Of a DNA stretch of 64,000 bases, positions 1 to 64,000 are shown piece after piece (the first letter of the stretch is position 1; each line of letters opens with the position of its first letter). The stretch is from Botryllus schlosseri (taxonomy: Eukaryota). The translations under genes were made by a program, and so were the position numbers. The notes below the pieces were generated by a model. That model did not search any database. It saw only the letters and a program-made list of their open reading frames with translations, and had not been told where the DNA came from. Location of the stretch: contig CM119371.1 of the NCBI GenBank assembly GCA_051294905.1, forward strand, positions 18,478,001-18,542,000, read 5' to 3'.

Positions 1-1052
1 AGATCTGTGTATAATCTGTATATGATAGCTTTGCTATGGTTGAACAATTACAACGTGATTATGATTTCAAGTTTATTACATTCAACAATTAGAGTTCCTT
101 GTATGCGTGGTCCACACTCTTCATCGAATGACTTTATGATATTCTTTTTCAGTGATTTCGTGTAGCAGCTTGTTATTGAGATTTTTCAATAAACTACTTA
201 CTTGACAAAAAACGAAAAGTTAGTATTTTTCCTTAACAACCTGTTGAAGTGTAATTATGATCTAATAACCTAACTAATTGTAACTCAACAACAGTTCATG
301 TAGAGATTTCTACTTGCTACTTTGCTGCTGATTCCTTCCCCCCTATAAAATTATTTACTGCTAATTTGCTAATTTGTAGGCTATGGAGTCAGTGGTTTTC
401 AAGGTGAATAAAAATTACTTCAGGTCACAGAATACAGCAAGGATTACATTACTCGAGACAAAATTAGATTATTTGACAATATTTCATGACAATTTAAAAA
501 AATCAGTACTTATTATCAAAGTGGCACTAGTCCTAAAGCAAAGTTGTATTGTGAGTTGTGCCTGTTCCGCAGACCGCTGCTTTCTTTGTGTATTTTGTGA
601 TAGTTCGCCACTTCCGTTCCGTCCTCCGTTTGGTATTTCGTGTTCCGCTGTGTAGATTTGAGTCATTTATCTCTGTCAGTAGTTTCGCACGGTCCGCCGT
701 TTAGTAAAACAAGTTCCGCGGGCCGCCGTGGAGAGTTCACCTTTTCTGGTGATTCCGATGGTAACTGCTAAATCTGTCTGTTGATGAAAAGGATCAGCAT
801 TGTGGAGTATCAATCAAGCTTCCCGGTATACAGCTGATTGAGTAGCCCTGGTAGGGATTGCCATATAATTGTTTCATTCTTGGGCCGCCTGTCTCGAAAC
901 TGAGATCTAAAAGAAGCATGTAGGCCTACAATAAAAAATACGGATTTAAATACTCACAATTAGGGCTGGAAGTAATAATTCAAGTATTAGAATCTGAATC
1001 GAGTATTATTCGTGATGGGAAGGCAAGATAATGTGCATCTTTTCTCTCTATT

Positions 1053-3280
1053 GTGTCATGCCTGTCAGATTATAGTAAGCTGTGTTGCCTATCGAATATT
1101 AGGCTACGTATCAGAACTGAGATGAAGAGAAGATCACAACACAAGGGGCCTGCTCAGCTGTCTGCCTTGTCGAAGCAGCAAGTAAAAAGGAGTTCGGTAC
1201 AAGCGAACGAACATGGATCGAGAGTAAAATTGAGCGTTGGCAACTGTGCCACATCCTTCAGCACCGTGAATGGGTTGGGCCCCCGGCAAATGCGTGGACA
1301 TCCCAACTACGAAGGGGTATCGGGATTACCGTGTAAGAGAGCGCGGTTGAGCTACATAGAAGAGCGGGTTCCGGTCAGTTCAGGAGTAGCCCCCGAGAAT
1401 TCGGGAAAGAAATTGTTAGACGTTACCTTGGCTGCAACGCTCCACGACAGGAGACCCGTTGGTGCTGTTGTATGGCGAACTAAGCGAGATGAACACAAGA
1501 CAATAGGCCAGAACTTGAGGACTGGTCAGGTGGCCAGTGTGGTCAATCAGGACCTCCTTCAACAAGGCCACCTTATGAAAGGCAATGAAGTAGCTGCGTC
1601 AATAGAACAAGATGAGTCACTTGGAAGTCATAGTGAATGGGACTTGAGACGGTATGAATTCCTGGGTAAGCTGGAACGCTCGAAGCTTTCTGCCGCAAAG
1701 GACAAATGCGGCGAAGGTGTGCTAGATTCGCTAATCAGTCGCCGAGCCTCGGGAGAGGAGTTTGTGCGCAAGTTGAAAGACCATGCAATGGGACTTCTGT
1801 CCTGCCTCGGGAGTAAAACTTCGCCGAACCGATGGAGACCACGTGAGCCCTACGACACTCTCGTACCAGGCCGATCACAGAGAAGCATGAGACGCGATGA
1901 GTATGCGGTGGTACAGGAGCTGTACAAACGAGATAAAGAGTCCTGTGCAAGTATGGTCTTGAGCGGGGGCTGGAGAGCAAGTGACGTGGTTGAAAAACCT
2001 GAGCCGGTCGGAGATAATAAGTTTTGTGGGAGACTTGATGCGGATGAAACGCGGTTGTGATGATATGAAGGTGGATCAAGCCAGGGACACTGCCTGGGAC
2101 CTGTTGAATCCCATCTCAGAACAGGAAGTGGAAGATTTTCTCTCCGTATCCTACCAGTACGCATCAGGTCCGGATGGAATGGCGATCCGCGATACCAAGA
2201 GAATCCCTCTGACGTGCCTGGTCAAGATGTTTAATTTGTGGCTCTTGTCTTGAACACTGCCGAGTCCTCTCCGCAACGCCCGAACTGTGCTGGTCCCCGC
2301 GGTTAGCAAGCCGCGCACTCCCGAAGATTGCCGCCCAATCACCACCGATCCTGTGCTCGTCAGGGTATTCCATAAAATACTGGCCCAGCGCTTGAGCCAG
2401 AATTTCAAACTAGCTCCGACGCAAATGGCGTTTACACTGACCGATGGGTGTTCGGAGAATGTTACACTACTAGAAGCCCTAATATCGCAGGCGAGAAATA
2501 ATCGGTCCAACTTGAACGTGGTTTTTCTGGACCTACAAAAAGCATTTGATTCCGTAAAACATGATAGCGTCCTTCGTACAGCACGTAGGTTAGGAGCTCC
2601 AGAGCCTTTTGTTGAGTACTTAGAGGAGCTGTTACACGGAGGCGAGGACTGACCTTTACGGGGAATCGATTTTAGTATCACGCGGAGTCAGGCGGGGAGA
2701 TCCCATGTCGGCCATACTGGTTAATGCAGTACTTGATGAAGCTTTATGTAATTCAGCGCAAGATGGGCCGACCATCGGGGGTAAAATGCTCAGTGCCATT
2801 GGGTTTGCCGATGACATCGCCCTGGTGACGGTGACCGAGGTTGCAATGAGAATGCGGCTAAAGCGATTTACGGATTGCCTAGAAGAATCCGGTGTGAGGT
2901 TTGATGCGGCGAAATGCAGGTCATTCGTGATACGTGCGGATGGCAAATCAAAGAGATACTCTATCGATACTGCAGCTAAGTTCCAAATCAGTGACATCCT
3001 CATCCCAGCAAAAGGATGTCGCGAAACTTTTGAATACCTGGGAATAGAAGATGGCAGAACCCTCGGAAAAACCCTCATTCAGGGCCTGGAAGAGATTTCC
3101 AAAGCGCCGCTTAAACCGCAGCAGCGACTTTATATTCTCAGAAACCATCTTTTCCCGAAGCTAGCGTATGGTGGATCGAGTTGGAAACTTAAAAAGTCCA
3201 AGCTCAACTCCTTTGACGAAGTATATTGGTATGACGCCATTTTAATAATATTCAATAAGGAGTTGGTGGACCTTACTTAA
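1053..3280 (+). pseudogene. Disrupted R2-clade non-LTR retrotransposon ORF (reverse transcriptase), 3'-truncated
   Basis: Consecutive ORF pieces 1053-2060, 1981-2253, 2287-2652 and 2705-3280 carry RRDEYAVVQELYK, SGPDG, CRPIT, QMAF..DGCSEN, FLDLQKAFDSVKH, RGVRRGDPMS, GFADD and APLKPQQRLYILRNHLFPKL (R2-type thumb). Frameshifts and stops separate the pieces; no C-terminal CCHC/endonuclease region seen. Confidence 0.88.
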
Positions 3281-4067
3281 TTCCCTGAAGTAAAAACCCG
3301 ATAAGGCCTTCGTGAGTCGTATATTTTGTCGTGTGAACGTAGATAACATAGATAACATGAAATGAAATGGTACGATGTTTTTGTGCATGTACTCTCTCGT
3401 GCCTATGATGAGAGATATGCGTATGTAATACCACGTAGGGATATTCATTCATTCATTATTTGCTGATTCGGAAGTCCATTGCATTGTCGTACGTAATTCA
3501 ATAAAGTTACAAGTCGCGGAGACAGAAACAAAATATATTCGTCAGTGTGATCCATCTAATACGTGTGCACTAGACAGGCTTCGTGGTACGTCAGCCAACG
3601 AACCCCTGCGGTGTGGGACGCCGGTCCGTCGAACGCAAGAAGAAACACGCAGCGAATTGTGAACGCAACCTTCTGGAGTCAGATTATACAATTATACAAC
3701 TACAAACATTCGCTCTGCGTTTTGGCCTTTGTACACCAAGGTGGTTCAAATATTACTTTTTTCCGGATTCCGGATTTTAATGTGGGCAAAGATCTCTACC
3801 ACATTCTCAATTGATTTACCGGTACCGGTAGTAGTCACATAATAAAGCAATATAACAAAACCCAACACAAATAAATTCGCCGTACTTCCGATCGCGAAGC
3901 ATTTTCAGAAGGTCAGCGAAGCCTCTAAATTTTCAGAGTTGATAATAACCTAATATGTATTTCTTTAAATTAGGGAAATCATGAGGCAGATTCACTTCGT
4001 CGCTGCTAAATCCTCAGGACGCACATCAACAAAATGGAAGTTTTGTTGGGGTTTGTAATAAAATATA

Positions 4068-5030
4068 AATGTTGCTGTCGTGCAGGTCAAGAGAGAGAGA
4101 GAGAGAGAGAGTCTTTATTTTCATCGAACCAAAATACATAACAAACGGCAGTGATGGTGGTACAGAAAATATGCGTGCACAGTATTCGGTATTAGATAGG
4201 AATGATCGATAAGACCGTGAAGGTCATCTAGTCTGATCACACCAGCATCAAACAGGTACACTTGACTCAGAACAGTCTGGCTGTGAAAAAATGTTTAGTT
4301 AGGAAAGGAAAATATAAAAAAAAATTAAACAATGGTAGCAAATGATCAATGAAGCAATGTCTGGGCGAGGTAGGGCAACAGTGTTAGTGTCAATCAGGGT
4401 GATTTCGAAATGTTTGCAAATCCAATTTTCTCTCGTGACATACATATAACCAATATTCCAGAACAACTTAGAAAAAATAGCTACTTGATAGAAACAACTA
4501 AGTTGGACGTTGTATATTGTAGAGAACGTAGCGTTGTCGGATAACCTGCTAGAGCCGTAAGCCTGAGTCCAACGTAGGTTGTGACTTACGTAAATACTTA
4601 ACTAGCAGTGGCGAACGCCTGGCCCTGCGTTAGTCCTTGATCTGACAGCTCAACGATGCATGCGACGACAATTGCCTCAGATAGATGTATTGGTCGAATG
4701 AATATGAACAGTAGTAGCGTATGAGTCCCATGTGGGATATCTGAATGTGCGCGTTTATATATGGCGCGATACAAGAAGAAGGGCGTGGTCACGTGATATA
4801 CGGCGTGGTACAATGTGATTTAATGGCGTGTTTTATATTACAGGGTGTATGAACCGTAAGAGGGCGCAGGGCGTTCCACAATATGTAATGTTGCTGTCGT
4901 ACAGGTCAATCAGGGTGATTTCGAAATGTTTGCAAAGCCAATTTTCTCCCGTGATTACATAACCAATATTCCAGAACAACTTAGAAAAAAGAGCTACTTG
5001 ATAGAAACGACTAGGCTGGACGTTGTATAT
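4068..5030 (+). repeat. Local direct duplication (4068-4520 vs 4888-5030)
   Basis: ATGTTGCTGTCGT..GTCAATCAGGGTGATTTCGAAATGTTTGCAAA..GACGTTGTATAT occurs twice; the first copy is interrupted by 4091-4388. Confidence 0.8.
4091..4388 (-). mobile_element. 5'-truncated CR1-like LINE (or LINE-tailed SINE) 3' end with (TC)n tail
   Basis: Minus strand has GACTAGATGACCTTCACGGTC (CR1-type 3' stem-loop), then AATAAA and a TC microsatellite tail. Flanked by GTCAA (4086-4090, 4389-4393); the paralogous repeat near 4890-4920 shows the empty site CAGGTCAATCAGGG. Confidence 0.7.
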
Positions 5031-5639
5031 GTTCATTAAAAAATACGTTTCTCTATTTTGGTTCCATGTTGCCACATGCCCAAATGTCTCGTCGGAAGCA
5101 TATCGCGTTATTAATATATTCGCCATCACGTATATATTGCCGGAAATGGATTTCCGGCGCTCGTTCATATCAAACCGAAGACACCGATTTTCGAGACACA
5201 ATCATGTATTTCAAGAAATGCAGCTACACTGCTACAGAAATCGCTTTCAAATAAAGTCTACGCAATTTCTACATAAATAGCACGATGTTGTTTTGAGGAA
5301 AAGGCATTTTGATGCTGTTTATCACTAGCCTACAGTTGATATTTGCACAAGACAGATGAAGGTTGCACGATAATTGAGCTAGGTTTGCTCTAAAACTTTG
5401 GGGGTCCGCGATGACAAAAAGGTTGAAAACCACTGCCGTAGGCCTTACCCGATGGAACCACTGCTGTAGCCTGTGCGTCCTGAACGGATTAAAAATAAGA
5501 AAACGACTGATAATAAATATGAATAATCGTCATATCATACTTTCATCTGCCTAACACACACACACACACAGTGTACAATGCGATATACAAGACACACAAT
5601 GTGATGTAATGATCGTTCAGCAAATGATTATGCATTGTA

Positions 5640-6145
5640 TTGTAACCTACGTCGTATGAGCAGCATCGCACTGCCACTGCATATTTGGATATTTTCAAAT
5701 TCTGAGAAATAAGGCGGTTGAGAATGAACATTTTTCTGTTGTAAATTTCATCGATTCAAGATACTTTCAACGATCACGGAAATCCTAATGAGTTTTTCTG
5801 GGAACGAAGGTTGCGCTTGCGCTTTGGTGAGTAGAAGTTGCTAGTTCATTGGACGTTAGATGGCGTAAACACACAACTTTGATTTGGAGTTTGGTGACGT
5901 GGAATGAGGTATTGTCGCAAGAAAAGATAATCGCTGGCAAGTCAAGTGTCAACTTGCTTTTTGTTTTTACGGTCACTGCAGAAAGGTGTTACGGGTATTG
6001 TGAAGAATTTTTTGTGTGTCTTGCATAGTCCAAAGCAAATTTTTGATGAGGAATTGTGATATAGGCTATAGCGCTAGTTCGTAGTCAGAGCCGTGATCGA
6101 TTTGCACCTGAAGGATTAGAATCGCAGCATACGATATTGTGGGTT
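5640..6145 (+). repeat. Dispersed repeat, diverged partner at ~58345-58815
   Basis: Shared blocks GCACTGCCA.TGCATATTTGGAT, GATACTTTCAACGATC, ATGAGTTTTTCTGGGAACGAA, TAGAAGTTGCTAGTTCATTGGACGTTAG.TGGCGTAAACAC and GAAGGATTAGAAT. Confidence 0.75.
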
Positions 6146-6524
6146 GACTAGTCTATATATAGTGATATCGTATTTACGGTGGGTGGGTTACGGGTAAAAC
6201 TATAATAAATATTGGATGAATCGGGCGCTGTAAATATCATTTTATTCAAATCCAAATGTTTCGACGGCAATAACTCCACTTCCAGTAGTTGGAATTGAGC
6301 GGAATTTGGTGACCATCGTTTCTACACACAACCTAGCCATTTCATGCGATGAACAGAAAATTTGATTTTTTAAATTTATTTCTATATTATAAATAAAAAA
6401 ACTTCCGTCTCCTGTAGCAATGCGGCTGCCGGCTACTGGTTGGAATTTACCCAAATTTGGTGTACAGCTTTTGAATAGGTTTCCTAACAATTTTATGAAG
6501 TAGCCATGCAGTGAGTAATTCCCT

Positions 6525-7780
6525 GTCAACATGCAAATATTTTGTAAATCCGTCTCCACACCCTCTCAGATTTTTCTCTAAATTTATATACAACTTAAGT
6601 ATCTAGTTCTGAATACAACGAAATTTATTTCGGACAATTTCGTTGAACGGCTCTCGAGTTATTGCGGTTTGAAAAATGATGATTTTGTGATTACTCAACC
6701 ATGAAATTTGGCAACACAAAACCTGTGTATGATTGTAACTGATATAGCTCAGAAGTTACGTAGAGTAAAGGTTTGTTATGTAGCAATAATTGTTGGTGCA
6801 TGTTCTTCACTTACCACGAATTTCCCCGCTCCACAGTATTGGTCAAGGTTCAAAACGCGATTTCAAAATTGGCATATGTTAAAATTGGTGATGCATAACG
6901 ATATTTTTCAACTCATCTGGTGCAATTCTATTTAAACCAAAATTCACAAGCAAGGTGTCATTTGAAAGGTGTTTCCAACTAGAATGCACGAAACTTAATT
7001 TTATTATTGGCAACATGGCTCAAAATATAATATGGTGCATAATGCAAAATAGGTCATTTTTTAATTAATTTTAATTATATTAATTCAGTGATTATCTGAT
7101 TTTGCCATTATTCTACTCCTTATATGATAATGTGTTTCAGTAGATAATTATTGCCATGCTCAGAGAGTACTTTTATTTATTGCATGTGCATTATGCTTGC
7201 AAGGGTGCTTCTGGGTTTACCGACTATCAGTAATTCGAGTCAACATCCAAATAATATTTTAATTCGTCTTCACACCCTCTCAGATTTCTCTGCAATATCA
7301 TGTACAACTAAAGTACCCAATTCTGAGTAGAATAGAATTTAATTATTATAACTTTATTGATCGGTTCTTGAGCAATTGCAGTATGAAGAATGGGGATTTC
7401 GTGCTTACTCAACCATGAAATTTGCGTATGATTATAACTGCTAAAATCATTACTTATACAGGCTGCAGGTAGTAATGCTGGTAAGCAATGATTGGTGGTA
7501 CATGTTCTTCACTCACTAGGAATTCCCCTCCGCATTACAGAATCAAGGTTCAAATCTTGATTTGAAAATTGACATACCAGTATGTTAAAATCAGTGATGC
7601 GTGACGATATTCCTGAACTCTCTGACCCGACTCCATCTAACTCAAAATTCATAAGTAAGGTGTCATATGAAAGCTGTTACCAATTAGAATCCATCAGAAT
7701 TGGTTAGAATTGAATATAAGACAGGAACACGGCAAAAAATATACTTAGACACTTAATGCAGAACAGGTCATGCACTATTT
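6525..7780 (+). repeat. Diverged ~700-bp-period direct repeat (6525-7060 vs 7240-7780)
   Basis: CACACCCTCTCAGATTT, TTACTCAACCATGAAATTTG, CATGTTCTTCACT, TCAAGGTTCAAA and AAGGTGTCAT occur in the same order in both copies. Confidence 0.7.
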
Positions 7781-8782
7781 AGAGCGCATCTTTTCAATGA
7801 AGTTTTAGACAAGTGGCAGTCAAATATCACATGCAATACCAATTCAGCAACGTTCTACTCTTTCCAAGCTTCCATTTGACACCTTCCTCGAAAAAATTGG
7901 TTTAAATAGAATTCCGCTAGGCAGAGTTGCATATTTGTTACGCATGACTGATTTTGAAAACATGATGACTTTGAATTGACATTTGACCCCTAACCCCCAT
8001 TCGTGAAGTTGAAAATTTAGGTCTATCACAATAAGCATAGGTTATACCAAAATATCTTACTACAGAAATTTAAGTCTGCCCGGCAACAATTTGATCACTA
8101 TAATGTTAATTACAATTAGACACAGGTTTCAAGCGGTATAGCGTCACGGACGAGTGAGCACGAAATGTCACTTTTCAAATTGCGATAACTCTGTAACGAA
8201 TTGTTCGATTTTCTTGAAACAAAATTTGTTATGCACCAAATTTAATGCCTGATCGATGTGAAAATTTTCAATTTGACCTGAAATGGTGTGGAGATGGGCG
8301 TTTGCATGTTGAGAGGGAATTACTCCAGTACAATTTGAAAACAAGTGATTTTTGAATACCCCTAATGCGTATAATACCTGCAAAATTACGGTATCTATGG
8401 GGAATAGTTTCAATACTTTGTCAATCTCTCTGATCTTGTAATTATAGTAAGACTACCTAAGATGGAGTGTTTGAGGTGTGGGGCGGCCCAAACCTGAATA
8501 GGCTGGAGCGTGGGACAACATAGCATATGCCTGAAATCCATATTTGATTGATCCTATTAAATATATTTATCATTACACTAGAACAGGTGTTGGTGTTATC
8601 CCTCCCACCATATAGGACACTATGTTTCCACATATAATCACTTGAAAGTGAATCGTGAAACAAACAAAAATGGGCCAGTTTTCCCAATCAAATCTTAACA
8701 AGGTAAAGCAGGGAAGGTATCAGAAAGAGAATGATGCCGTCTGACGTCTGTACAAAATTGATAGAGCTACATTGAACAGGTA

Positions 8783-9575
8783 CCGTAATTTTCCAAGTAT
8801 AGTACGCCCCCATGTATATATGCACCCATAAAATGACATGCAAATTCTGGGAAAAAGCCTGTACCGATGTATAGTACGCACCCTACATTCGCAGTAAATA
8901 AATAGTTATGTTTCAGTATTCGATATCATTCGGTTTTGCGATGTCACTGTCAAACAATCATGACATAACCATCGCTAATCATTATGCAATTATCGGGATT
9001 GTCTCTAAACGATAGTACAGAGCAGCCAAAGCCTGCGAGGCTGGCGACGCGATAGTTTGAGCCAGCGACACAACGTCTTGCGCATCTTGCCTATCACAGA
9101 TGCGATTGCTAATCATTATACAAGTAACGGTATTGCCTGTATACGATAGTAGATAGCAGCCAAAGCCTGTCAGGCCGGCAACGAAACATCTTGCGCACGA
9201 GGTCAGATGCGATTGCTCAGGCCAACGGTTATGTCGCGCACACCACGCCTGTTGGAGTTGCGCGACTGATTACGCAAGTGATTATATTTTGCACACATGG
9301 CCTGTCGATGAACTAGCGAGGATCGCCGCGCGCGCGTTCAGCATTCAATGAATGACCTAAGTTCACTCGTGTGCAAAGGGCAAACCAACTCAGCAGGAGA
9401 TTGCGTGCTGTGCAGGCGACTCTCGTGAATTGGCAACACGCTTTTTGCTAATTAGTAGCGTGTTACACTGATAATACAAATTACTGGACACGATAGCTGA
9501 AAGTGATACGCACTGCCCCCGATTTTAGGGCAAAAAATCGTGAAAATTTTGCGGATTATACATGGAAAATTACAG
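8783..9575. mobile_element. Non-autonomous Tc1/mariner (pogo-like) element
   Basis: TA|CCGTAATTTTCCAAGTATA ... TATACATGGAAAATTACAG|TA; no ORF. Inverted sister copy at 12474-13895 and a fragment near 10830-11035. Confidence 0.75.
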
Positions 9576-11386
9576 TATCTTGAAAAAGAAGGGGATGAAT
9601 CTCACACGAAAAGATGTCAAAATCATTTGCCGATACTGTCTTTAATGAAGAGCAGGAAAGTTTGTTAGCGCAGCGCATCATCAAATGCTCCAAGATGTTT
9701 TTTGGGTTGTCACTCCCACTTTAACAAGACATAAGACATAAGAATGTGACGAGGTAGTGTAGGTAGAAGCATAATTTGATATTGATTTTCATGTTACATA
9801 TTTTCAGTTATCTGGTTTCATGATGCGTTATGAACTTATTCGATTCGTTTGAATGGGGAATCTTCTATATTCCGATAAACTTGATTATTGGATGTACTCG
9901 TATCGAGAACAATAATATCGAATTTTAAACTATTAGGCATTTGGTAGACAGTGTATTTCTATTGATAAGATTGCCGCAATCGCGACATGCTCCCGGAAGT
10001 AGATCGGGAAACGCACCATCAATGCCGCCAAAATCACTGTTTTATTCTGCAAACGATCGCCGCGATGGGAGTTACTCAACACTAAGCCGGAAACCGCGAG
10101 AGACAATTACTGATTGGCTGTGCGATTTCACATGTAATCATCATTATTGTCTGCTCCAAATATTGGAGAGTTTCGAAGTTACTTGGCAGGCCAGTGCATA
10201 GTGTATTTCGTCACTCACACGGCACGTTGCGCGTGAATAACATTGATGCAATTCCAGATTCTCAGTGACGTAAATTCTGATTATTGTTCGATGCATTCCA
10301 TCGGATGGACTGGTAACGCAGGCGGCGGTTATATTTTCGAATGATCGTACCGTTTTATCATTATAACTCGACTGCATGGTTTGATATTATTGAGTGCAGG
10401 GCCGATATTGAAACTTCACGCAAATGGTTTAACGCTGCACGTACACCAGCATCATGTAGTAAAGTGCGTTTTGGTGTGACGATGACTTCATCGATATGGA
10501 ATAATTATGATGTCACAAGACTTCACCACGTTGTAAAGAAATAAAAGTCGGCGCCTATGGTTAAAAGTAAGTCTTGGTAAACCGCGGGAGGCGCGAAAAA
10601 TATTCTCAAGGAAAATGAAATCGGCCCAATAAGATTACCGTGTGTTCCATGTTGATTTACGAAATAATTCTGGGTCGTCCACAATCTTTTTCCATTTTGA
10701 GAACTTATGGTACATGTTTTGCAACAAACATAGGTATATTATGTCGTGTGCGTCAAGTCATTTGGCATGTCCTAAAAAATCATCTCGCGTACCACAAATG
10801 GCACGCGTGCTTGGGGTTGCCGACCTCTTGTGTACACGAAATCATCGCTGGCCTACACTATCGCATCTGCAATAGGCCTGGTGCGAAAGGTATCATCGCT
10901 TGCCTAACTATCGCGTCTCGGGCCTAGCATGCCTTGGCTACTATGTCTCGATGGCTTGGAGACAATGCCGTTAAGTGTATACTGCTTAGCGACTCTGATT
11001 AAAAAGTGACATCGCGAAACTGAATGACATCGAATGTCCACAAATTAGTGCGTGCGCACTGCGCACAATTGATTTCTGCTAATACTTGAACATAATAACC
11101 ATCAGAAGATATGTGTCAAGGCTTGAGTTTAAAAGAGGAAAAATGTTTGAATTTGAACCACCTCAAATTGGTGCCATTATAGAACAGACTCCATAACAAC
11201 TCGGACATTTTGGACTTGCGCAAATAGTCGTCGAGGCTACGTAATATGTGCACTTATTTATTTGTCCACGTGATATCAGGAACTCACTAATTGACAGCAC
11301 CTCCGGACTCGTTGGTAAGCTTGTCATATGCGTAAGCTCGTCAGCACGAGGCGATTGTATAATCGTCATTTACGCATATACTAGAC

Positions 11387-11681
11387 ATGTGGTTCTCGAC
11401 CTTTTTTAGACACGCGCCTCTTTATGATAGTGAAAATTTTCGCGCCCCCCTTATAGTCATATCACAAAATCCAACCGGGATGCTAGCAACCCCAACAGAT
11501 TGTCTAAGGCATGGAAGGATATGACTGTTTATGAGAGAATTCGAAGATATGAAATTCAGTCTATATATAGACAAACACGCGTGAATTGGAGGTAAATTTT
11601 TCGGTTGACCGCTTCTTTGCGCCCCCTTCAGATTATTTTACTTCCCCCAAGGGGGCACGCCCCCCATGTTGAGAACCACTG
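11387..11681. mobile_element. hAT (Buster/Charlie-like) MITE
   Basis: Ends ATGTGGTTCTCGACC / GTTGAGAACCACTG; 8-bp TSD TACTAGAC at 11379-11386 and 11682-11689. Confidence 0.8.
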
Positions 11682-12473
11682 TACTAGACCCTAATGGATT
11701 GATGCTATATTAGTAAATTCGAATTGTTCTGCCATAATTATTGGATATCGAATCGAAATATAATGATGCTCATGTTTTAGATCAGAGGTGGCCAACGTGC
11801 GGCCGGAAGCCGGAAGGGAATTTGTGTGGATGTAGACTAGGGGTCTTTAAAAATATCTTTTTTTTCCTCAAACCGTACTGGCTACTTGATTAAATTGTTA
11901 AGTTACCTAATTTAAGTCTATGAACCTAATTTGGTTCAATTCCAGCCTGTAGCCAAATTGCTACAGGAGAAGAAAGTTTCTATTTATTATCAAATAATAA
12001 TTAATAAAGAAATGCGAAAATTTTCTGTTCACCCCATAAAAATGTTGGGCTGTATATAAAAACGATGTTCACCAAATTTGGTTCAATTCCAACCAGTGGA
12101 AGCGGAGTTATTGCCGTCGAAAAATTTGGATTCGAATAAAATAGTATTTACGGTGGGCACCACTATAATATATAATTGAAGAATTGGCATGCACACCAAA
12201 TTTGGTTCGACCCAGGGGCTACCAGTAGCCGCATTGCTGCAGAAAAAAGTTTTTATTTATTATTTAAAAATGAATAATTTTTTTTAAAATTTTCTTATCA
12301 CTTCATGAAATTGTTAGTTTGTCTATAGAAACCATACTCACCCAATTTGGCTCAATTCCAACCAGCGGAAGGGTGTTATTGATTTGATGATCGAAAAATT
12401 TGGATTTGAATAAAATAGTATTCATGGTGGGCACACTTATAATAAATAATTAAGGAGTTGGGCACCGTAAATA

Positions 12474-13895
12474 CCGTAATTTTCCATGTAATGCGCAAAA
12501 TTTTTCCGATATTTTGTCCTAAAATCGGGGGCGCATATTATGCATGGTAAAACAAGCCTTGAAAAAAATCTCCTTCGAAATATAACTTGAAATCACACTT
12601 TCATTATGTTTGTTTTAATCACGCATCACATTCATCCATCATGCCCCGTAATTCGTATTATCAATGTTACATGATGCCAATTAGCGAGGAGCATGTTGCC
12701 AATTAGCGTCTGCGTTGCACAACTGCAAATGATCTCCTGTTGAGTTGGTTTGCCGTTTTTTCACGAGCGAAATTAGGGCATTGATTGCTACATGCACGCG
12801 CGGCAATCCTCGCTAATTCATTGCATCAACGTCAGGCCTGAACAATCGTATCTACAACACGCCATGTTCGCAAGATGTAATCGCTGGCACAGTCGCATCT
12901 CCAACAGACCTGGTGCTCACGACATAATCGTTGGCCTGAGCAATCGCATCCGTAATAGGCCTCGTGCGCAAGATGTCGCTGGCCTGAATCATCGCGACAT
13001 GGGCCTCGCAGGCTTTGGCTGCTATCTATACTATCGTTTAGAGACAATGCCGTTAAGTGTATAATGATTAGCGATCGTTATGTCATGATTGCTCAACAGT
13101 AGGGCTGTTCAAAAATAACCTTTTTTCCTGAATCTTGCGGGTTACTTGATTAAATCGTTAGGTTGCCTTAAAAAATGACGCACACCAAATTTGAATTCAT
13201 TCCAACCAATATTCGCGGATTTCGTAGAGTTTGAAAATTTTGAATTTGCCTAAAAATGCAAAAAAAAAAATTTTTCCAATTTTCCTTCCAACCTTATGAA
13301 ATTGTTGCACTGTCTTCAAAAACGATGCAAAACAAATTAGACTCAATTCCAAGCTGCAGAAGCCGAGTTATTCAAGTTTTTTGATGATAATTCTGGGATG
13401 ATCCACCAATCAAGGATAATCCCAGAATTATCAAAGAAAAACTGAAATAACTCCACTTCTACGGCTTCGAATTGAGTCAAATTTGTTTTGCATCGTTTTT
13501 GAAGACAGCTCAACAATTTCATGGGGTTGGCAGAAAAATTTGAAAAAATTTTTTTTTTGCATTTTTAGGCAAATTCAAAATTTTCAAACTCTACGAAATC
13601 CGCGAATATTGGTTGGAATGAATTCAAATTTGGTGTGCGTCATTTTTTAAGGCAACCTAACGATTTAATCAAGTAACCCGCAAGATTCAGGAAAAAAGGT
13701 TATTTTTGAACAGCCCTACTCAACAGTGACATCGCAAAACAGAATGATATCGAATACTGAAACATAACTATTCGTTTACTGCAAATGCAGGGTGCGTACT
13801 ATACATGGGTACAGGCTTTTCCCCAGAATTTATACGTCATTTTAAGTTGTGTATTATACATAGGGCCCGGGCGCACTATATTTGGAATATTACGG
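12474..13895. mobile_element. Pogo-like non-autonomous element (inverted sister of 8783-9575)
   Basis: TA|CCGTAATTTTCCATGTA ... TTTGGAATATTACGG|TA; internal sequence is the reverse complement of 8783-9575 once 13100-13726 is removed. Confidence 0.75.
13100..13718. mobile_element. Palindromic hAT-type MITE (619 bp, ~300-bp arms)
   Basis: TAGGGCTGTTCAAAAATAACC ... GGTTATTTTTGAACAGCCCTA, self-complementary almost to the centre (~13410); perfect 8-bp TSD CTCAACAG at 13092-13099 and 13719-13726. Confidence 0.92.
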
Positions 13896-14301
13896 TACTA
13901 TTATATTGATAATCCAAATTTTTTGACGGTTTTAACTCCGCTTCCACTGGTTAGAATTGAACCAAATTAAATAAACATCGTTTCTGTAGACAACATAACA
14001 CTTTCATGGGGTGAACAGAAAATTTTGAAATTTTTCCATTCATTTTTATATATTATATAAAACAATTTCTTCTCCATTAGCAATGCTGGTCTACTGGTTG
14101 GAATCTAACCAAATTTGGTGTGCAGGCTTGCATTAGGTAACCTAACAATTTTATCAAGTAGCCAGTACGATTGGAGGGGGAAAAAGTCATTTTTGCAGTA
14201 TTTATTGGTGGCCATCGACATGCAAATTGAGTTTATAAGTTGACTCCCTAATTTTTGAGAGATTTCAATGAATCCAGAAATTTTCATCGCATTTTCTTCA
14301 T

Positions 14302-14681
14302 TGCAACGAACAACACATTCATATTCGCAATTTATTCACTATAAGCTTTTCAAGAGACCCTCGTCGGAGATTGCAATTCGAAATGGAAAGATGAAATAGG
14401 TAGTGTGACATAAGATGGTATAACAACAACGAGAGATTTCACGAAACGAGAGCGTTACGCAAAAATGCGATTAGTGCAATACAAATAAGCTATAATATAT
14501 ATAGCCAGAGACGCAACACTAATGAAAAACACGGAGAGAATAGAGTCGGTCCTTTTGCCGACAAAGAATCTTTACATTTCGAATTGCAATCTCCGTATTA
14601 TACTGACAGCCACTACCAACGAGGGTCAGTTGGAAAGCTTATAGTGATCAAATTGCGAATATGAATGTGTTGTTTGTTGCA
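14302..14681. repeat. MITE-like inverted repeat (~90-bp arms)
   Basis: CAACACATTCATATTCGCAATTT..CACTATAAGCTTT..CGGAGATTGCAATTCGAAATG is mirrored at 14575-14681. Confidence 0.7.
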
Positions 14682-15036
14682 GTATTCAAATTCTGTACCA
14701 CAAGGAACCTATTTTCTTCATTACAACTTTATTTTTCAATTTTAATGTAGTACTGCTTTTAGCAATCTGCGCCGCACAGTACATATGTGAACGGCACAGG
14801 AAAATTATGCACCCCATATTGAAATATCAATTTGGAATCATGTGCTCCTCACGAAAGGAATCTGGTATGGTTGGGCGACTCTATTATCTTTCACTGTACC
14901 GGCAATCCTGAGGGCATGTCATGTACTAACAGCATGCAACAAAGTGAAGTGAAGATCCATACCATCATATCATCATATATAACTTGCCCAAAATTTTCGA
15001 TAGCTCCCCTTCGTAAACTCTACCAGTGAATCTGAT

Positions 15037-15503
15037 CGCATGCGCTGAGAAAAGTTAGATTATTGATAGTAAGATGTGAAACATTCGTGAATCTGAAAAT
15101 ATTGCGCGACTATATCGAATACCAGAAACTATTGATTACATGACCATTTGTCGATATGAATAAATCGATTAATCCAGAATTCACCGGAAGTGTACAAGGA
15201 CAGTTTAACATGGGAATTTGACTATTTGGAGTCCAGGTAGTTCATTACGACAACCCCGTGGACGTGGAATGCGTCCTTAAGGTATATGAATGATCGAAAT
15301 ACAGCCGTGACTAGCAAAAGGTTGGGCATCACTGTTTTAGATCAATGTCTACACTAGTTTCGTGCAATACATTATTGTTATTGTTTGTTAGCTTATTTGA
15401 CATTCTGAGACAAATACAACACCAGAACTAATTCGTAGCCAACACTCAACACTTGAAAATCAACTTTAATTTGGTTAATTATCATTCTTTCTGTTAACTC
15501 TAG
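15037..15503 (+). promoter_or_regulatory. Candidate promoter, 5' exon and intron upstream of the zinc-finger ORF
   Basis: CGCATGCGC (NRF1-like, 15037-15045), ACCGGAAGTG (ETS-like, 15183-15192), donor CAG|GTAG at 15236/15237, pyrimidine tract plus acceptor TAG ending 15503. Motif evidence only. Confidence 0.35.
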
Positions 15504-15624
15504 GAACTTTTCGTACAGGATCGTCATTGACTTGACTATTGTCAGTCATTATTGCCACACAAAAGATAATCAATGTGATATCTGTTGAAAAGAATTTGCT
15601 GGAAAGAGTAATCTCAAGATTCAT

Positions 15625-16833
15625 ATGGAAATGGATACCGGTGTCCGACGTCACAGCTGCGATGTTTGTGGAAAGGAATTCACACTAAAGGGCAATCTGA
15701 ATAAACACATGGCTATCCACTCTGGTGTTAAAAGCTATAAATGTGATGATTGTGGCAAAGGATTTACTTACAAGTGCAACCTAAAGACGCATATGAGAAT
15801 ACATGGTGGTGTGCCAGAAATGTGCCAGAAATGTGATATTTGTGGAAAAGTATTCGTTACAAAAGCCTCCTTAAGCCGCCATCTTGATGTCCATGCTGGT
15901 GTCAAAAATCATATATGTGGTGTATGTGGGAAAGAATTCACGCAAAAGGGTGAGCTCAAGACACACAGCAGTGTGCATACCGGTGTCAGCAGCCATACCT
16001 GTGATATTTGTGGAAAAGTTTTCACTACAAAACGCTCCTTAAGCCGCCATCTTGATGTCCATGCTGGTGTCAAAAATCATATATGTGGTGTATGTGGGAA
16101 AGAATTCACGCAAAAGGGTGAGCTCAAGACACACAGCAGTGTGCATACCGGTGTCAGCAGCCATACCTGTGATATTTGTGGAAAAGTTTTCACTACTAAA
16201 CGCTCCTTGATCCAGCATCTTAATATCCATGCTGGTGTCAAGAATCATAAATGTGGTGTATGTGGGATAGAATTCACGCAAAAGGGAGACCTCAAGACGC
16301 ACATCAGTATGCATACTGGTGTCAAAAGACACAAATGTGAAGTTTGTGGGAAAGGATTCATTTCTAAATCTGACTTGAAGAGGCATCTTTATGCTCATGT
16401 TGATGTCAAAAGATATAAATGTGAAATTTGTTGGAGAGAATTCACTTCTAAATCTGCCTTGAATATGCATCTTGACATTCATGCTGGTGTCAGAGATCAT
16501 AGATGTGATGTATGCGGTAAAGAATTCACACAAAAAGGTGACCTCAAGACACACTTAGCCATGCATGCCGGTGTCAAAAGCCATAGGTGTGATGTTTGTG
16601 GAAAGGTATTTACTCAAAAGAGTAACCTAAAGGCTCATCTTACTGTGCATGCAGGTGTAAAAAATCATAATTGTGATATTTGTGGAAAAGCTTTCACTGC
16701 CAAATCTTCCTTAAGAACTCATCTTCTTATCCATGCTGGTGTCAAAAATCATAAATGTGATGTATGTGGGAATGCATTCACACAAAAGGTTGAACTCAAG
16801 AAACACATGGCTAGACATGCTGATGTCGTCTAA
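15625..16833 (+). CDS. Tandem C2H2 zinc-finger protein, 14 fingers (402 aa)
   Basis: 14 CxxC-x12-HxxxH units with (A/T)GVKxH linkers. Decayed fingers flank the ORF (in-frame TGA at 15586-15588; frameshifted fingers 16834-17070), so it could be a truncated gene or young pseudogene. Confidence 0.85.
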   Translation: MEMDTGVRRHSCDVCGKEFTLKGNLNKHMAIHSGVKSYKCDDCGKGFTYKCNLKTHMRIHGGVPEMCQKCDICGKVFVTKASLSRHLDVHAGVKNHICGVCGKEFTQKGELKTHSSVHTGVSSHTCDICGKVFTTKRSLSRHLDVHAGVKNHICGVCGKEFTQKGELKTHSSVHTGVSSHTCDICGKVFTTKRSLIQHLNIHAGVKNHKCGVCGIEFTQKGDLKTHISMHTGVKRHKCEVCGKGFISKSDLKRHLYAHVDVKRYKCEICWREFTSKSALNMHLDIHAGVRDHRCDVCGKEFTQKGDLKTHLAMHAGVKSHRCDVCGKVFTQKSNLKAHLTVHAGVKNHNCDICGKAFTAKSSLRTHLLIHAGVKNHKCDVCGNAFTQKVELKKHMARHADVV

Positions 16834-17234
16834 CATAACTGTGATATTTGTTGGAACGGATTGATTTCGGCACTTGCAGAGAAAAAGCATCTTGATGTCC
16901 ATGCTGGCGGCAAAAGCGATAAATGGGCTATTTGTAGAAGATATTCTTCTCTTCAATCTGCCATGAAAAGACACATTACTGTTCACACTGGTGTCTAAAA
17001 GGGTAAATAGTTTATATGTGCGGAAAGATTCGTTAAAACGATTTACCTCAAGATTCATGTTGATATGCATGACGGTGGCAAGAATCCAGGGCTTTATAGC
17101 AGCCGTAAACTTTAACTGCCCCAGCTCCGGAGCCGGAGCTTTCTTCTATCATACATTAGCTCCGGCTCCAGCTTCGGAGCCGCATTATTACCACTGCTCC
17201 GGCTCTGAAAATTATCGAATGGGTCTGTCTATAT

Positions 17235-17939
17235 CAGGGGTGGCCAACCTGTGGGCCAAATGTGGCCCGCGAGAGGGTTTTGAGTGGCCCGCGAAGTAAT
17301 AACCTGTATATTATCGAAATCCTGTTATATTATCGAAAATGAATTGCTCAGATTGTGAACTTGCAAGGCCAACCAAAAATTACAAGTCTGGCTGCGACAC
17401 TTGAGATGTTGACGACTAAAAATATCAGGTTCGACGCTTTGGCAGATCCGGGGTCCAGTCTCATTTTTAGTAAATCGTCGTAAATTACAATAAACCAAAA
17501 TAGTAGTGAAATTTTTCTTCACGCTTCGCGTGTTTGATTGTAACACGTAACGCGATTTCTTGCTTGGTAGCCTACCATCTCCTGAAAATGCAAAAAAAAA
17601 AAATAACTTACACGATTGAGTATAACTGTAATCGCAATTACGGAAGAAAGTATTTTCGCGTTTGTGCTCGCATGTGGGCATAAAATGATTGTTGCATATT
17701 ATAGAAAACATTCGATATCGATGTGACCAGACGCCGAATAGTCGTGTACTTGCAAACCGAGCCCAGCGGGCGGTATACAGTAAACCCGCAATATAAGCTA
17801 CTCAAGTCATAATATTATTGACCCAGTTCATTTCTAAACTTTGAAATTTTTACCCGCTTGGCGCGGCTAGTGGACAGCACACTCGTTCGTCAATTGCATG
17901 TCCCCGTGCCCCTTTAGCCGAAACGGCTGGCCATCCCTG
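17235..17939. mobile_element. hAT MITE
   Basis: CAGGGGTGGCCAACC ... GGCTGGCCATCCCTG; TSD GTCTATAT at 17227-17234 and 17940-17947. Confidence 0.88.
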
Positions 17940-18317
17940 GTCTATATAGATTACTGATCTACCCATAGGTTAGTTATTTATAGTAATCTAGAGTCTGTCA
18001 TCCGTCGGTAACATCGGATGCAGCAACGAAGACATAGGTGCCGCCGTGCCAGCTTGTGACGTCATAATGAATGCTTGTTAAGTGTCGATAACATCATAGT
18101 TGCACTAGAACGCACTTTACTCCGTGCCATTGCTGTGCACAGCATTACAATTCAGGCCTGCTGTTGAATTATGTGAAATCAGCAGATATGGTTGTTGCAT
18201 ATATAATAGCATCTTATTAAATACGTCGCAGCCAGAGCTACTCCTCAAATAACGGGCTCCAGCTCTTCGTTCGGTCTATTGACTATATAGTCAACTTTTC
18301 ATGTGCTGCATCCTAAT

Positions 18318-18832
18318 TAGGGCTGGGCAAAATCGAGTACCTGAGTGATTCGATTCTGAATCACGTATTATGCTTCGAGTCGAGTCGAGTATTCGAGTAT
18401 CACACATTATGACGTCATAACGTAATGTAATATGTCAAAGTTCAAATATGTACCATTTACGCCAAAGCAAAGACTATAATGCCTGTTATCCATCACATTA
18501 AAGATGCTTTGATATTTTTTCGACCATACCGATTTCATTGCACTTCGTGACAAGGTTATGGAATGATTATGACTTCGAAAATGTGTTATTTCACGTAAGC
18601 TTTGTAGCTTTGTACTATGTTTCGTATGCTTCAATGCAGCCAATCAGTGATTTAAGCCTTCCACATTGGAAACTAGCATCAAAGCTATAATTCTCGTTGA
18701 TAAATTAACTTTCAGTAGCGAGGAGCTTGTAATTTCAGTACTCGAAAATATCGTCTTTTACTACTCGACTCGAATCATTAAAATTAATACTCGATTCAGA
18801 TTCGAGTACTCGAATCATTGTGCCCAGCCCTA
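18318..18832. mobile_element. hAT MITE with (T)CGAGT-rich ends
   Basis: TAGGGCTGGGCA ... TGCCCAGCCCTA; TSD ATCCTAAT at 18310-18317 and 18833-18840. Confidence 0.88.
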
Positions 18833-19958
18833 ATCCTAATATGTATCATTTTTTATTGTAAGCTGCATTTTTGTCATAGTAACTGTAATATTTTGTATTT
18901 GCCTACACTTGAATGCAATTTTATAACTCATTGCAGAATGCAGAGACATATTATCCACTCAGTTATGTTTCTTAATCCTCATTTTATTGTATTGTTAGTT
19001 GTCTTGACTTTTTCAATAATGTCAATTCTAATTTGTTTTCGCTTCTCCAACTCATTGCATGTTATTAACTGTTTTATGATCTTTATATAATACAAGGTAA
19101 TCGGTAGTGGATACCATTGCATATATGACGGCATGCTATTATGATCAGGTATGCCTAAATAGGTGAAGCAGGAAGGAATGTGTCAGGGTGGTCTTTTAAC
19201 CAACGGATCTACATCCCACACGCTGATGAGAAAACGCAGTACTATTTACATTATTAAAATAGATAGAAAAGACAATGAATTGAGTCGACACAAAATCCCC
19301 CTTTCTACCAACCCGCCGAGCTCTCGTATCTACCGAATCAGAACAGCTTTTCTACATCTCTGGTCTATAAATTGTTTGCTGGGATGGCCAACCAAAAATT
19401 TGATTAGTCTGGCCCCAGCACTTGGGATGTGACGACTAAAATATCAGTTCCGACGTATTGGCAGATCCATGGGCCAGTCGCATTTTGGTAGATCTTCGTA
19501 CATCACAGTAAAGCAAAATATTAAGCGGTAGATTTATCTTGAGTAAAAAATTTTATCACGCTTTCCGCAATATATGTTGAGTCAACATTGTTGACCCTCG
19601 ATTTCTTGCTTTTAATATTGTTACCCCCTCCTGAACGCCTAATGCACCAGATTAAGTCTAATTATTATCGTAATTACGAGAGAAAGTGTCGTCCAACATG
19701 CAACCTTGCGTTTGCACTCGCACAAAGACCGTCAACGATGAAACATGTAGGCATAAATGATTGACGCATGTTGGCCGAGGCTTTCGATATCGATATGTCC
19801 AGGCACCGAATAGTCTAGTGCAGTGGTTCTTAACCTTGCCTCCAGCGCCCCCCAGGGGGCGCTGGCGATTTTGAAGGGGGCGGAAACGCTCAGGGGGCGG
19901 TATGGGGGGCGCTGGAGAAAATGGCTTCGCAGTAGATGATGTGGTGGTAGGACATATC

Positions 19959-21310
19959 CAGGCCGTGTTATTTTTGGCATTTCAGGAGCCAGATGCCAAA
20001 ACTGCCAAAAATAAAAATTTAAAAATGCCAAAAATAAGCAATTTTTGGCATATGCCAAAAATAACACGGCCTGCCAAATAGTGTATTTCGTTCATGGTGT
20101 TGTGTTAACATGACCTCGTTACAAGCGAGAAGAGCGTTTGTGAAAGGCAGGTTTCTTAATCTGGGTCCAGCCCACCAATTACGGGTGAAAGCATGGTGTC
20201 CTAAATGGTGTGGGCACAGCGAGATTGAACGGCTGACTGCATTTGGTTTACGTCATACTTTCCATTTGTCCAAAGGCAATTTCACAACCATTTTTGACCG
20301 GCTTGCCGAGCACTAAATTTGATAAAACAGGCATCAATGAGAAGCTGCCGCAGTACTGATGATTAAAATCTAAATTATATTCTGCTCATGGAACTGGAAC
20401 CCCAAAAATCAAACACAATTTTTGCATTGTGATCGAGTTGAACATTGTGACGCAACAAACTGTCTGGCTATTTCTGACCATAGTCTCGTTTTGCCAGACA
20501 GTCTTGTTGCGTCAATGTTCTTAACAAGCTAACCTTCCCAGGATTCTTCCATGCAAGTTGGTAATATTTAAGCCACCAAGTGACAAAAGTCCTCCGAAAT
20601 TATATCAGTAGACTGAAGGAGAAATGATAATCGGGCTACTAAATAGAATGTGTTGAGCGACAACACAGGAAACTCCTGGAAAAGGATCGGGAAGAAAATT
20701 CTTTCCGCGATGAGATCGATGGTACTGGCGAAGTGATCTCTTTTCATGATGCATGGAAGCCGGTTCGGCCCTCCAAAGATTTTGAAGCTCTGAAAACCTT
20801 TTGTGGATGACTGGCAACATTCTTTCCCTCAACGGCTACTGTTGAAGCCGATATTTCCCAGATTCGCTGGGCGAGAAAAGAATTTAGGAGAAACTTAGCT
20901 GACCTGAGTTTGGAAGCACTGTTACAGTGCAAACGATTTAAGTCTATTCAACAGCTGTAACAATCAGCTGTTGAGCGTGTTTGTTAGGCTTTTCTTTCTT
21001 TTTATTGCTTATTGGCACCGATTCCGATGAATACTGCACATTTTGTGGTTTCGTTTGATATTATTAACCTATGAAATCGTTAGGTTTTTCTTCTTCTTAT
21101 TGTTTGTTGGCACTGATTATACGTGGATGCTGCACATTTTGTGGTGTCTTTTGACAAACTAGCCCAAATAAAGGGTTTTTGTGACTAATTCGAGGCTGAA
21201 ACTATCTATTTAGAGGACGATGCCAAAACTGCCAAAAATAAAAATTGAAAAAATGCCAAAAATAAGTTATTTTTGGCAGTTTTGGCATATGCCAAAAATA
21301 ACACGGCCTG
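19959..21310 (+). mobile_element. hAT-like deletion derivative with a transposase C-terminal remnant
   Basis: TIRs CAGGCCGTGTTATTTTTGGCAT / ATGCCAAAAATAACACGGCCTG; TSD GACATATC at 19951-19958 and 21311-21318. 20823-20960 reads FPSTATVEADISQIRWARKEFRRNLADLSLEALLQCK, resembling the hAT dimerisation region. Confidence 0.85.
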
Positions 21311-21721
21311 GACATATCGCTAATGAGTAATCAGAGCAAATAAACATCGAAAACTTCGACATAAGTTTAATTGTCCATGGGCGCCTAAATGACTGGCACC
21401 GAATGTTCCTGTCTTGGCAATCTAAACCCCAGAAGACGAAGTCATCTGGCAGGGAAAAATTACAAGCCAGTGAAAAAATCCCAATTTGAAATCGTGTGCG
21501 TCTTTTAGTGTAGTACGATTGGGCGACAGGGATATCTAAAGCTAGATATTCCTGTAGATATTCCTGTCGGGCGACATCCCTGTTGGGCGATTCTATATTT
21601 TTTGATATAGCAGACAGGAGGTCACGAAATAACATCATGCAACGAAGTCATACCAACGGGTTCGCTCGCCCGAACATGTTTAATTATTAGTTACGGGCCC
21701 TACAGTTTCCAAGACACCTCA

Positions 21722-21913
21722 CAATGTTCGCTCTACGTTTTGACGAGTCTGCGGCCTGCGCACATTCAACAACTCACTGCGCAGACCCTTGGAAAATAGT
21801 GCGTAACGACTAAAAAAAGGTCATAACTTCGGATTTGTTGTGCGCAACGTAGATTTTCTGTGCGCAGGGACCTCGTCAGCACTGCGCACATGCGCAGCTT
21901 AGAGGGAACATTG
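21722..21913. mobile_element. Short hAT MITE (CAATGTTCCCTCTA family)
   Basis: CAATGTTCGCTCTA ... TAGAGGGAACATTG flanked by CACCTCA(C); sister copy at 59321-59505. Confidence 0.75.
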
Positions 21914-22637
21914 CACCTCACTCAGCTCTAACGGTAAATGGATTGCAAGATATATGCAATTCCCGATCTTACTGACCGATTTTATCATGAATTATCGAAA
22001 GTTTTCGCGCTTCGCATTGGCTCGCTAAACAGTACAGTTGATTTCGTGGCTGAAGCGAACAACGTGATGGGGGCTGTCGGTTTATCACCCTATGGAAGCC
22101 CAAGACCTAAGTTTTTTTTCGGGGGGCCTGATGAAGTGCCGTTTCGTTCCTGCCAACGGGTATACGCCCGAAGATGTATAATTATTATTGAGCGGTCCTA
22201 CCCTACATCATTCAGCTCTACCGGTAAATCTGTTTACGTGAGCAGAGAGAGGATAAAAATTGATATCAATATACATGCAATTCCCGATTATATTGACCAA
22301 TTCAATCATTAATTATTAAAAATTTTCGCGCTTAGCGCGTCTAGGCAAGAATAGCTGGCTCAGTAAATGGACACCCAATGTAGATGACTATAGTATTGCA
22401 GCAATTAGAGCTTATGGTCTCTGATGATCTGGATAGAAGTACAGCTAACCAATCGTCTTGGTGCTCGGCTATACAATACTTATCTCGAGAAGCTGTTGCC
22501 TTGGGTGAAGTTCTTCGTAACAGATATATGCTCAATACAATGGTTTATTCGACGTTGATGCAGTAGTAGCGTATAGAGTCTCAATCATAATAATCATCTA
22601 AAACACTTGTTACAGGCACTTATGTACTAGTCTGGAC

Positions 22638-25157
22638 CAGACATGTGGTAATCGCGATTAGTAATCGTAATCGATTACGACGATTACAGCATTTTGAAGT
22701 AATCGTAATCGCAATCGATTACATTCGAAAAAAATCCGAAGTAATCGTAATCGTAATCGACTGCTTCCCATATCTAATCGATTTCTTTGTCAAAGGACGA
22801 TTACTTTTTGTTTGTACAAGGACTATGACATAAACTGAATATTCGTGAACAAGAATGAGATAATATACCTCGTTAGCGATAGCACAAACGTCTGATTTTC
22901 AAACGCCACTACTCATTATTACGTCAGAAGTATTAGCTCCGCTCGTCATTGCGTAACAAGTATCCACAGTCCACACATAGTAAACAGACATGCGATGGAC
23001 ATTGTAGCGTGATTGTAAGAACACCCCAGTGGTGTATATCAGGTTATCAATATACTACAGAAACCCTTACCACGCAGCAGGATATTGATCACCACTCTGC
23101 CTATAGTTTCAAATAGTAACTAATGTATTGATGTTTGGTTGTGCTTAGTTAAATGCAGTTTCAACGTTGCTGCTTGCCGAGCAGTAGGCCTACGTACGCA
23201 CGTACACGTACACCTGACAAAAATTCGGAATTTTGTACTCGTCGAATAAAACATTGCAGTATCAAGAACGAAGCATTACCAATAAACAGCTGCTGATATA
23301 TATCATAACAGAGCCGTGCTTAGCCGTTTCTCGTAACAGCAGCTCGCATAGTATCTGTATTAAGTTGAAGGCAGAATTTTTATGTTCGCTATATCTTATT
23401 CCCAAATAACTACTTGAAACGGGCGCCAATCGTTATTTCACAGGTCATTAGTCAGCATTTGGACCTGCCGCCATAACCATCCGCTTATATAGCCTGACAT
23501 GTTAGCGTGGGTTGTAGCTAGAATGTGAACCAACAGCAATTCGTCCCCCAGTCCAACCGTTGGTCAATTTTCAAAACTGAATTTCGTCAATAATGTTGGT
23601 CATTGCATTAGATTACTATTCATTTTTAATCTCTCTCAGCCCCGAGTGTCAGATTTACCTGTAGAGCTGGGGCACGTAATTCATAATTATAGCATCTGGT
23701 ATGTTGTCATAATTACTTTATTGCATGCTGTTAATTCGTGACCTCCAGTCTGTTGATTAATCAAAAGATATTGTACTCGCCCAAACGTAGCACACTAAAA
23801 GAATATCTTTCGTGAGACGCACACGTAAATTGTCATGGCTTTATTCCTATGTGGATGCGCCGGGTGGCATTTGCATTGTGGGCTCAGATTGGAAGGACAG
23901 GACGATTATTAGTCACGCCCACCCAGCGCGGCTATTTACAACGGACGAATACCCTAAGTTTCGGCCAAGGTATTTCTTTGGTGTCACATCCCGTGGAGTT
24001 GCGTGTTGGCTGAAACTGCATATCTCTTTTGGTTTGTTGTGGGATCGTGGCGCGGTAATGACCGGCTCCGAAATCCCTGTTCCCATAAAATAGTTATATG
24101 CATGTTTTTTCTTGAGGGGGAGAGGTATATGCATTTCAAACCCAGCTATATCTACTGGGGCAGGGGTCACCAACCGTTTTGAAACAAAAAACTACTTCTT
24201 GTGTAGTGTGTACTGATTATTGCGACGACCGACGGGTTACCACTTACTCCCACCGTTTATCCGTGCTAGTTGGATTTCTTCACTTAGAGTAAGACAATCA
24301 GAGCACTGGGCCGGGTTTCCGCCCTTTACCAAGAACAAAAAACGCTCACACGCCGGGACTCACACCGTATCCTCCGGGCTCAGTTGTGTTCTGCAGTGCG
24401 CGCCAAAGCGCTAATCTCCGCGTCGAGACTCGGGAATATTAACTACAGATTCCCGTTGAGCCGCCGCGTGGGCGAAGACGAGCAATGCCCCGAGCGACTG
24501 CGTTCGTATGTTCCTTGGGGTCGGCCGACCCATACTCAACTGCTGCTCATGCTCATATGAAACCAGCTTCAACTGTCAAATCTTTCATTTGAATATCTGC
24601 TACAGCGACCGCGGGCGACTCATTTGGTCCGCGTTGGTGACCCCTGTACTAGAGACATTTGAATCGCGAAGCTCGAAGAACATTTTCAAGAATTAATTAA
24701 ATTCTCGAAAATACTCTATAATTTATGTTGGTTTACGAAATACTTTTGAGTCCCCTTCGAGCACGCACCCCGCCCTATTAAGGAATTTGGGGTGCGGCAG
24801 GTAAAGACCTGGCAATAATGCAAATCGTTGGGTGCGATAAATCATCCCAATAAAGTTGGGAAATTGGTATATTATGACGTAATAAGCAAATGACGCATGA
24901 TGTATGAAGAGAGTTGATATCTCATCAAGCCTTTTCATCGCAATCCTTGTATTGTCTTCCAATATATCCTTTGAGATTATAGTCCTTATAGAAGCAAAGC
25001 AAATGTAATCGTGAGTAATCATGATTACTTTTCCAATGTAATCGTAATCGACTACTTCCTGATTTTGCTGTAATCGTAATCGTAATCGTAATCGCGTGAT
25101 TCTGAAGTAATCGTAATCGCAATCGATTACATTCATGAAGTAATCACCCCATGTCTG
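22638..25157. mobile_element. Non-autonomous hAT element with (GTAATC)n subterminal arrays, inserted in the LTR
   Basis: CAGACATG ... CATGTCTG; TSD GTCTGGAC at 22630-22637 and 25158-25165; empty site visible in the other LTR (57001-57008). Confidence 0.92.
24161..24646. mobile_element. hAT MITE nested in 22638-25157
   Basis: CAGGGGTCACCAAC ... GTTGGTGACCCCTG; degenerate TSD TACTGGGG / TACTAGAG; absent from the sister copy near 29520. Confidence 0.75.
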
Positions 25158-27499
25158 GTCTGGACTCTCGAGTAATCTCAAAAAGAAGTAGTTCTTATTC
25201 GAGACATAGCAAAATATCATGGACGAGTGATCACAGCGGAATAGCTGCATTATTTCCACTCGAAAAGGGAATTAATTAGGAATAATTAAGGAAAAAGCCA
25301 ATTAGATTATACGACCATGAATGACAAAATCGATTTACTATGTCGAATACAATTTTGGTACAGAAAGGTCACCCCGTCCCCCATTAAAAAGGAAATCGGA
25401 TAAGTAACAATCACGAGTAAAGACTTTTAATTTCAACGACCCTTTAAGTAATTAGGCTACATGAAATGTTATCCAACAAACTATAATGAATTAGACCTAC
25501 ACGGGTTCGGTTTTAGTATGAGAATTGCAAGAGCAAGGTTTTATACTGCTTTTCGAATATACAAGTTAACCTAAATTGGAATAACACAAACAATTTAATC
25601 CTAAGCAAATAGTAAGCCTAACAGATACAAATACATCCACGTGACAGCCCAAATCATCATGAGTGGTACCGCCGCTGTTCACGTGAAGGCAAAATTAACT
25701 TCAGTGTGTGGCCGGTATATGTACAATAGTGGCCATTTCAAACATTGCAATATCTCGGTCGATATTGTGACTTAGAGTAACCAACATACTCAAGTCCGCG
25801 TAATCTTCAGTTTCGGGCCGTGGCCCATATGCACCAATGTGTTCCTGGTTAGTGAAATTCGTTCAAAATCTCGATCGATAATGTACAACTCGTGTGTGCC
25901 AGCACTTTTGCGTCCACGTGCAGGTATCCTGGGGTCTGGCATCGTTTTCGGTTGTAAAAACTGTAATTATCGTCTGCGATTCCTGGCTTGTCTGATTCAC
26001 ACAAACGTCAGCGTATAGCTGTTGGGGGGCTGGAGATTCAGCATGGTCGGCCAATGATTGCAGGGGTGGGATATCGTCGATCGTTAGCGGATATCGATAC
26101 AGTTGCGTCGGTGAAGTAGCTGCGAACTGTTGCTGTCGACTGTTGCAGACGTTGCGTGGTGTCAGAATCGTACCGAAGTATATTGCCAGGCCGTTGTTGT
26201 TGAGTAGGTCGAAATCGTTTCGATGAATTCGCACACACGAGTAGAAGATTGGTACGCCGGAACGCGGAAGCGTGGACGACGGACACTAATCGCCAATTCT
26301 GTAAAAAAACTCACGACAGCATGACGAAGAAAGGGAATATACTAGCACGATTACAACTAGCGCAAGATAACAATTCAGCATGAAATAAACACAAAGCCTA
26401 TCGATAAGTAACCAGTCTGAGAAGGCACCGAATTTAGCAAGGTGTCAACAATATCAGAAACAATTAAAGAAATATAAGGCACGCTATTCCCTTACAGCAT
26501 TGCAAGCAAGGGGTCAATCTCTGGTGACTGCAGAAACAAATGTAAGCAGACGAGCAAAAGAAAAATTTCTGCACGTGGTAGAAGTAAATGCAAAATGTAC
26601 AGGAAGTCTGCTAACTAGCGAACTCGTTGATGTATAAGTCAAACATGTCTGTTAAATTGCGATCCAAGTAATAAATTCCCGGTGCGGCCGGGGTCATGGT
26701 TTGCGTAATCTTGACAGCGGAGGTGCGATTGATAGGCACTGCTGAGTTTTGTAAAGATAATTCCAAACAACTCACCTCATTTCAACTGACACGCAAGGAG
26801 TTACGGAATAGATGCTCTGCTCACGAGGCATGGCGTAATTGAAAACAATTCAAAGATTTATTATATATGTCAGTCAGTAATGGAATTATCAGTCAAACTC
26901 ACATTGATCAATGTACTACTGTTATGTGTCTGCGGTGATTTTAAAGCTGAAGTCCATATGAAACCACTTTTTGAAATGCCGTCAGAATACCATTACTCAA
27001 TTTTACGTATAGTGGATTATTTGAATGAAGGATGCGTCATTCCGCAATGGTGTCTGGCGATTATGCAGAACCAGAAAAGCTGTATTGTGAAATTACACTT
27101 CTTCGCTAAAAGCGTTACGTAACTCAAGCATCCGTTGGGTTTGAAATCAGCGGAACACGTGGCGATATGGCGTGTGCCCTAAAACACTGTTTTAATATCA
27201 AAAGCTGAAAACCACATATGCGTTTTGTGTAAGGTATCCGTCAACGCATTGAAGAAAAAAAAACGATTTCCGTAACTAGAATATTTCGTAATATTAACGG
27301 GTCCGTTATCTATGAATCCAGAACCAATATACGCAGTTCAGTTATATCATCTGACCGAACAAGATATGTCATATTTATACCGAATTTTATAATAGGTCTT
27401 GCGCTGAGTACGTTGCATTGCGGCGTTCACAATGTTGACTACGAATTCACCGATTACACCTAAATGGCGGAGGCCATAGCTAAGTAGGTTACTCATGAT

Positions 27500-30032
27500 C
27501 AGACATGGGGTAATCGCGATTAGTAATCGTAATCGATTACGACGATTACAGCATTTTCAAGTAATCGTAATCGCAATCGATTACATTCGAGAAAAATCGA
27601 AAGTAATCGTAATCGTAATCGACTACTTCACATATCTAATCGATTTCTTTGTGAAAGAACGATTACTTTGTATTTGTACAAACAATATGACATAGCCGAA
27701 CATTCGTGAACAAGGAAGCGATATTATACCAAGTTATTGATAGCGCAAACGGTTGATTTTCAAACGCCACTGCTCATTATTACGTCAGAAGTATTAGCTT
27801 TGCTCGTCCTTGCGTAAGAAGTATCCACACGTAGTATAGCCTATATATATTCCATGTAAAATGTGTGATTGTTAGAACAGTGTAAGCCATGTTGTATATC
27901 AGGTTATCAATACACTTCAGACGCCACTACCTCGCAGCAAGATAATAACCACCACTCTGCCTATTATGTATTGATGTTTGGTTATGCTTAGTTAAACTAT
28001 AGATAACTAACCTACGTAGGTTAGTTATCTCTAGTTAAACGCAGTTTTACCGCGTTGCTGCTTGGCGAGCAGTAGACCTACGTATGTAGTACACGTATGT
28101 ATTGTACGTACACCGGACAAAGATTTGAAATTTTGTACTCGTCAAATAAAACATTACGATGGTTAAAATCAACAGCTGCTGATATATATCATAACCAAGC
28201 CGTTCTTTGCCGTTTCTCATAACGGCAGCTTGCAGTATCTGTATTAAGTGGAAGGTAGAATTTTAAGTTTACTTTATCCTATTCTCATATGACTCTACTT
28301 GAAATGGGCGCCAATCGTTATTTCACAATTATTCACTCGGCATTTACACCTGTCGCCATAGCTATCCGCTTATACACCATGTTACCGTGGGTTGTAGGTA
28401 CAATCAGGACCAAAACAGCAATTCGTCCCCCACTCCAATCGTTGGTATAGGTAGGGTTGTAACCAAGTCACAATGTTCCGAATCACAAGTCAATCTCACT
28501 TTAATAGTTTTGACTCGAGTCAAGTCGAGTCATTTTCAATTCACCCCCGAGTTAAGTCCGAGTTCAAGTCAGCTAGTAGAGGGTCGAGTCCGAGTCATAG
28601 TGTTTGATTTGAGTACGAGTCCAAGTCGTTATGTTCACAGAACAGTGTTCAGATCAATCTGGTTCAACCCACTTTTTTCAACTCTGCTCGAGTGATATAG
28701 AATGGTTCGTATTCATAATATAGTAATAACTGATAGACGAAATACAAATAATGTGGTAACTTTACTATTCTTCGAAGTTACATGGAATGTTTGTCTTGGT
28801 CGTTCTAGTCTCAAGTCATATGACTTTGTTCGAGTCATGCAAAATAACTAGAGTACAAGTCGAGTCAATTTACGCATTTGAAAAAATGACTCGAGTCAAG
28901 TCTAGCCACAATAAAATCGCGACTCGAATTGGGCTCGAGTCATTACAACCCTGGGTATTGGGGCCCCGTAGGGTAGTGAGTTTTCAAGTCGATGACTGGA
29001 TTTCGTCAATAATATTGGTAATTGCATTAAATTGCTATTCATTAAGATTTACTGGTAGAGCTGGGGACACGTAATTCATAATTATAGCATCTGGTATGTT
29101 GGTATAATTACTTTATTGTATGTTGTTAATTCGTGACCTAGCGTCTTTTATATAATCAAAAGATACTGTAGTCGCCCAAACGTAGCAGACTAAAAGAAAA
29201 ACTTTCGTGAGACGCACACACAAATTGCCATGTCTTCATTCCCCTGTGAGTGCCCTGGGTGGCAGTTGCATTGTTGGGGCTCAGATTGGAAGTACCGAAC
29301 TATTCGTCACGCTGGCTACTGACAATGGACACATACCCAAAGTTTTGGCCAAGGTCATTCTTTGGTAGCACACTTTGTGGAGTTGCATGTTGGTCGAAAT
29401 TGTATACGTCTTTTGGTGTGTCGTGGCGGGGTAATGACCGCCACCGAAATGCCTATTCCTATAAATTATGCATGCTTTTGTCTTGAGGGGGAGAGGTATG
29501 CATTGCAAAATCAAGCTATTTAGAGACAATAAATCCAGAAGCTCGAAGAAAATTTTCAAGTCAATTAACTCTCTTGAAAATACTCTATAATAATTTATGT
29601 TGATTTACGAAATACTTTTGAGTCCCCTTAGAGCTCGCTCCTGGTCCTATTGGGGAGTTAGGGGTGTTGTAGTTACGGACCTGGCAAGAATGCAAATCGT
29701 TGGGTGCGACGAATAGTCATGTATAGAGTTGGGCAATGGTTGCATTATGACGTAACAAACAAATAACGTATGATTTACAAGGAAAGTTGTTATCTCATTA
29801 GACCTTTTCATCGCAAGCTATATATTGTATTGCAATATCTCTTCTGAAATTAGTTCTAAGAAGCAAAACAAATGTAATCGTGAGTAATCGTGATTACTTC
29901 TGAAATGTAATCGTAATCGTAATCGACTACTTCCTGATTTTGCTGTAATCGTAATCGTAATCGTAATCGCGGGATTCACAAGTAATCGTAATCGCAATCG
30001 ATTACATTCATGAAGTAATCACCCCATGTCTG
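27500..30032. mobile_element. Second copy of the (GTAATC)n hAT element
   Basis: CAGACATGGGGTAAT ... ATCACCCCATGTCTG; TSD CTCATGAT at 27492-27499 and 30033-30040; colinear with 22638-25157. Confidence 0.92.
28452..28953. mobile_element. hAT MITE with GACTCGAGTC motifs, nested in 27500-30032
   Basis: TAGGGTTGTAA ... TTACAACCCTG; TSD GGTATAGG / GGTATTGG; relatives at 61970-62354 and ~60930-61040. Confidence 0.8.
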
Positions 30033-30622
30033 CTCATGATACGCGTTGTATCGCATGATAATGCTTTTCGACATAACATTCAAATGTACTTAAAATCAGA
30101 CACGAGGTTGCGGTACTGTTCAAACGTTTTATCGTGTAAACCAGGAGATTCGCTAAAAGAAGACGCATTCAGCCCTGTCTCGTTCAAACTGCCCGCAGAT
30201 TGTTTAGAGCAAGAACTTTATGCCCCAACCTTACAGCGAATTGGAACATCTTAAAATCCATTAAACCACAAGTATACCAGATATTACATCCAAATACATA
30301 TAGTCACTCCGGTTCACACTCACGCGCGTAACGAAATCACAGTCGCCGATTTCCCGCATCTAATCCCCAAATACATGTGAGCGTGGCCGTATAAATTGCA
30401 TAATTATCGGTGATTCTTCTCAAGCACATGTGGGACAAATCCATGATTTGCGTATGGTAATCCCATAATATTGGGCTTAACGAATTCAACAACTGTGGGA
30501 TAAGTTCATTATATTTGTACACATGATATTCCCCATATTAACGAATTCAAGCAAAAGCTACCCAAGATCTGATTACATTCGTCCATATCTTGGCGTAATA
30601 TCTTGGTTTGAAAAATCATAGA

Positions 30623-32080
30623 TTAGTGATTACTGGACTCAGATATTTGTTTCGTTTCCCATTGGCACGTACTGGGGTTCCCGCATTTAATAGCCTTCTT
30701 GCCATGTTTATGGTGATGCCAGCAGAGGCTGAAAGAACTGCGCGATTGTGTCTTTTTGCTAAGGCCGATGTCATTTCTCAAGTCATCGTGTAGCTTCAAC
30801 AGCTTCTCAAGCATTTGCAAAAGCGCCGCAGTGTGGTCTTGGTTGGTATTGCTCTGCAATCTATCAAGCACGCGTGCCTCATGGGTGGTATTCGAATGTA
30901 TTGCGTTCACATGCGGAGTCGTGTCAAACTCTCTAGCGTGGGGTGACAGGTTTGACTGTACTGCGTTCACATATTTATTTCGCTCAGAAAAACCAGCGTC
31001 GGCACGCTGGGCAATGGTCAACAGTTCCTGTATGCTAGTATCTGGGCCTTGCGCGAACATGGAAGGTCTTAGGCGGGAATCCAAAAGTTCTACAAACATT
31101 GATCTCTTTGAACACGTGGTAGCTTCGCATTCCGGAAAGCCGGTGTGATATTCAACGGTATTGTCATATGCTTCCTCCGGTGACAGATTCCCAGCGTTAG
31201 CAATGGTCAAAATACTCCGGAAATTATTCGCTAGGGCCTTTGATGGTGGGAGGAATCTCTGAAGCAAAGCTTTTTTTGTGTTCTCGTAACTGTCCTCAGC
31301 CCTCGTATCGACGCCCCCACTGAAAGTACGCCTAATTATATCTTGATCAAGGTTAAGCAGTACAAACGACGTACGCGCGTGGTTTGAAGTGATTCTGTTA
31401 GCCTCAAAAGAGATTTCCGCTAGCATAAAAAATTGATTCGGGCAGCGCGTATCGAAAGTAATCCGCTTCAGTTTGTTCGCTACTAAGGCCATCTGCCTTT
31501 GTAAATTATCCAAATAATTCCTCATAGAAGACGAGGTGTCAACTGACGGCGCGGCGGCCACCGAAGGCGCAGCGATTGCCGAAGCCTCGACATAATTCTG
31601 AACGGGAAGGCGAGCTATTTGTTGCGTTTGCTGTGCTAAAGTAGCTGTCTGTCCGCCAACCTGCGCCGTTCGCCTCGGCATACGCCGGGTGGTTACATTC
31701 AAGTGATTATTCAAGGGTGCTAGACTAGTCGGCAGAATTGAAAATTCTCCATCATGCTCACCCTGTTCCGAATTATGGCCAAATACTGGCAAGGTATACC
31801 GACCCCCGGACGTGCCCCCAACTGCGCCCGCCAAAGCCGTATTCATTTCGCCGGACAATATGTCGGCGTTATTTTGATTCGTTTTCCTGACCCGCTCGAT
31901 GCGGGCCTCGTCTTCATCTACATGCTCGTTTTTAACCTCGCTGGTAGGGAAAGCGTGCTTACTGTCATCGGCAATACTGTGAGAAGCAGCTTCGTGCTTA
32001 ACATCTTTAGGGTGACCGATTACAGAGTTAGGCTCGATATCCTTATCAGCAATAACTGGTTTCTTATCATTACTATCCAT
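30623..32080 (-). CDS. gag: Gypsy-type Gag polyprotein (485 aa, uninterrupted)
   Basis: CPNQFFMLAEISFEANRITS...SYENTKKALLQRF matches the P..WF...E..F....IT...Y..LK..L..RF pattern of Ty3/Gypsy gag; terminal LCWHHHKHGKKAIKCGNPSTC zinc knuckle. Lies between the LTRs in the PBS orientation. Confidence 0.85.
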   Translation of the reverse strand: MDSNDKKPVIADKDIEPNSVIGHPKDVKHEAASHSIADDSKHAFPTSEVKNEHVDEDEARIERVRKTNQNNADILSGEMNTALAGAVGGTSGGRYTLPVFGHNSEQGEHDGEFSILPTSLAPLNNHLNVTTRRMPRRTAQVGGQTATLAQQTQQIARLPVQNYVEASAIAAPSVAAAPSVDTSSSMRNYLDNLQRQMALVANKLKRITFDTRCPNQFFMLAEISFEANRITSNHARTSFVLLNLDQDIIRRTFSGGVDTRAEDSYENTKKALLQRFLPPSKALANNFRSILTIANAGNLSPEEAYDNTVEYHTGFPECEATTCSKRSMFVELLDSRLRPSMFAQGPDTSIQELLTIAQRADAGFSERNKYVNAVQSNLSPHAREFDTTPHVNAIHSNTTHEARVLDRLQSNTNQDHTAALLQMLEKLLKLHDDLRNDIGLSKKTQSRSSFSLCWHHHKHGKKAIKCGNPSTCQWETKQISESSNH

Positions 32081-32361
32081 TCAGACACTTTAGCAAACAC
32101 TTGTATATGACAATATTGAATATGCAACGATATAACAATAACACTCATAAATCACTAACACATACACAGTCAATAGGGCAGTGGTTCTCAACCTTTTTGT
32201 CTTCGCGGACCCCTTTCGGACTGTCATGGACCCCGCGGACCCCCACGAACTTTTTGTTCAAATTTAGCTCAATTATCGTCATTTGTCTTGTTCAAATGAT
32301 AAGTGTAGGCTTTGTGATAAAACAGTGCCAAAATGACTCTTCTTGAAAACAAGACCATATA

Positions 32362-32637
32362 CTATGCATATGTAGAAATTGCGTTGACTTCTATTTTATT
32401 CGAAGCGAATTCTGCAACGGCATTTCTTGAAATAGGCCTACGTGGCCGTGTCTTGAAAATCCGCGCCTTCGATTTGATATGAACGAGGGCCGAAAATCCA
32501 TTTCCACAAACATAGGTGGTGGTGAATGTAATAATAACGCGTGACGCTTTCGACGACACATTCGGGTATGATCGCAACGGCACCAAAATTGACAAACAAA
32601 TTTTTCTTAATGAACATGTAACGTCAAGCCTGGTCAT
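32362..32637 (-). pseudogene. hAT/Buster transposase C-terminal (dimerisation) remnant
   Basis: YPNVSSKASRVIITFTTTYVCGNGFSALVHIKSKAR resembles the Buster YP.L...A...L.PF.TTYLCE.GFS.L..IK.K.R motif. Confidence 0.8.
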
Positions 32638-33034
32638 TTCTATCTAGCAGCTTATCTTCTAAGTTATCATCGAAAAATGGTTATGTATATCACGTGAGAT
32701 TTTGTAAACATTTCGAAGTCACCGTGATTGACCTTACTCATCAACTTTTCCCCCACAATCACCAACAAAACAGCTCTCAACAGCAAAGTGTTTGTATCAG
32801 TAGGCTAATGGCAATTTACCAATCAAAATGAGTGTGAACAGTAGGGTATTCTATCTCAGACGGCCATTCTGTTGATGTGAGCTCTGGAGTTTTACTAGTA
32901 ATGAAGCAAAACTGTCTTATGATTTTCCTAATTAAAAAAAATAGAAATTAGGTTATCAACTATTTGAGGTTTCGCGGAGTAGTAAGGGAAAGCAATTTAT
33001 ACGCCGGCCAATCCCAGAAGGCCACGTCGCCTTA

Positions 33035-33280
33035 ATTGCCACACCTACATTGCCACATCATCCGCCCATTGCCGCACCTATGGGACGCCTATTGCCACAT
33101 CATCCACCCATTGCCGCACCTATAGCACGCCCATTGCCGCACCTATAGCACACCTATTGCCACATCATCCGCCCATTGGCACATCACCTGCCACATTCAT
33201 CTGTGTCACATCATCAAGCGCCACACCTATAGTGCCACATCATCCATTGCCACATCATCACCGCATTGATTGCCGCATCT
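33035..33280 (+). repeat. Subterminal ATTGCC(A/G)CA-based minisatellite of the foldback (mirror ~56247-56492)
   Basis: Repeated ATTGCCACATCATCC / ATTGCCGCACCTATAG units. Confidence 0.85.
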
Positions 33281-35362
33281 TGATACTTTTCTCAGATATT
33301 GTATTATGTGTATTTAGGACTAATATCATCCGTCCATATTTTTTAAACTTGATTTTATGTGTACAAGTTACGGTTTCTGCAGTTTCCACATTTTACGACT
33401 TATGATTGCTGCGTCAAAACTTACCTTGGCTAGAATCGACAGATTTTCTATTATGTGTATTTAGGACTATGTATTTAAATTCCTATTCAGATTATACATA
33501 AATGCGAAAACTATGATGTCTATGTAAGGTTATATTCTCCGGATAATATTATTAATATCAAAATTCTATACATCATCACTATAATTACTTAATATAAAAT
33601 GCGATTTTGAGCGCTGCGACTTGATAATATGAACCCCTACGCTTCTGATGCAGATTTTTTGTGATAAGGACCTAGGTAACATTCAGAGTCTGCAACGATT
33701 GTTTGGATATACATTATAGCAATACCCCACTAAACTATAGGCGGTTATATTACTCTATTGGTCAGAGATAACTCATCCGTCTATATTTTTAAACTTGATT
33801 TTATGTATACAAGTTACTGTCTCTGCAGCCTCCACATTTTACGACTTATTTTCATTAGACGCAGGCAAGCGATTCTCCAGTTCGGAGCTACGGAAACAAA
33901 TCACTCGCATGTGCGCGTTCCGAATAGTCTTGTAGAATAACAGCTTAGTAGCATATACGCGAATCCCAAGGTGAAAATAATCGAACGAACTATAGCCGTA
34001 GGCGTGCGATTCGCAGGGCTTTATTTATACAAACTCTATCGATGCCTGTACGCGAACCCCAGCGTTAAAACGATTAGGTCTAATTAACACGTTCTGAAGC
34101 CGAAAATTTAGTCAACATCATTGAGATAGCCATGATTTGAAGATGGTGATCGAGTGTGACAATAGCACTCGCCAAGGTTAGACAAACATAACCTTAAACT
34201 ACTCTCTACTTCACAAAATATAAAGTTATAAAAGTAAGCAGATTTCTATGAAAACCCGTGAAATAGAAGTAAAAGTAGCCTAGAAACATAACTACTTAAT
34301 GAAAAATCGTGATTCTTGAAGTGACCACATTTCATACGATTCAGTCCTTTTCATGTCACTAGAATAAGGTGATTAAACTGACAGTGAAACGCCGCCGGCG
34401 TCTTATAACGTAATAATGTAAGCTGCGTCGGGTGCTGCTATAATGTTAGGAGCGAATATAGTAGAAAGTTCACGTCTGGACACCTGTAAGCAGGTGCGCA
34501 TACTACCGTAGTAAAACGCATAACAGAATTCACGCAAAAGTCGATATTGCTTTGTGATGCTTTTGATGTTGTTCCATACCGATTGGGAAGATAGGACTCC
34601 TAATTTCCTAACTAACTACATAATCCCTAGTAACGTAGTCAGACGCATAACGGAATTTACGCAAAATCGGTATTGCTCTGCGATAATTTTGACCACTATG
34701 TTTTGATAATAACTTGCTTCCGAGAAATAAATAACATTCATTATACGTTAGATGATACTTTTCCTTGATATTCTATTATGTGTATTTAGGGCTAATGCGA
34801 CATCACTATATTGCCGACAGGCCTGATTCGAACACACTAATTTTGCGAATTAAACTTTTATCGCGGAACGCAACAAGATAAATCATATGAATTTGTAAAC
34901 TACTTATTCATGACATAGTAATAATTCTACTTGTGTACTTTTTCATATTTTGCAGCAATTTTAGTAGTACTTAAATAAAATTCGGAATATAAACTAATCG
35001 AAAAATTCGGTAACCAATTTCGCATAGGCTATCCCTAGACTGCTCAGGTGGAATATCGTTACACGATCGCTCTGGTGGGGTCGATTAGACCCCATCAGTT
35101 AATATGCTTTTTGTCTTACCAATTTCGCTATACAGCTGTCTAATAACTTCTTGCATGACGTTATAACGATTCATATTCCCTTTTTGAACCCTACTGTCTA
35201 CCCATTTAAAAAGTCCCGCTCTGGCTAAACACCAACACGCAAATGGCGATATGGGGTCAAACACCCCCCACCAATTAATTTTATTAACGAAGAAATAACA
35301 AAAAGACAATACAAGACAATACAGCAATACAACAGAGTAACAACGACAACAACAAAGTAGAT

Positions 35363-38300
35363 TCAATCCGAATCCTCCAGCTCCATGCACTCTTGACATG
35401 TCACTATTTTCACAGAGTGTGCTTGGCAGACAAATTCCCCACATTTTCCACATTTCTCGGTTGTTTTCCGGTCTTGTGCTCTACCGCAAAGACAGCATCT
35501 GCCACGTGCAGCTTTGGAGAGCTTTGCTGGTGGCATTTTACTGTCTTCTCCCGGAAAAATTCTTCTAGACGCGAGTCTTGTTCGGACGCGCAAGTGAGTA
35601 TTTGATTGCCTGGACACTGCATTTTTCTTTGTTAGGGCCAGTGCAATTTCCACTATAAATCCTCTGTGTGTTTGTTTCTTCGCGCGGTTACCTTCAGCTA
35701 GCAAAGATAATAGCCGTTGCATGCAGACAAGTTCATCAATCCAAAGAAGATTGTCAGAGGCCAGCGCTTACTATTGCGAGAACAGGAATAGTTTGCCACC
35801 ATTCTGTCTGCCACGTCGACGCCACCTTTTGTTTGATTATAAAATGTTATTATATCTGATTTCCGAGCGTCACCAGAGCTTACAGCAATTTTATCATCGT
35901 GATGCTGGCTGCTGTGGAACGCCCTGCGCCCTCTCACGGTTCATACACTTTGTAAGATACAACATCATTATGGTACATCGCCTATATCTGTATATCACGT
36001 GACTTATATCTTTCTTCTCGCAACCACGTGACTTACCATTTATCAGCTCGTGCATTTCAATTACAAACTAGACTCATATGCGACATCCTACTGTATATTC
36101 CATACATATTCGACCAATATATCTATCTGAGGCAATACTGTCGTTGCATTCACGTTGGAGTTGTCAGATCAAGGACTAACACAGGGACGTGCGTCTACTA
36201 CGATAAGAGCTAAGTATATCTACCCAGCCACATATTACGTGGGACTCAGGTTACAACTCTAGCAGGTTATCAGACGCCATATCTGGTCTGCATGGTGCAC
36301 ACTCGTGAGATGATTTCAGCTTCAACGAAGGACGAATCGCCTCCTACACAATTTGACTTACAACTGCTATATGGAGCCATCCAGGACTTTTCCACCCTTA
36401 CACGGTAAATCCGTTTATTTGACTTCGAATTTCGGGAATGCATTTTGCAGTGAGAATGATTTATCTCACTTGGCTTTATCGGCTAGCAGCAAATTTCATC
36501 GTTATTGCTCGATTCGTACTTTCTATATAATTATATTACTTGTTCGTGTTCCTATATTCAATGCCATGCCATTCAGAGAACCAGATTTGAGTGATACTCT
36601 GACACTGACAGAACATTGTTCATTGGTTTCGTTTTTATATTACGGCCTTGAAGTCTGTTATTTTAATCTCAGCGTTTTCCTTTCTAACGACATTATCACA
36701 TACATTATGCGTCGGGAATTTCACTCTCGGCCACCTGATAAAATCGCTTCTCTACCCCGTGAAATCGAATATTAACCACCGATCCACTATTCAATATTTT
36801 CATATAGAACTTCACTTTCGCACAATTAGCCTACCTAACTCGTTTACCAAACCATTTGCTTACAATTGTTTAATTGTTCAACAACTCCATTTCGATTTTA
36901 TTATAAATTTTGCGGTTTTCGTACTTTCATATTACCGCGTAAATCACTGCCAATCACCGTCGTAATTTACCAATCTATTTTTGTTCGTTTTTTTTAATTC
37001 ACGGCATCTCCGTGGTACATAACTACCAATTCCATGATTTAATTTCGGAATACTTCTTTAAACCTAATTCATACATTACTTTTTTTTACGGTTTCAACTT
37101 CCACCTATTCATTCGTATAGCGATTTTATGTGTAATTCATGCGACATTTATTTTTGTGCGTATTTAAGCGCTGCCTTTTTAACTACCGTAACTATTCCGT
37201 CAATGTGAATTCGATAACAATAGTGAGTAGTGACGCGGCCTTTCGCCCGACTATAGCATAACATTCCACCGGGGTTTAATATGATAATTCTGCGGCAAAA
37301 TCACCTCTTTTTAACCGAGAGTTTCTTTCTCGGCTATGAACTATTAAGATATACCAGTAGCACTGGGAATTGGGATTTCATAATTAATTTTTTTTCTAAC
37401 TTCAATTCACCTTATCTAATTGCGCGTATTCGCATAGCCTCGCTTTTGCTACAATTTCTCATAATGGTTATTTGATTTTAATCACATATTTGCATTACTT
37501 AAAACTCAGCCTTATGCTGGAATTTGTGGATACGGAATTAATTTCCCATTTTTTAAAAAAAACATTGACTTATTTACTTTCTTTATACTAGGTCTTTTAC
37601 ATGATCGCTTACTTCTAATTACCCATACTTAAATAAGGCCTCTTTAACACGGTGACAAATTGTCATTTTTCTTCGTAATTTACGTCTTTACATACTTACC
37701 CGCGATAATGTCATCTTAACATACTCAGATTTTACAACCTAGTTACATGCGATTAACGATACATTTATTTTACCCGCAATGCCATTTGGACGCAATATTA
37801 TCTAAACATCCCGTGATATATTTTGGCCACGGACATTTCCCATTCATATATGCTACTCCGACCTAGGAAATCAAGAGTGGTTTCGGTGGTGTTGCGATCC
37901 AAGGCACGATTTCGACCCGGGGGTATCCGAGTCTTCTCAAAGCGTCGGCCACGGGATTGCATATCTGGTCCCGCTTTACCGCCTTGATCAAGCGGTGGGG
38001 CGGAGTCAGTGTTGTAATTAGACTCGTGGTCTCCAGCGCTCAGACTCGCGATATTACGAAATCTGATGCTGACGTTCGCACCGCAATCTGAGTCATTTCT
38101 TCGATCTACTAGGAAGTCCGTACTTACAAAAGCGTTACAGTCACTGTATATTATATATATACTTTTAATGTGAAGCACGATTCTTACTTACGCAATTGTG
38201 CATTAACTGTCGCGACGTGTTTAACGGCACACGTCAATTTATTTCCGGAAACCTTTTTATATCTGGAGAGCATATGGCGCGCAGATCCAGCGACATGTCT

Positions 38301-41300
38301 GGATTTGTGGTATGCCATGCGGTGTACATATCGCTAGGGACTTTTCTGGACATGACTGCGTGTTCGCAGCACTAAATTCGTACATGCCATTAGGCTACCT
38401 AACAATACAAACATTTTTCATTACTTCGGCTATTGTTATTACATTCTCTTTATAATTTTTACACTATACTTTCACGACTTACTTTGTCATATAATTAAAT
38501 GACGAATTCCCCGCGTTACGCTACGATTACATTCATCTTGACATGCTTTGATGCGAATATTCCATTTCTAGATACTTTTGATCTGATTAATACACCCGGA
38601 TAACCCGGCATAATTTCCATTCACTTCGAGATTACGTAAATTTTTATTAATTTCTACTTGAAAGCTCAAATTACTCACAAGGCTTATATAACCGCCTTGC
38701 GCCCGTCACATATGGAATCGATTCAATACTTAGTACTTACGCCTACATTATAGCGTAGGCCTACTCGGCTCATTTCACCCCTATCGGTGCAGATTTTCAC
38801 CACTTCATATCTGGTTCGCTGACAAATAATGTGTCTATTGTGTTTAATTTCTTTTTCAATTTGTCATTAGGCTATCTATACTATTATTGCTATTATTAAT
38901 ATTTTCCTACTTTGTGAATTAGCCTGTTTGCTGCCGATATTGCATTGCATTCTAGAATTCGTCGTCGTCTGCCAACGGGTCTACCGCGAACTGCCGAAAT
39001 GCTCACTACTACACGACATTCCTCCGCTCTCCGATTCCGCCGCCTATGTCAACATTTCGGGACATACCAGTTCAACATTACTTTGGTAACACCACGTATT
39101 TATACGCATTTGTAAGTCGACTTCGATAGTCGTGAAGAATATTCGCAGAACAGGCGATACGCGTTTTAACCTTGGCGGAGTGAACTAATTGGATCTAAAT
39201 ACAATCATTATTGAGCAATGAGCATTGACTGTTAATTAATCCAGGCAGGTTCGCGACCCACGGTGCACGGTTTAACTGTATATAAATAATTATTCGGTCT
39301 TCCTAAAGACTGATGGACATTTGACATTTCCATCGCGATGAATTTCCTAATCCTTGAAATATTAGCATTCATGAACTTTTTCTATTATATTATATTAATT
39401 TTCGTCAATCGCACGTGGAAACCACGCTTCTCTTGCATGGCCGGTTATCGCGGGAACAATCCCGTAACCCGGATACCCAAAGTGGATTTTGATTGACAGA
39501 CATTTCCCGCAACCTCTTCCGAGATACTGATTTGTTTTGCCTACATTTTGAGAGATACTTGCTACTTGGTTTGTATAATTTTCCCCTATTGCGGCAGACT
39601 TAACGCCGCCGCCCGTACCGTCTAATGTGATAATCGGTCTTCCCCGCTGTCGTGGGATTTTCGGCGGCTAACAATAACACATATCTACCCCATTTCCCAC
39701 ACTAATGACCTATTCGTCATGCCGTATTCCGCGGCTCCTTTGTTTGTCATATATCGAACCGATTGTCGGCCATTTTGTATTCAATTGTCGACCCTTTTTT
39801 TCGTGTTTTTTTTCCTTTTTCATTTTAATACAGCTTTCATAAAATTGCCCTTTACAAGCCGTTCTGGTATCTTGAACCGCGCGTTTCGACTACAGGACGC
39901 CGTTTGAATAATTTTCTATTCAACTCCATTGACTCATAAAAGCAGTCTCTGGTCGCTATAGAAAACCCAGACATCAGTTTCCTACTTCCGTTACTTCCTA
40001 TCTTCTAATACCACGTGTTTCGATTAATTTGAAAAGTAGTTTTGACTTTAATATGCTCCCAAACCATACACTGGATTCCGCTTATATGATTTTGCCTTTA
40101 CAAATAACATACACTCGTTTTAGAGCTACCACCAATTCGTTCTAGCGTATGACGCATTCGCCAGACCTAATGTCAATTCCTTTGTGTACATATTTTTTTT
40201 TCTTCTTTCGTTCTTTTAATAAAACACAAAAATTGCCTCAGATAACCAATTCGCCATTTTGACTATATTAAATCTTACCCTTAACGTGTTATCGTCACGC
40301 TATCTCATACGGTTGCATCGCAATCATGTTTTATAAATATTCCAACATCAGGCTACAATATCGCATTTTAAATTGACGTTGTTATCACCCTTCTACCAAC
40401 ACTTTATTAACTACACACTTCGGCCTTACCTCGTTAAACCACATGCTATGTGTTATATGTTGAAATTATTTCGTTTCGTAATCTTACTGCTATTCAATGC
40501 ATGTAAATTTCATTTTCTATTGTCGCTAATCACGCCTTTTTAGCAGAGGCGATGTGGAACGCCCTGCGCCCTCTCACGGTTCATACACTTTGTAAGATAC
40601 AACATCATTATGGTACATCGCCTATATCTGTATATCACGTGACTTATATCTTTCTTCTCGCAACCACGTGACTTACCATTTATCAGCTCGTGCATTTCAA
40701 TTACAAACTAGACTCATATGCGACATCCTACTGTATATTCCATACATATTCGACCAATATATCTATCTGAGGCAATACTGTCGTTGCATTCACGTTGGAG
40801 TTGTCAGATCAAGGACTAACACAGGGACGTGCGTCTACTACGATAAGAGCTAAGTATATCTACCCAGCCACATATTACGTGGGACTCAGGTTACAACTCT
40901 AGCAGGTTATCAGACGCCATATCTGGTCTGCACTGCTCACCATGTTAAGAATTTTCTTTGAGCCTTTGCCCGTTGGAAGATATGACAGCAGTGTCATATC
41001 TTTTTGAAATCCAAAAATGCTGCTGTACACCTCCCTCCCCCGCAGAGAAATAAACGCAGGAGGTATCTCTCTCTTGTTCTTTCGAAGGGTGCCAACTGCT
41101 GTCAATTTATGGTCATGAAGCAATGACGTCACCAATGGTATACTGGTGTACCAGTTATCGAATGTGATGTTTCGGCCAGATCCTGATATATCAGACACCA
41201 GCCGTGTCACTACTTCTTTGGCAGAGTTGTCGACGTTGTACGGCCCGTCCAGTTGCGTCCCGCAATAAATTTCAAAATTATGGGTGCAGTAAGTCTTTGC

Positions 41301-42111
41301 ATCACACAAGGCATGTAGTTTGATGCCATATTTTGCCGGTTTGTTTCGAATATACTGTCGGAAAGAACAACGTCCTCGAAACCCCCAAAGCATTTCATCA
41401 ATTGTCACAAATTCAGACAACACGTAATTTTTCTTGAAGGTGTTCAATATCATATCCGATATTGTTCGAATTTTCGCCAATTTGTCATTTTTTTCTATCT
41501 TCGCGTGTGGTAATGTCATCAAACCGAAGACATCGCAAAATGAATCGGAATCTTTCGCATGACATTGTTACCTTGAAGATATCAAGTCCTGTGCCGTCAT
41601 CTGCCCAATACTCATCAAGTGACAATCTTGAGCTTCTATGAACCCCAGCTAGAAGAAGAAGACCAATGACAGCTTCCATCTCCGCCGAATTAGTTGGCCC
41701 GACCCTGTACTTCTCTTTGTAGTTTTGGGCTTCTTCAGGTATCTTCTTGTTTGTAAATTCAACAAGTAAATCTATCACTTGTGGTGTAAAGAAGAGCTTC
41801 CAATAATCAATGTAGTTATCAGCTTCTAGGGCAGGCCCAGTGAGACCCGGTGAAAATTTTATCATATTCGCTGCACTTCTTCGACTAGCAGTCGGAGCAG
41901 TCTTTCTCCAAAACGTGGTACCGTCTTTTCCTAACCAACCACTGCCAGCTTCACCTTCTTCGGGATTTTCTTGATCATCTTGCTCTTCGTCTGAAGAGCT
42001 CTCAGAAATTGCAGGGTCCGGAATATACTCTTCTTCGTCTCCTTCACTACCGGACGATATAGTAAGTTCGGTAAGTTCAGCTAACACCTCTTCTCCCGTC
42101 AACCAGCGCAT
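35363..42111 (-). pseudogene. piggyBac transposase, two frameshifts plus an LTR-element insertion
   Basis: Pieces 42111-41485, 41522-40933, 35912-35698 and 35722-35363 carry TIDEML..FRGRCSFRQYIRNKPAKYGIK, ITFDNWYTS, FYNQTKGGVD (DDD triad), KRWP and a C-terminal Cys-rich domain. Removing 35913-40936 restores ..NMVSSQHHDD.. in frame. Confidence 0.93.
35913..40932 (+). mobile_element. Non-coding (LARD-like) LTR retroelement, 5020 bp
   Basis: 380-bp LTRs TGTGGAAC...TCTGCA at 35913-36292 and 40553-40932 with no difference seen; TSD CTGC at 35909-35912 and 40933-40936; PBS-like TGGTGCACACTCGTGAG at 36293; PPT-like AGCAGAGGCGA before 40553; no gag/pol ORF. Confidence 0.93.
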
Positions 42112-43296
42112 TATTTCCACACTCAATCCAGATATAACTGACTTCCTCTGACCAACAAAGAGGTCTGGAAGCATGCCGTCATGCCTCGTTGACTGCACGT
42201 GACAGAAACAATGCCAAGCAGCAACAAAAAGTCGAAATCCATCCGACTACAATGATGAGATAATTACTTAGTTTGCCCACTGTATCTGCAAAATCAGACC
42301 CATGCGCAATCAATAGCTCATTGCGCCGAGGTATTAGCGATAATCAGCTAATGCTTTATTCCGAATGATAGTGTATAACACCATTGAGGATTACATGTCT
42401 GGCAAGAACAATCCGACCGCACATAAAAATATGGCTCACATTTTTGTTCGCCTGGGGTCGTTTAGACCCCAACCTGAGCAGTCTAGGGCTATGCATACAA
42501 ATGAGGAAAGTTACATCAACGCGTGTTAACTAATTGAATTATGTAGCTTGTAATTCATGCAAGTTGCGAAACTTCTACACTGAAACCTTTAAAGTAGATA
42601 GAATCGAAAAAACTAATCGAAAATATTCACGAAGTTTGGATGCGACATATTTGGGTTTTTTAAAATCATTCATACCCATGATTCGAAATACTTTAACTAA
42701 CTTATGTTTTCGACATAAGATAAGCGTGAAATGTACAAATTTCTATGTTGCGCAAATACCACAAACTTTGCTTGCTTTCAGAGCCGGCAACTAAATGCAA
42801 GACAGAATTTACGCAAAAGTTGCTATTCTGAAAATTTTGTCAAGGTAATAGTTTAAAAACTTACACTTGAGCACTACGAAATGTTCAAGTACTTTATCTT
42901 TACACGACGTTTTTTGTAAAATGAATACTAATATTATTGAAAAAATAAAAAATAAAAAGAGCGAAAAATTACATTTTATCCCGGAACGCAACAAGAAAAA
43001 TCGTATGAATTTGTAAACTACTTATTCATGACATAATATTAATTCTACTTGTACACTTTTTCACACTTTATAACACTTTAAGTAGTACTTAACAGTTTCA
43101 GTTTTAAATAAAATACGGAATATAAACTAATCGAAAAATTCGGTTACCAATTTCGCGTAGGCTATGCATACAAATGAGGAAAGTTACATCAACGCGTGTT
43201 AACTAGTTGTATCGAGTTATCGAATGATTTTTTCTTTACATCAAAATAACTAGAGTGTGTAGCTACATTAAAAACGTATCTAAATGAGCTCCAGGT

Positions 43297-44445
43297 CATT
43301 GTGATTATGCAGCATACCAAATTTCATCACATATTTCATGATGGAACAACTTTAAAACTAACGCAGTTCTATAGCAACTTTTGCCTAAATCTGTTTTCGG
43401 TAGCATGTACATATCCATAGTCAGCTTTAATAACAGAATTACCATGCTAATATGTGACTCCTCACCTTGAAACTTGGTACGTAGTTGTAGGACATTGTGA
43501 TTATGCAGCATACCAAATTTCTTCACACATTTCATAATGGAACAACTTTAAAACTAACGCGGCTCTACATCGACTTTTTGCGTACATCTGTTTGCGGGAG
43601 CGTATAGCACGTACCTATACATAGTCAACTTTAATAACGGAATTACCATGCTTAACATTGAATCCCAACTCTAAACTTGATTCGTAGTTGTAGGACATTG
43701 TGACAATGCACCATGCTAAATTTCATCGCGCATCTAATGATGGATCACCTTTAAAATTAACGCAGTCGAATACCGACTTTTAAGCATATCTGTTTTGCGT
43801 GAACATAGCATATACCTATGCATAGTCAATTTTAATAGCAGAATTACCGTGTTAAACATTGAATTCCCACCTTGAAAGTTGGTACGGGATTATAGGACAC
43901 TATAACAATGCACCATACCAAATCCCATCACACATTTCATGATGGAACAACTTTAAAACTAACGCGGCTCTACATCGACTTTTTGCGTATATCTGTTTTG
44001 CGGGGGCGTATAGCACGTACTCATACATAGCTAACTTTAATAACGGAATTACCATGCTTAACATTGAATCCCAACTCTAAACTTGATACGTAGTTGTAGG
44101 ACATTATGGCAATGAACCATGCTAAATTTCATCACACATCTAATGATGGAACACCTTTGAAACTATCGCAGTCGAATACCGACTTTTACACAAATCTGTT
44201 TTTCGTGAACATAGCATATACCCATACATAGTCAATTTTAATAACAGAATTAGCATGCTAAACCTTAAATTCTCACCTTGAACGTTGGTACCCAGTTGTA
44301 GGACATAATAACAATGCACCATACCAAATTTCGTCAGGCATTTCATGATGTAACACTTTCAAAAACCAACGCAGTTCTATACAGGCTTTTGGCTAAATCT
44401 GTGTTTCCGTAGCGTAGCACGTACCTATACATAGTCAACTTTAAT
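43297..44445 (+). repeat. ~200-bp tandem array, ~5.7 copies (mirror 52541-53689)
   Basis: Units start near 43297, 43493, 43696, 43898, 44102 and 44304. Confidence 0.88.
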
Positions 44446-47400
44446 ATCAATACATGTTTATCGTAAGTCCTACACAGTCATGATATCCGGCCGAGTTTGA
44501 CTTTTAGAAAACATTATACCGACAACGCGACATCTTACAAAATTGAAACCACGGTGACTGCTTGAGAGACCTACCAGTGATATCGCGGTAATCTAGTTAC
44601 TTCCACAAAATAGTATGTATTCAACTTACTTTCCACAAATCTAACGCGCAAAACAATTTACTTTGCTAACGAAAAGTGCTGAATCATCATATCATTATCC
44701 ACGCAACAATACACCTAAAACATACTATCGTACAAAATGGTCGCTAACCTCTTTGTGCACCAGCTGTAAATCTCACAAGCAACAAGTTTCAAGATTCCAG
44801 TTATTGAAAAAATGTTAAAGTGTTTCTCCTGCGCCAAGTCGTTATGTTGACGAAAGCGTATATTGTAATATCATGATCGATTTGCATTCGTTGGTCACAA
44901 ACTGTCACTACTCTAAATAATTATTTTTCACTCAAACACAACAGCATACTTGTCGCCATTCGTTTTCATCAAGCACGAGTTCAATAAACTTACTTACTAC
45001 GACATGAATTGGTATTTTTATGTTGTGTAAATAGGTAATAATTAATTTTAGTAACACTATACCAACATCATCGAGTTGTGCGAATAGATTTACATGTGGT
45101 GTTATGGTTTTAATCGAAGTACACTGCACGATCTAATGTAGAGTCATCTCTATTGTATAGCAACTCGGTAATCGAAATGCATGCATTAACATTTAAACAG
45201 CGATCGTGTTTCGTCACGCGAAAAATATGTTCACTACTGCGATACTCCGCACAGGGCATGCAAATCCTTTTCACACTCGTAATAGTATACCAACGGTTAC
45301 CGGCGACAACGTTTAACAATACCAACGACACTAAACATACGATACCTACCCAATCTGCAAATTGTTTCGATTTATTCTGTCCGTTTCAATTTAAGATAAG
45401 GAAGCCCATTTCACTCAATGTATCGATGCCTACGGTACTCTACAAAATTTTCTGATTAATTCTCCCTATGCTTATTTATCACAAGAAAGATGATTTGACA
45501 CCTAAAGTACGAAATACTTTTTCGCTTGAGCTAAGTCGCAGCGCCTGGAGTGGAATTGTACGGGGTATGTGGACTCATTTCGTAGGGCTCTATGCCATAG
45601 GAGCATACTTTACGCTCCAATTCGATTCCCACACATTCCATATAATTACTAACAGAACCATTGAGTACCAGCCTTGACATTTTCCGTAGTACTAGATGGC
45701 ATGTATACAATTTCACGACATCCGACATTACGACGAAGACTATCAAAATATCGAAAAGAAGCCCTCTATTCTTTTCTGAAATAATCAAGGTTTTATCAGG
45801 ACTTCCCTTCATCTAAACTCCAGCAGAATCACTAATAACCTCTCAAGTGTACTCAATTTACTCTAATTTGATACTCGTGTACCAAATCCCTATTTTCCGC
45901 AAGTATGATAGAGGCTATCGCTCGATACTCAACGATTCGTAATTTTGCTGGAATACAAGTACAATTAGTTTAAAGTAGTTTGAGGTTACGTTTGTATCAC
46001 CTTGACAAGTGCTATTATCAAAAAATACTTTTGCTAAACTCTTACACTTTCACTAAACTTCTACACTGAATTTTGGAAAGTAGATAGAAAAGGAAAACTA
46101 TTAACATAAGCTAAGTGAGAAGCACGCAAATTTCGATTGCATACAAATGCCACAAACTGCGCTAACTTCCAGAGTTGTTAAGTATAGAAGTACTGGTACG
46201 TCTTGAGAATACCCAAGTAGGTTTTTTGCCTACATGTACCAAATACTCTCAAGTCCTTATGATATTGGATTTACATGCCCAAGTTGGGGATTCTCGTTAC
46301 ATTGTCTTCTTGTGTGTTGATGATTAAATACATTGCGACGCTGTCACTTGGCTCTTAATTGGATTGTTTCATCTGAAAGAACTAATTTTGTCTGTTATAA
46401 TACTTTATTAGACTTGTATGGCGAGGCGTCTGGTATCGAGAAGTAAGATCGCAAGCAATCATTGAGTCAGTCGTGATGTCTGATTGGGAGTGTCGGCCTC
46501 TTATATCCAGCAAGTGTAATGAGCCATATTAGGCCATAAGTATCGTAGGCCCCGCGTGAAGTGTACAAATTTCGATGTTGCGCAAATACCACAAACTTTG
46601 CTTGCTTTCAGAGCCGGCAACTAAATGCAAGACAGACTTTACGCAAAAGTTGCTATTCTGAAAATTTTGTCAAGGTAATGGTTTGAAAACTTATACTTGA
46701 GCACTCGTACTTCTTGAGAATACCCAAGTAGGTTTTTTGCCTAGATGCACCACATAGTCTCAAGTCCTTATGATATTGGAGTACATCAACTTCATGATAG
46801 CTAGAGTATTAAACAGTAATATACTTAGAGTACTAATGTTTTACTTACTCGGAAATGACTACTTCTACCTTATTTTAAAGGATACCTCATTCGAAGCGAA
46901 ATTGTATGTGGTTTTGGATAACATCCAAGATGTAGGCTCACTTTGAAGGTTACTTCGTAAAACTCAAATATTGCGCAGTGAGAGTTCGCAAATTCTCGAA
47001 GTATTTTTGTTATTTTTATTGCGATAAGTCATTCTGCAGCGCGAAAATGCGTCGTAGGATATAGATGAAACTAGCACCACTCATCAAGACCGCTGAAAAC
47101 AGTACGTTTCAACATTTAGTAGCAGTAAATTTCTAGTAAAGTACAAGACGTGATGATTTCCGAGTGAGTTAAAAGTATTGCAGGTATAGTTTACCTGAAA
47201 ACCGAATACTCTGAAATAGAAGTAGATGCAGTGTAAATAGTTAATCACTTGATTAAGTTTAGCGCAAGCAGATAAAACCTATACTTGAGTAGTACAAAAT
47301 GCACGAGTACTTCGCTATCGCCTCCCTGCACGTAATAAGTGCTTTTACCGATACTCGTCGGTTTCAGTTTTAGATAGAATTCAGAAACCAAATAATTTCA

Positions 47401-48149
47401 TAAACCTAAGCTAATTTAATGAATTTACTCGAATGTACTATGCCGCGCTGATAAGATTAATTATAATATACTTATCATGTTACAGCGATTTTTCTAGCGT
47501 AGAAAATCTTTAAAATGTAGTAAGCAGGCCAAATGAAGATATTCGTTGAGTTGAATAAACATAAAAAATACTCTAGACCACTTTATCGGTACTTTACAGT
47601 TTCAGTTTTAGATAAAATTTGTCCCTTTCACCTATAATTACAACTCCTCGCTATCTAAACATGTTTAGAATATATTATTTGCGATGATACGAACCCGTGA
47701 AGTACTCGAGTAGCTTTTCGTAGGATATAGATGAAACTGACAACACTCACCAAGACCGCTGGTCCACTGAAAAAAGTACATTGTAGCAGTAAAGTCCTAC
47801 TAAAGTACAAGAAGTAATGATTTCCCAGTTAGTTGAAAAGTAAGTATTGAAGGTATAGTTTGCTGGAAAAAGCGAAAAACTCTGAAATCGAAGTAGATGC
47901 AGTGTAAATAGGTAATCACTTCATTAAGTATAGCGCAAGCAGGCCAAACCTATACTTGAGTACTGCAAAATGTACAAGTACTTCGCTATGTTCTCCCTCC
48001 ACGTAAAAAGTGACTAGGTTTTAGACTACTTTATCGGTACTCGACAGTTTCAGTTTAGATAAAATTTGGTAAGACTTTAAATTTTAAAGTAGTTTGAGCT
48101 TACGTTTGTATCACCTTGACAAGTAACATTATCAGACATGAAAATGATA

Positions 48150-48440
48150 GGGACGTGTTCGGACATCATGTCCAGGGTGTGTTCGGCCTGTGCTGCCATT
48201 CGGACATGGTGTCTTGGTCGTGTTCGGACATCATGTCAGGTGCGTGTTTGGACATCCTGTCTGGGGTGTGTTCGCCCTGTGCTGCCAATCGGACATCGTG
48301 TCTGGGGCGTGTTCGGCCATTCAAACATGGTGTCTGGGTTGTGTTCCGACTGAGTTGACACTCGGATATCGTGTCTGGGGTGTGTTCGCCCTGTGCTGCC
48401 AATCGGACATCGTGTCTGGGGCGTGTTCGGCCATTCAAAC
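48150..48440 (+). repeat. GC-rich CGGACATCGTGTCTGGGG.GTGTTCG minisatellite next to the hairpin apex (mirror 48546-48836)
   Basis: Repeated ~20-40-bp units; the same unit occurs at 59710-60310. Confidence 0.85.
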
Positions 48441-51400
48441 AGAGTTGAATAACCATAAAAAAGATTCCCGCGCCCTCCTAAACCCAACTATTCCTATCCC
48501 CTACAACCTAGGGCGCGGGAATCTTTTTTATGGTTATTCAACTCTGTTTGAATGGCCGAACACGCCCCAGACACGATGTCCGATTGGCAGCACAGGGCGA
48601 ACACACCCCAGACACGATATCCGAGTGTCAACTCAGTCGGAACACAACCCAGACACCATGTTTGAATGGCCGAACACGCCCCAGACACGATGTCCGATTG
48701 GCAGCACAGGGCGAACACACCCCAGACAGGATGTCCAAACACGCACCTGACATGATGTCCGAACACGACCAAGACACCATGTCCGAATGGCAGCACAGGC
48801 CGAACACACCCTGGACATGATGTCCGAACACGTCCCTATCATTTTCATGTCTGATAATGTTACTTGTCAAGGTGATACAAACGTAAGCTCAAACTACTTT
48901 AAAATTTAAAGTCTTACCAAATTTTATCTAAACTGAAACTGTCGAGTACCGATAAAGTAGTCTAAAACCTAGTCACTTTTTACGTGGAGGGAGAACATAG
49001 CGAAGTACTTGTACATTTTGCAGTACTCAGGTATAGGTTTGGCCTGCTTGCGCTATACTTAATGAAGTGATTACCTATTTACACTGCATCTACTTCGATT
49101 TCAGAGTTTTTCGCTTTTTCCAGCAAACTATACCTTCAATACTTACTTTTCAACTAACTGGGAAATCATTACTTCTTGTACTTTAGTAGGACTTTACTGC
49201 TACAATGTACTTTTTTCAGTGGACCAGCGGTCTTGGTGAGTGTTGTCAGTTTCATCTATATCCTACGAAAAGCTGCTCGAGTACTTCACGGGTTCGTATC
49301 ATCGCAAATAATATATTCTAAACATGTTTAGATAGCGAGGAGTTGTAATTATAGGTGAAAGGGACAAATTTTATCTAAAACTGAAACTGTAAAGTACCGA
49401 TAAAGTGGTCTAGAGTATTTTTTATGTTTATTCAACTCAACGAATATCTTCATTTGGCCTGCTTACTACATTTTAAAGATTTTCTACGCTAGAAAAATCG
49501 CTGTAACATGATAAGTATATTATAATTAATCTTATCAGCGCGGCATAGTACATTCGAGTAAATTCATTAAATTAGCTTAGGTTTATGAAATTATTTGGTT
49601 TCTGAATTCTATCTAAAACTGAAACCGACGAGTATCGGTAAAAGCACTTATTACGTGCAGGGAGGCGATAGCGAAGTACTCGTGCATTTTGTACTACTCA
49701 AGTATAGGTTTTATCTGCTTGCGCTAAACTTAATCAAGTGATTAACTATTTACACTGCATCTACTTCTATTTCAGAGTATTCGGTTTTCAGGTAAACTAT
49801 ACCTGCAATACTTTTAACTCACTCGGAAATCATCACGTCTTGTACTTTACTAGAAATTTACTGCTACTAAATGTTGAAACGTACTGTTTTCAGCGGTCTT
49901 GATGAGTGGTGCTAGTTTCATCTATATCCTACGACGCATTTTCGCGCTGCAGAATGACTTATCGCAATAAAAATAACAAAAATACTTCGAGAATTTGCGA
50001 ACTCTCACTGCGCAATATTTGAGTTTTACGAAGTAACCTTCAAAGTGAGCCTACATCTTGGATGTTATCCAAAACCACATACAATTTCGCTTCGAATGAG
50101 GTATCCTTTAAAATAAGGTAGAAGTAGTCATTTCCGAGTAAGTAAAACATTAGTACTCTAAGTATATTACTGTTTAATACTCTAGCTATCATGAAGTTGA
50201 TGTACTCCAATATCATAAGGACTTGAGACTATGTGGTGCATCTAGGCAAAAAACCTACTTGGGTATTCTCAAGAAGTACGAGTGCTCAAGTATAAGTTTT
50301 CAAACCATTACCTTGACAAAATTTTCAGAATAGCAACTTTTGCGTAAAGTCTGTCTTGCATTTAGTTGCCGGCTCTGAAAGCAAGCAAAGTTTGTGGTAT
50401 TTGCACAACATCGAAATTTGTACACTTCACGCGGGGCCTACGATACTTATGGCCTAATATGGCTCATTACACTTGCTGGATATAAGAGGCCGACACTCCC
50501 AATCAGACATCACGACTGACTCAATGATTGCTTGCGATCTTACTTCTCGATACCAGACGCCTCGCCATACAAGTCTAATAAAGTATTATAACAGACAAAA
50601 TTAGTTCTTTCAGATGAAACAATCCAATTAAGAGCCAAGTGACAGCGTCGCAATGTATTTAATCATCAACACACAAGAAGACAATGTAACGAGAATCCCC
50701 AACTTGGGCATGTAAATCCAATATCATAAGGACTTGAGAGTATTTGGTACATGTAGGCAAAAAACCTACTTGGGTATTCTCAAGACGTACCAGTACTTCT
50801 ATACTTAACAACTCTGGAAGTTAGCGCAGTTTGTGGCATTTGTATGCAATCGAAATTTGCGTGCTTCTCACTTAGCTTATGTTAATAGTTTTCCTTTTCT
50901 ATCTACTTTCCAAAATTCAGTGTAGAAGTTTAGTGAAAGTGTAAGAGTTTAGCAAAAGTATTTTTTGATAATAGCACTTGTCACGGTGATACAAACGTAA
51001 CCTCAAACTACTTTAAACTAATTGTACTTGTATTCCAGCAAAATTACGAATCGTTGAGTATCGAGCGATAGCCTCTATCATACTTGCGGAAAATAGGGAT
51101 TTGGTACACGAGTATCAAATTAGAGTAAATTGAGTACACTTGAGAGGTTATTAGTGATTCTGCTGGAGTTTAGATGAAGGGAAGTCCTGATAAAACCTTG
51201 ATTATTTCAGAAAAGAATAGAGGGCTTCTTTTCGATATTTTGATAGTCTTCGTCGTAATGTCGGATGTCGTGAAATTGTATACATGCCATCTAGTACTAC
51301 GGAAAATGTCAAGGCTGGTACTCAATGGTTCTGTTAGTAATTATATGGAATGTGTGGGAATCGAATTGGAGCGTAAAGTATGCTCCTATGGCATAGAGCC

Positions 51401-54400
51401 CTACGAAATGAGTCCACATACCCCGTACAATTCCACTCCAGGCGCTGCGACTTAGCTCAAGCGAAAAAGTATTTCGTACTTTAGGTGTCAAATCATCTTT
51501 CTTGTGATAAATAAGCATAGGGAGAATTAATCAGAAAATTTTGTAGAGTACCGTAGGCATCGATACATTGAGTGAAATGGGCTTCCTTATCTTAAATTGA
51601 AACGGACAGAATAAATCGAAACAATTTGCAGATTGGGTAGGTATCGTATGTTTAGTGTCGTTGGTATTGTTAAACGTTGTCGCCGGTAACCGTTGGTATA
51701 CTATTACGAGTGTGAAAAGGATTTGCATGCCCTGTGCGGAGTATCGCAGTAGTGAACATATTTTTCGCGTGACGAAACACGATCGCTGTTTAAATGTTAA
51801 TGCATGCATTTCGATTACCGAGTTGCTATACAATAGAGATGACTCTACATTAGATCGTGCAGTGTACTTCGATTAAAACCATAACACCACATGTAAATCT
51901 ATTCGCACAACTCGATGATGTTGGTATAGTGTTACTAAAATTAATTATTACCTATTTACACAACATAAAAATACCAATTCATGTCGTAGTAAGTAAGTTT
52001 ATTGAACTCGTGCTTGATGAAAACGAATGGCGACAAGTATGCTGTTGTGTTTGAGTGAAAAATAATTATTTAGAGTAGTGACAGTTTGTGACCAACGAAT
52101 GCAAATCGATCATGATATTACAATATACGCTTTCGTCAACATAACGACTTGGCGCAGGAGAAACACTTTAACATTTTTTCAATAACTGGAATCTTGAAAC
52201 TTGTTGCTTGTGAGATTTACAGCTGGTGCACAAAGAGGTTAGCGACCATTTTGTACGATAGTATGTTTTAGGTGTATTGTTGCGTGGATAATGATATGAT
52301 GATTCAGCACTTTTCGTTAGCAAAGTAAATTGTTTTGCGCGTTAGATTTGTGGAAAGTAAGTTGAATACATACTATTTTGTGGAAGTAACTAGATTACCG
52401 CGATATCACTGGTAGGTCTCTCAAGCAGTCACCGTGGTTTCAATTTTGTAAGATGTCGCGTTGTCGGTATAATGTTTTCTAAAAGTCAAACTCGGCCGGA
52501 TATCATGACTGTGTAGGACTTACGATAAACATGTATTGATATTAAAGTTGACTATGTATAGGTACGTGCTACGCTACGGAAACACAGATTTAGCCAAAAG
52601 CCTGTATAGAACTGCGTTGGTTTTTGAAAGTGTTACATCATGAAATGCCTGACGAAATTTGGTATGGTGCATTGTTATTATGTCCTACAACTGGGTACCA
52701 ACGTTCAAGGTGAGAATTTAAGGTTTAGCATGCTAATTCTGTTATTAAAATTGACTATGTATGGGTATATGCTATGTTCACGAAAAACAGATTTGTGTAA
52801 AAGTCGGTATTCGACTGCGATAGTTTCAAAGGTGTTCCATCATTAGATGTGTGATGAAATTTAGCATGGTTCATTGCCATAATGTCCTACAACTACGTAT
52901 CAAGTTTAGAGTTGGGATTCAATGTTAAGCATGGTAATTCCGTTATTAAAGTTAGCTATGTATGAGTACGTGCTATACGCCCCCGCAAAACAGATATACG
53001 CAAAAAGTCGATGTAGAGCCGCGTTAGTTTTAAAGTTGTTCCATCATGAAATGTGTGATGGGATTTGGTATGGTGCATTGTTATAGTGTCCTATAATCCC
53101 GTACCAACTTTCAAGGTGGGAATTCAATGTTTAACACGGTAATTCTGCTATTAAAATTGACTATGCATAGGTATATGCTATGTTCACGCAAAACAGATAT
53201 GCTTAAAAGTCGGTATTCGACTGCGTTAATTTTAAAGGTGATCCATCATTAGATGCGCGATGAAATTTAGCATGGTGCATTGTCACAATGTCCTACAACT
53301 ACGAATCAAGTTTAGAGTTGGGATTCAATGTTAAGCATGGTAATTCCGTTATTAAAGTTGACTATGTATAGGTACGTGCTATACGCTCCCGCAAACAGAT
53401 GTACGCAAAAAGTCGATGTAGAGCCGCGTTAGTTTTAAAGTTGTTCCATTATGAAATGTGTGAAGAAATTTGGTATGCTGCATAATCACAATGTCCTACA
53501 ACTACGTACCAAGTTTCAAGGTGAGGAGTCACATATTAGCATGGTAATTCTGTTATTAAAGCTGACTATGGATATGTACATGCTACCGAAAACAGATTTA
53601 GGCAAAAGTTGCTATAGAACTGCGTTAGTTTTAAAGTTGTTCCATCATGAAATATGTGATGAAATTTGGTATGCTGCATAATCACAATGACCTGGAGCTC
53701 ATTTAGATACGTTTTTAATGTAGTTACACACTCTAGTTATTTTGATGTAAAGAAAAAATCATTCGATAACTCGATACAACTAGTTAACACGCGTTGATGT
53801 AACTTTCCTCATTTGTATGCATAGCCTACGCGAAATTGGTAACCGAATTTTTCGATTAGTTTATATTCCGTATTTTATTTAAAACTGAAACTGTTAAGTA
53901 CTACTTAAAGTGTTATAAAGTGTGAAAAAGTGTACAAGTAGAATTAATATTATGTCATGAATAAGTAGTTTACAAATTCATACGATTTTTCTTGTTGCGT
54001 TCCGGGATAAAATGTAATTTTTCGCTCTTTTTATTTTTTATTTTTTCAATAATATTAGTATTCATTTTACAAAAAACGTCGTGTAAAGATAAAGTACTTG
54101 AACATTTCGTAGTGCTCAAGTGTAAGTTTTTAAACTATTACCTTGACAAAATTTTCAGAATAGCAACTTTTGCGTAAATTCTGTCTTGCATTTAGTTGCC
54201 GGCTCTGAAAGCAAGCAAAGTTTGTGGTATTTGCGCAACATAGAAATTTGTACATTTCACGCTTATCTTATGTCGAAAACATAAGTTAGTTAAAGTATTT
54301 CGAATCATGGGTATGAATGATTTTAAAAAACCCAAATATGTCGCATCCAAACTTCGTGAATATTTTCGATTAGTTTTTTCGATTCTATCTACTTTAAAGG

Positions 54401-57400
54401 ATTCAGTGTAGAAGTTTCGCAACTTGCATGAATTACAAGCTACATAATTCAATTAGTTAACACGCGTTGATGTAACTTTCCTCATTTGTATGCATAGCCT
54501 ATGCGAAATTGGTTACCGAATTTTTCGATTAGTTTATATTCCGAATTTTATTTAAGTACTACTAAAATTGCTGCAAAATATGAAAAAGTACACAAGTAGA
54601 ATTATTACTATATCATGAATAAGTAGTTTACAAATTCATATGATTTATCTTGTTGCGTTCCGCGATAAAAGTTTAATTCGCAAAATTAGTGTGTTCGAAT
54701 CAGGCCTGTCGGCAATATAGTGATGTCGCATTAGCCCTAAATACACATAATAGAATATCAAGGAAAAGTATCATCTAACGTATAATGAATGTTATTTATT
54801 TCTCGGAAGCAAGTTATTATCAAAACATAGTGGTCAAAATTATCGCAGAGCAATACCGATTTTGCGTAAATTCCGTTATGCGTCTGACTACGTTACTAGG
54901 GATTATGTAGTTAGTTAGGAAATTAGGAGTCCTATCTTCCCAATCGGTATGGAACAACATCAAAAGCATCACAAAGCAATATCGACTTTTGCGTGAATTC
55001 TGTTATGCGTTTTACTACGGTAGTATGCGCACCTGCTTACAGGTGTCCAGACGTGAACTTTCTACTATATTCGCTCCTAACATTATAGCAGCACCCGACG
55101 CAGCTTACATTATTACGTTATAAGACGCCGGCGGCGTTTCACAGTCAGTTTAATCACCTTATTCTAGTGACATGAAAAGGACTGAATCGTATGAAATGTG
55201 GTCACTTCAAGAATCACGATTTTTCACTAAGTAGTTATGTTTCTAGGCTACTTTTACTTCTATTTCACGGGTTTTCATAGAAATCTGCTTACTTTTATAA
55301 CTTTATATTTTGTGAAGTAGAGAGTAGTTTAAGGTTATGTTTGTCTAACCTTGGCGAGTGCTATTGTCACACTCGATCACCATCTTCAAATCATGGCTAT
55401 CTCAATGATGTTGACTAAATTTTCGGCTTCAGAACGTGTTAATTAGACCTAATCGTTTTAACGCTGGGGTTCGTGTACAGGCATCGATAGAGTTTGTATA
55501 AATAAAGCCCTGCGAATCGCACGCCTACGGCTATAGTTCGTTCGATTATTTTCACCTTGGGATTCGCGTATATGCTACTAAGCTGTTATTCTACAGGACT
55601 ATTCGGAACGCGCACATGCGAGTGATTTGTTTCCGTATAGCTCCGAACTGGAGAATCGCTTGCCTGCGTCTAATGAAAATAAGTCGTAAAATGTGGAGGC
55701 TGCGGAGACAGTAACTTGTATACATAAAATCAAGTTTAAAAATATAGACGGATGAGTTATCTCTGACCAATAGAGTAATATAACCGCCTATAGTTTAGTG
55801 GGGTATTGCTATAATGTATATCCAAACAATCGTTGCAGACTCTGAATGTTACCTAGGTCCTTATCACAAAAAATCATGCATCAGAAGCGTAGGGGTTCAT
55901 ATTATCAAGTCGCAGCGCTCAAAATCGCATTTTATATCAAGTAATTAGTGATGATGTATAGAATTTTGATATTAATAATATTATCCGGAGAATATAACCT
56001 TACATAGACATTATAGTTTTCGCATTTATGTATAATCTGAATAGGAATTTAAATACATAGTCCTAAATACACATAATAGAAAATCTGTCGATTCTAGCCA
56101 AGGTAAGTTTTGACGCAGCAATCATAAGTCGTAAAATGTGGAAACTGCAGAAACCGTAACTTGTACACATAAAATCAAGTTTAAAAAATATGGACGGATG
56201 ATATTAGTCCTAAATACACATAATACAATATCTGAGAAAAGTATCAAGATGCGGCAATCAATGCGGTGATGATGTGGCAATGGATGATGTGGCACTATAG
56301 GTGTGGCGCTTGATGATGTGACACAGATGAATGTGGCAGGTGATGTGCCAATGGGCGGATGATGTGGCAATAGGTGTGCTATAGGTGCGGCAATGGGCGT
56401 GCTATAGGTGTGGCAATGGGTGGATGATGTGGCAATAGGCGTCCCATAGGTGCGGCAATGGGCGGATGATGTGGCAATGTAGGTGTGGCAATTAAGGCGA
56501 CGTGGCCTTCTGGGATTGGCCGGCGTATAAATTGCTTTCCCTTACTACTTCGCGGACCCCCTGGAAATGCTTCGCGGACCCCTGGGGGTCCGCGGACCCC
56601 CGGTTGAGAACCGCTGCGAATAGGGTCTGCTGTCGTGAAGTTTTCAACAGAAATCGACAATTAAAACGTGTACCGTGTTCGTCCGTGAAGAATGTCCTTG
56701 TCGTCGATAGCAAAAACGTCAGTCCCAGTATTGAAGTTGTATATCTAACGACTGTTCTCGGGGCCCATGCAGCAATTAGAGCTTATGGTCTCTGATGATC
56801 TGTATAGAAGTACAGCTAACCAATCGTCTTGGTGCTCGGCTATACAATACTTATCTCGAGAAGCTGTTGCCTTGGGTGAAGTTCTTCGTAACAGATATAT
56901 GCTCAATACAATGGTCTATTCGACGTTGATGCAGTAGTAGCGTATAGAGTCTCAATCATAATAATCATCTAAAACACTTGTTACAGGCACTTATGTACTA
57001 GTCTGGACTCTCGAGTAATCTCAAAAAGAAGTAGTTTCTTATTCGAGACATAGCAAAATATCATGGACGAGTGATCACAGCGGAATAGCTGCAGTATCAG
57101 CAAATAGCGGATAGCCGAAGGAGGGCCTGGGAGCGAAGCCCCCCGGAAGTCTGGCTTATCACCCGATGGGGGGCCCAAGACCAACGTTTTTTTTGGTGGC
57201 GGCTGACGAAGTGCTGTTACGGCCCTGGTAACGAATTAGTTTTACCTACGGGAACGCCCGAATATGTTTAATTAATAAATACGAGCCTTTTATTTACCCA
57301 TAAAACAGCTCACTCAGCGCTACTGGTAAATCATATTACATGGGCTGAGGGGATAAAAAGTTTATAGCGACTTACCTATGTAATTACTACCTATTCATTC

Positions 57401-57739
57401 ATGCATCATAGAAAATTTTGGTACTTTAGGGCGATCAGGCCACACAAACTTTGCCTACCATCGAAATCACGCTAAGGCGTTCTAGGGGGCGAAGCCCTCA
57501 GAAGTTTGGTTTATCACGCTATGGGTGCGCAAGGCAATCGTTTTTAGGGGGGTTGACGAAGTGCTGTTACGGCCCTCCCTCTTAGTCATTGTCCTTATTA
57601 CATTCCTTACAATATAAGGTTGGGGGGCGCTGGAGCACGATAATTTTTGAAAGGGGGCGCTGGAGGAAAAAAGGTTAAGAACCACTGGTCTAGTGCTTTC
57701 AAACTGAGCCTAGCAATATGCAGCAGACCAGCAATATAC

Positions 57740-58027
57740 TGTAGCGTAACCGCTCCCTGATTACGTTGATTACTGACCGCACTGATCATCAATCATGCTG
57801 CTATTTGTTGCTGTTTGCGAACCTATGTCGTGTCAGTCGGCTTTTAGTCACCGTCGGAGGGCCAGTCGGCTTTTAGTCACCGTCGGAGGTGCAGTCGCAT
57901 TTAGTCACCGTCGGACGAGCATCGTCATGTTTTAGTTGTTTTATTAAAAGAGCAATGCTGCCTTGTCTACTTTGACTTATCGAGCCGCGGACCAAGAAGA
58001 ACGCGCGCCACGACAGAGCACGCTATA
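57740..58027. mobile_element. Solo LTR
   Basis: TGTAGCGT ... ACGCTATA (TG..CA with one change); 4-bp TSD ATAC at 57736-57739 and 58028-58031; internal 3x TTTAGTCACCGTCGGA; interrupts the host MITE. Confidence 0.7.
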
Positions 58028-59320
58028 ATACTCACGTAACAATAATTGACCTATAAACTTTTAAGGTTTTTCGCGCCTTGCGCGGTTAGTGGCTCCCGCG
58101 ATGGTTCGTCAATGGAATGTGGCCCTTTATGCGAAAAGGTTGACCACCACTGATGAGACGGCGAGTATAGGAGCCTAGAGAAACCTCCAACACTTGGGCA
58201 GGGAGTCTATGGAGTCGAACCTGTACCCGCAATCCATTGGTGTTGCAGGCAGATGTGCATTATATCACTGCCCTATCCAGCCAGACTGTAGCTTGTGTGT
58301 CTTGAACGGATAAAAATAGGAAAGCCACTGATTACATTGCATTGTGGCCTACGTCGTATGAACATGAACAGCAGCGCACTGCCATTGCATATTTGGATTT
58401 TATCAAATTCAAGGAAATATGCGGTGGAGAATCAAATTTGTTCTGTTATAAGTCTCACCGATTCGAGATACTTTCAACGATCGTGGAAGGAAGTCTAGAT
58501 GAGTTTTTCTGGGAACGAAATTCGTGATTGAGGTTTGTGGATTAGAAGTTGCTAGTTCATTGGACGTTAGGTGGCGTAAACACTCCACTGGTGAATCAGG
58601 GATTTCCCCCCGTTGACACTAGCGCAGGCAAGTCAAGTGTTAAATTGTGTTCATTTACTTGTAAGTGGAGAGGGTACTGTAGAGAGATTCTCATCCGTGT
58701 CTGTGAATCGTATGCAAATTTCTGATGAATTGTTATCTACAGCGCTAATTCCTAGTCATATCCGCGATTGATTTGCAACAGAAGGATTAGAATAGCCGCA
58801 TCCGATATTGTAGGCCAACTTCTGTAGTGCCATCGTTTTTTTATTATTTGGCTTTACAGCAACTGAAACTGATTATAATTCCAACGATATTTTGAGTATA
58901 CTTCTTTAACGAGCCGAGCAGGGCTGTCTGGTGACTGAATCACGATATTACGTGGGGGTCCTGTGTGACCAAATTTTAATACATTTTTAGAATCAGTGTC
59001 ACACTGACACACACTGACAGTGTGAAAGTTGCTTTCAATTGACACCGGTTTGAATAAATTTCGCGCTCTGGTCTGGTCGCCAGCTATAAGATCGCTCGAA
59101 AATGTTGCGGTAAGCCTGCTGAGATTAAAACCCATGTAAATATTTATACTATTCTATACGATCAAAATAATGTAACTGAAGACATTTGCCTCATGAGTTA
59201 TAACTGAAGGATTAAGCAATTAAGCATATACAAATGGAATTGCACCATCACAACTAATAGTTTGGGAATTAAATTTAAAGGTTTGGTGATCTTATAGTGT
59301 AGTGGGCGCCCACTGGTCAT

Positions 59321-59505
59321 CAATGTTCCCTTTAATTTTTGACGAGTCTGCGCACACTCACCAAGTCATTGCACAGACCCTTGGACAACAGTGTGCAATG
59401 ACTAAAAAAGGTCATCACTTCCGATTTTTTGTGTGCAACTTGAGATTTTCTGTGCGCAGAGACCATGTCAGCACTGCGCATGTGCGCAGCATATAGGGAA
59501 CATTG
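59321..59505. mobile_element. Short hAT MITE (sister of 21722-21913)
   Basis: CAATGTTCCCT ... AGGGAACATTG; TSD CTGGTCAT / CTGCTCAT. Confidence 0.8.
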
Positions 59506-59565
59506 CTGCTCATAATTCAGTAAAACCGAATTCCGAATATTCAATTTTTTTCAAGTCAAGGGAGG

Positions 59566-60499
59566 AGGGTTGGTTCGATTTGTTTGAAATACGGTCAGTT
59601 TTGTTTGAAATAAGGTCTGTCTCATATTTGAAATAAGGTCAGTCGCTATATTCACTATAAGGTCAGTTGCAGTCCCAACATATCCAAGGCACGATGTCAC
59701 ATTGGTAACCCAGTCCGAACACATCCCAGACCTGGTGAACGAACACGCCAAAGACACGATGTCCGTGTGTCAACACAGTCCGAACACTCGCCAGACACCA
59801 TGTCCGAATGGCAGCACAGACCGAACGGCGAACACACATCAGACGTGATTTCGACATGATGTCTGAGTGGCAACACAGTCCGAACACACCCCCAGACATG
59901 ATATAAATAAGGTTAGTCATGTTTGAAATATGGTCAGTCTCATGTTTGAAATAAGGCTAGTCATGTTTGAAATAAGGTTGCGGTCTCGTGTTTGAAATAA
60001 GGATAATCTTGTTTGAAATAAGGACAGTTATGTTTGAAATATGGATACGGTAGCGGCATAGTCATGTTTGAAATAAGGTCAATCTCATGTCGGTCTGTGC
60101 TGCCATTTGGACATGGTGTCTGAGGTGTGTTCAGCCCGTGTTGCCATTCAGACATAGTGTCTAGGGTGGGTTCGCACTGTGTTGACACTCGGATATCGTG
60201 TCTGGGGTGTGTTCGGCCTGTGCTGCCATTCGGACATGGTGTCTGGGGTGTGTTCGGACTGTGTTGACACTCGGACATGGTGTCTGGGGATTGTTCGGAC
60301 ATCACGTCTGTGATTTGTTAGGATTGGGTTACCACTGGGAAATCATGCCTTGGATATGTTGGTACTGCAACTGACCTTATAGTGAATATAGCGACTGACC
60401 TTATTTCAAACATGACTAATGACTATCCTTATTTCAAACATGAGACTGACCTTATTTCAAAGAAAACTGACCTTGTTTCAAACAAACCGAACCAACCCT
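59566..60499. mobile_element. Modular foldback element (~930 bp)
   Basis: AGGGTTGGTTCG.TTTGTTTGAAA ... TTTCAAACAAACCGAACCAACCCT; arms built from TTTGAAATAAGG and CGGACATGGTGTCTGGGG repeats; TSD not evident. Confidence 0.75.
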
Positions 60500-61969
60500 G
60501 TAGAGTTGAGGTACTAATAAGCCCTCTCGGAATCAAAATATTGAATGATGCAAATTATCATTGTTCCGCACAATCGCAAAACAAACCGTGATTGATGACA
60601 TCAGCCTATTCTGTAACGACATGAAATGTAATAGGACAAATGAAGTGTTCCCATCGACATATATATTTATTGGAGTTAGGAATTGCCGCTTTTATTGAAT
60701 TAGGAATTGCCGCTTTTATTGAATTTTGAGGTGCAACACTGCTGTATGTAATAAGACTGCATGTTTTCAGTCGGCCTAACGCAGGTCGGTTCATTCACCA
60801 AAGGGAAGTCAGCCTCAAAATTGTTAATTAGCGATATCGCAGCACTAACGGGTGGTGTATAGCTACAACTATTCTGGCCACGTACTTTATCGGCGACTGC
60901 ACATGTCTTGTTGAAACAAGAGAGTGATAGAGGGCTGTAACCAAATAATAGGTTTTTGAGTCACAAGTTAATTTGACTTTTATAGTGTTGACTCAAGTGA
61001 AGTCGAGTCACTTTCAACTCACCTCCTAGTCCGAGTCAGGGGCCATCTGTTTGATTTCGTGATTTACTGTGAATTTGCAAAGTCAACGAAAATATTGATT
61101 AGCCTGCTGACCACGGAATGTGGGATGGTGATAACTAAAATGTCAGTTGCGAAGCAATGGGGTAGCAACATTTTTCGTAGATCTTCGTGTGTTAGTATGA
61201 AGTAGAATATTTTGCGGCGGATTTATCCATGTTTGAATTTTGCGTAATGCGATTTGCGGACTTGAGTCCAACTATATTCACAATCATGACAGAACGTGTC
61301 GTTCGACATACAAATTCGCGTGTGCGTTCGCATAAAGATTGTCAGCAATGAAACTTTGGCACAAAATGAGAGACACATGGTGACTGAAACCTCCGATCTT
61401 GATATGTCCAAATAGTCCTGTCGTTGCAAACTGAGCTATACAGAGGCGACCTGCAATATATGCAAGTAACAATATTATTGACTGAATTCATTTACTAACT
61501 AAAAAAACTGAAAAAAAAATTGCGCCTGGCGTGACTAGGACATAATGCACACTGGTTTTTCATTAAATACATCATACATGTAGTGTAGACGATTTTGACG
61601 TGTAATAAGTCTATTTTCACCGCTACCTAAACCGAGTAGCTTTAGCAGTGGCTCGTAAATTGGTAGGCCGCCCTGCTAAATGTTTATCCAAACAGATTAC
61701 TTGGTCGTGTCATGTGCTAGGAATTGAGGACAATAAAGGAGATAGCATATATTATTGTTCTTTCCTTATTATTCTCTCAGCATTAGGGTATATGATATAT
61801 TTTTCTAATAATCATTTCGTAGAAGCTCGTATATTGGGAAGTGTTCTCGCAGTGATCACAATTTAGAGTGTGTGGCTTGCTAGGACTTCGTTTAGTGTTT
61901 AAACGTTCACTCTAAAATTATAATCAAACTTCAGAAACTTTTATGGGCATGCGTATGAGTACACATTCC

Positions 61970-62354
61970 CAGGGTTGTAATGACCAGAGTCAAGATTTTT
62001 GGTTACACGACTTGACTCGAGTCATTTTTTTTGTGGTCACGTACTGTTATCCAAAAATTAGAGAGAACATTGGTTAGGACTGAGGAAAATTACGATATTA
62101 TGAATGCGAGCCGTTCTATATCACTCGGGCAGAGATGAAAAAAGTCGGTTGAATCATCATCATCATCAATCGGATTGAACTCCAATCTGAGCAGTGAACA
62201 AAATGACTTGGGCTCGGAGTCGATTCACAACACCATGACTCGGACTCGGCTCTCTATTCACTGACTTGACTCGGTGGTAAATTGAGAATGACTCTACATT
62301 ACTCGAGTCAAAACTATAAAAGTGAGATTGACTTGTGACTTGGTTACAACCCTG
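61970..62354. mobile_element. hAT MITE of the GACTCGAGTC family (inverted relative to 28452-28953)
   Basis: CAGGGTTGTAA ... TTACAACCCTG; CTCGAGTCAAAACTAT.AAAGTGAGATTGACTTGTGA is the inverse of 28483-28520. Confidence 0.75.
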
Positions 62355-64000
62355 GTTTCAGAGGATAGTGATTTCCTTTGTTGGGTTGTGGTGCTATGGT
62401 AAATTAATTTCTCCGTCTCCTCGAGACACCTAATCCATCCGTTACCACAGACATCTCTTTCTCTATGTTGTAAGCAGTGAATGGAAAATTCGAAACCTCT
62501 CTAACTATAAACAAAGTCTGCAATGTACAATGCATCGTGTATTGATTGAGAGTCATGTTCATCGTGCACGATCAGGATATTATGATGTCATTTTTGTATT
62601 AGCGTACCGGGTACCCTGATACTGTAGTTGCATTAATGATAATTAATTATTGCAATGAAAAAACGGAAGATTTTGATCTAAAAAAATTCAGACATTTTTT
62701 GACCTAAAAAAACTTCATTTTGACCTTTGCGTATTAGGTGTTTCCCACATAGCCTACTGTTAGAATTGTACTACTTATCTTCATTTCTGGTTGGAACTGT
62801 CTGTCCTTATGAAGTAGTTTGTTGTGAAAACTTTTTTGACTCGAAAACTGTCAATCAGCAGATTATGGGTCGTCCACAACCGTGGGCCTATAACAGGACC
62901 GGACAACCTCTGAAGTCGGCGGGCCGGACATGGGGAATTGAATTACTTGACGAGCCGGATTACTGAATCGTTATATACAAACGCGTAATTATCCACCTAT
63001 ACAAGGATTAATAGCATTAACTTTAAATCTAAGGCATACAGACCCAAGCAGTATCCAATGAATTTATTAACGTAATGTCAATTAATTTATTACCGTAATG
63101 CCTCCAATAACTGTTGAAGTCAATGAGGCATCTGTGGACGATCAAATTTATGTACAGATTCTCTGAACTCAAAGAAAACGGTGGGCAGACCTGCTTCATG
63201 CGCGAGCCGCTTATCGGAAATCTTAGCTTTGAAAAAACCACAGCACAAAAATTTAAAAATATGAATTTATAATGTTACAATGAAATGTAGGCTAACAAAT
63301 TGAGTTTATTATTGTGTGGTGATACGATTAGTCTTCACATGTTTGAAATCACGCTGTTATGACGTCTAAGCAGTGCTGTTAAGAAGTGCTGATGAGAGTT
63401 TAAGAGCGATATTAGCTCAGTAATCTCAACGACACAGTTATTGCTAGCCTTTACAATACAAATGGAAGAGCCGTATTCACCATTGCTAGCCCGGAAATTA
63501 TCATGACCTGCGCTGGCGTAATTAATCATCATGTGCATTGTTGAGCACAATGATTTGTCATTGATTGATGACCAGGCTCGATTTGAGAGCTCAATGGCGA
63601 ATTTCTAACCCTGTAGTGCCACCTTACCCTAAATTTTAAAAGTCATGCGTGAACCATATGGAAAGAGATAACACAAAGACAATACGCATATTGTTAACAC
63701 GTGATAAATGCATCAATTTATAATCAGGTTAAACCTCTAGTAAAAGGGCAAACGCATTTGCATTATGTTCAATCATGAAAGAGCCGCAATCAAAGGCTGG
63801 AAGAGCCGCAGTTTGCCTACCCATGATATATATCGTCGACACAAGGAAGCTTATCTGACCCTTTTGTTATTATTAATATTAACGTAGGTAATTATCAATA
63901 ATAAATTCATAGAACCGTGCTAAATTGGCAAATTTTCAAATCCCTGCCCCTTTTTCTCAGAGGGGTACGTGTCCGCAACACACTTCACTCTCTAATCCAG

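Follow-up and report, generated by a model that had tools for sequence, protein, structure and literature searches.

Element architecture and insertion site

The window, the 64,000-nucleotide stretch of Botryllus schlosseri DNA analysed here, contains a host MITE interrupted by a very long palindromic element, whose left arm in turn carries a piggyBac-like transposon (Table 1). With the piggyBac removed, the segment 32978-56549 resolves into a left arm of 8,039 nt and a right arm of 8,040 nt, inverted relative to each other and separated by a 33-nt loop, for a net length of 16.1 kb, in keeping with the two ~8,040-bp arms and 33-bp loop given in a preliminary description of the locus. The inner arms (42487-48476 and 48510-54499) are 100% complementary over 5,990 nt at a spacing of 33 nt, and the outer arm pairs (32968-33581/55946-56559, 33653-33890/55638-55875 and 33889-35037/54489-55637) are 99-100% complementary. 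All the differences between the arms, namely 9 bases and 3 small indels, fall at 33116-34914, within the outermost 2.06 kb, and there are none over the inner 5,990 nt. The window copy has the form of a snap-back molecule, being a whole-length inverted duplication of one end with a very short unpaired centre.

Table 1. Features of the palindromic element and its surroundings (positions in the window)
Feature	Position	Strand	Detail
Host MITE, left part	32179..32977	+	right part at 56550-56616
Left TSD copy, TCGCGG	32972..32977	.	single copy in 3/3 uninterrupted paralogous host MITEs
Left terminus, AGTAGT = (AGT)2	32978..32983	+	identical hexamer opens every terminus recovered from other copies
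14-nt subterminal block, AAGGGAAAGCAATT	32984..32997	+	hypervariable among copies, same at both ends within a copy
Conserved subterminal motif, TATACGCCGGCCAATCCCAG	32998..33017	+	genome pattern search
Left arm, outer part, 2,055 nt	32978..35032	+	short tandem repeats at 33048-33260
piggyBac-like transposon, a secondary insertion and not part of the element	35033..42488	-	TIR CCCTAGACTGCTCAGG, 4-bp flanking duplication CTAT
Left arm, inner part	42493..48476	+	100% complementary to 48510-54493
Tandem array of inner left arm, 203/406 nt	43293-44446		
Tandem array of inner left arm, 41 nt	48154-48432		adjoins the apex
Apex loop, 33 nt, CCTAAACCCAACTATTCCTATCCCCTACAACCT	48477..48509	.	stem AAAAAAGATTCCCGCGC on both flanks
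Right arm, 8,040 nt, unbroken mirror of the left arm	48510..56549	-	ACTACT end at 56544-56549
Right TSD copy, TCGCGG	56550..56555	.	junction sequence and empty-site comparison

The left junction reads ...gaggtt TCGCGG / AGTAGTAAGGG and the right one CCCTTACTACT / TCGCGG accccc, and the termini AGTAGT and ACTACT correspond to the (AGT)2...(ACT)2 ends by which, with an AG-repeat type as the alternative, Mavericks/Polintons are recognised. The interrupted MITE is ~870 bp long, with its TIR CAGTGGTTCTCAACC matched at 32179-32193 (+) and 56602-56616 (-); other copies of it are 83-95% alike and can be aligned up to the insertion point, and all three paralogous copies that we fetched run unbroken across a single TCGCGG. 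These junctions and empty sites bear out both the proposed AGTAGT...ACTACT ends with TCGCGG duplication and the proposed continuity of a host element over the two flanks. Across six TSD pairs from copies of the element, four are perfect 6-bp duplications, one matches at 5/6 bases and one at 4/6, so that other copies have duplications of 6 bp rather than of 8-9 bp. Neither is the 7-10-bp TSD expected of Foldback (FB/MULE) or Galileo (P) elements seen here. The 8-bp TSD (TTCGCGGA, with GTAGT..ACTAC ends) that had been offered as an alternative reading fits the window copy only and fails in the copies on contigs C9 and C4.

The piggyBac insert measures ~7.5 kb and is confined to the left arm. Its presence, already reported in the preliminary description, is supported by transposase pieces matching PF13843 at 41488-42246, 40902-41567 and 35701-35940 (E 7e-38 and 1e-18), whereas its boundaries and the arm lengths differ slightly from the earlier figures. 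It is itself broken by a 5,024-bp insert at 35909-40932, and the joint 35908->40933 is present in short contigs of read runs X1, X4 and X7. All 12 arm differences of the window copy lie outside of the insert and 0 inside (p ~8e-8 if evenly spread), as might be expected if the piggyBac acted as a block to arm-to-arm homogenisation; since the copy at C1:24595025 has three inserts and yet merely a weak divergence gradient, we keep this idea as a lead only.

The window copy appears devoid of genes. A Pfam scan of the 22 ORFs of at least 60 aa in one arm gave no credible match (best E 0.012, all below the cut-off), no rve integrase, pPolB, capsid, protease or packaging ATPase was found among these arm ORFs, and the window arms hold no ORF of at least 140 aa.

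A family of palindromes with a conserved apex

The termini proved to be multi-copy and not peculiar to this locus: the pattern GTAGT-N16-TACNCNNNCCAATC matched the genome 146 times, of which 70 were forward and 76 reverse (control 0). In 31 of the 35 terminal pairs listed, the 35-mers of the two ends are identical, and in the other 4/35 they differ by one base. The median size of these pairs is 15.7 kb; 14 of 35 measure 14.5-17.5 kb, and since 11 of 35 are shorter than 14.5 kb, any constraint on length must be loose. Inverted arms folding back on each other were found in all 10 other copies examined, in which the identity of the arms within a copy is 99.15-100% and that of collinear segments between copies mostly 89-99%. 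The apex stem motif is likewise repeated, with 232 forward and 229 reverse matches (control 0), corresponding to ~230 conserved apexes. A near-identical loop in the opposite orientation occurs in the C1:28022738 copy, and a related 43-nt loop in 4 other copies. Among the 10 other copies we found 36 ORFs of at least 110 aa, most of them chance frames in tandem repeats; 31 were scanned against Pfam, the remaining five being two Bcl-2-like ORFs scanned earlier and three that overlap one another within a single nested insert, and the only match among the 31 was a reverse transcriptase (RT) in a nested insert. Beyond this genome, the terminal motif had no match in IMG/VR and the apex motif none in metagenome contigs; nine single, unpaired matches of the apex motif in IMG/VR were regarded as chance and left unused.

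Palindromes of this kind might be suspected of arising when an assembler folds a long read, or from a local inverted duplication of the chromosome. Perfect identity over 5,990 nt of the inner window arms would be expected of a read chimera folded back on itself, and the C5 copy has a 100-N gap and a duplicated structure. Such an explanation is very improbable for the window copy, however, given that the piggyBac sits in one arm only, that the outer arms differ at 12 sites, that the ends of the element are precise and accompanied by a TSD, and that its empty site has been verified. At the level of the family it is already contradicted, as the other copies (10/10) share the architecture at different loci with TSDs of their own, as there are ~230 apexes, and as sampled words of the apex region occur in read runs that come from 12 studies and bear several organism labels (no RNA runs being among those listed as containing the sampled words). 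The window element thus belongs to an inherited family, numbering a few hundred copies, whose ~230 apexes have a conserved stem and loop in common, and is not a sporadic defective by-product.

Mirrored Bcl-2-like genes and elements with the same ends

The absence of genes from the window copy does not extend to the family, and the label of a gene-less element given in the preliminary description holds for that copy alone. Relatives encode an ORF of the Bcl-2 family (PF00452, E 1.7e-22), which is mirrored in the two arms, with 59 convergent pairs among the 150 matches listed, and whose domain is free of stop codons in 149 of these 150. Since many members of the family have a conserved Bcl-2-like gene in both arms, the gene-less condition appears to be derived, the window subfamily having presumably lost the gene at a later stage. 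For its protein product, a collection of 5.8 billion proteins yielded one weak relative (33% identity, E 1.3e-4), the nearest solved structures are of Mcl-1 (E ~1e-11), and there were no relatives in viral or metagenome contigs.

The mirrored genes and the conserved apex could also be accommodated by a hairpin replicon, that is, an ~8-kb duplex closed by the conserved loop and copied by rolling-hairpin replication or telomere resolution in the style of parvoviruses or of poxvirus concatemer junctions, with the 16-kb palindrome as the unfolded dimer that integrates. Under such a scheme one would readily understand the conservation of the apex stem and loop in ~230 copies and in both orientations, the tandem repeats adjoining the apex, and the diploid, mirrored genes, an arrangement also seen in poxvirus terminal repeats. 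We nonetheless hold it to be quite unlikely: a Rep/NS1, resolvase or telomerase-like ORF occurs in 0 of the arms examined, the loop orientation is uninformative in a symmetric element, descent from a single snap-back event explains the apex conservation equally well, and the known signature of replication and integration sits at the outer ends.

Elements with the same ends that are not mirrored point to a possible source of the missing functions. The elements at C5:15152226-15169257 (17.0 kb) and C4:3469446-3487810 (18.4 kb) have the family terminal signature at both bounds and, judged by coordinates alone, each encloses one unmirrored ORF for an A32-like packaging ATPase. The first 28 nt of C4:3469446-3487810 are identical to those of the hairpin C4:3995449-4010598; when the last 2 kb at the end of this hairpin served as a DNA query, 40 of 1,442 candidates were scored, and C4:3469446-3487810 lay outside those 40. 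The ATPase ORF has the Walker A motif GPSSCGKT and the Walker B motif LIILDD (Pox_A32, E 5e-5), its nearest Atlas clusters are of Pox_A32 with Preplasmiviricota included, and at least 150 copies occur in the genome; no relatives were found in viral contigs. At 11 loci, C1:15403518-15404985 for example, one class of the ATPase has an unpaired Bcl-2-like gene ~0.5 kb upstream of it, and the same class is found inside the C5 and C4 elements; a strict-pattern terminus is near only 5 of the ~30 loci of this class on contigs C1-C10. The Bcl-2-like gene of the hairpin C1:28022738 faces inward at ~6.0 kb from the end, and the ATPase of the two unmirrored elements faces inward at 7.3-8.6 kb; given the ~0.5 kb that separates gene and ATPase at the linked loci, these distances agree with an arm that would be collinear with one end of a parental element. 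On these coordinates alone, we put forward the C5 and C4 elements as candidate helpers or parents of the hairpin family.

Long ORFs (774-1,212 aa) with weak similarity to PF03175, candidates for a divergent PolB, lie just upstream of another ATPase class at three loci. Genome searches with PF03175 (standard pPolB, E <= 0.001) and PF00770 (adenain) gave 0 matches, as did their controls, and PF08706 also had 0 matches. None of the 150 rve matches listed (150 of 1,389 candidates scored), which are swamped by retroelements, falls inside the candidate elements or the listed family elements, and the apex stem motif has no listed match near the three Bcl-2+ATPase loci on C1 and C3 that the listing covers. 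Of the same-ended gene-bearing elements that the preliminary description proposed to look for, two have been recovered by coordinates with a packaging ATPase, and no pPolB or integrase was placed in a same-ended partner. Separately, OTU-domain long ORFs were considered as candidates for an OTU-PolB; the one fetched is a MULE transposase.

The family could alternatively be a classical fold-back DNA transposon of the Drosophila FB, Galileo or Tetris type, moved by a cut-and-paste DDE transposase that generates 6-bp TSDs or by a MULE, its Maverick-like ends being coincidental. Such transposons typically have long inverted arms that are repetitive inside and contain variable tandem arrays, several intact 1,055-aa MULE transposases with an OTU domain are present in the genome, and neither a Maverick integrase nor a standard pPolB was found; superfamilies with 6-bp TSDs, for example IS3EU and Dada, do exist. 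The 6-bp TSDs of the family nevertheless depart from those of MULE/FB (8-10 bp) and P/Galileo (7-8 bp) elements, the termini are exactly the Maverick (AGT)2//(ACT)2 motif, the sizes cluster near the Maverick genome length, elements with the same ends hold, by coordinates, a packaging ATPase of the viral type, and contigs C1-C10 had no terminal-pattern match closer than 20 kb to an OTU-ORF locus. A fold-back transposon is therefore an unlikely explanation.

Proposed origin and comparison with known systems

Taken together, the family is probably a non-autonomous, heritable derivative of a Maverick/Polinton-like element, palindromic over its whole length through a snap-back and mobilised in trans. 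An origin of this kind had been suggested for the single copy from the outset, and the multi-copy Maverick-type ends and 6-bp TSDs lend it partial support; the further notion of a sporadic by-product gives way to that of a family with ~230 apexes. We infer the dependence of the hairpin family on a Polinton, as we do the snap-back origin, the replication, the packaging and the identity of the helper. The ancestral snap-back would have duplicated, in inverted orientation, one end of a gene-bearing element, consisting of the terminus, the subterminal repeats and an accessory region holding the Bcl-2-like gene, resulting in two identical functional ends linked via a short loop, an architecture that would then have been inherited and diversified. 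A protein-primed polymerase supplied in trans could use the (AGT)2 ends as origins, jumping back on the trinucleotide repeat; the displaced strand would fold into a perfect hairpin, so that the arms stay identical; and a helper integrase making 6-bp staggered cuts would insert the unit-length ~16-kb duplex. Packaging by the A32-like ATPase and the capsid of the helper is a possible further step, and packaging in the helper capsid would explain a total length near 16 kb. More tentatively, the family may be a long-lived satellite of an endogenous Maverick-like virus, in which snap-back palindromes are held at about one helper-genome length for packaging in the helper capsid, the arms are re-homogenised via a single-strand hairpin at each replication, and an anti-apoptotic Bcl-2-like gene, present in many members as two mirrored copies, serves the satellite; we lean somewhat against this fuller scenario.

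In the literature searched, we found no description of whole-length palindromic elements with Maverick ends, and the family combines traits of several known systems. Vertebrate Mavericks measure 16.9 +/- 1.7 kb and have 5'-(AGT)2//(ACT)2-3' ends and TSDs of 6 bp, and the end repeats are ascribed to jumping-back in protein-primed replication (PMC8097293). The window element resembles vertebrate Mavericks and adintoviruses in its (AGT)2//(ACT)2 termini, 6-bp TSD, inverted ends and net length of ~16 kb, and its relatives resemble adintoviruses, for which Bcl2 homologues are reported, in having a Bcl-2 homologue (PMC8502044). Unlike Mavericks, the window copy is without pPolB, integrase, capsid, protease and ATPase; its inverted repeat is the entire element at 8 kb per arm, against the 46-1,447 bp of published TIRs; and in place of the unique coding centre of Mavericks, the hairpin family has a conserved loop of 33-43 nt.

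With snap-back defective viral genomes (DVGs), as these are defined (PMC13506859), the family shares a highly symmetric palindrome, probably derived from one genome end, the absence of replication genes of its own and a probable dependence on a helper. Adenovirus light particles contain left-end DNA (PMC5033970). With each infection, snap-back DVGs and the DNA of incomplete adenovirus particles form afresh, their breakpoints vary and they are not heritable, whereas in the hairpin family one apex is conserved in hundreds of diversified, germ-line integrated copies, many with an intact gene. Some defective adenovirus molecules, which Daniell is said to have described in 1976, reportedly have long inverted duplications of the left end.

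FB, Galileo and Tetris are members of the MULE or P superfamilies; their TSDs measure 7-9 bp and their termini differ from those of the hairpin family. The very long, internally repetitive inverted arms, the small or absent unique centre and the arm length that varies between copies are shared with Galileo (PMC3573991), Tetris (PMC4079207) and Drosophila FB; Maverick ends or a mirrored Bcl-2 gene are reported for none of the three. Like the terminal repeats of poxviruses and ASFV and the concatemer and parvovirus dimer junctions, the hairpin-family palindrome is centred on a short loop occurring in two orientations, with tandem repeats nearby and, in many members, diploid mirrored genes. Those viral structures are nevertheless replication intermediates of autonomous viruses, with neither conserved outer AGTAGT ends nor a TSD.

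Mavericks/Polintons are thought to use protein-primed replication and to form virions, for which direct evidence is scarce. The hairpin family offers a natural test, as its members retain the ends only and yet number hundreds of copies, have a length near that of one Maverick genome, and have arms that are near-identical while the copies diverge; this ends-only spread, length and arm identity would together bear on end recognition, on a single-strand hairpin intermediate and on the limits of packaging. To judge by the conserved, mirrored Bcl-2-like gene, endogenous viruses may have non-autonomous passengers equipped with host-acting genes. The family also supplies the genome with many long perfect palindromes, a known hazard for its stability and for assembly. 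If the satellite reading is true, a defective-interfering genome would here have become heritable and given rise to a transposon family of the germ line.

Structure and insertion site of the element

The two-arm hairpin structure proposed for 32978-56549 in the preliminary description was confirmed by both a repeat finder and the reading of its junctions: once a piggyBac-like insert in the left arm is subtracted, the arms measure 8,039 and 8,040 nt and the whole copy 16.1 kb. The insert, likewise present as first described but with slightly corrected boundaries, codes for fragments of a piggyBac transposase (PF13843 matches at E 7e-38 and 1e-18, and a C-terminal fragment at 35701-35940), and the right arm is uninterrupted at the matching position. 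Its flanks are CTAT, not TTAA, the usual piggyBac flank, and a second insert, of 5,024 bp (35909-40932), interrupts it; contigs of three runs are without this inner insert and join 35908 to 40933. All 12 differences between the arms lie outward of the piggyBac-like insert, and the 5,990 nt from there to the apex (the centre of the palindrome) are free of them. This hints that the uninterrupted palindrome is still being homogenised in the chromosome, a notion we keep as a lead because in another copy bearing inserts the gradient is weak.

Features of the window and of related loci in the same assembly (C, contigs; L, fetched loci; a slash in the junctions marks the element boundary)
Feature	Position	Orientation	Details
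Inner arms	42487-48476 / 48510-54499	inverted	5,990 nt, 100% complementary, 33 nt between (repeat finder)
Outer arm segments	32968-35037 / 54489-56559	inverted	99-100% complementary (repeat finder)
Left junction			...gaggtt TCGCGG / AGTAGTAAGGGAAAGC
Right junction			GCTTTCCCTTACTACT / TCGCGG accccc
Apex loop	between 48476 and 48510		33 nt, CCTAAACCCAACTATTCCTATCCCCTACAACCT
piggyBac-like insert, left arm	35033-42488		inverted ends CCCTAGACTGCTCAGG, 4-bp duplication CTAT
Host MITE	ends at 32179 and 56616	inverted ends	~870 bp; ends CAGTGGTTCTCAACC; supplies both flanks of the element
Bcl-2 family ORF	C1:28028771-28029337 and mirror (L053:1145-1738, 4284-4877)		198 aa, in each arm of the C1:28022738 copy; PF00452, E 1.7e-22
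Same-ended gene-bearing candidate	C5:15152226-15169257		17.0 kb; one unmirrored 205-aa-class ATPase, 7.3 kb from one end
Same-ended gene-bearing candidate	C4:3469446-3487810		18.4 kb; one unmirrored 205-aa-class ATPase, 8.6 kb from one end
ORFs with weak PF03175 similarity	C13:14452325, C3:9632060, C4:12067515
PF00136 ORFs	C5:11747469, C11:12224684, C16:22340523		1,075, 1,455 and 1,147 aa

Other copies of the host MITE can be aligned as far as the insertion point, and all three fetched paralogs are unbroken, with a single TCGCGG; they are the clean empty site and show that the element inserted there, duplicating 6 bp. Among six end pairs with readable flanks, four have perfect target site duplications (TSDs; TCGCGG, TGCCTC, TGTGTG and CTCACC), and the remaining two agree in 5/6 (G/CCTATC) and 4/6 bases (CACGTC/AAGGTC). 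The alternative junction reading (GTAGT..ACTAC ends, TSD of 8 bp) does not hold in the copies on contigs C9 and C4 and was rejected. Directly left of the host MITE, a 485-aa open frame (30623-32080, minus strand) recovered weak matches alone (DUF7041, E 0.0018).

The palindromic family and its conserved apex

Genome searches covered the window's own 495-Mb assembly, with the best candidates scored, so that counts are lower bounds. The first 600 nt as query recovered many inverted end pairs 6-22 kb apart, and the pattern GTAGT-N16-TACNCNNNCCAATC had at least 70 forward and at least 76 reverse matches with none in the control. The 35 clear end pairs among the matches listed have a median span of 15.7 kb, 14 of them falling within 14.5-17.5 kb; the copy starting at C1:24595025 spans 25.7 kb, or by our own arithmetic ~16.0 kb after subtracting three inserts. 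A 14-nt block separating AGTAGT from the conserved TATACGC..CCAATC varies widely from copy to copy; at the two ends of one copy it is identical in 31/35 listed pairs and one base off in 4/35.

All 10 other copies opened consist of two inverted arms (8 + 1 whole copies and one centre alone), and where a copy differs from the window's by deletions or in repeat number, the two arms show the change in mirror image. Asymmetry was seen in two copies: in that on C70 one arm ends 969 nt before the apex, and that on C12 has the layout 7853->670 followed by 4962->7853; the C5 copy includes a 100-N gap. Arm-to-arm likeness inside a copy is 99.15-100%, while collinear segments of different copies are mostly 89-99% alike. 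A 43-nt loop is common to four copies, with stems ending ...AAAAAACATTCCCGCGCGC, and the C1:28022738 copy has the loop of the window's element in reverse orientation, with a single change. The stem motif AAAAAASATTCCCGCGC has at least 232 forward and at least 229 reverse occurrences, most of them closely paired in inverted orientation (control, 0). The apex is not a random breakpoint, and its conserved stem and loop therefore indicate that the palindromic architecture was inherited through the diversification of the family.

Runs labelled as three or more organisms (A, B and C), and a metagenome, contain at least half of the sampled apex-region words, and just under half are present under a fourth organism label (D) and in a seawater metagenome, so that the family extends beyond a single sample. 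Outside the element, the translation of 59670-60315 is 37-53% like a frame across the apex-adjacent 41-nt tandem repeats, and this region is probably a related repeat array.

A mirrored Bcl-2-like gene and gene-bearing relatives

The preliminary description called the element gene-less. This holds for the window's copy, in one arm of which 22 ORFs of at least 60 aa had no credible Pfam match, but not for the family, whose relatives include versions with a mirrored Bcl-2-like ORF (nearest solved structures, Mcl-1). Searching the genome with this protein retrieved at least 150 matches (best 150 of 416 candidates) at 72-100% identity, 109/150 without a stop; in the Pfam search (best 150 of 290 candidates listed) 149/150 were free of stops in the domain, and by our own count the listed matches comprise 59 convergent +/- pairs and 32 singles. 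The ORF is present in hundreds of mostly intact copies, and a subfamily with a common TGA has also multiplied. Among the ten other fetched copies, the ORF is complete in C1:28022738 alone; an 81-residue remnant persists in the C9 copy, the remaining eight, including C70 and C12, have none, and the window's subfamily is entirely without it. As so many copies do without the gene, it is not needed in cis. The protein has almost no relatives in a large public collection (one match, 33% identity); Bcl2 and IAP homologues are described as adintovirus accessory genes (PMC8502044). A second small mirrored frame, pointing away from the apex (L036:5842-6288, minus; L037:5510-5956, plus; L046:6085-6531, minus; L015/L030), has ~91 aa after an internal Met and no Pfam match; its likeness is 96-99% in two subfamilies, against 52% (88 aa) in a third, and it may be a second family gene.

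Neither PF03175 (pPolB; E <= 0.001) nor adenain had a match in the genome, the search controls likewise being without signal, and the rve matches among those listed were retroelement-like. Long OTU-domain ORFs were rejected as helper genes, being MULE transposases; one of them, which has an OTU protease domain at its N-terminus (frame of 1,055 aa, C4:26209000-26212500, L063), recurs in at least six further places, several copies scoring identically. The best Pox_A32 match is a 188-aa ORF in which Walker A reads GPSSCGKT and Walker B reads LIILDD; the Atlas clusters closest to it comprise Pox_A32 proteins from eukaryotes and Preplasmiviricota. The ATPase query recovered at least 150 mostly intact ORFs (best 150 of 235 candidates), with four listed identity classes: 96%, 65% (274-aa frames), 64% (205-aa) and 44% (215-217-aa). 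Intact A32-like ORFs, for example at C11:4516074-4516613 (L067), form at least four classes of ~12 to 75 copies each among the matches listed, which makes this a genome rich in Maverick/polinton-like elements, though PF03175 finds nothing significant.

In at least 11 places, a member of the 205-aa class follows an unpaired, more divergent Bcl-2-like gene on the same strand, ~0.5 kb downstream of it. Elements with the same ends as the hairpins carry this virus-type packaging ATPase, as placed by coordinates: C4:3469446-3487810 has its first 28 nt, hypervariable block included, in common with the hairpin C4:3995449-4010598. A third candidate (C4:11821007-11838753), with unlike blocks at its two ends, is treated with caution. 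The putative link between hairpins and ATPase-bearing elements comes from coordinates and 28-35 nt of shared ends. At three loci, a 44%-class ATPase is closely preceded, on its own strand, by an ORF of 774-1,212 aa that is weakly similar to PF03175 (E 0.18-0.39), the polymerase-ATPase order described for Mavericks (PMC8097293); these ORFs are candidates for a divergent protein-primed polymerase. Three further uninterrupted ORFs cover the whole PF00136 family-B polymerase domain (E 4e-156 to 2e-82) and are either viral or host genes without introns; a fourth locus, on C12, consists of several exons.

Relationship to Mavericks and a proposed mechanism

The element resembles a fold-back transposon in appearance. 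Given superfamily TSD lengths, it is not of the FB/Galileo type, for which its TSD is wrong. The structure of adenovirus defective genomes underlies a second likeness, and poxviruses offer a further comparison. By analogy, the element would work like a snap-back defective genome (as defined in PMC13506859) of an adenovirus-like replicon. In vertebrate Mavericks the commonest end motif is 5'-(AGT)2//(ACT)2-3', intact copies have 6-bp TSDs, and the elements measure 16,862 +/- 1,678 bp with terminal repeats of 46-1,447 bp; these repeats are attributed to a jumping-back step of protein-primed replication, and the narrow size range is taken as a capsid constraint (PMC8097293). The window's element has exactly these ends and this TSD but none of the coding features, which were searched for; accordingly, it is not a Maverick proper. 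Literature searches yielded no account of elements that have Maverick ends and are palindromic over their whole length, or of such elements with a mirrored Bcl-2 gene, the only palindromes met being 52-nt terminal ones in protist virophages.

With its Maverick-type ends and TSD of 6 bp, the element is an inserted member of an inherited fold-back lineage. We propose that an ancestral snap-back of one end of an ATPase-bearing element, from the terminus to just beyond the Bcl-2-like gene, would have given rise to a molecule whose two ends are identical and functional. The hairpin element would be copied from its (AGT)2 ends by a protein-primed polymerase that a helper supplies, and the displaced strand could fold into a full hairpin in which inter-arm mismatches would be correctable; such correction may explain why arms are nearly identical while copies diverge. 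The integrase of the candidate helper would then insert the duplex, and a packaging limit could explain why total length tends to stay near 16 kb although internal layouts differ greatly. This palindromic family makes it possible to test how Mavericks are inferred to replicate and to be packaged.

Follow-up and report, generated by a model that had tools for sequence, protein, structure and literature searches.

A piggyBac copy in the 64-kb stretch of DNA analysed here (the window) lies between two copies of CTAT, and CTAT is confirmed as its true pre-insertion target. Because the transposase is encoded on the minus strand, the target reads ATAG in the element's sense. On balance, a rare off-target insertion is likelier than a family with shifted specificity; we assign a probability of about 0.7 to an ordinary, TTAA-preferring piggyBac family having made a rare off-target insertion at CTAT/ATAG.

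Structure of the element and its host repeat

The copy (35033-42488) measures 2,432 bp once an inserted LTR element of ~5 kb is set aside, and sits in one arm of a palindromic host repeat. The features of the copy, the host and the empty sites are:

32978-56549: host palindromic repeat, arms of ~8 kb, AGTAGT termini, 6-bp duplication TCGCGG on both sides
35029-35032: target-site duplication CTAT (ATAG in the element's sense), element 3' end
35033-35049, minus: 17-bp terminal inverted repeat (TIR), element 3' end; its first 7 bases are those of the T. ni piggyBac end (PMC7351741)
35076-35094, minus: 19-bp subterminal palindromic repeat, 26 bp inward of the 3' TIR
35387-35704, minus: C-terminal transposase piece after the second frameshift, cysteine-rich domain; 33% identical to P0002 residues 482-586
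35704-35912, minus: transposase piece with the third catalytic Asp (YNQTKGGVD); PF13843, E 1.6e-8
35913-40932, plus: inserted LTR element, identical 380-bp LTRs (35913-36292 and 40553-40932), TG...CA ends, 4-bp duplication CTGC
40937-41487, minus: transposase core with the first and second catalytic Asp and the omega loop; PF13843, E 1.9e-37
41488-42108, minus: N-terminal transposase piece; a T run near 41488 holds a frameshift
42453-42471, minus: 19-bp subterminal palindromic repeat, adjoining the 5' TIR on its inner side
42472-42488, minus: 17-bp TIR, element 5' end
42489-42492: target-site duplication CTAT, element 5' end
43162-43165, plus: paralogous empty site GCGTAGG-CTAT-GCATAC, within a repeat internal to the host arm
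53821-53824, minus: mirror of the paralogous empty site, GCGTAGG-CTAT-GCATAC
54494-54497, minus: empty site GCATAGG-CTAT-GCATAC in the uninterrupted mirror arm

Judged by its sequence, the element belongs to the piggyBac superfamily as a piggyBac-like element. Its perfect 17-bp TIRs start with CCCT; piggyBac-like elements have 12-19 bp TIRs starting CC[C/T]T (PMC2872659 and PMC5381638, in extract). The subterminal palindromes are placed asymmetrically: one abuts its TIR (0 bp) and the other begins 26 bp further in. Three transposase pieces match PF13843, and equivalents of D268, D346 and D447 are present. The C-terminal piece alone gave no Pfam match; it aligns to the P0002 domain with its cysteines and histidine kept. 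The ends, the PF13843 matches and the DDD triad agree with the first-pass annotation, which had called the element a piggyBac. It had also described one insertion and two frameshifts as disrupting the transposase, and we found just these lesions: the LTR element, the frameshift near 41488 and a second one near 35704. All four pieces are free of in-frame stops, and the T-run frameshift is absent from contigs of three runs. Within the LTR element, TGG follows the 5' LTR, and no long ORF was seen across 35913-40932.

We read the host palindrome as a putative non-autonomous Maverick/Polinton derivative. AG-type termini with a 6-bp duplication are the signature of that class, and the AGTAGT ends and TCGCGG of the host match it. 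No ORF longer than 113 amino acids was found in 42500-48000 of the palindrome.

CTAT was the target before insertion

The TIR CCCTAGACTGCTCAGGT occurs exactly twice in the window, at 35033-35049 (plus) and 42472-42488 (minus), and no further copy was found there with up to four mismatches allowed. As the first-pass annotation had reported, CTAT adjoins both of these perfect ends; it is present once at the empty sites. The chance that two random 4-mers in this window agree is ~0.005. The mirror arm had likewise been said to keep a CTAT empty site, which is indeed found at 54494-54497 (minus), together with the two empty paralogues. The empty form also appears, with a loose end at 42487, in contigs of runs X1, X12 and X13 (38, 2 and 5 contigs, respectively), the evidence from these runs being the 18 of 205 loose-end rows and the 24 of 4,862 pieces listed. 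The window's three empty sites and the contigs of three runs agree in showing CTAT as the target before insertion. It keeps the central TA of TTAA.

We discarded a 5-bp duplication, GCTAT, since the TIRs would then be asymmetric by one base. A target hairpin, GCATA-GGC-TATGC, was also rejected as a cause, its fold (-2.6 kcal/mol, z -0.20) being no better than that of shuffled sequences. TTAA is not scarce in the host arm, with 62 sites in its 8,055 bases, the nearest ~40-55 bases from the insertion.

Relatives and target-contact residues

The nearest proteins are PGBD4-like: P0002 and P0006, 54% and 49% identical over the whole length. In a tree free of Pokey sequences, the transposase forms the deepest branch of a 13-row PGBD4-like clade (support 99).

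Eleven T. ni residues (D268, R275, Y283, K290, D346, R372, K375, R376, Y439, N440 and D447) are all identical here. The equivalents of V414 and L416 are L and M, found in 2/120 and 5/120 homologues, respectively, and neither occurs in the 13 TTAA loci described below; P285 is replaced by R.

Among 80 related loci examined, all 13 with paired ends and a matching 4-mer carry TTAA. These loci are 33-44% identical to the transposase and lie outside its 13-row clade. Two TTAA-flanked loci, L004 and L060, have the same layout as the element, a TIR with asymmetrically placed palindromic subterminal repeats. L001 (43%), the nearest locus with both ends located, is flanked by CTAG and GATG, neither of them TTAA. 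It is one of four loci, with L021, L024 and L053, that have paired ends and unequal, partly non-TTAA flanks; L024 and L053 cluster with L052, which has TTAA on both sides.

Search for further family copies

A copy in run X12, with 6 differences in 166 bases, matches up to exactly 42488. Because the match stops there, this copy is not followed by CTAT; its next letters could be TTAA or equally ATAG. The match to a diverged copy (X1 record 5) stops one base into the target site, and no loose end beyond 42492 was present among the 18 of 205 loose-end rows listed. X13 record 17 covers 40940-41104 and differs at only 3 positions, 2 of which fall elsewhere than at the pocket residues. The TIR with five degenerate bases matched nothing in metagenome contigs or in prokaryote genomes, and protein scans of viral contigs and of prokaryote genomes returned no relative of the transposase. 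Three viral-contig matches to the bare TIR, all in one context and with no piggyBac end, were read as chance. No second family copy with readable flanks was obtained from the contigs and genomes searched.

Off-target insertion or changed specificity

According to the T. ni structure, the four target bases are melted by the enzyme; a pocket and an Asn serve to recognise the T at the second and the A at the third position, and the outer T and A mainly hydrogen-bond each other (PMC7351741). The staggered 4-bp insertion shown here is into CTAT, a site that retains the central TA. We infer that loss of the outer pair lowers integration without abolishing it, so that N-TA-N sites would be used at a low rate. 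The insertion is recent, postdating the last equalising of the host palindrome arms; the LTR element either entered the transposase gene still more recently or came along with the piggyBac.

Natural families provide precedents. CsuPLE1 of Chilo suppressalis was found at TTAA in 17/21 cases, ATAT in 2/21, CTAT in 1/21 and CTAA in 1/21, read on the 5' side only (PMC4273485, in extract). ATAG is among the rare sites of 157 piggyBac-like elements (extract of PMC5381638), and ~12% of Pokey sites are non-TTAA, always with the middle TA kept (extract of PMC3849761). With CTAT, ATAT and ATAG on record in these sources, the premise of the first-pass annotation that natural off-targets are single mismatches was too strong. 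Its conclusion that the family has relaxed or shifted specificity was an unsupported step from one site, CTAT being a minority site in the TTAA family CsuPLE1. Non-canonical sites have reportedly been studied by Li et al. in 2013.

On balance, off-target insertion is favoured by the agreement with T. ni piggyBac in the ends, in the DDD triad and in most residues that contact the target; the 13/13 resolved loci and the X12 copy without CTAT also count for it. Counting against it are the distance of those 13 loci, the rare L/M residues, the flanks of L001, the ATAG that may follow the X12 copy, and the reliance on a single readable family copy. In mouse cells, moreover, 93% of T. ni piggyBac insertions are at TTAA, and the others are mostly one base off, two-mismatch sites being rare (PMC3983033, in extract).

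A target that has loosened or moved away from TTAA, towards N-TA-N or CTAT/ATAG, partly on account of the rare L/M residues, is doubtful. The looser form, in which a family needs the central TA and accepts many outer bases, perhaps through changed pocket residues adjoining the catalytic core, is somewhat more doubtful still. A two-mismatch site is more probable under such a model, the pocket variants are rare and probably family-wide at at least one position (X13 record 17), and four related loci have unequal flanks. Unequal flanks, however, are not duplications and may reflect decay or chimeric assembly, and two of the four loci group with TTAA-flanked L052. The changed residues hold the second T (PMC7351741), which is kept in CTAT and ATAG, so they do not predict changes at the outer bases; TTAA is also found in nearly all families surveyed (extracts of PMC5381638 and PMC10813416). 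A grid of priors and rates, all of them assumptions, gave this model 0.01-0.86, with middle values of 0.17-0.38.

A switch of the main target to CTAT/ATAG is very unlikely, even though the sole readable copy has CTAT. Such switches may exist, since among 212 types one family, PiggyBac-2_Cvir, is reported to have a unique non-TTAA duplication, TATG (PMC10813416, in extract). A non-palindromic favourite would nevertheless be unexpected, because a symmetric dimer reads both strands (as we infer from PMC7351741). The outer-base contact residues are unchanged, and the X12 copy, X1 record 5 and the listed loose ends, none of them behind 42492, also speak against a switch. Large palindromes undergo conversion and misassembly, and this copy sits within one, its own junction unseen among the 24 of 4,862 read pieces listed. 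An original TTAA duplication altered afterwards by mutation or conversion, or a faulty assembly, is nonetheless the most improbable account: the same two changes would be required on both sides, and CTAT stands at three empty sites and in the empty form of three runs. Nor are the arms one sequence doubled by the assembler, since they differ by 16 substitutions and 3 indels over ~8,050 bases.

Implications

The copy is a clean natural example of piggyBac inserting at a two-mismatch site. Both duplications and several empty sites are present, features that the published cases consulted lack or leave unshown. A literature search joining piggyBac, CTAT and target site duplication found no paper. 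A 2025 mining study described the preference for TTAA as limiting the tool and retained only elements with TTAACC at ≤2 mismatches (PMC13461360, in extract); CTATCC passes this filter, so such copies may sit unremarked in that dataset. If the family prefers non-TTAA sites, this matters for genome engineering. If its target has loosened or shifted, such families would be under-counted by TTAA-filtering pipelines, and efforts to alter the piggyBac target would have a natural template in the enzyme.

Comparison with known systems

The Repbase subgroups piggyBacA and piggyBacX may have other target duplications. The element resembles T. ni piggyBac (IFP2; PDB 6X67/6X68; PMC7351741) in its 4-bp duplication, TIR start CCCTAGA, asymmetric subterminal repeats, size (~2.4 kb), DDD triad, equivalents of omega-loop R275/Y283/K290, of R372/R376 and of Y439/N440, and C-terminal cysteine-rich domain. 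It differs in its longer TIR (17 versus 13 bp), its location in CTAT/ATAG, L/M at V414/L416, R at P285, and its broken gene. With the arthropod and marine 'PGBD4-like' elements P0002, P0004, P0006 and P0023 (Penaeus japonicus) it shares the 13-row clade, in which, unlike them, its transposase is the deepest branch. The minor sites of Daphnia Pokey (TTAT, ATAA and CTAA; extract of PMC3849761) likewise keep the middle TA, but Pokey is a separate clade targeting 28S rDNA, whereas the present site is in a palindromic repeat, the nearest proteins are PGBD4-like and the tree is without Pokey. CsuPLE1, whose transposase is closest to human PGBD3 according to the extract of PMC4273485, is likened to the element by description. 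A natural family that targets TTAA, CsuPLE1 has CTAT at one of 21 recorded sites; only 5' flanks were read there, and the extract gives no empty site, whereas the present insertion comes with its empty sites.

Target site of the window element

The 17-bp TIR CCCTAGACTGCTCAGGT occurs in two exact copies in the window, at 35033-35049 (plus strand) and 42472-42488 (minus strand), and CTAT adjoins the outer edge of both. No further copy was found elsewhere in the window, with up to four mismatches allowed. For two random 4-mers in this window, the probability of agreement is ~0.005. Empty forms of the site are located as follows.

54494-54497, minus strand: empty site GCATAGG-CTAT-GCATAC in the uninterrupted arm of the host palindrome
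43162-43165: further empty paralogue of the CTAT site
53821-53824: further empty paralogue of the CTAT site

Contigs of three public sequencing runs carry the empty form too, listed as a loose end at 42487: 38 contigs in X1, 2 in X12 and 5 in X13. These empty sites in the window and in the contigs show that CTAT was the target before insertion; as the transposase lies on the minus strand, the site is ATAG in the orientation of the element. The piggyBac is present in just one of the two palindrome arms, so that either its insertion postdates the last time the arms were equal or precise excision removed it from the other arm, and the target is CTAT under both scenarios. This bears out the first-pass annotation, which had described perfect TIRs flanked on both sides by CTAT and had taken CTAT to be the actual target.

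Anatomy of the element and its LTR insertion

Without its LTR insert, the element measures 2,432 bp. The insert and the subterminal repeats are located as follows.

35913-40932: inserted LTR element; its 380-bp LTRs are identical, its ends are TG...CA and the 4-bp duplication is CTGC
Directly inside the 5' TIR (0 bp) and 26 bp in from the 3' TIR: palindromic subterminal repeats, 19 bp

Three transposase coding pieces matched PF13843 in a Pfam search. Alignment to P0002, a protein-search match, showed that the frame shifts twice, near 41488 and near 35704, and that the gene ends in a cysteine-rich domain; the four transposase pieces contain no stop codons. The gene is therefore broken by one insertion and two frameshifts, as first proposed. 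Eight X1 contigs, one X12 contig and one X13 contig lack the frameshift at 41488, which means that the frame is open there in other copies. Sixteen near-fixed coding differences from the run contigs, chosen among 40 listed of 215 rows, comprise 10 silent and 6 replacing changes. This pattern points to a family that was once active and under selection, a few lesions being private to the window copy. The 5' end of the element (42260-42457) is deeper than its body in X1 and X13, with many contigs ~10% diverged, and may be shared by short non-autonomous derivatives.

The LTR element is very young. Its longest open reading frame is 153 aa within 4.3 kb of internal sequence, the two longest internal frames have no Pfam domains, and it is probably non-autonomous. 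An LTR-like copy at 4536-4880 is 71% similar to its LTR.

Host palindrome and surrounding repeats

The piggyBac lies within a larger repeat.

32978-56549: palindromic repeat with arms of ~8 kb, AGTAGT at start and end, and a 6-bp TCGCGG duplication on both sides

Between the arms there are 10 substitutions and 3 indels over 2,060 bases, and 6 substitutions over 5,988. We take the ends and the duplication to be a Maverick/Polinton signature, and the palindrome is likely a non-autonomous derivative of such an element. No open reading frame above 113 aa was found in 42500-48000, and tandem repeats occupy 43293-44449, with more close to the centre (about 48493). In the runs, the piggyBac flank is covered much more deeply than the transposase; summed depth in X1, which does not equal copy number, is 23,000-116,000 for the flank versus 260-2,400 for the transposase. 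The right flank of the palindrome (56550-56620) resembles the end of a small, presumably hAT-like element that contains the palindrome GGGGTCCGCGGACCCC and has the terminus CAGCGGTTCTCAAC on the minus strand; this element apparently served as the insertion site of the Maverick-like repeat.

Other features were observed elsewhere in the window.

1032-3280, plus strand: broken retrotransposon of the non-LTR type, with reverse transcriptase (PF00078) at 2624-3277
13098-13720: 623-bp palindrome, arm identity 92%, in a cluster of short dispersed repeats
15589-16833, plus strand: 414-aa open frame of ~14 C2H2 zinc fingers
30623-32080, minus strand: 485-aa open frame carrying the motif CWHHHKHG...C, without a Pfam match, presumably gag-like
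32174-32734: repeat near the 485-aa frame, matching 4903-5440

Other copies and relatives

Exact end scans of metagenome contigs, viral contigs and prokaryote genomes returned no further copies of the family. In the sequencing runs, one X12 contig (record 14; 6 differences over 166 bases) matches the window up to 42488 and leaves 7 letters beyond unmatched, so that copy is not followed by CTAT; either TTAA or ATAG after its TIR would end the match there. A diverged X1 copy (record 5; 25 differences and 3 gaps) ends at 42489. Among the 18 loose ends listed of 205, none lies at 42488 or 42492. These contig ends argue against a fixed, oriented CTAT site.

The best protein matches share 55-68% identity with the transposase core piece; the named ones among them are PGBD4-like elements, chiefly from arthropods. 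A quick tree of 80 rows, built from the window protein, 27 of 80 related loci and members of the match set P0001-P0060 longer than 450 aa, and excluding T. ni and Pokey sequences, has the window protein branching deepest in a 13-row clade (support 99) that also contains P0002, P0004, P0006 and P0023.

The 80 loci were drawn from 311 related stretches in a metagenome scan, and end pairs that proved to be subterminal repeats were discarded. A matching 4-mer beside paired ends was resolved by the end-finder in 13 of the 80 (~11 families), and was TTAA in all 13. In four further loci the ends paired and the flanks were unequal: L021 (ACAA/TTAA), L001 (CTAG/GATG), L024 (GCTC/ATAG) and L053 (ATAA/TCAA); the other 63 yielded no resolved terminal pair. 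With 33-44% identity to the window protein for the TTAA loci and 43% for L001, these loci inform the prior only and are no test of the window family. L001:26-4264 has 16-bp TIRs, its flanks being neither TTAA nor a duplication. L024:3062-6092, L053:454-3566 and L052:3119-5420, the last flanked by TTAA on both sides, form one family with the TIR CCCTGCTCAGGTAA, which has CTGCTCAGGT in common with the window TIR.

Target specificity and comparison with known piggyBac systems

The window element is a new piggyBac-like element at a genuine two-mismatch site. That the CTAT pair is an artefact is highly improbable. The first-pass annotation had proposed a family with relaxed or shifted specificity. 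The CTAT precedent in CsuPLE1, the conserved target contacts and the X12 copy instead favour an off-target insertion at CTAT, to which we assign a probability of about 0.7. A family truly switched to CTAT/ATAG is very unlikely, as the X12 copy speaks against a fixed, oriented site. Over a grid of assumed site rates and assumed prior shares of shifted families (0.5-4%), the posterior for a shifted family ran from 0.01 to 0.86. No piggyBac family mainly targeting CTAT/ATAG was found in the literature covered, most subscription papers and Repbase Reports lying outside its scope.

Published non-TTAA sites, as given in the available text of each source, include one CTAT among 21 CsuPLE1 sites scored on the 5' side only (17 TTAA, 2 ATAT, 1 CTAA; PMC4273485). 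Pokey sites are TTAA (88%), TTAT (6%), ATAA (5%) and CTAA (1%), and the authors point out that the middle T and A are retained, as they also are in assays with bat cells (7.2%) and human cells (2.4%) (PMC3849761). In mouse cells, 93% of T. ni piggyBac sites were TTAA, the remainder often being one base off (PMC3983033). The accessible portions of PMC2872659 and PMC3952818 added nothing on CTAT sites.

In the T. ni structure, as far as described in the available text, the four target bases are unpaired, the position-3 A is read by N440, the methyl of the position-2 T is held by V414, L416 and Y439, and the outer A is bonded to the outer T and stacked on Y283 (PMC7351741). Mapped via P0002, the window protein retains D268, R275, Y283, K290, D346, R372, K375, R376, Y439, N440 and D447, and differs at three residues: V414 is L (as in 2 of 120 homologues), L416 is M (5 of 120) and P285 is R (8 of 120). 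The V414 and L416 pocket changes are the sole molecular hint of a difference, and they face a base that is unchanged in CTAT/ATAG. We consider a family with relaxed N-TA-N specificity unlikely. Both CTAT and its complement ATAG keep the position-2 T and position-3 A and lose the outer pair alone, so that these sites would be weak yet usable by an unchanged enzyme.
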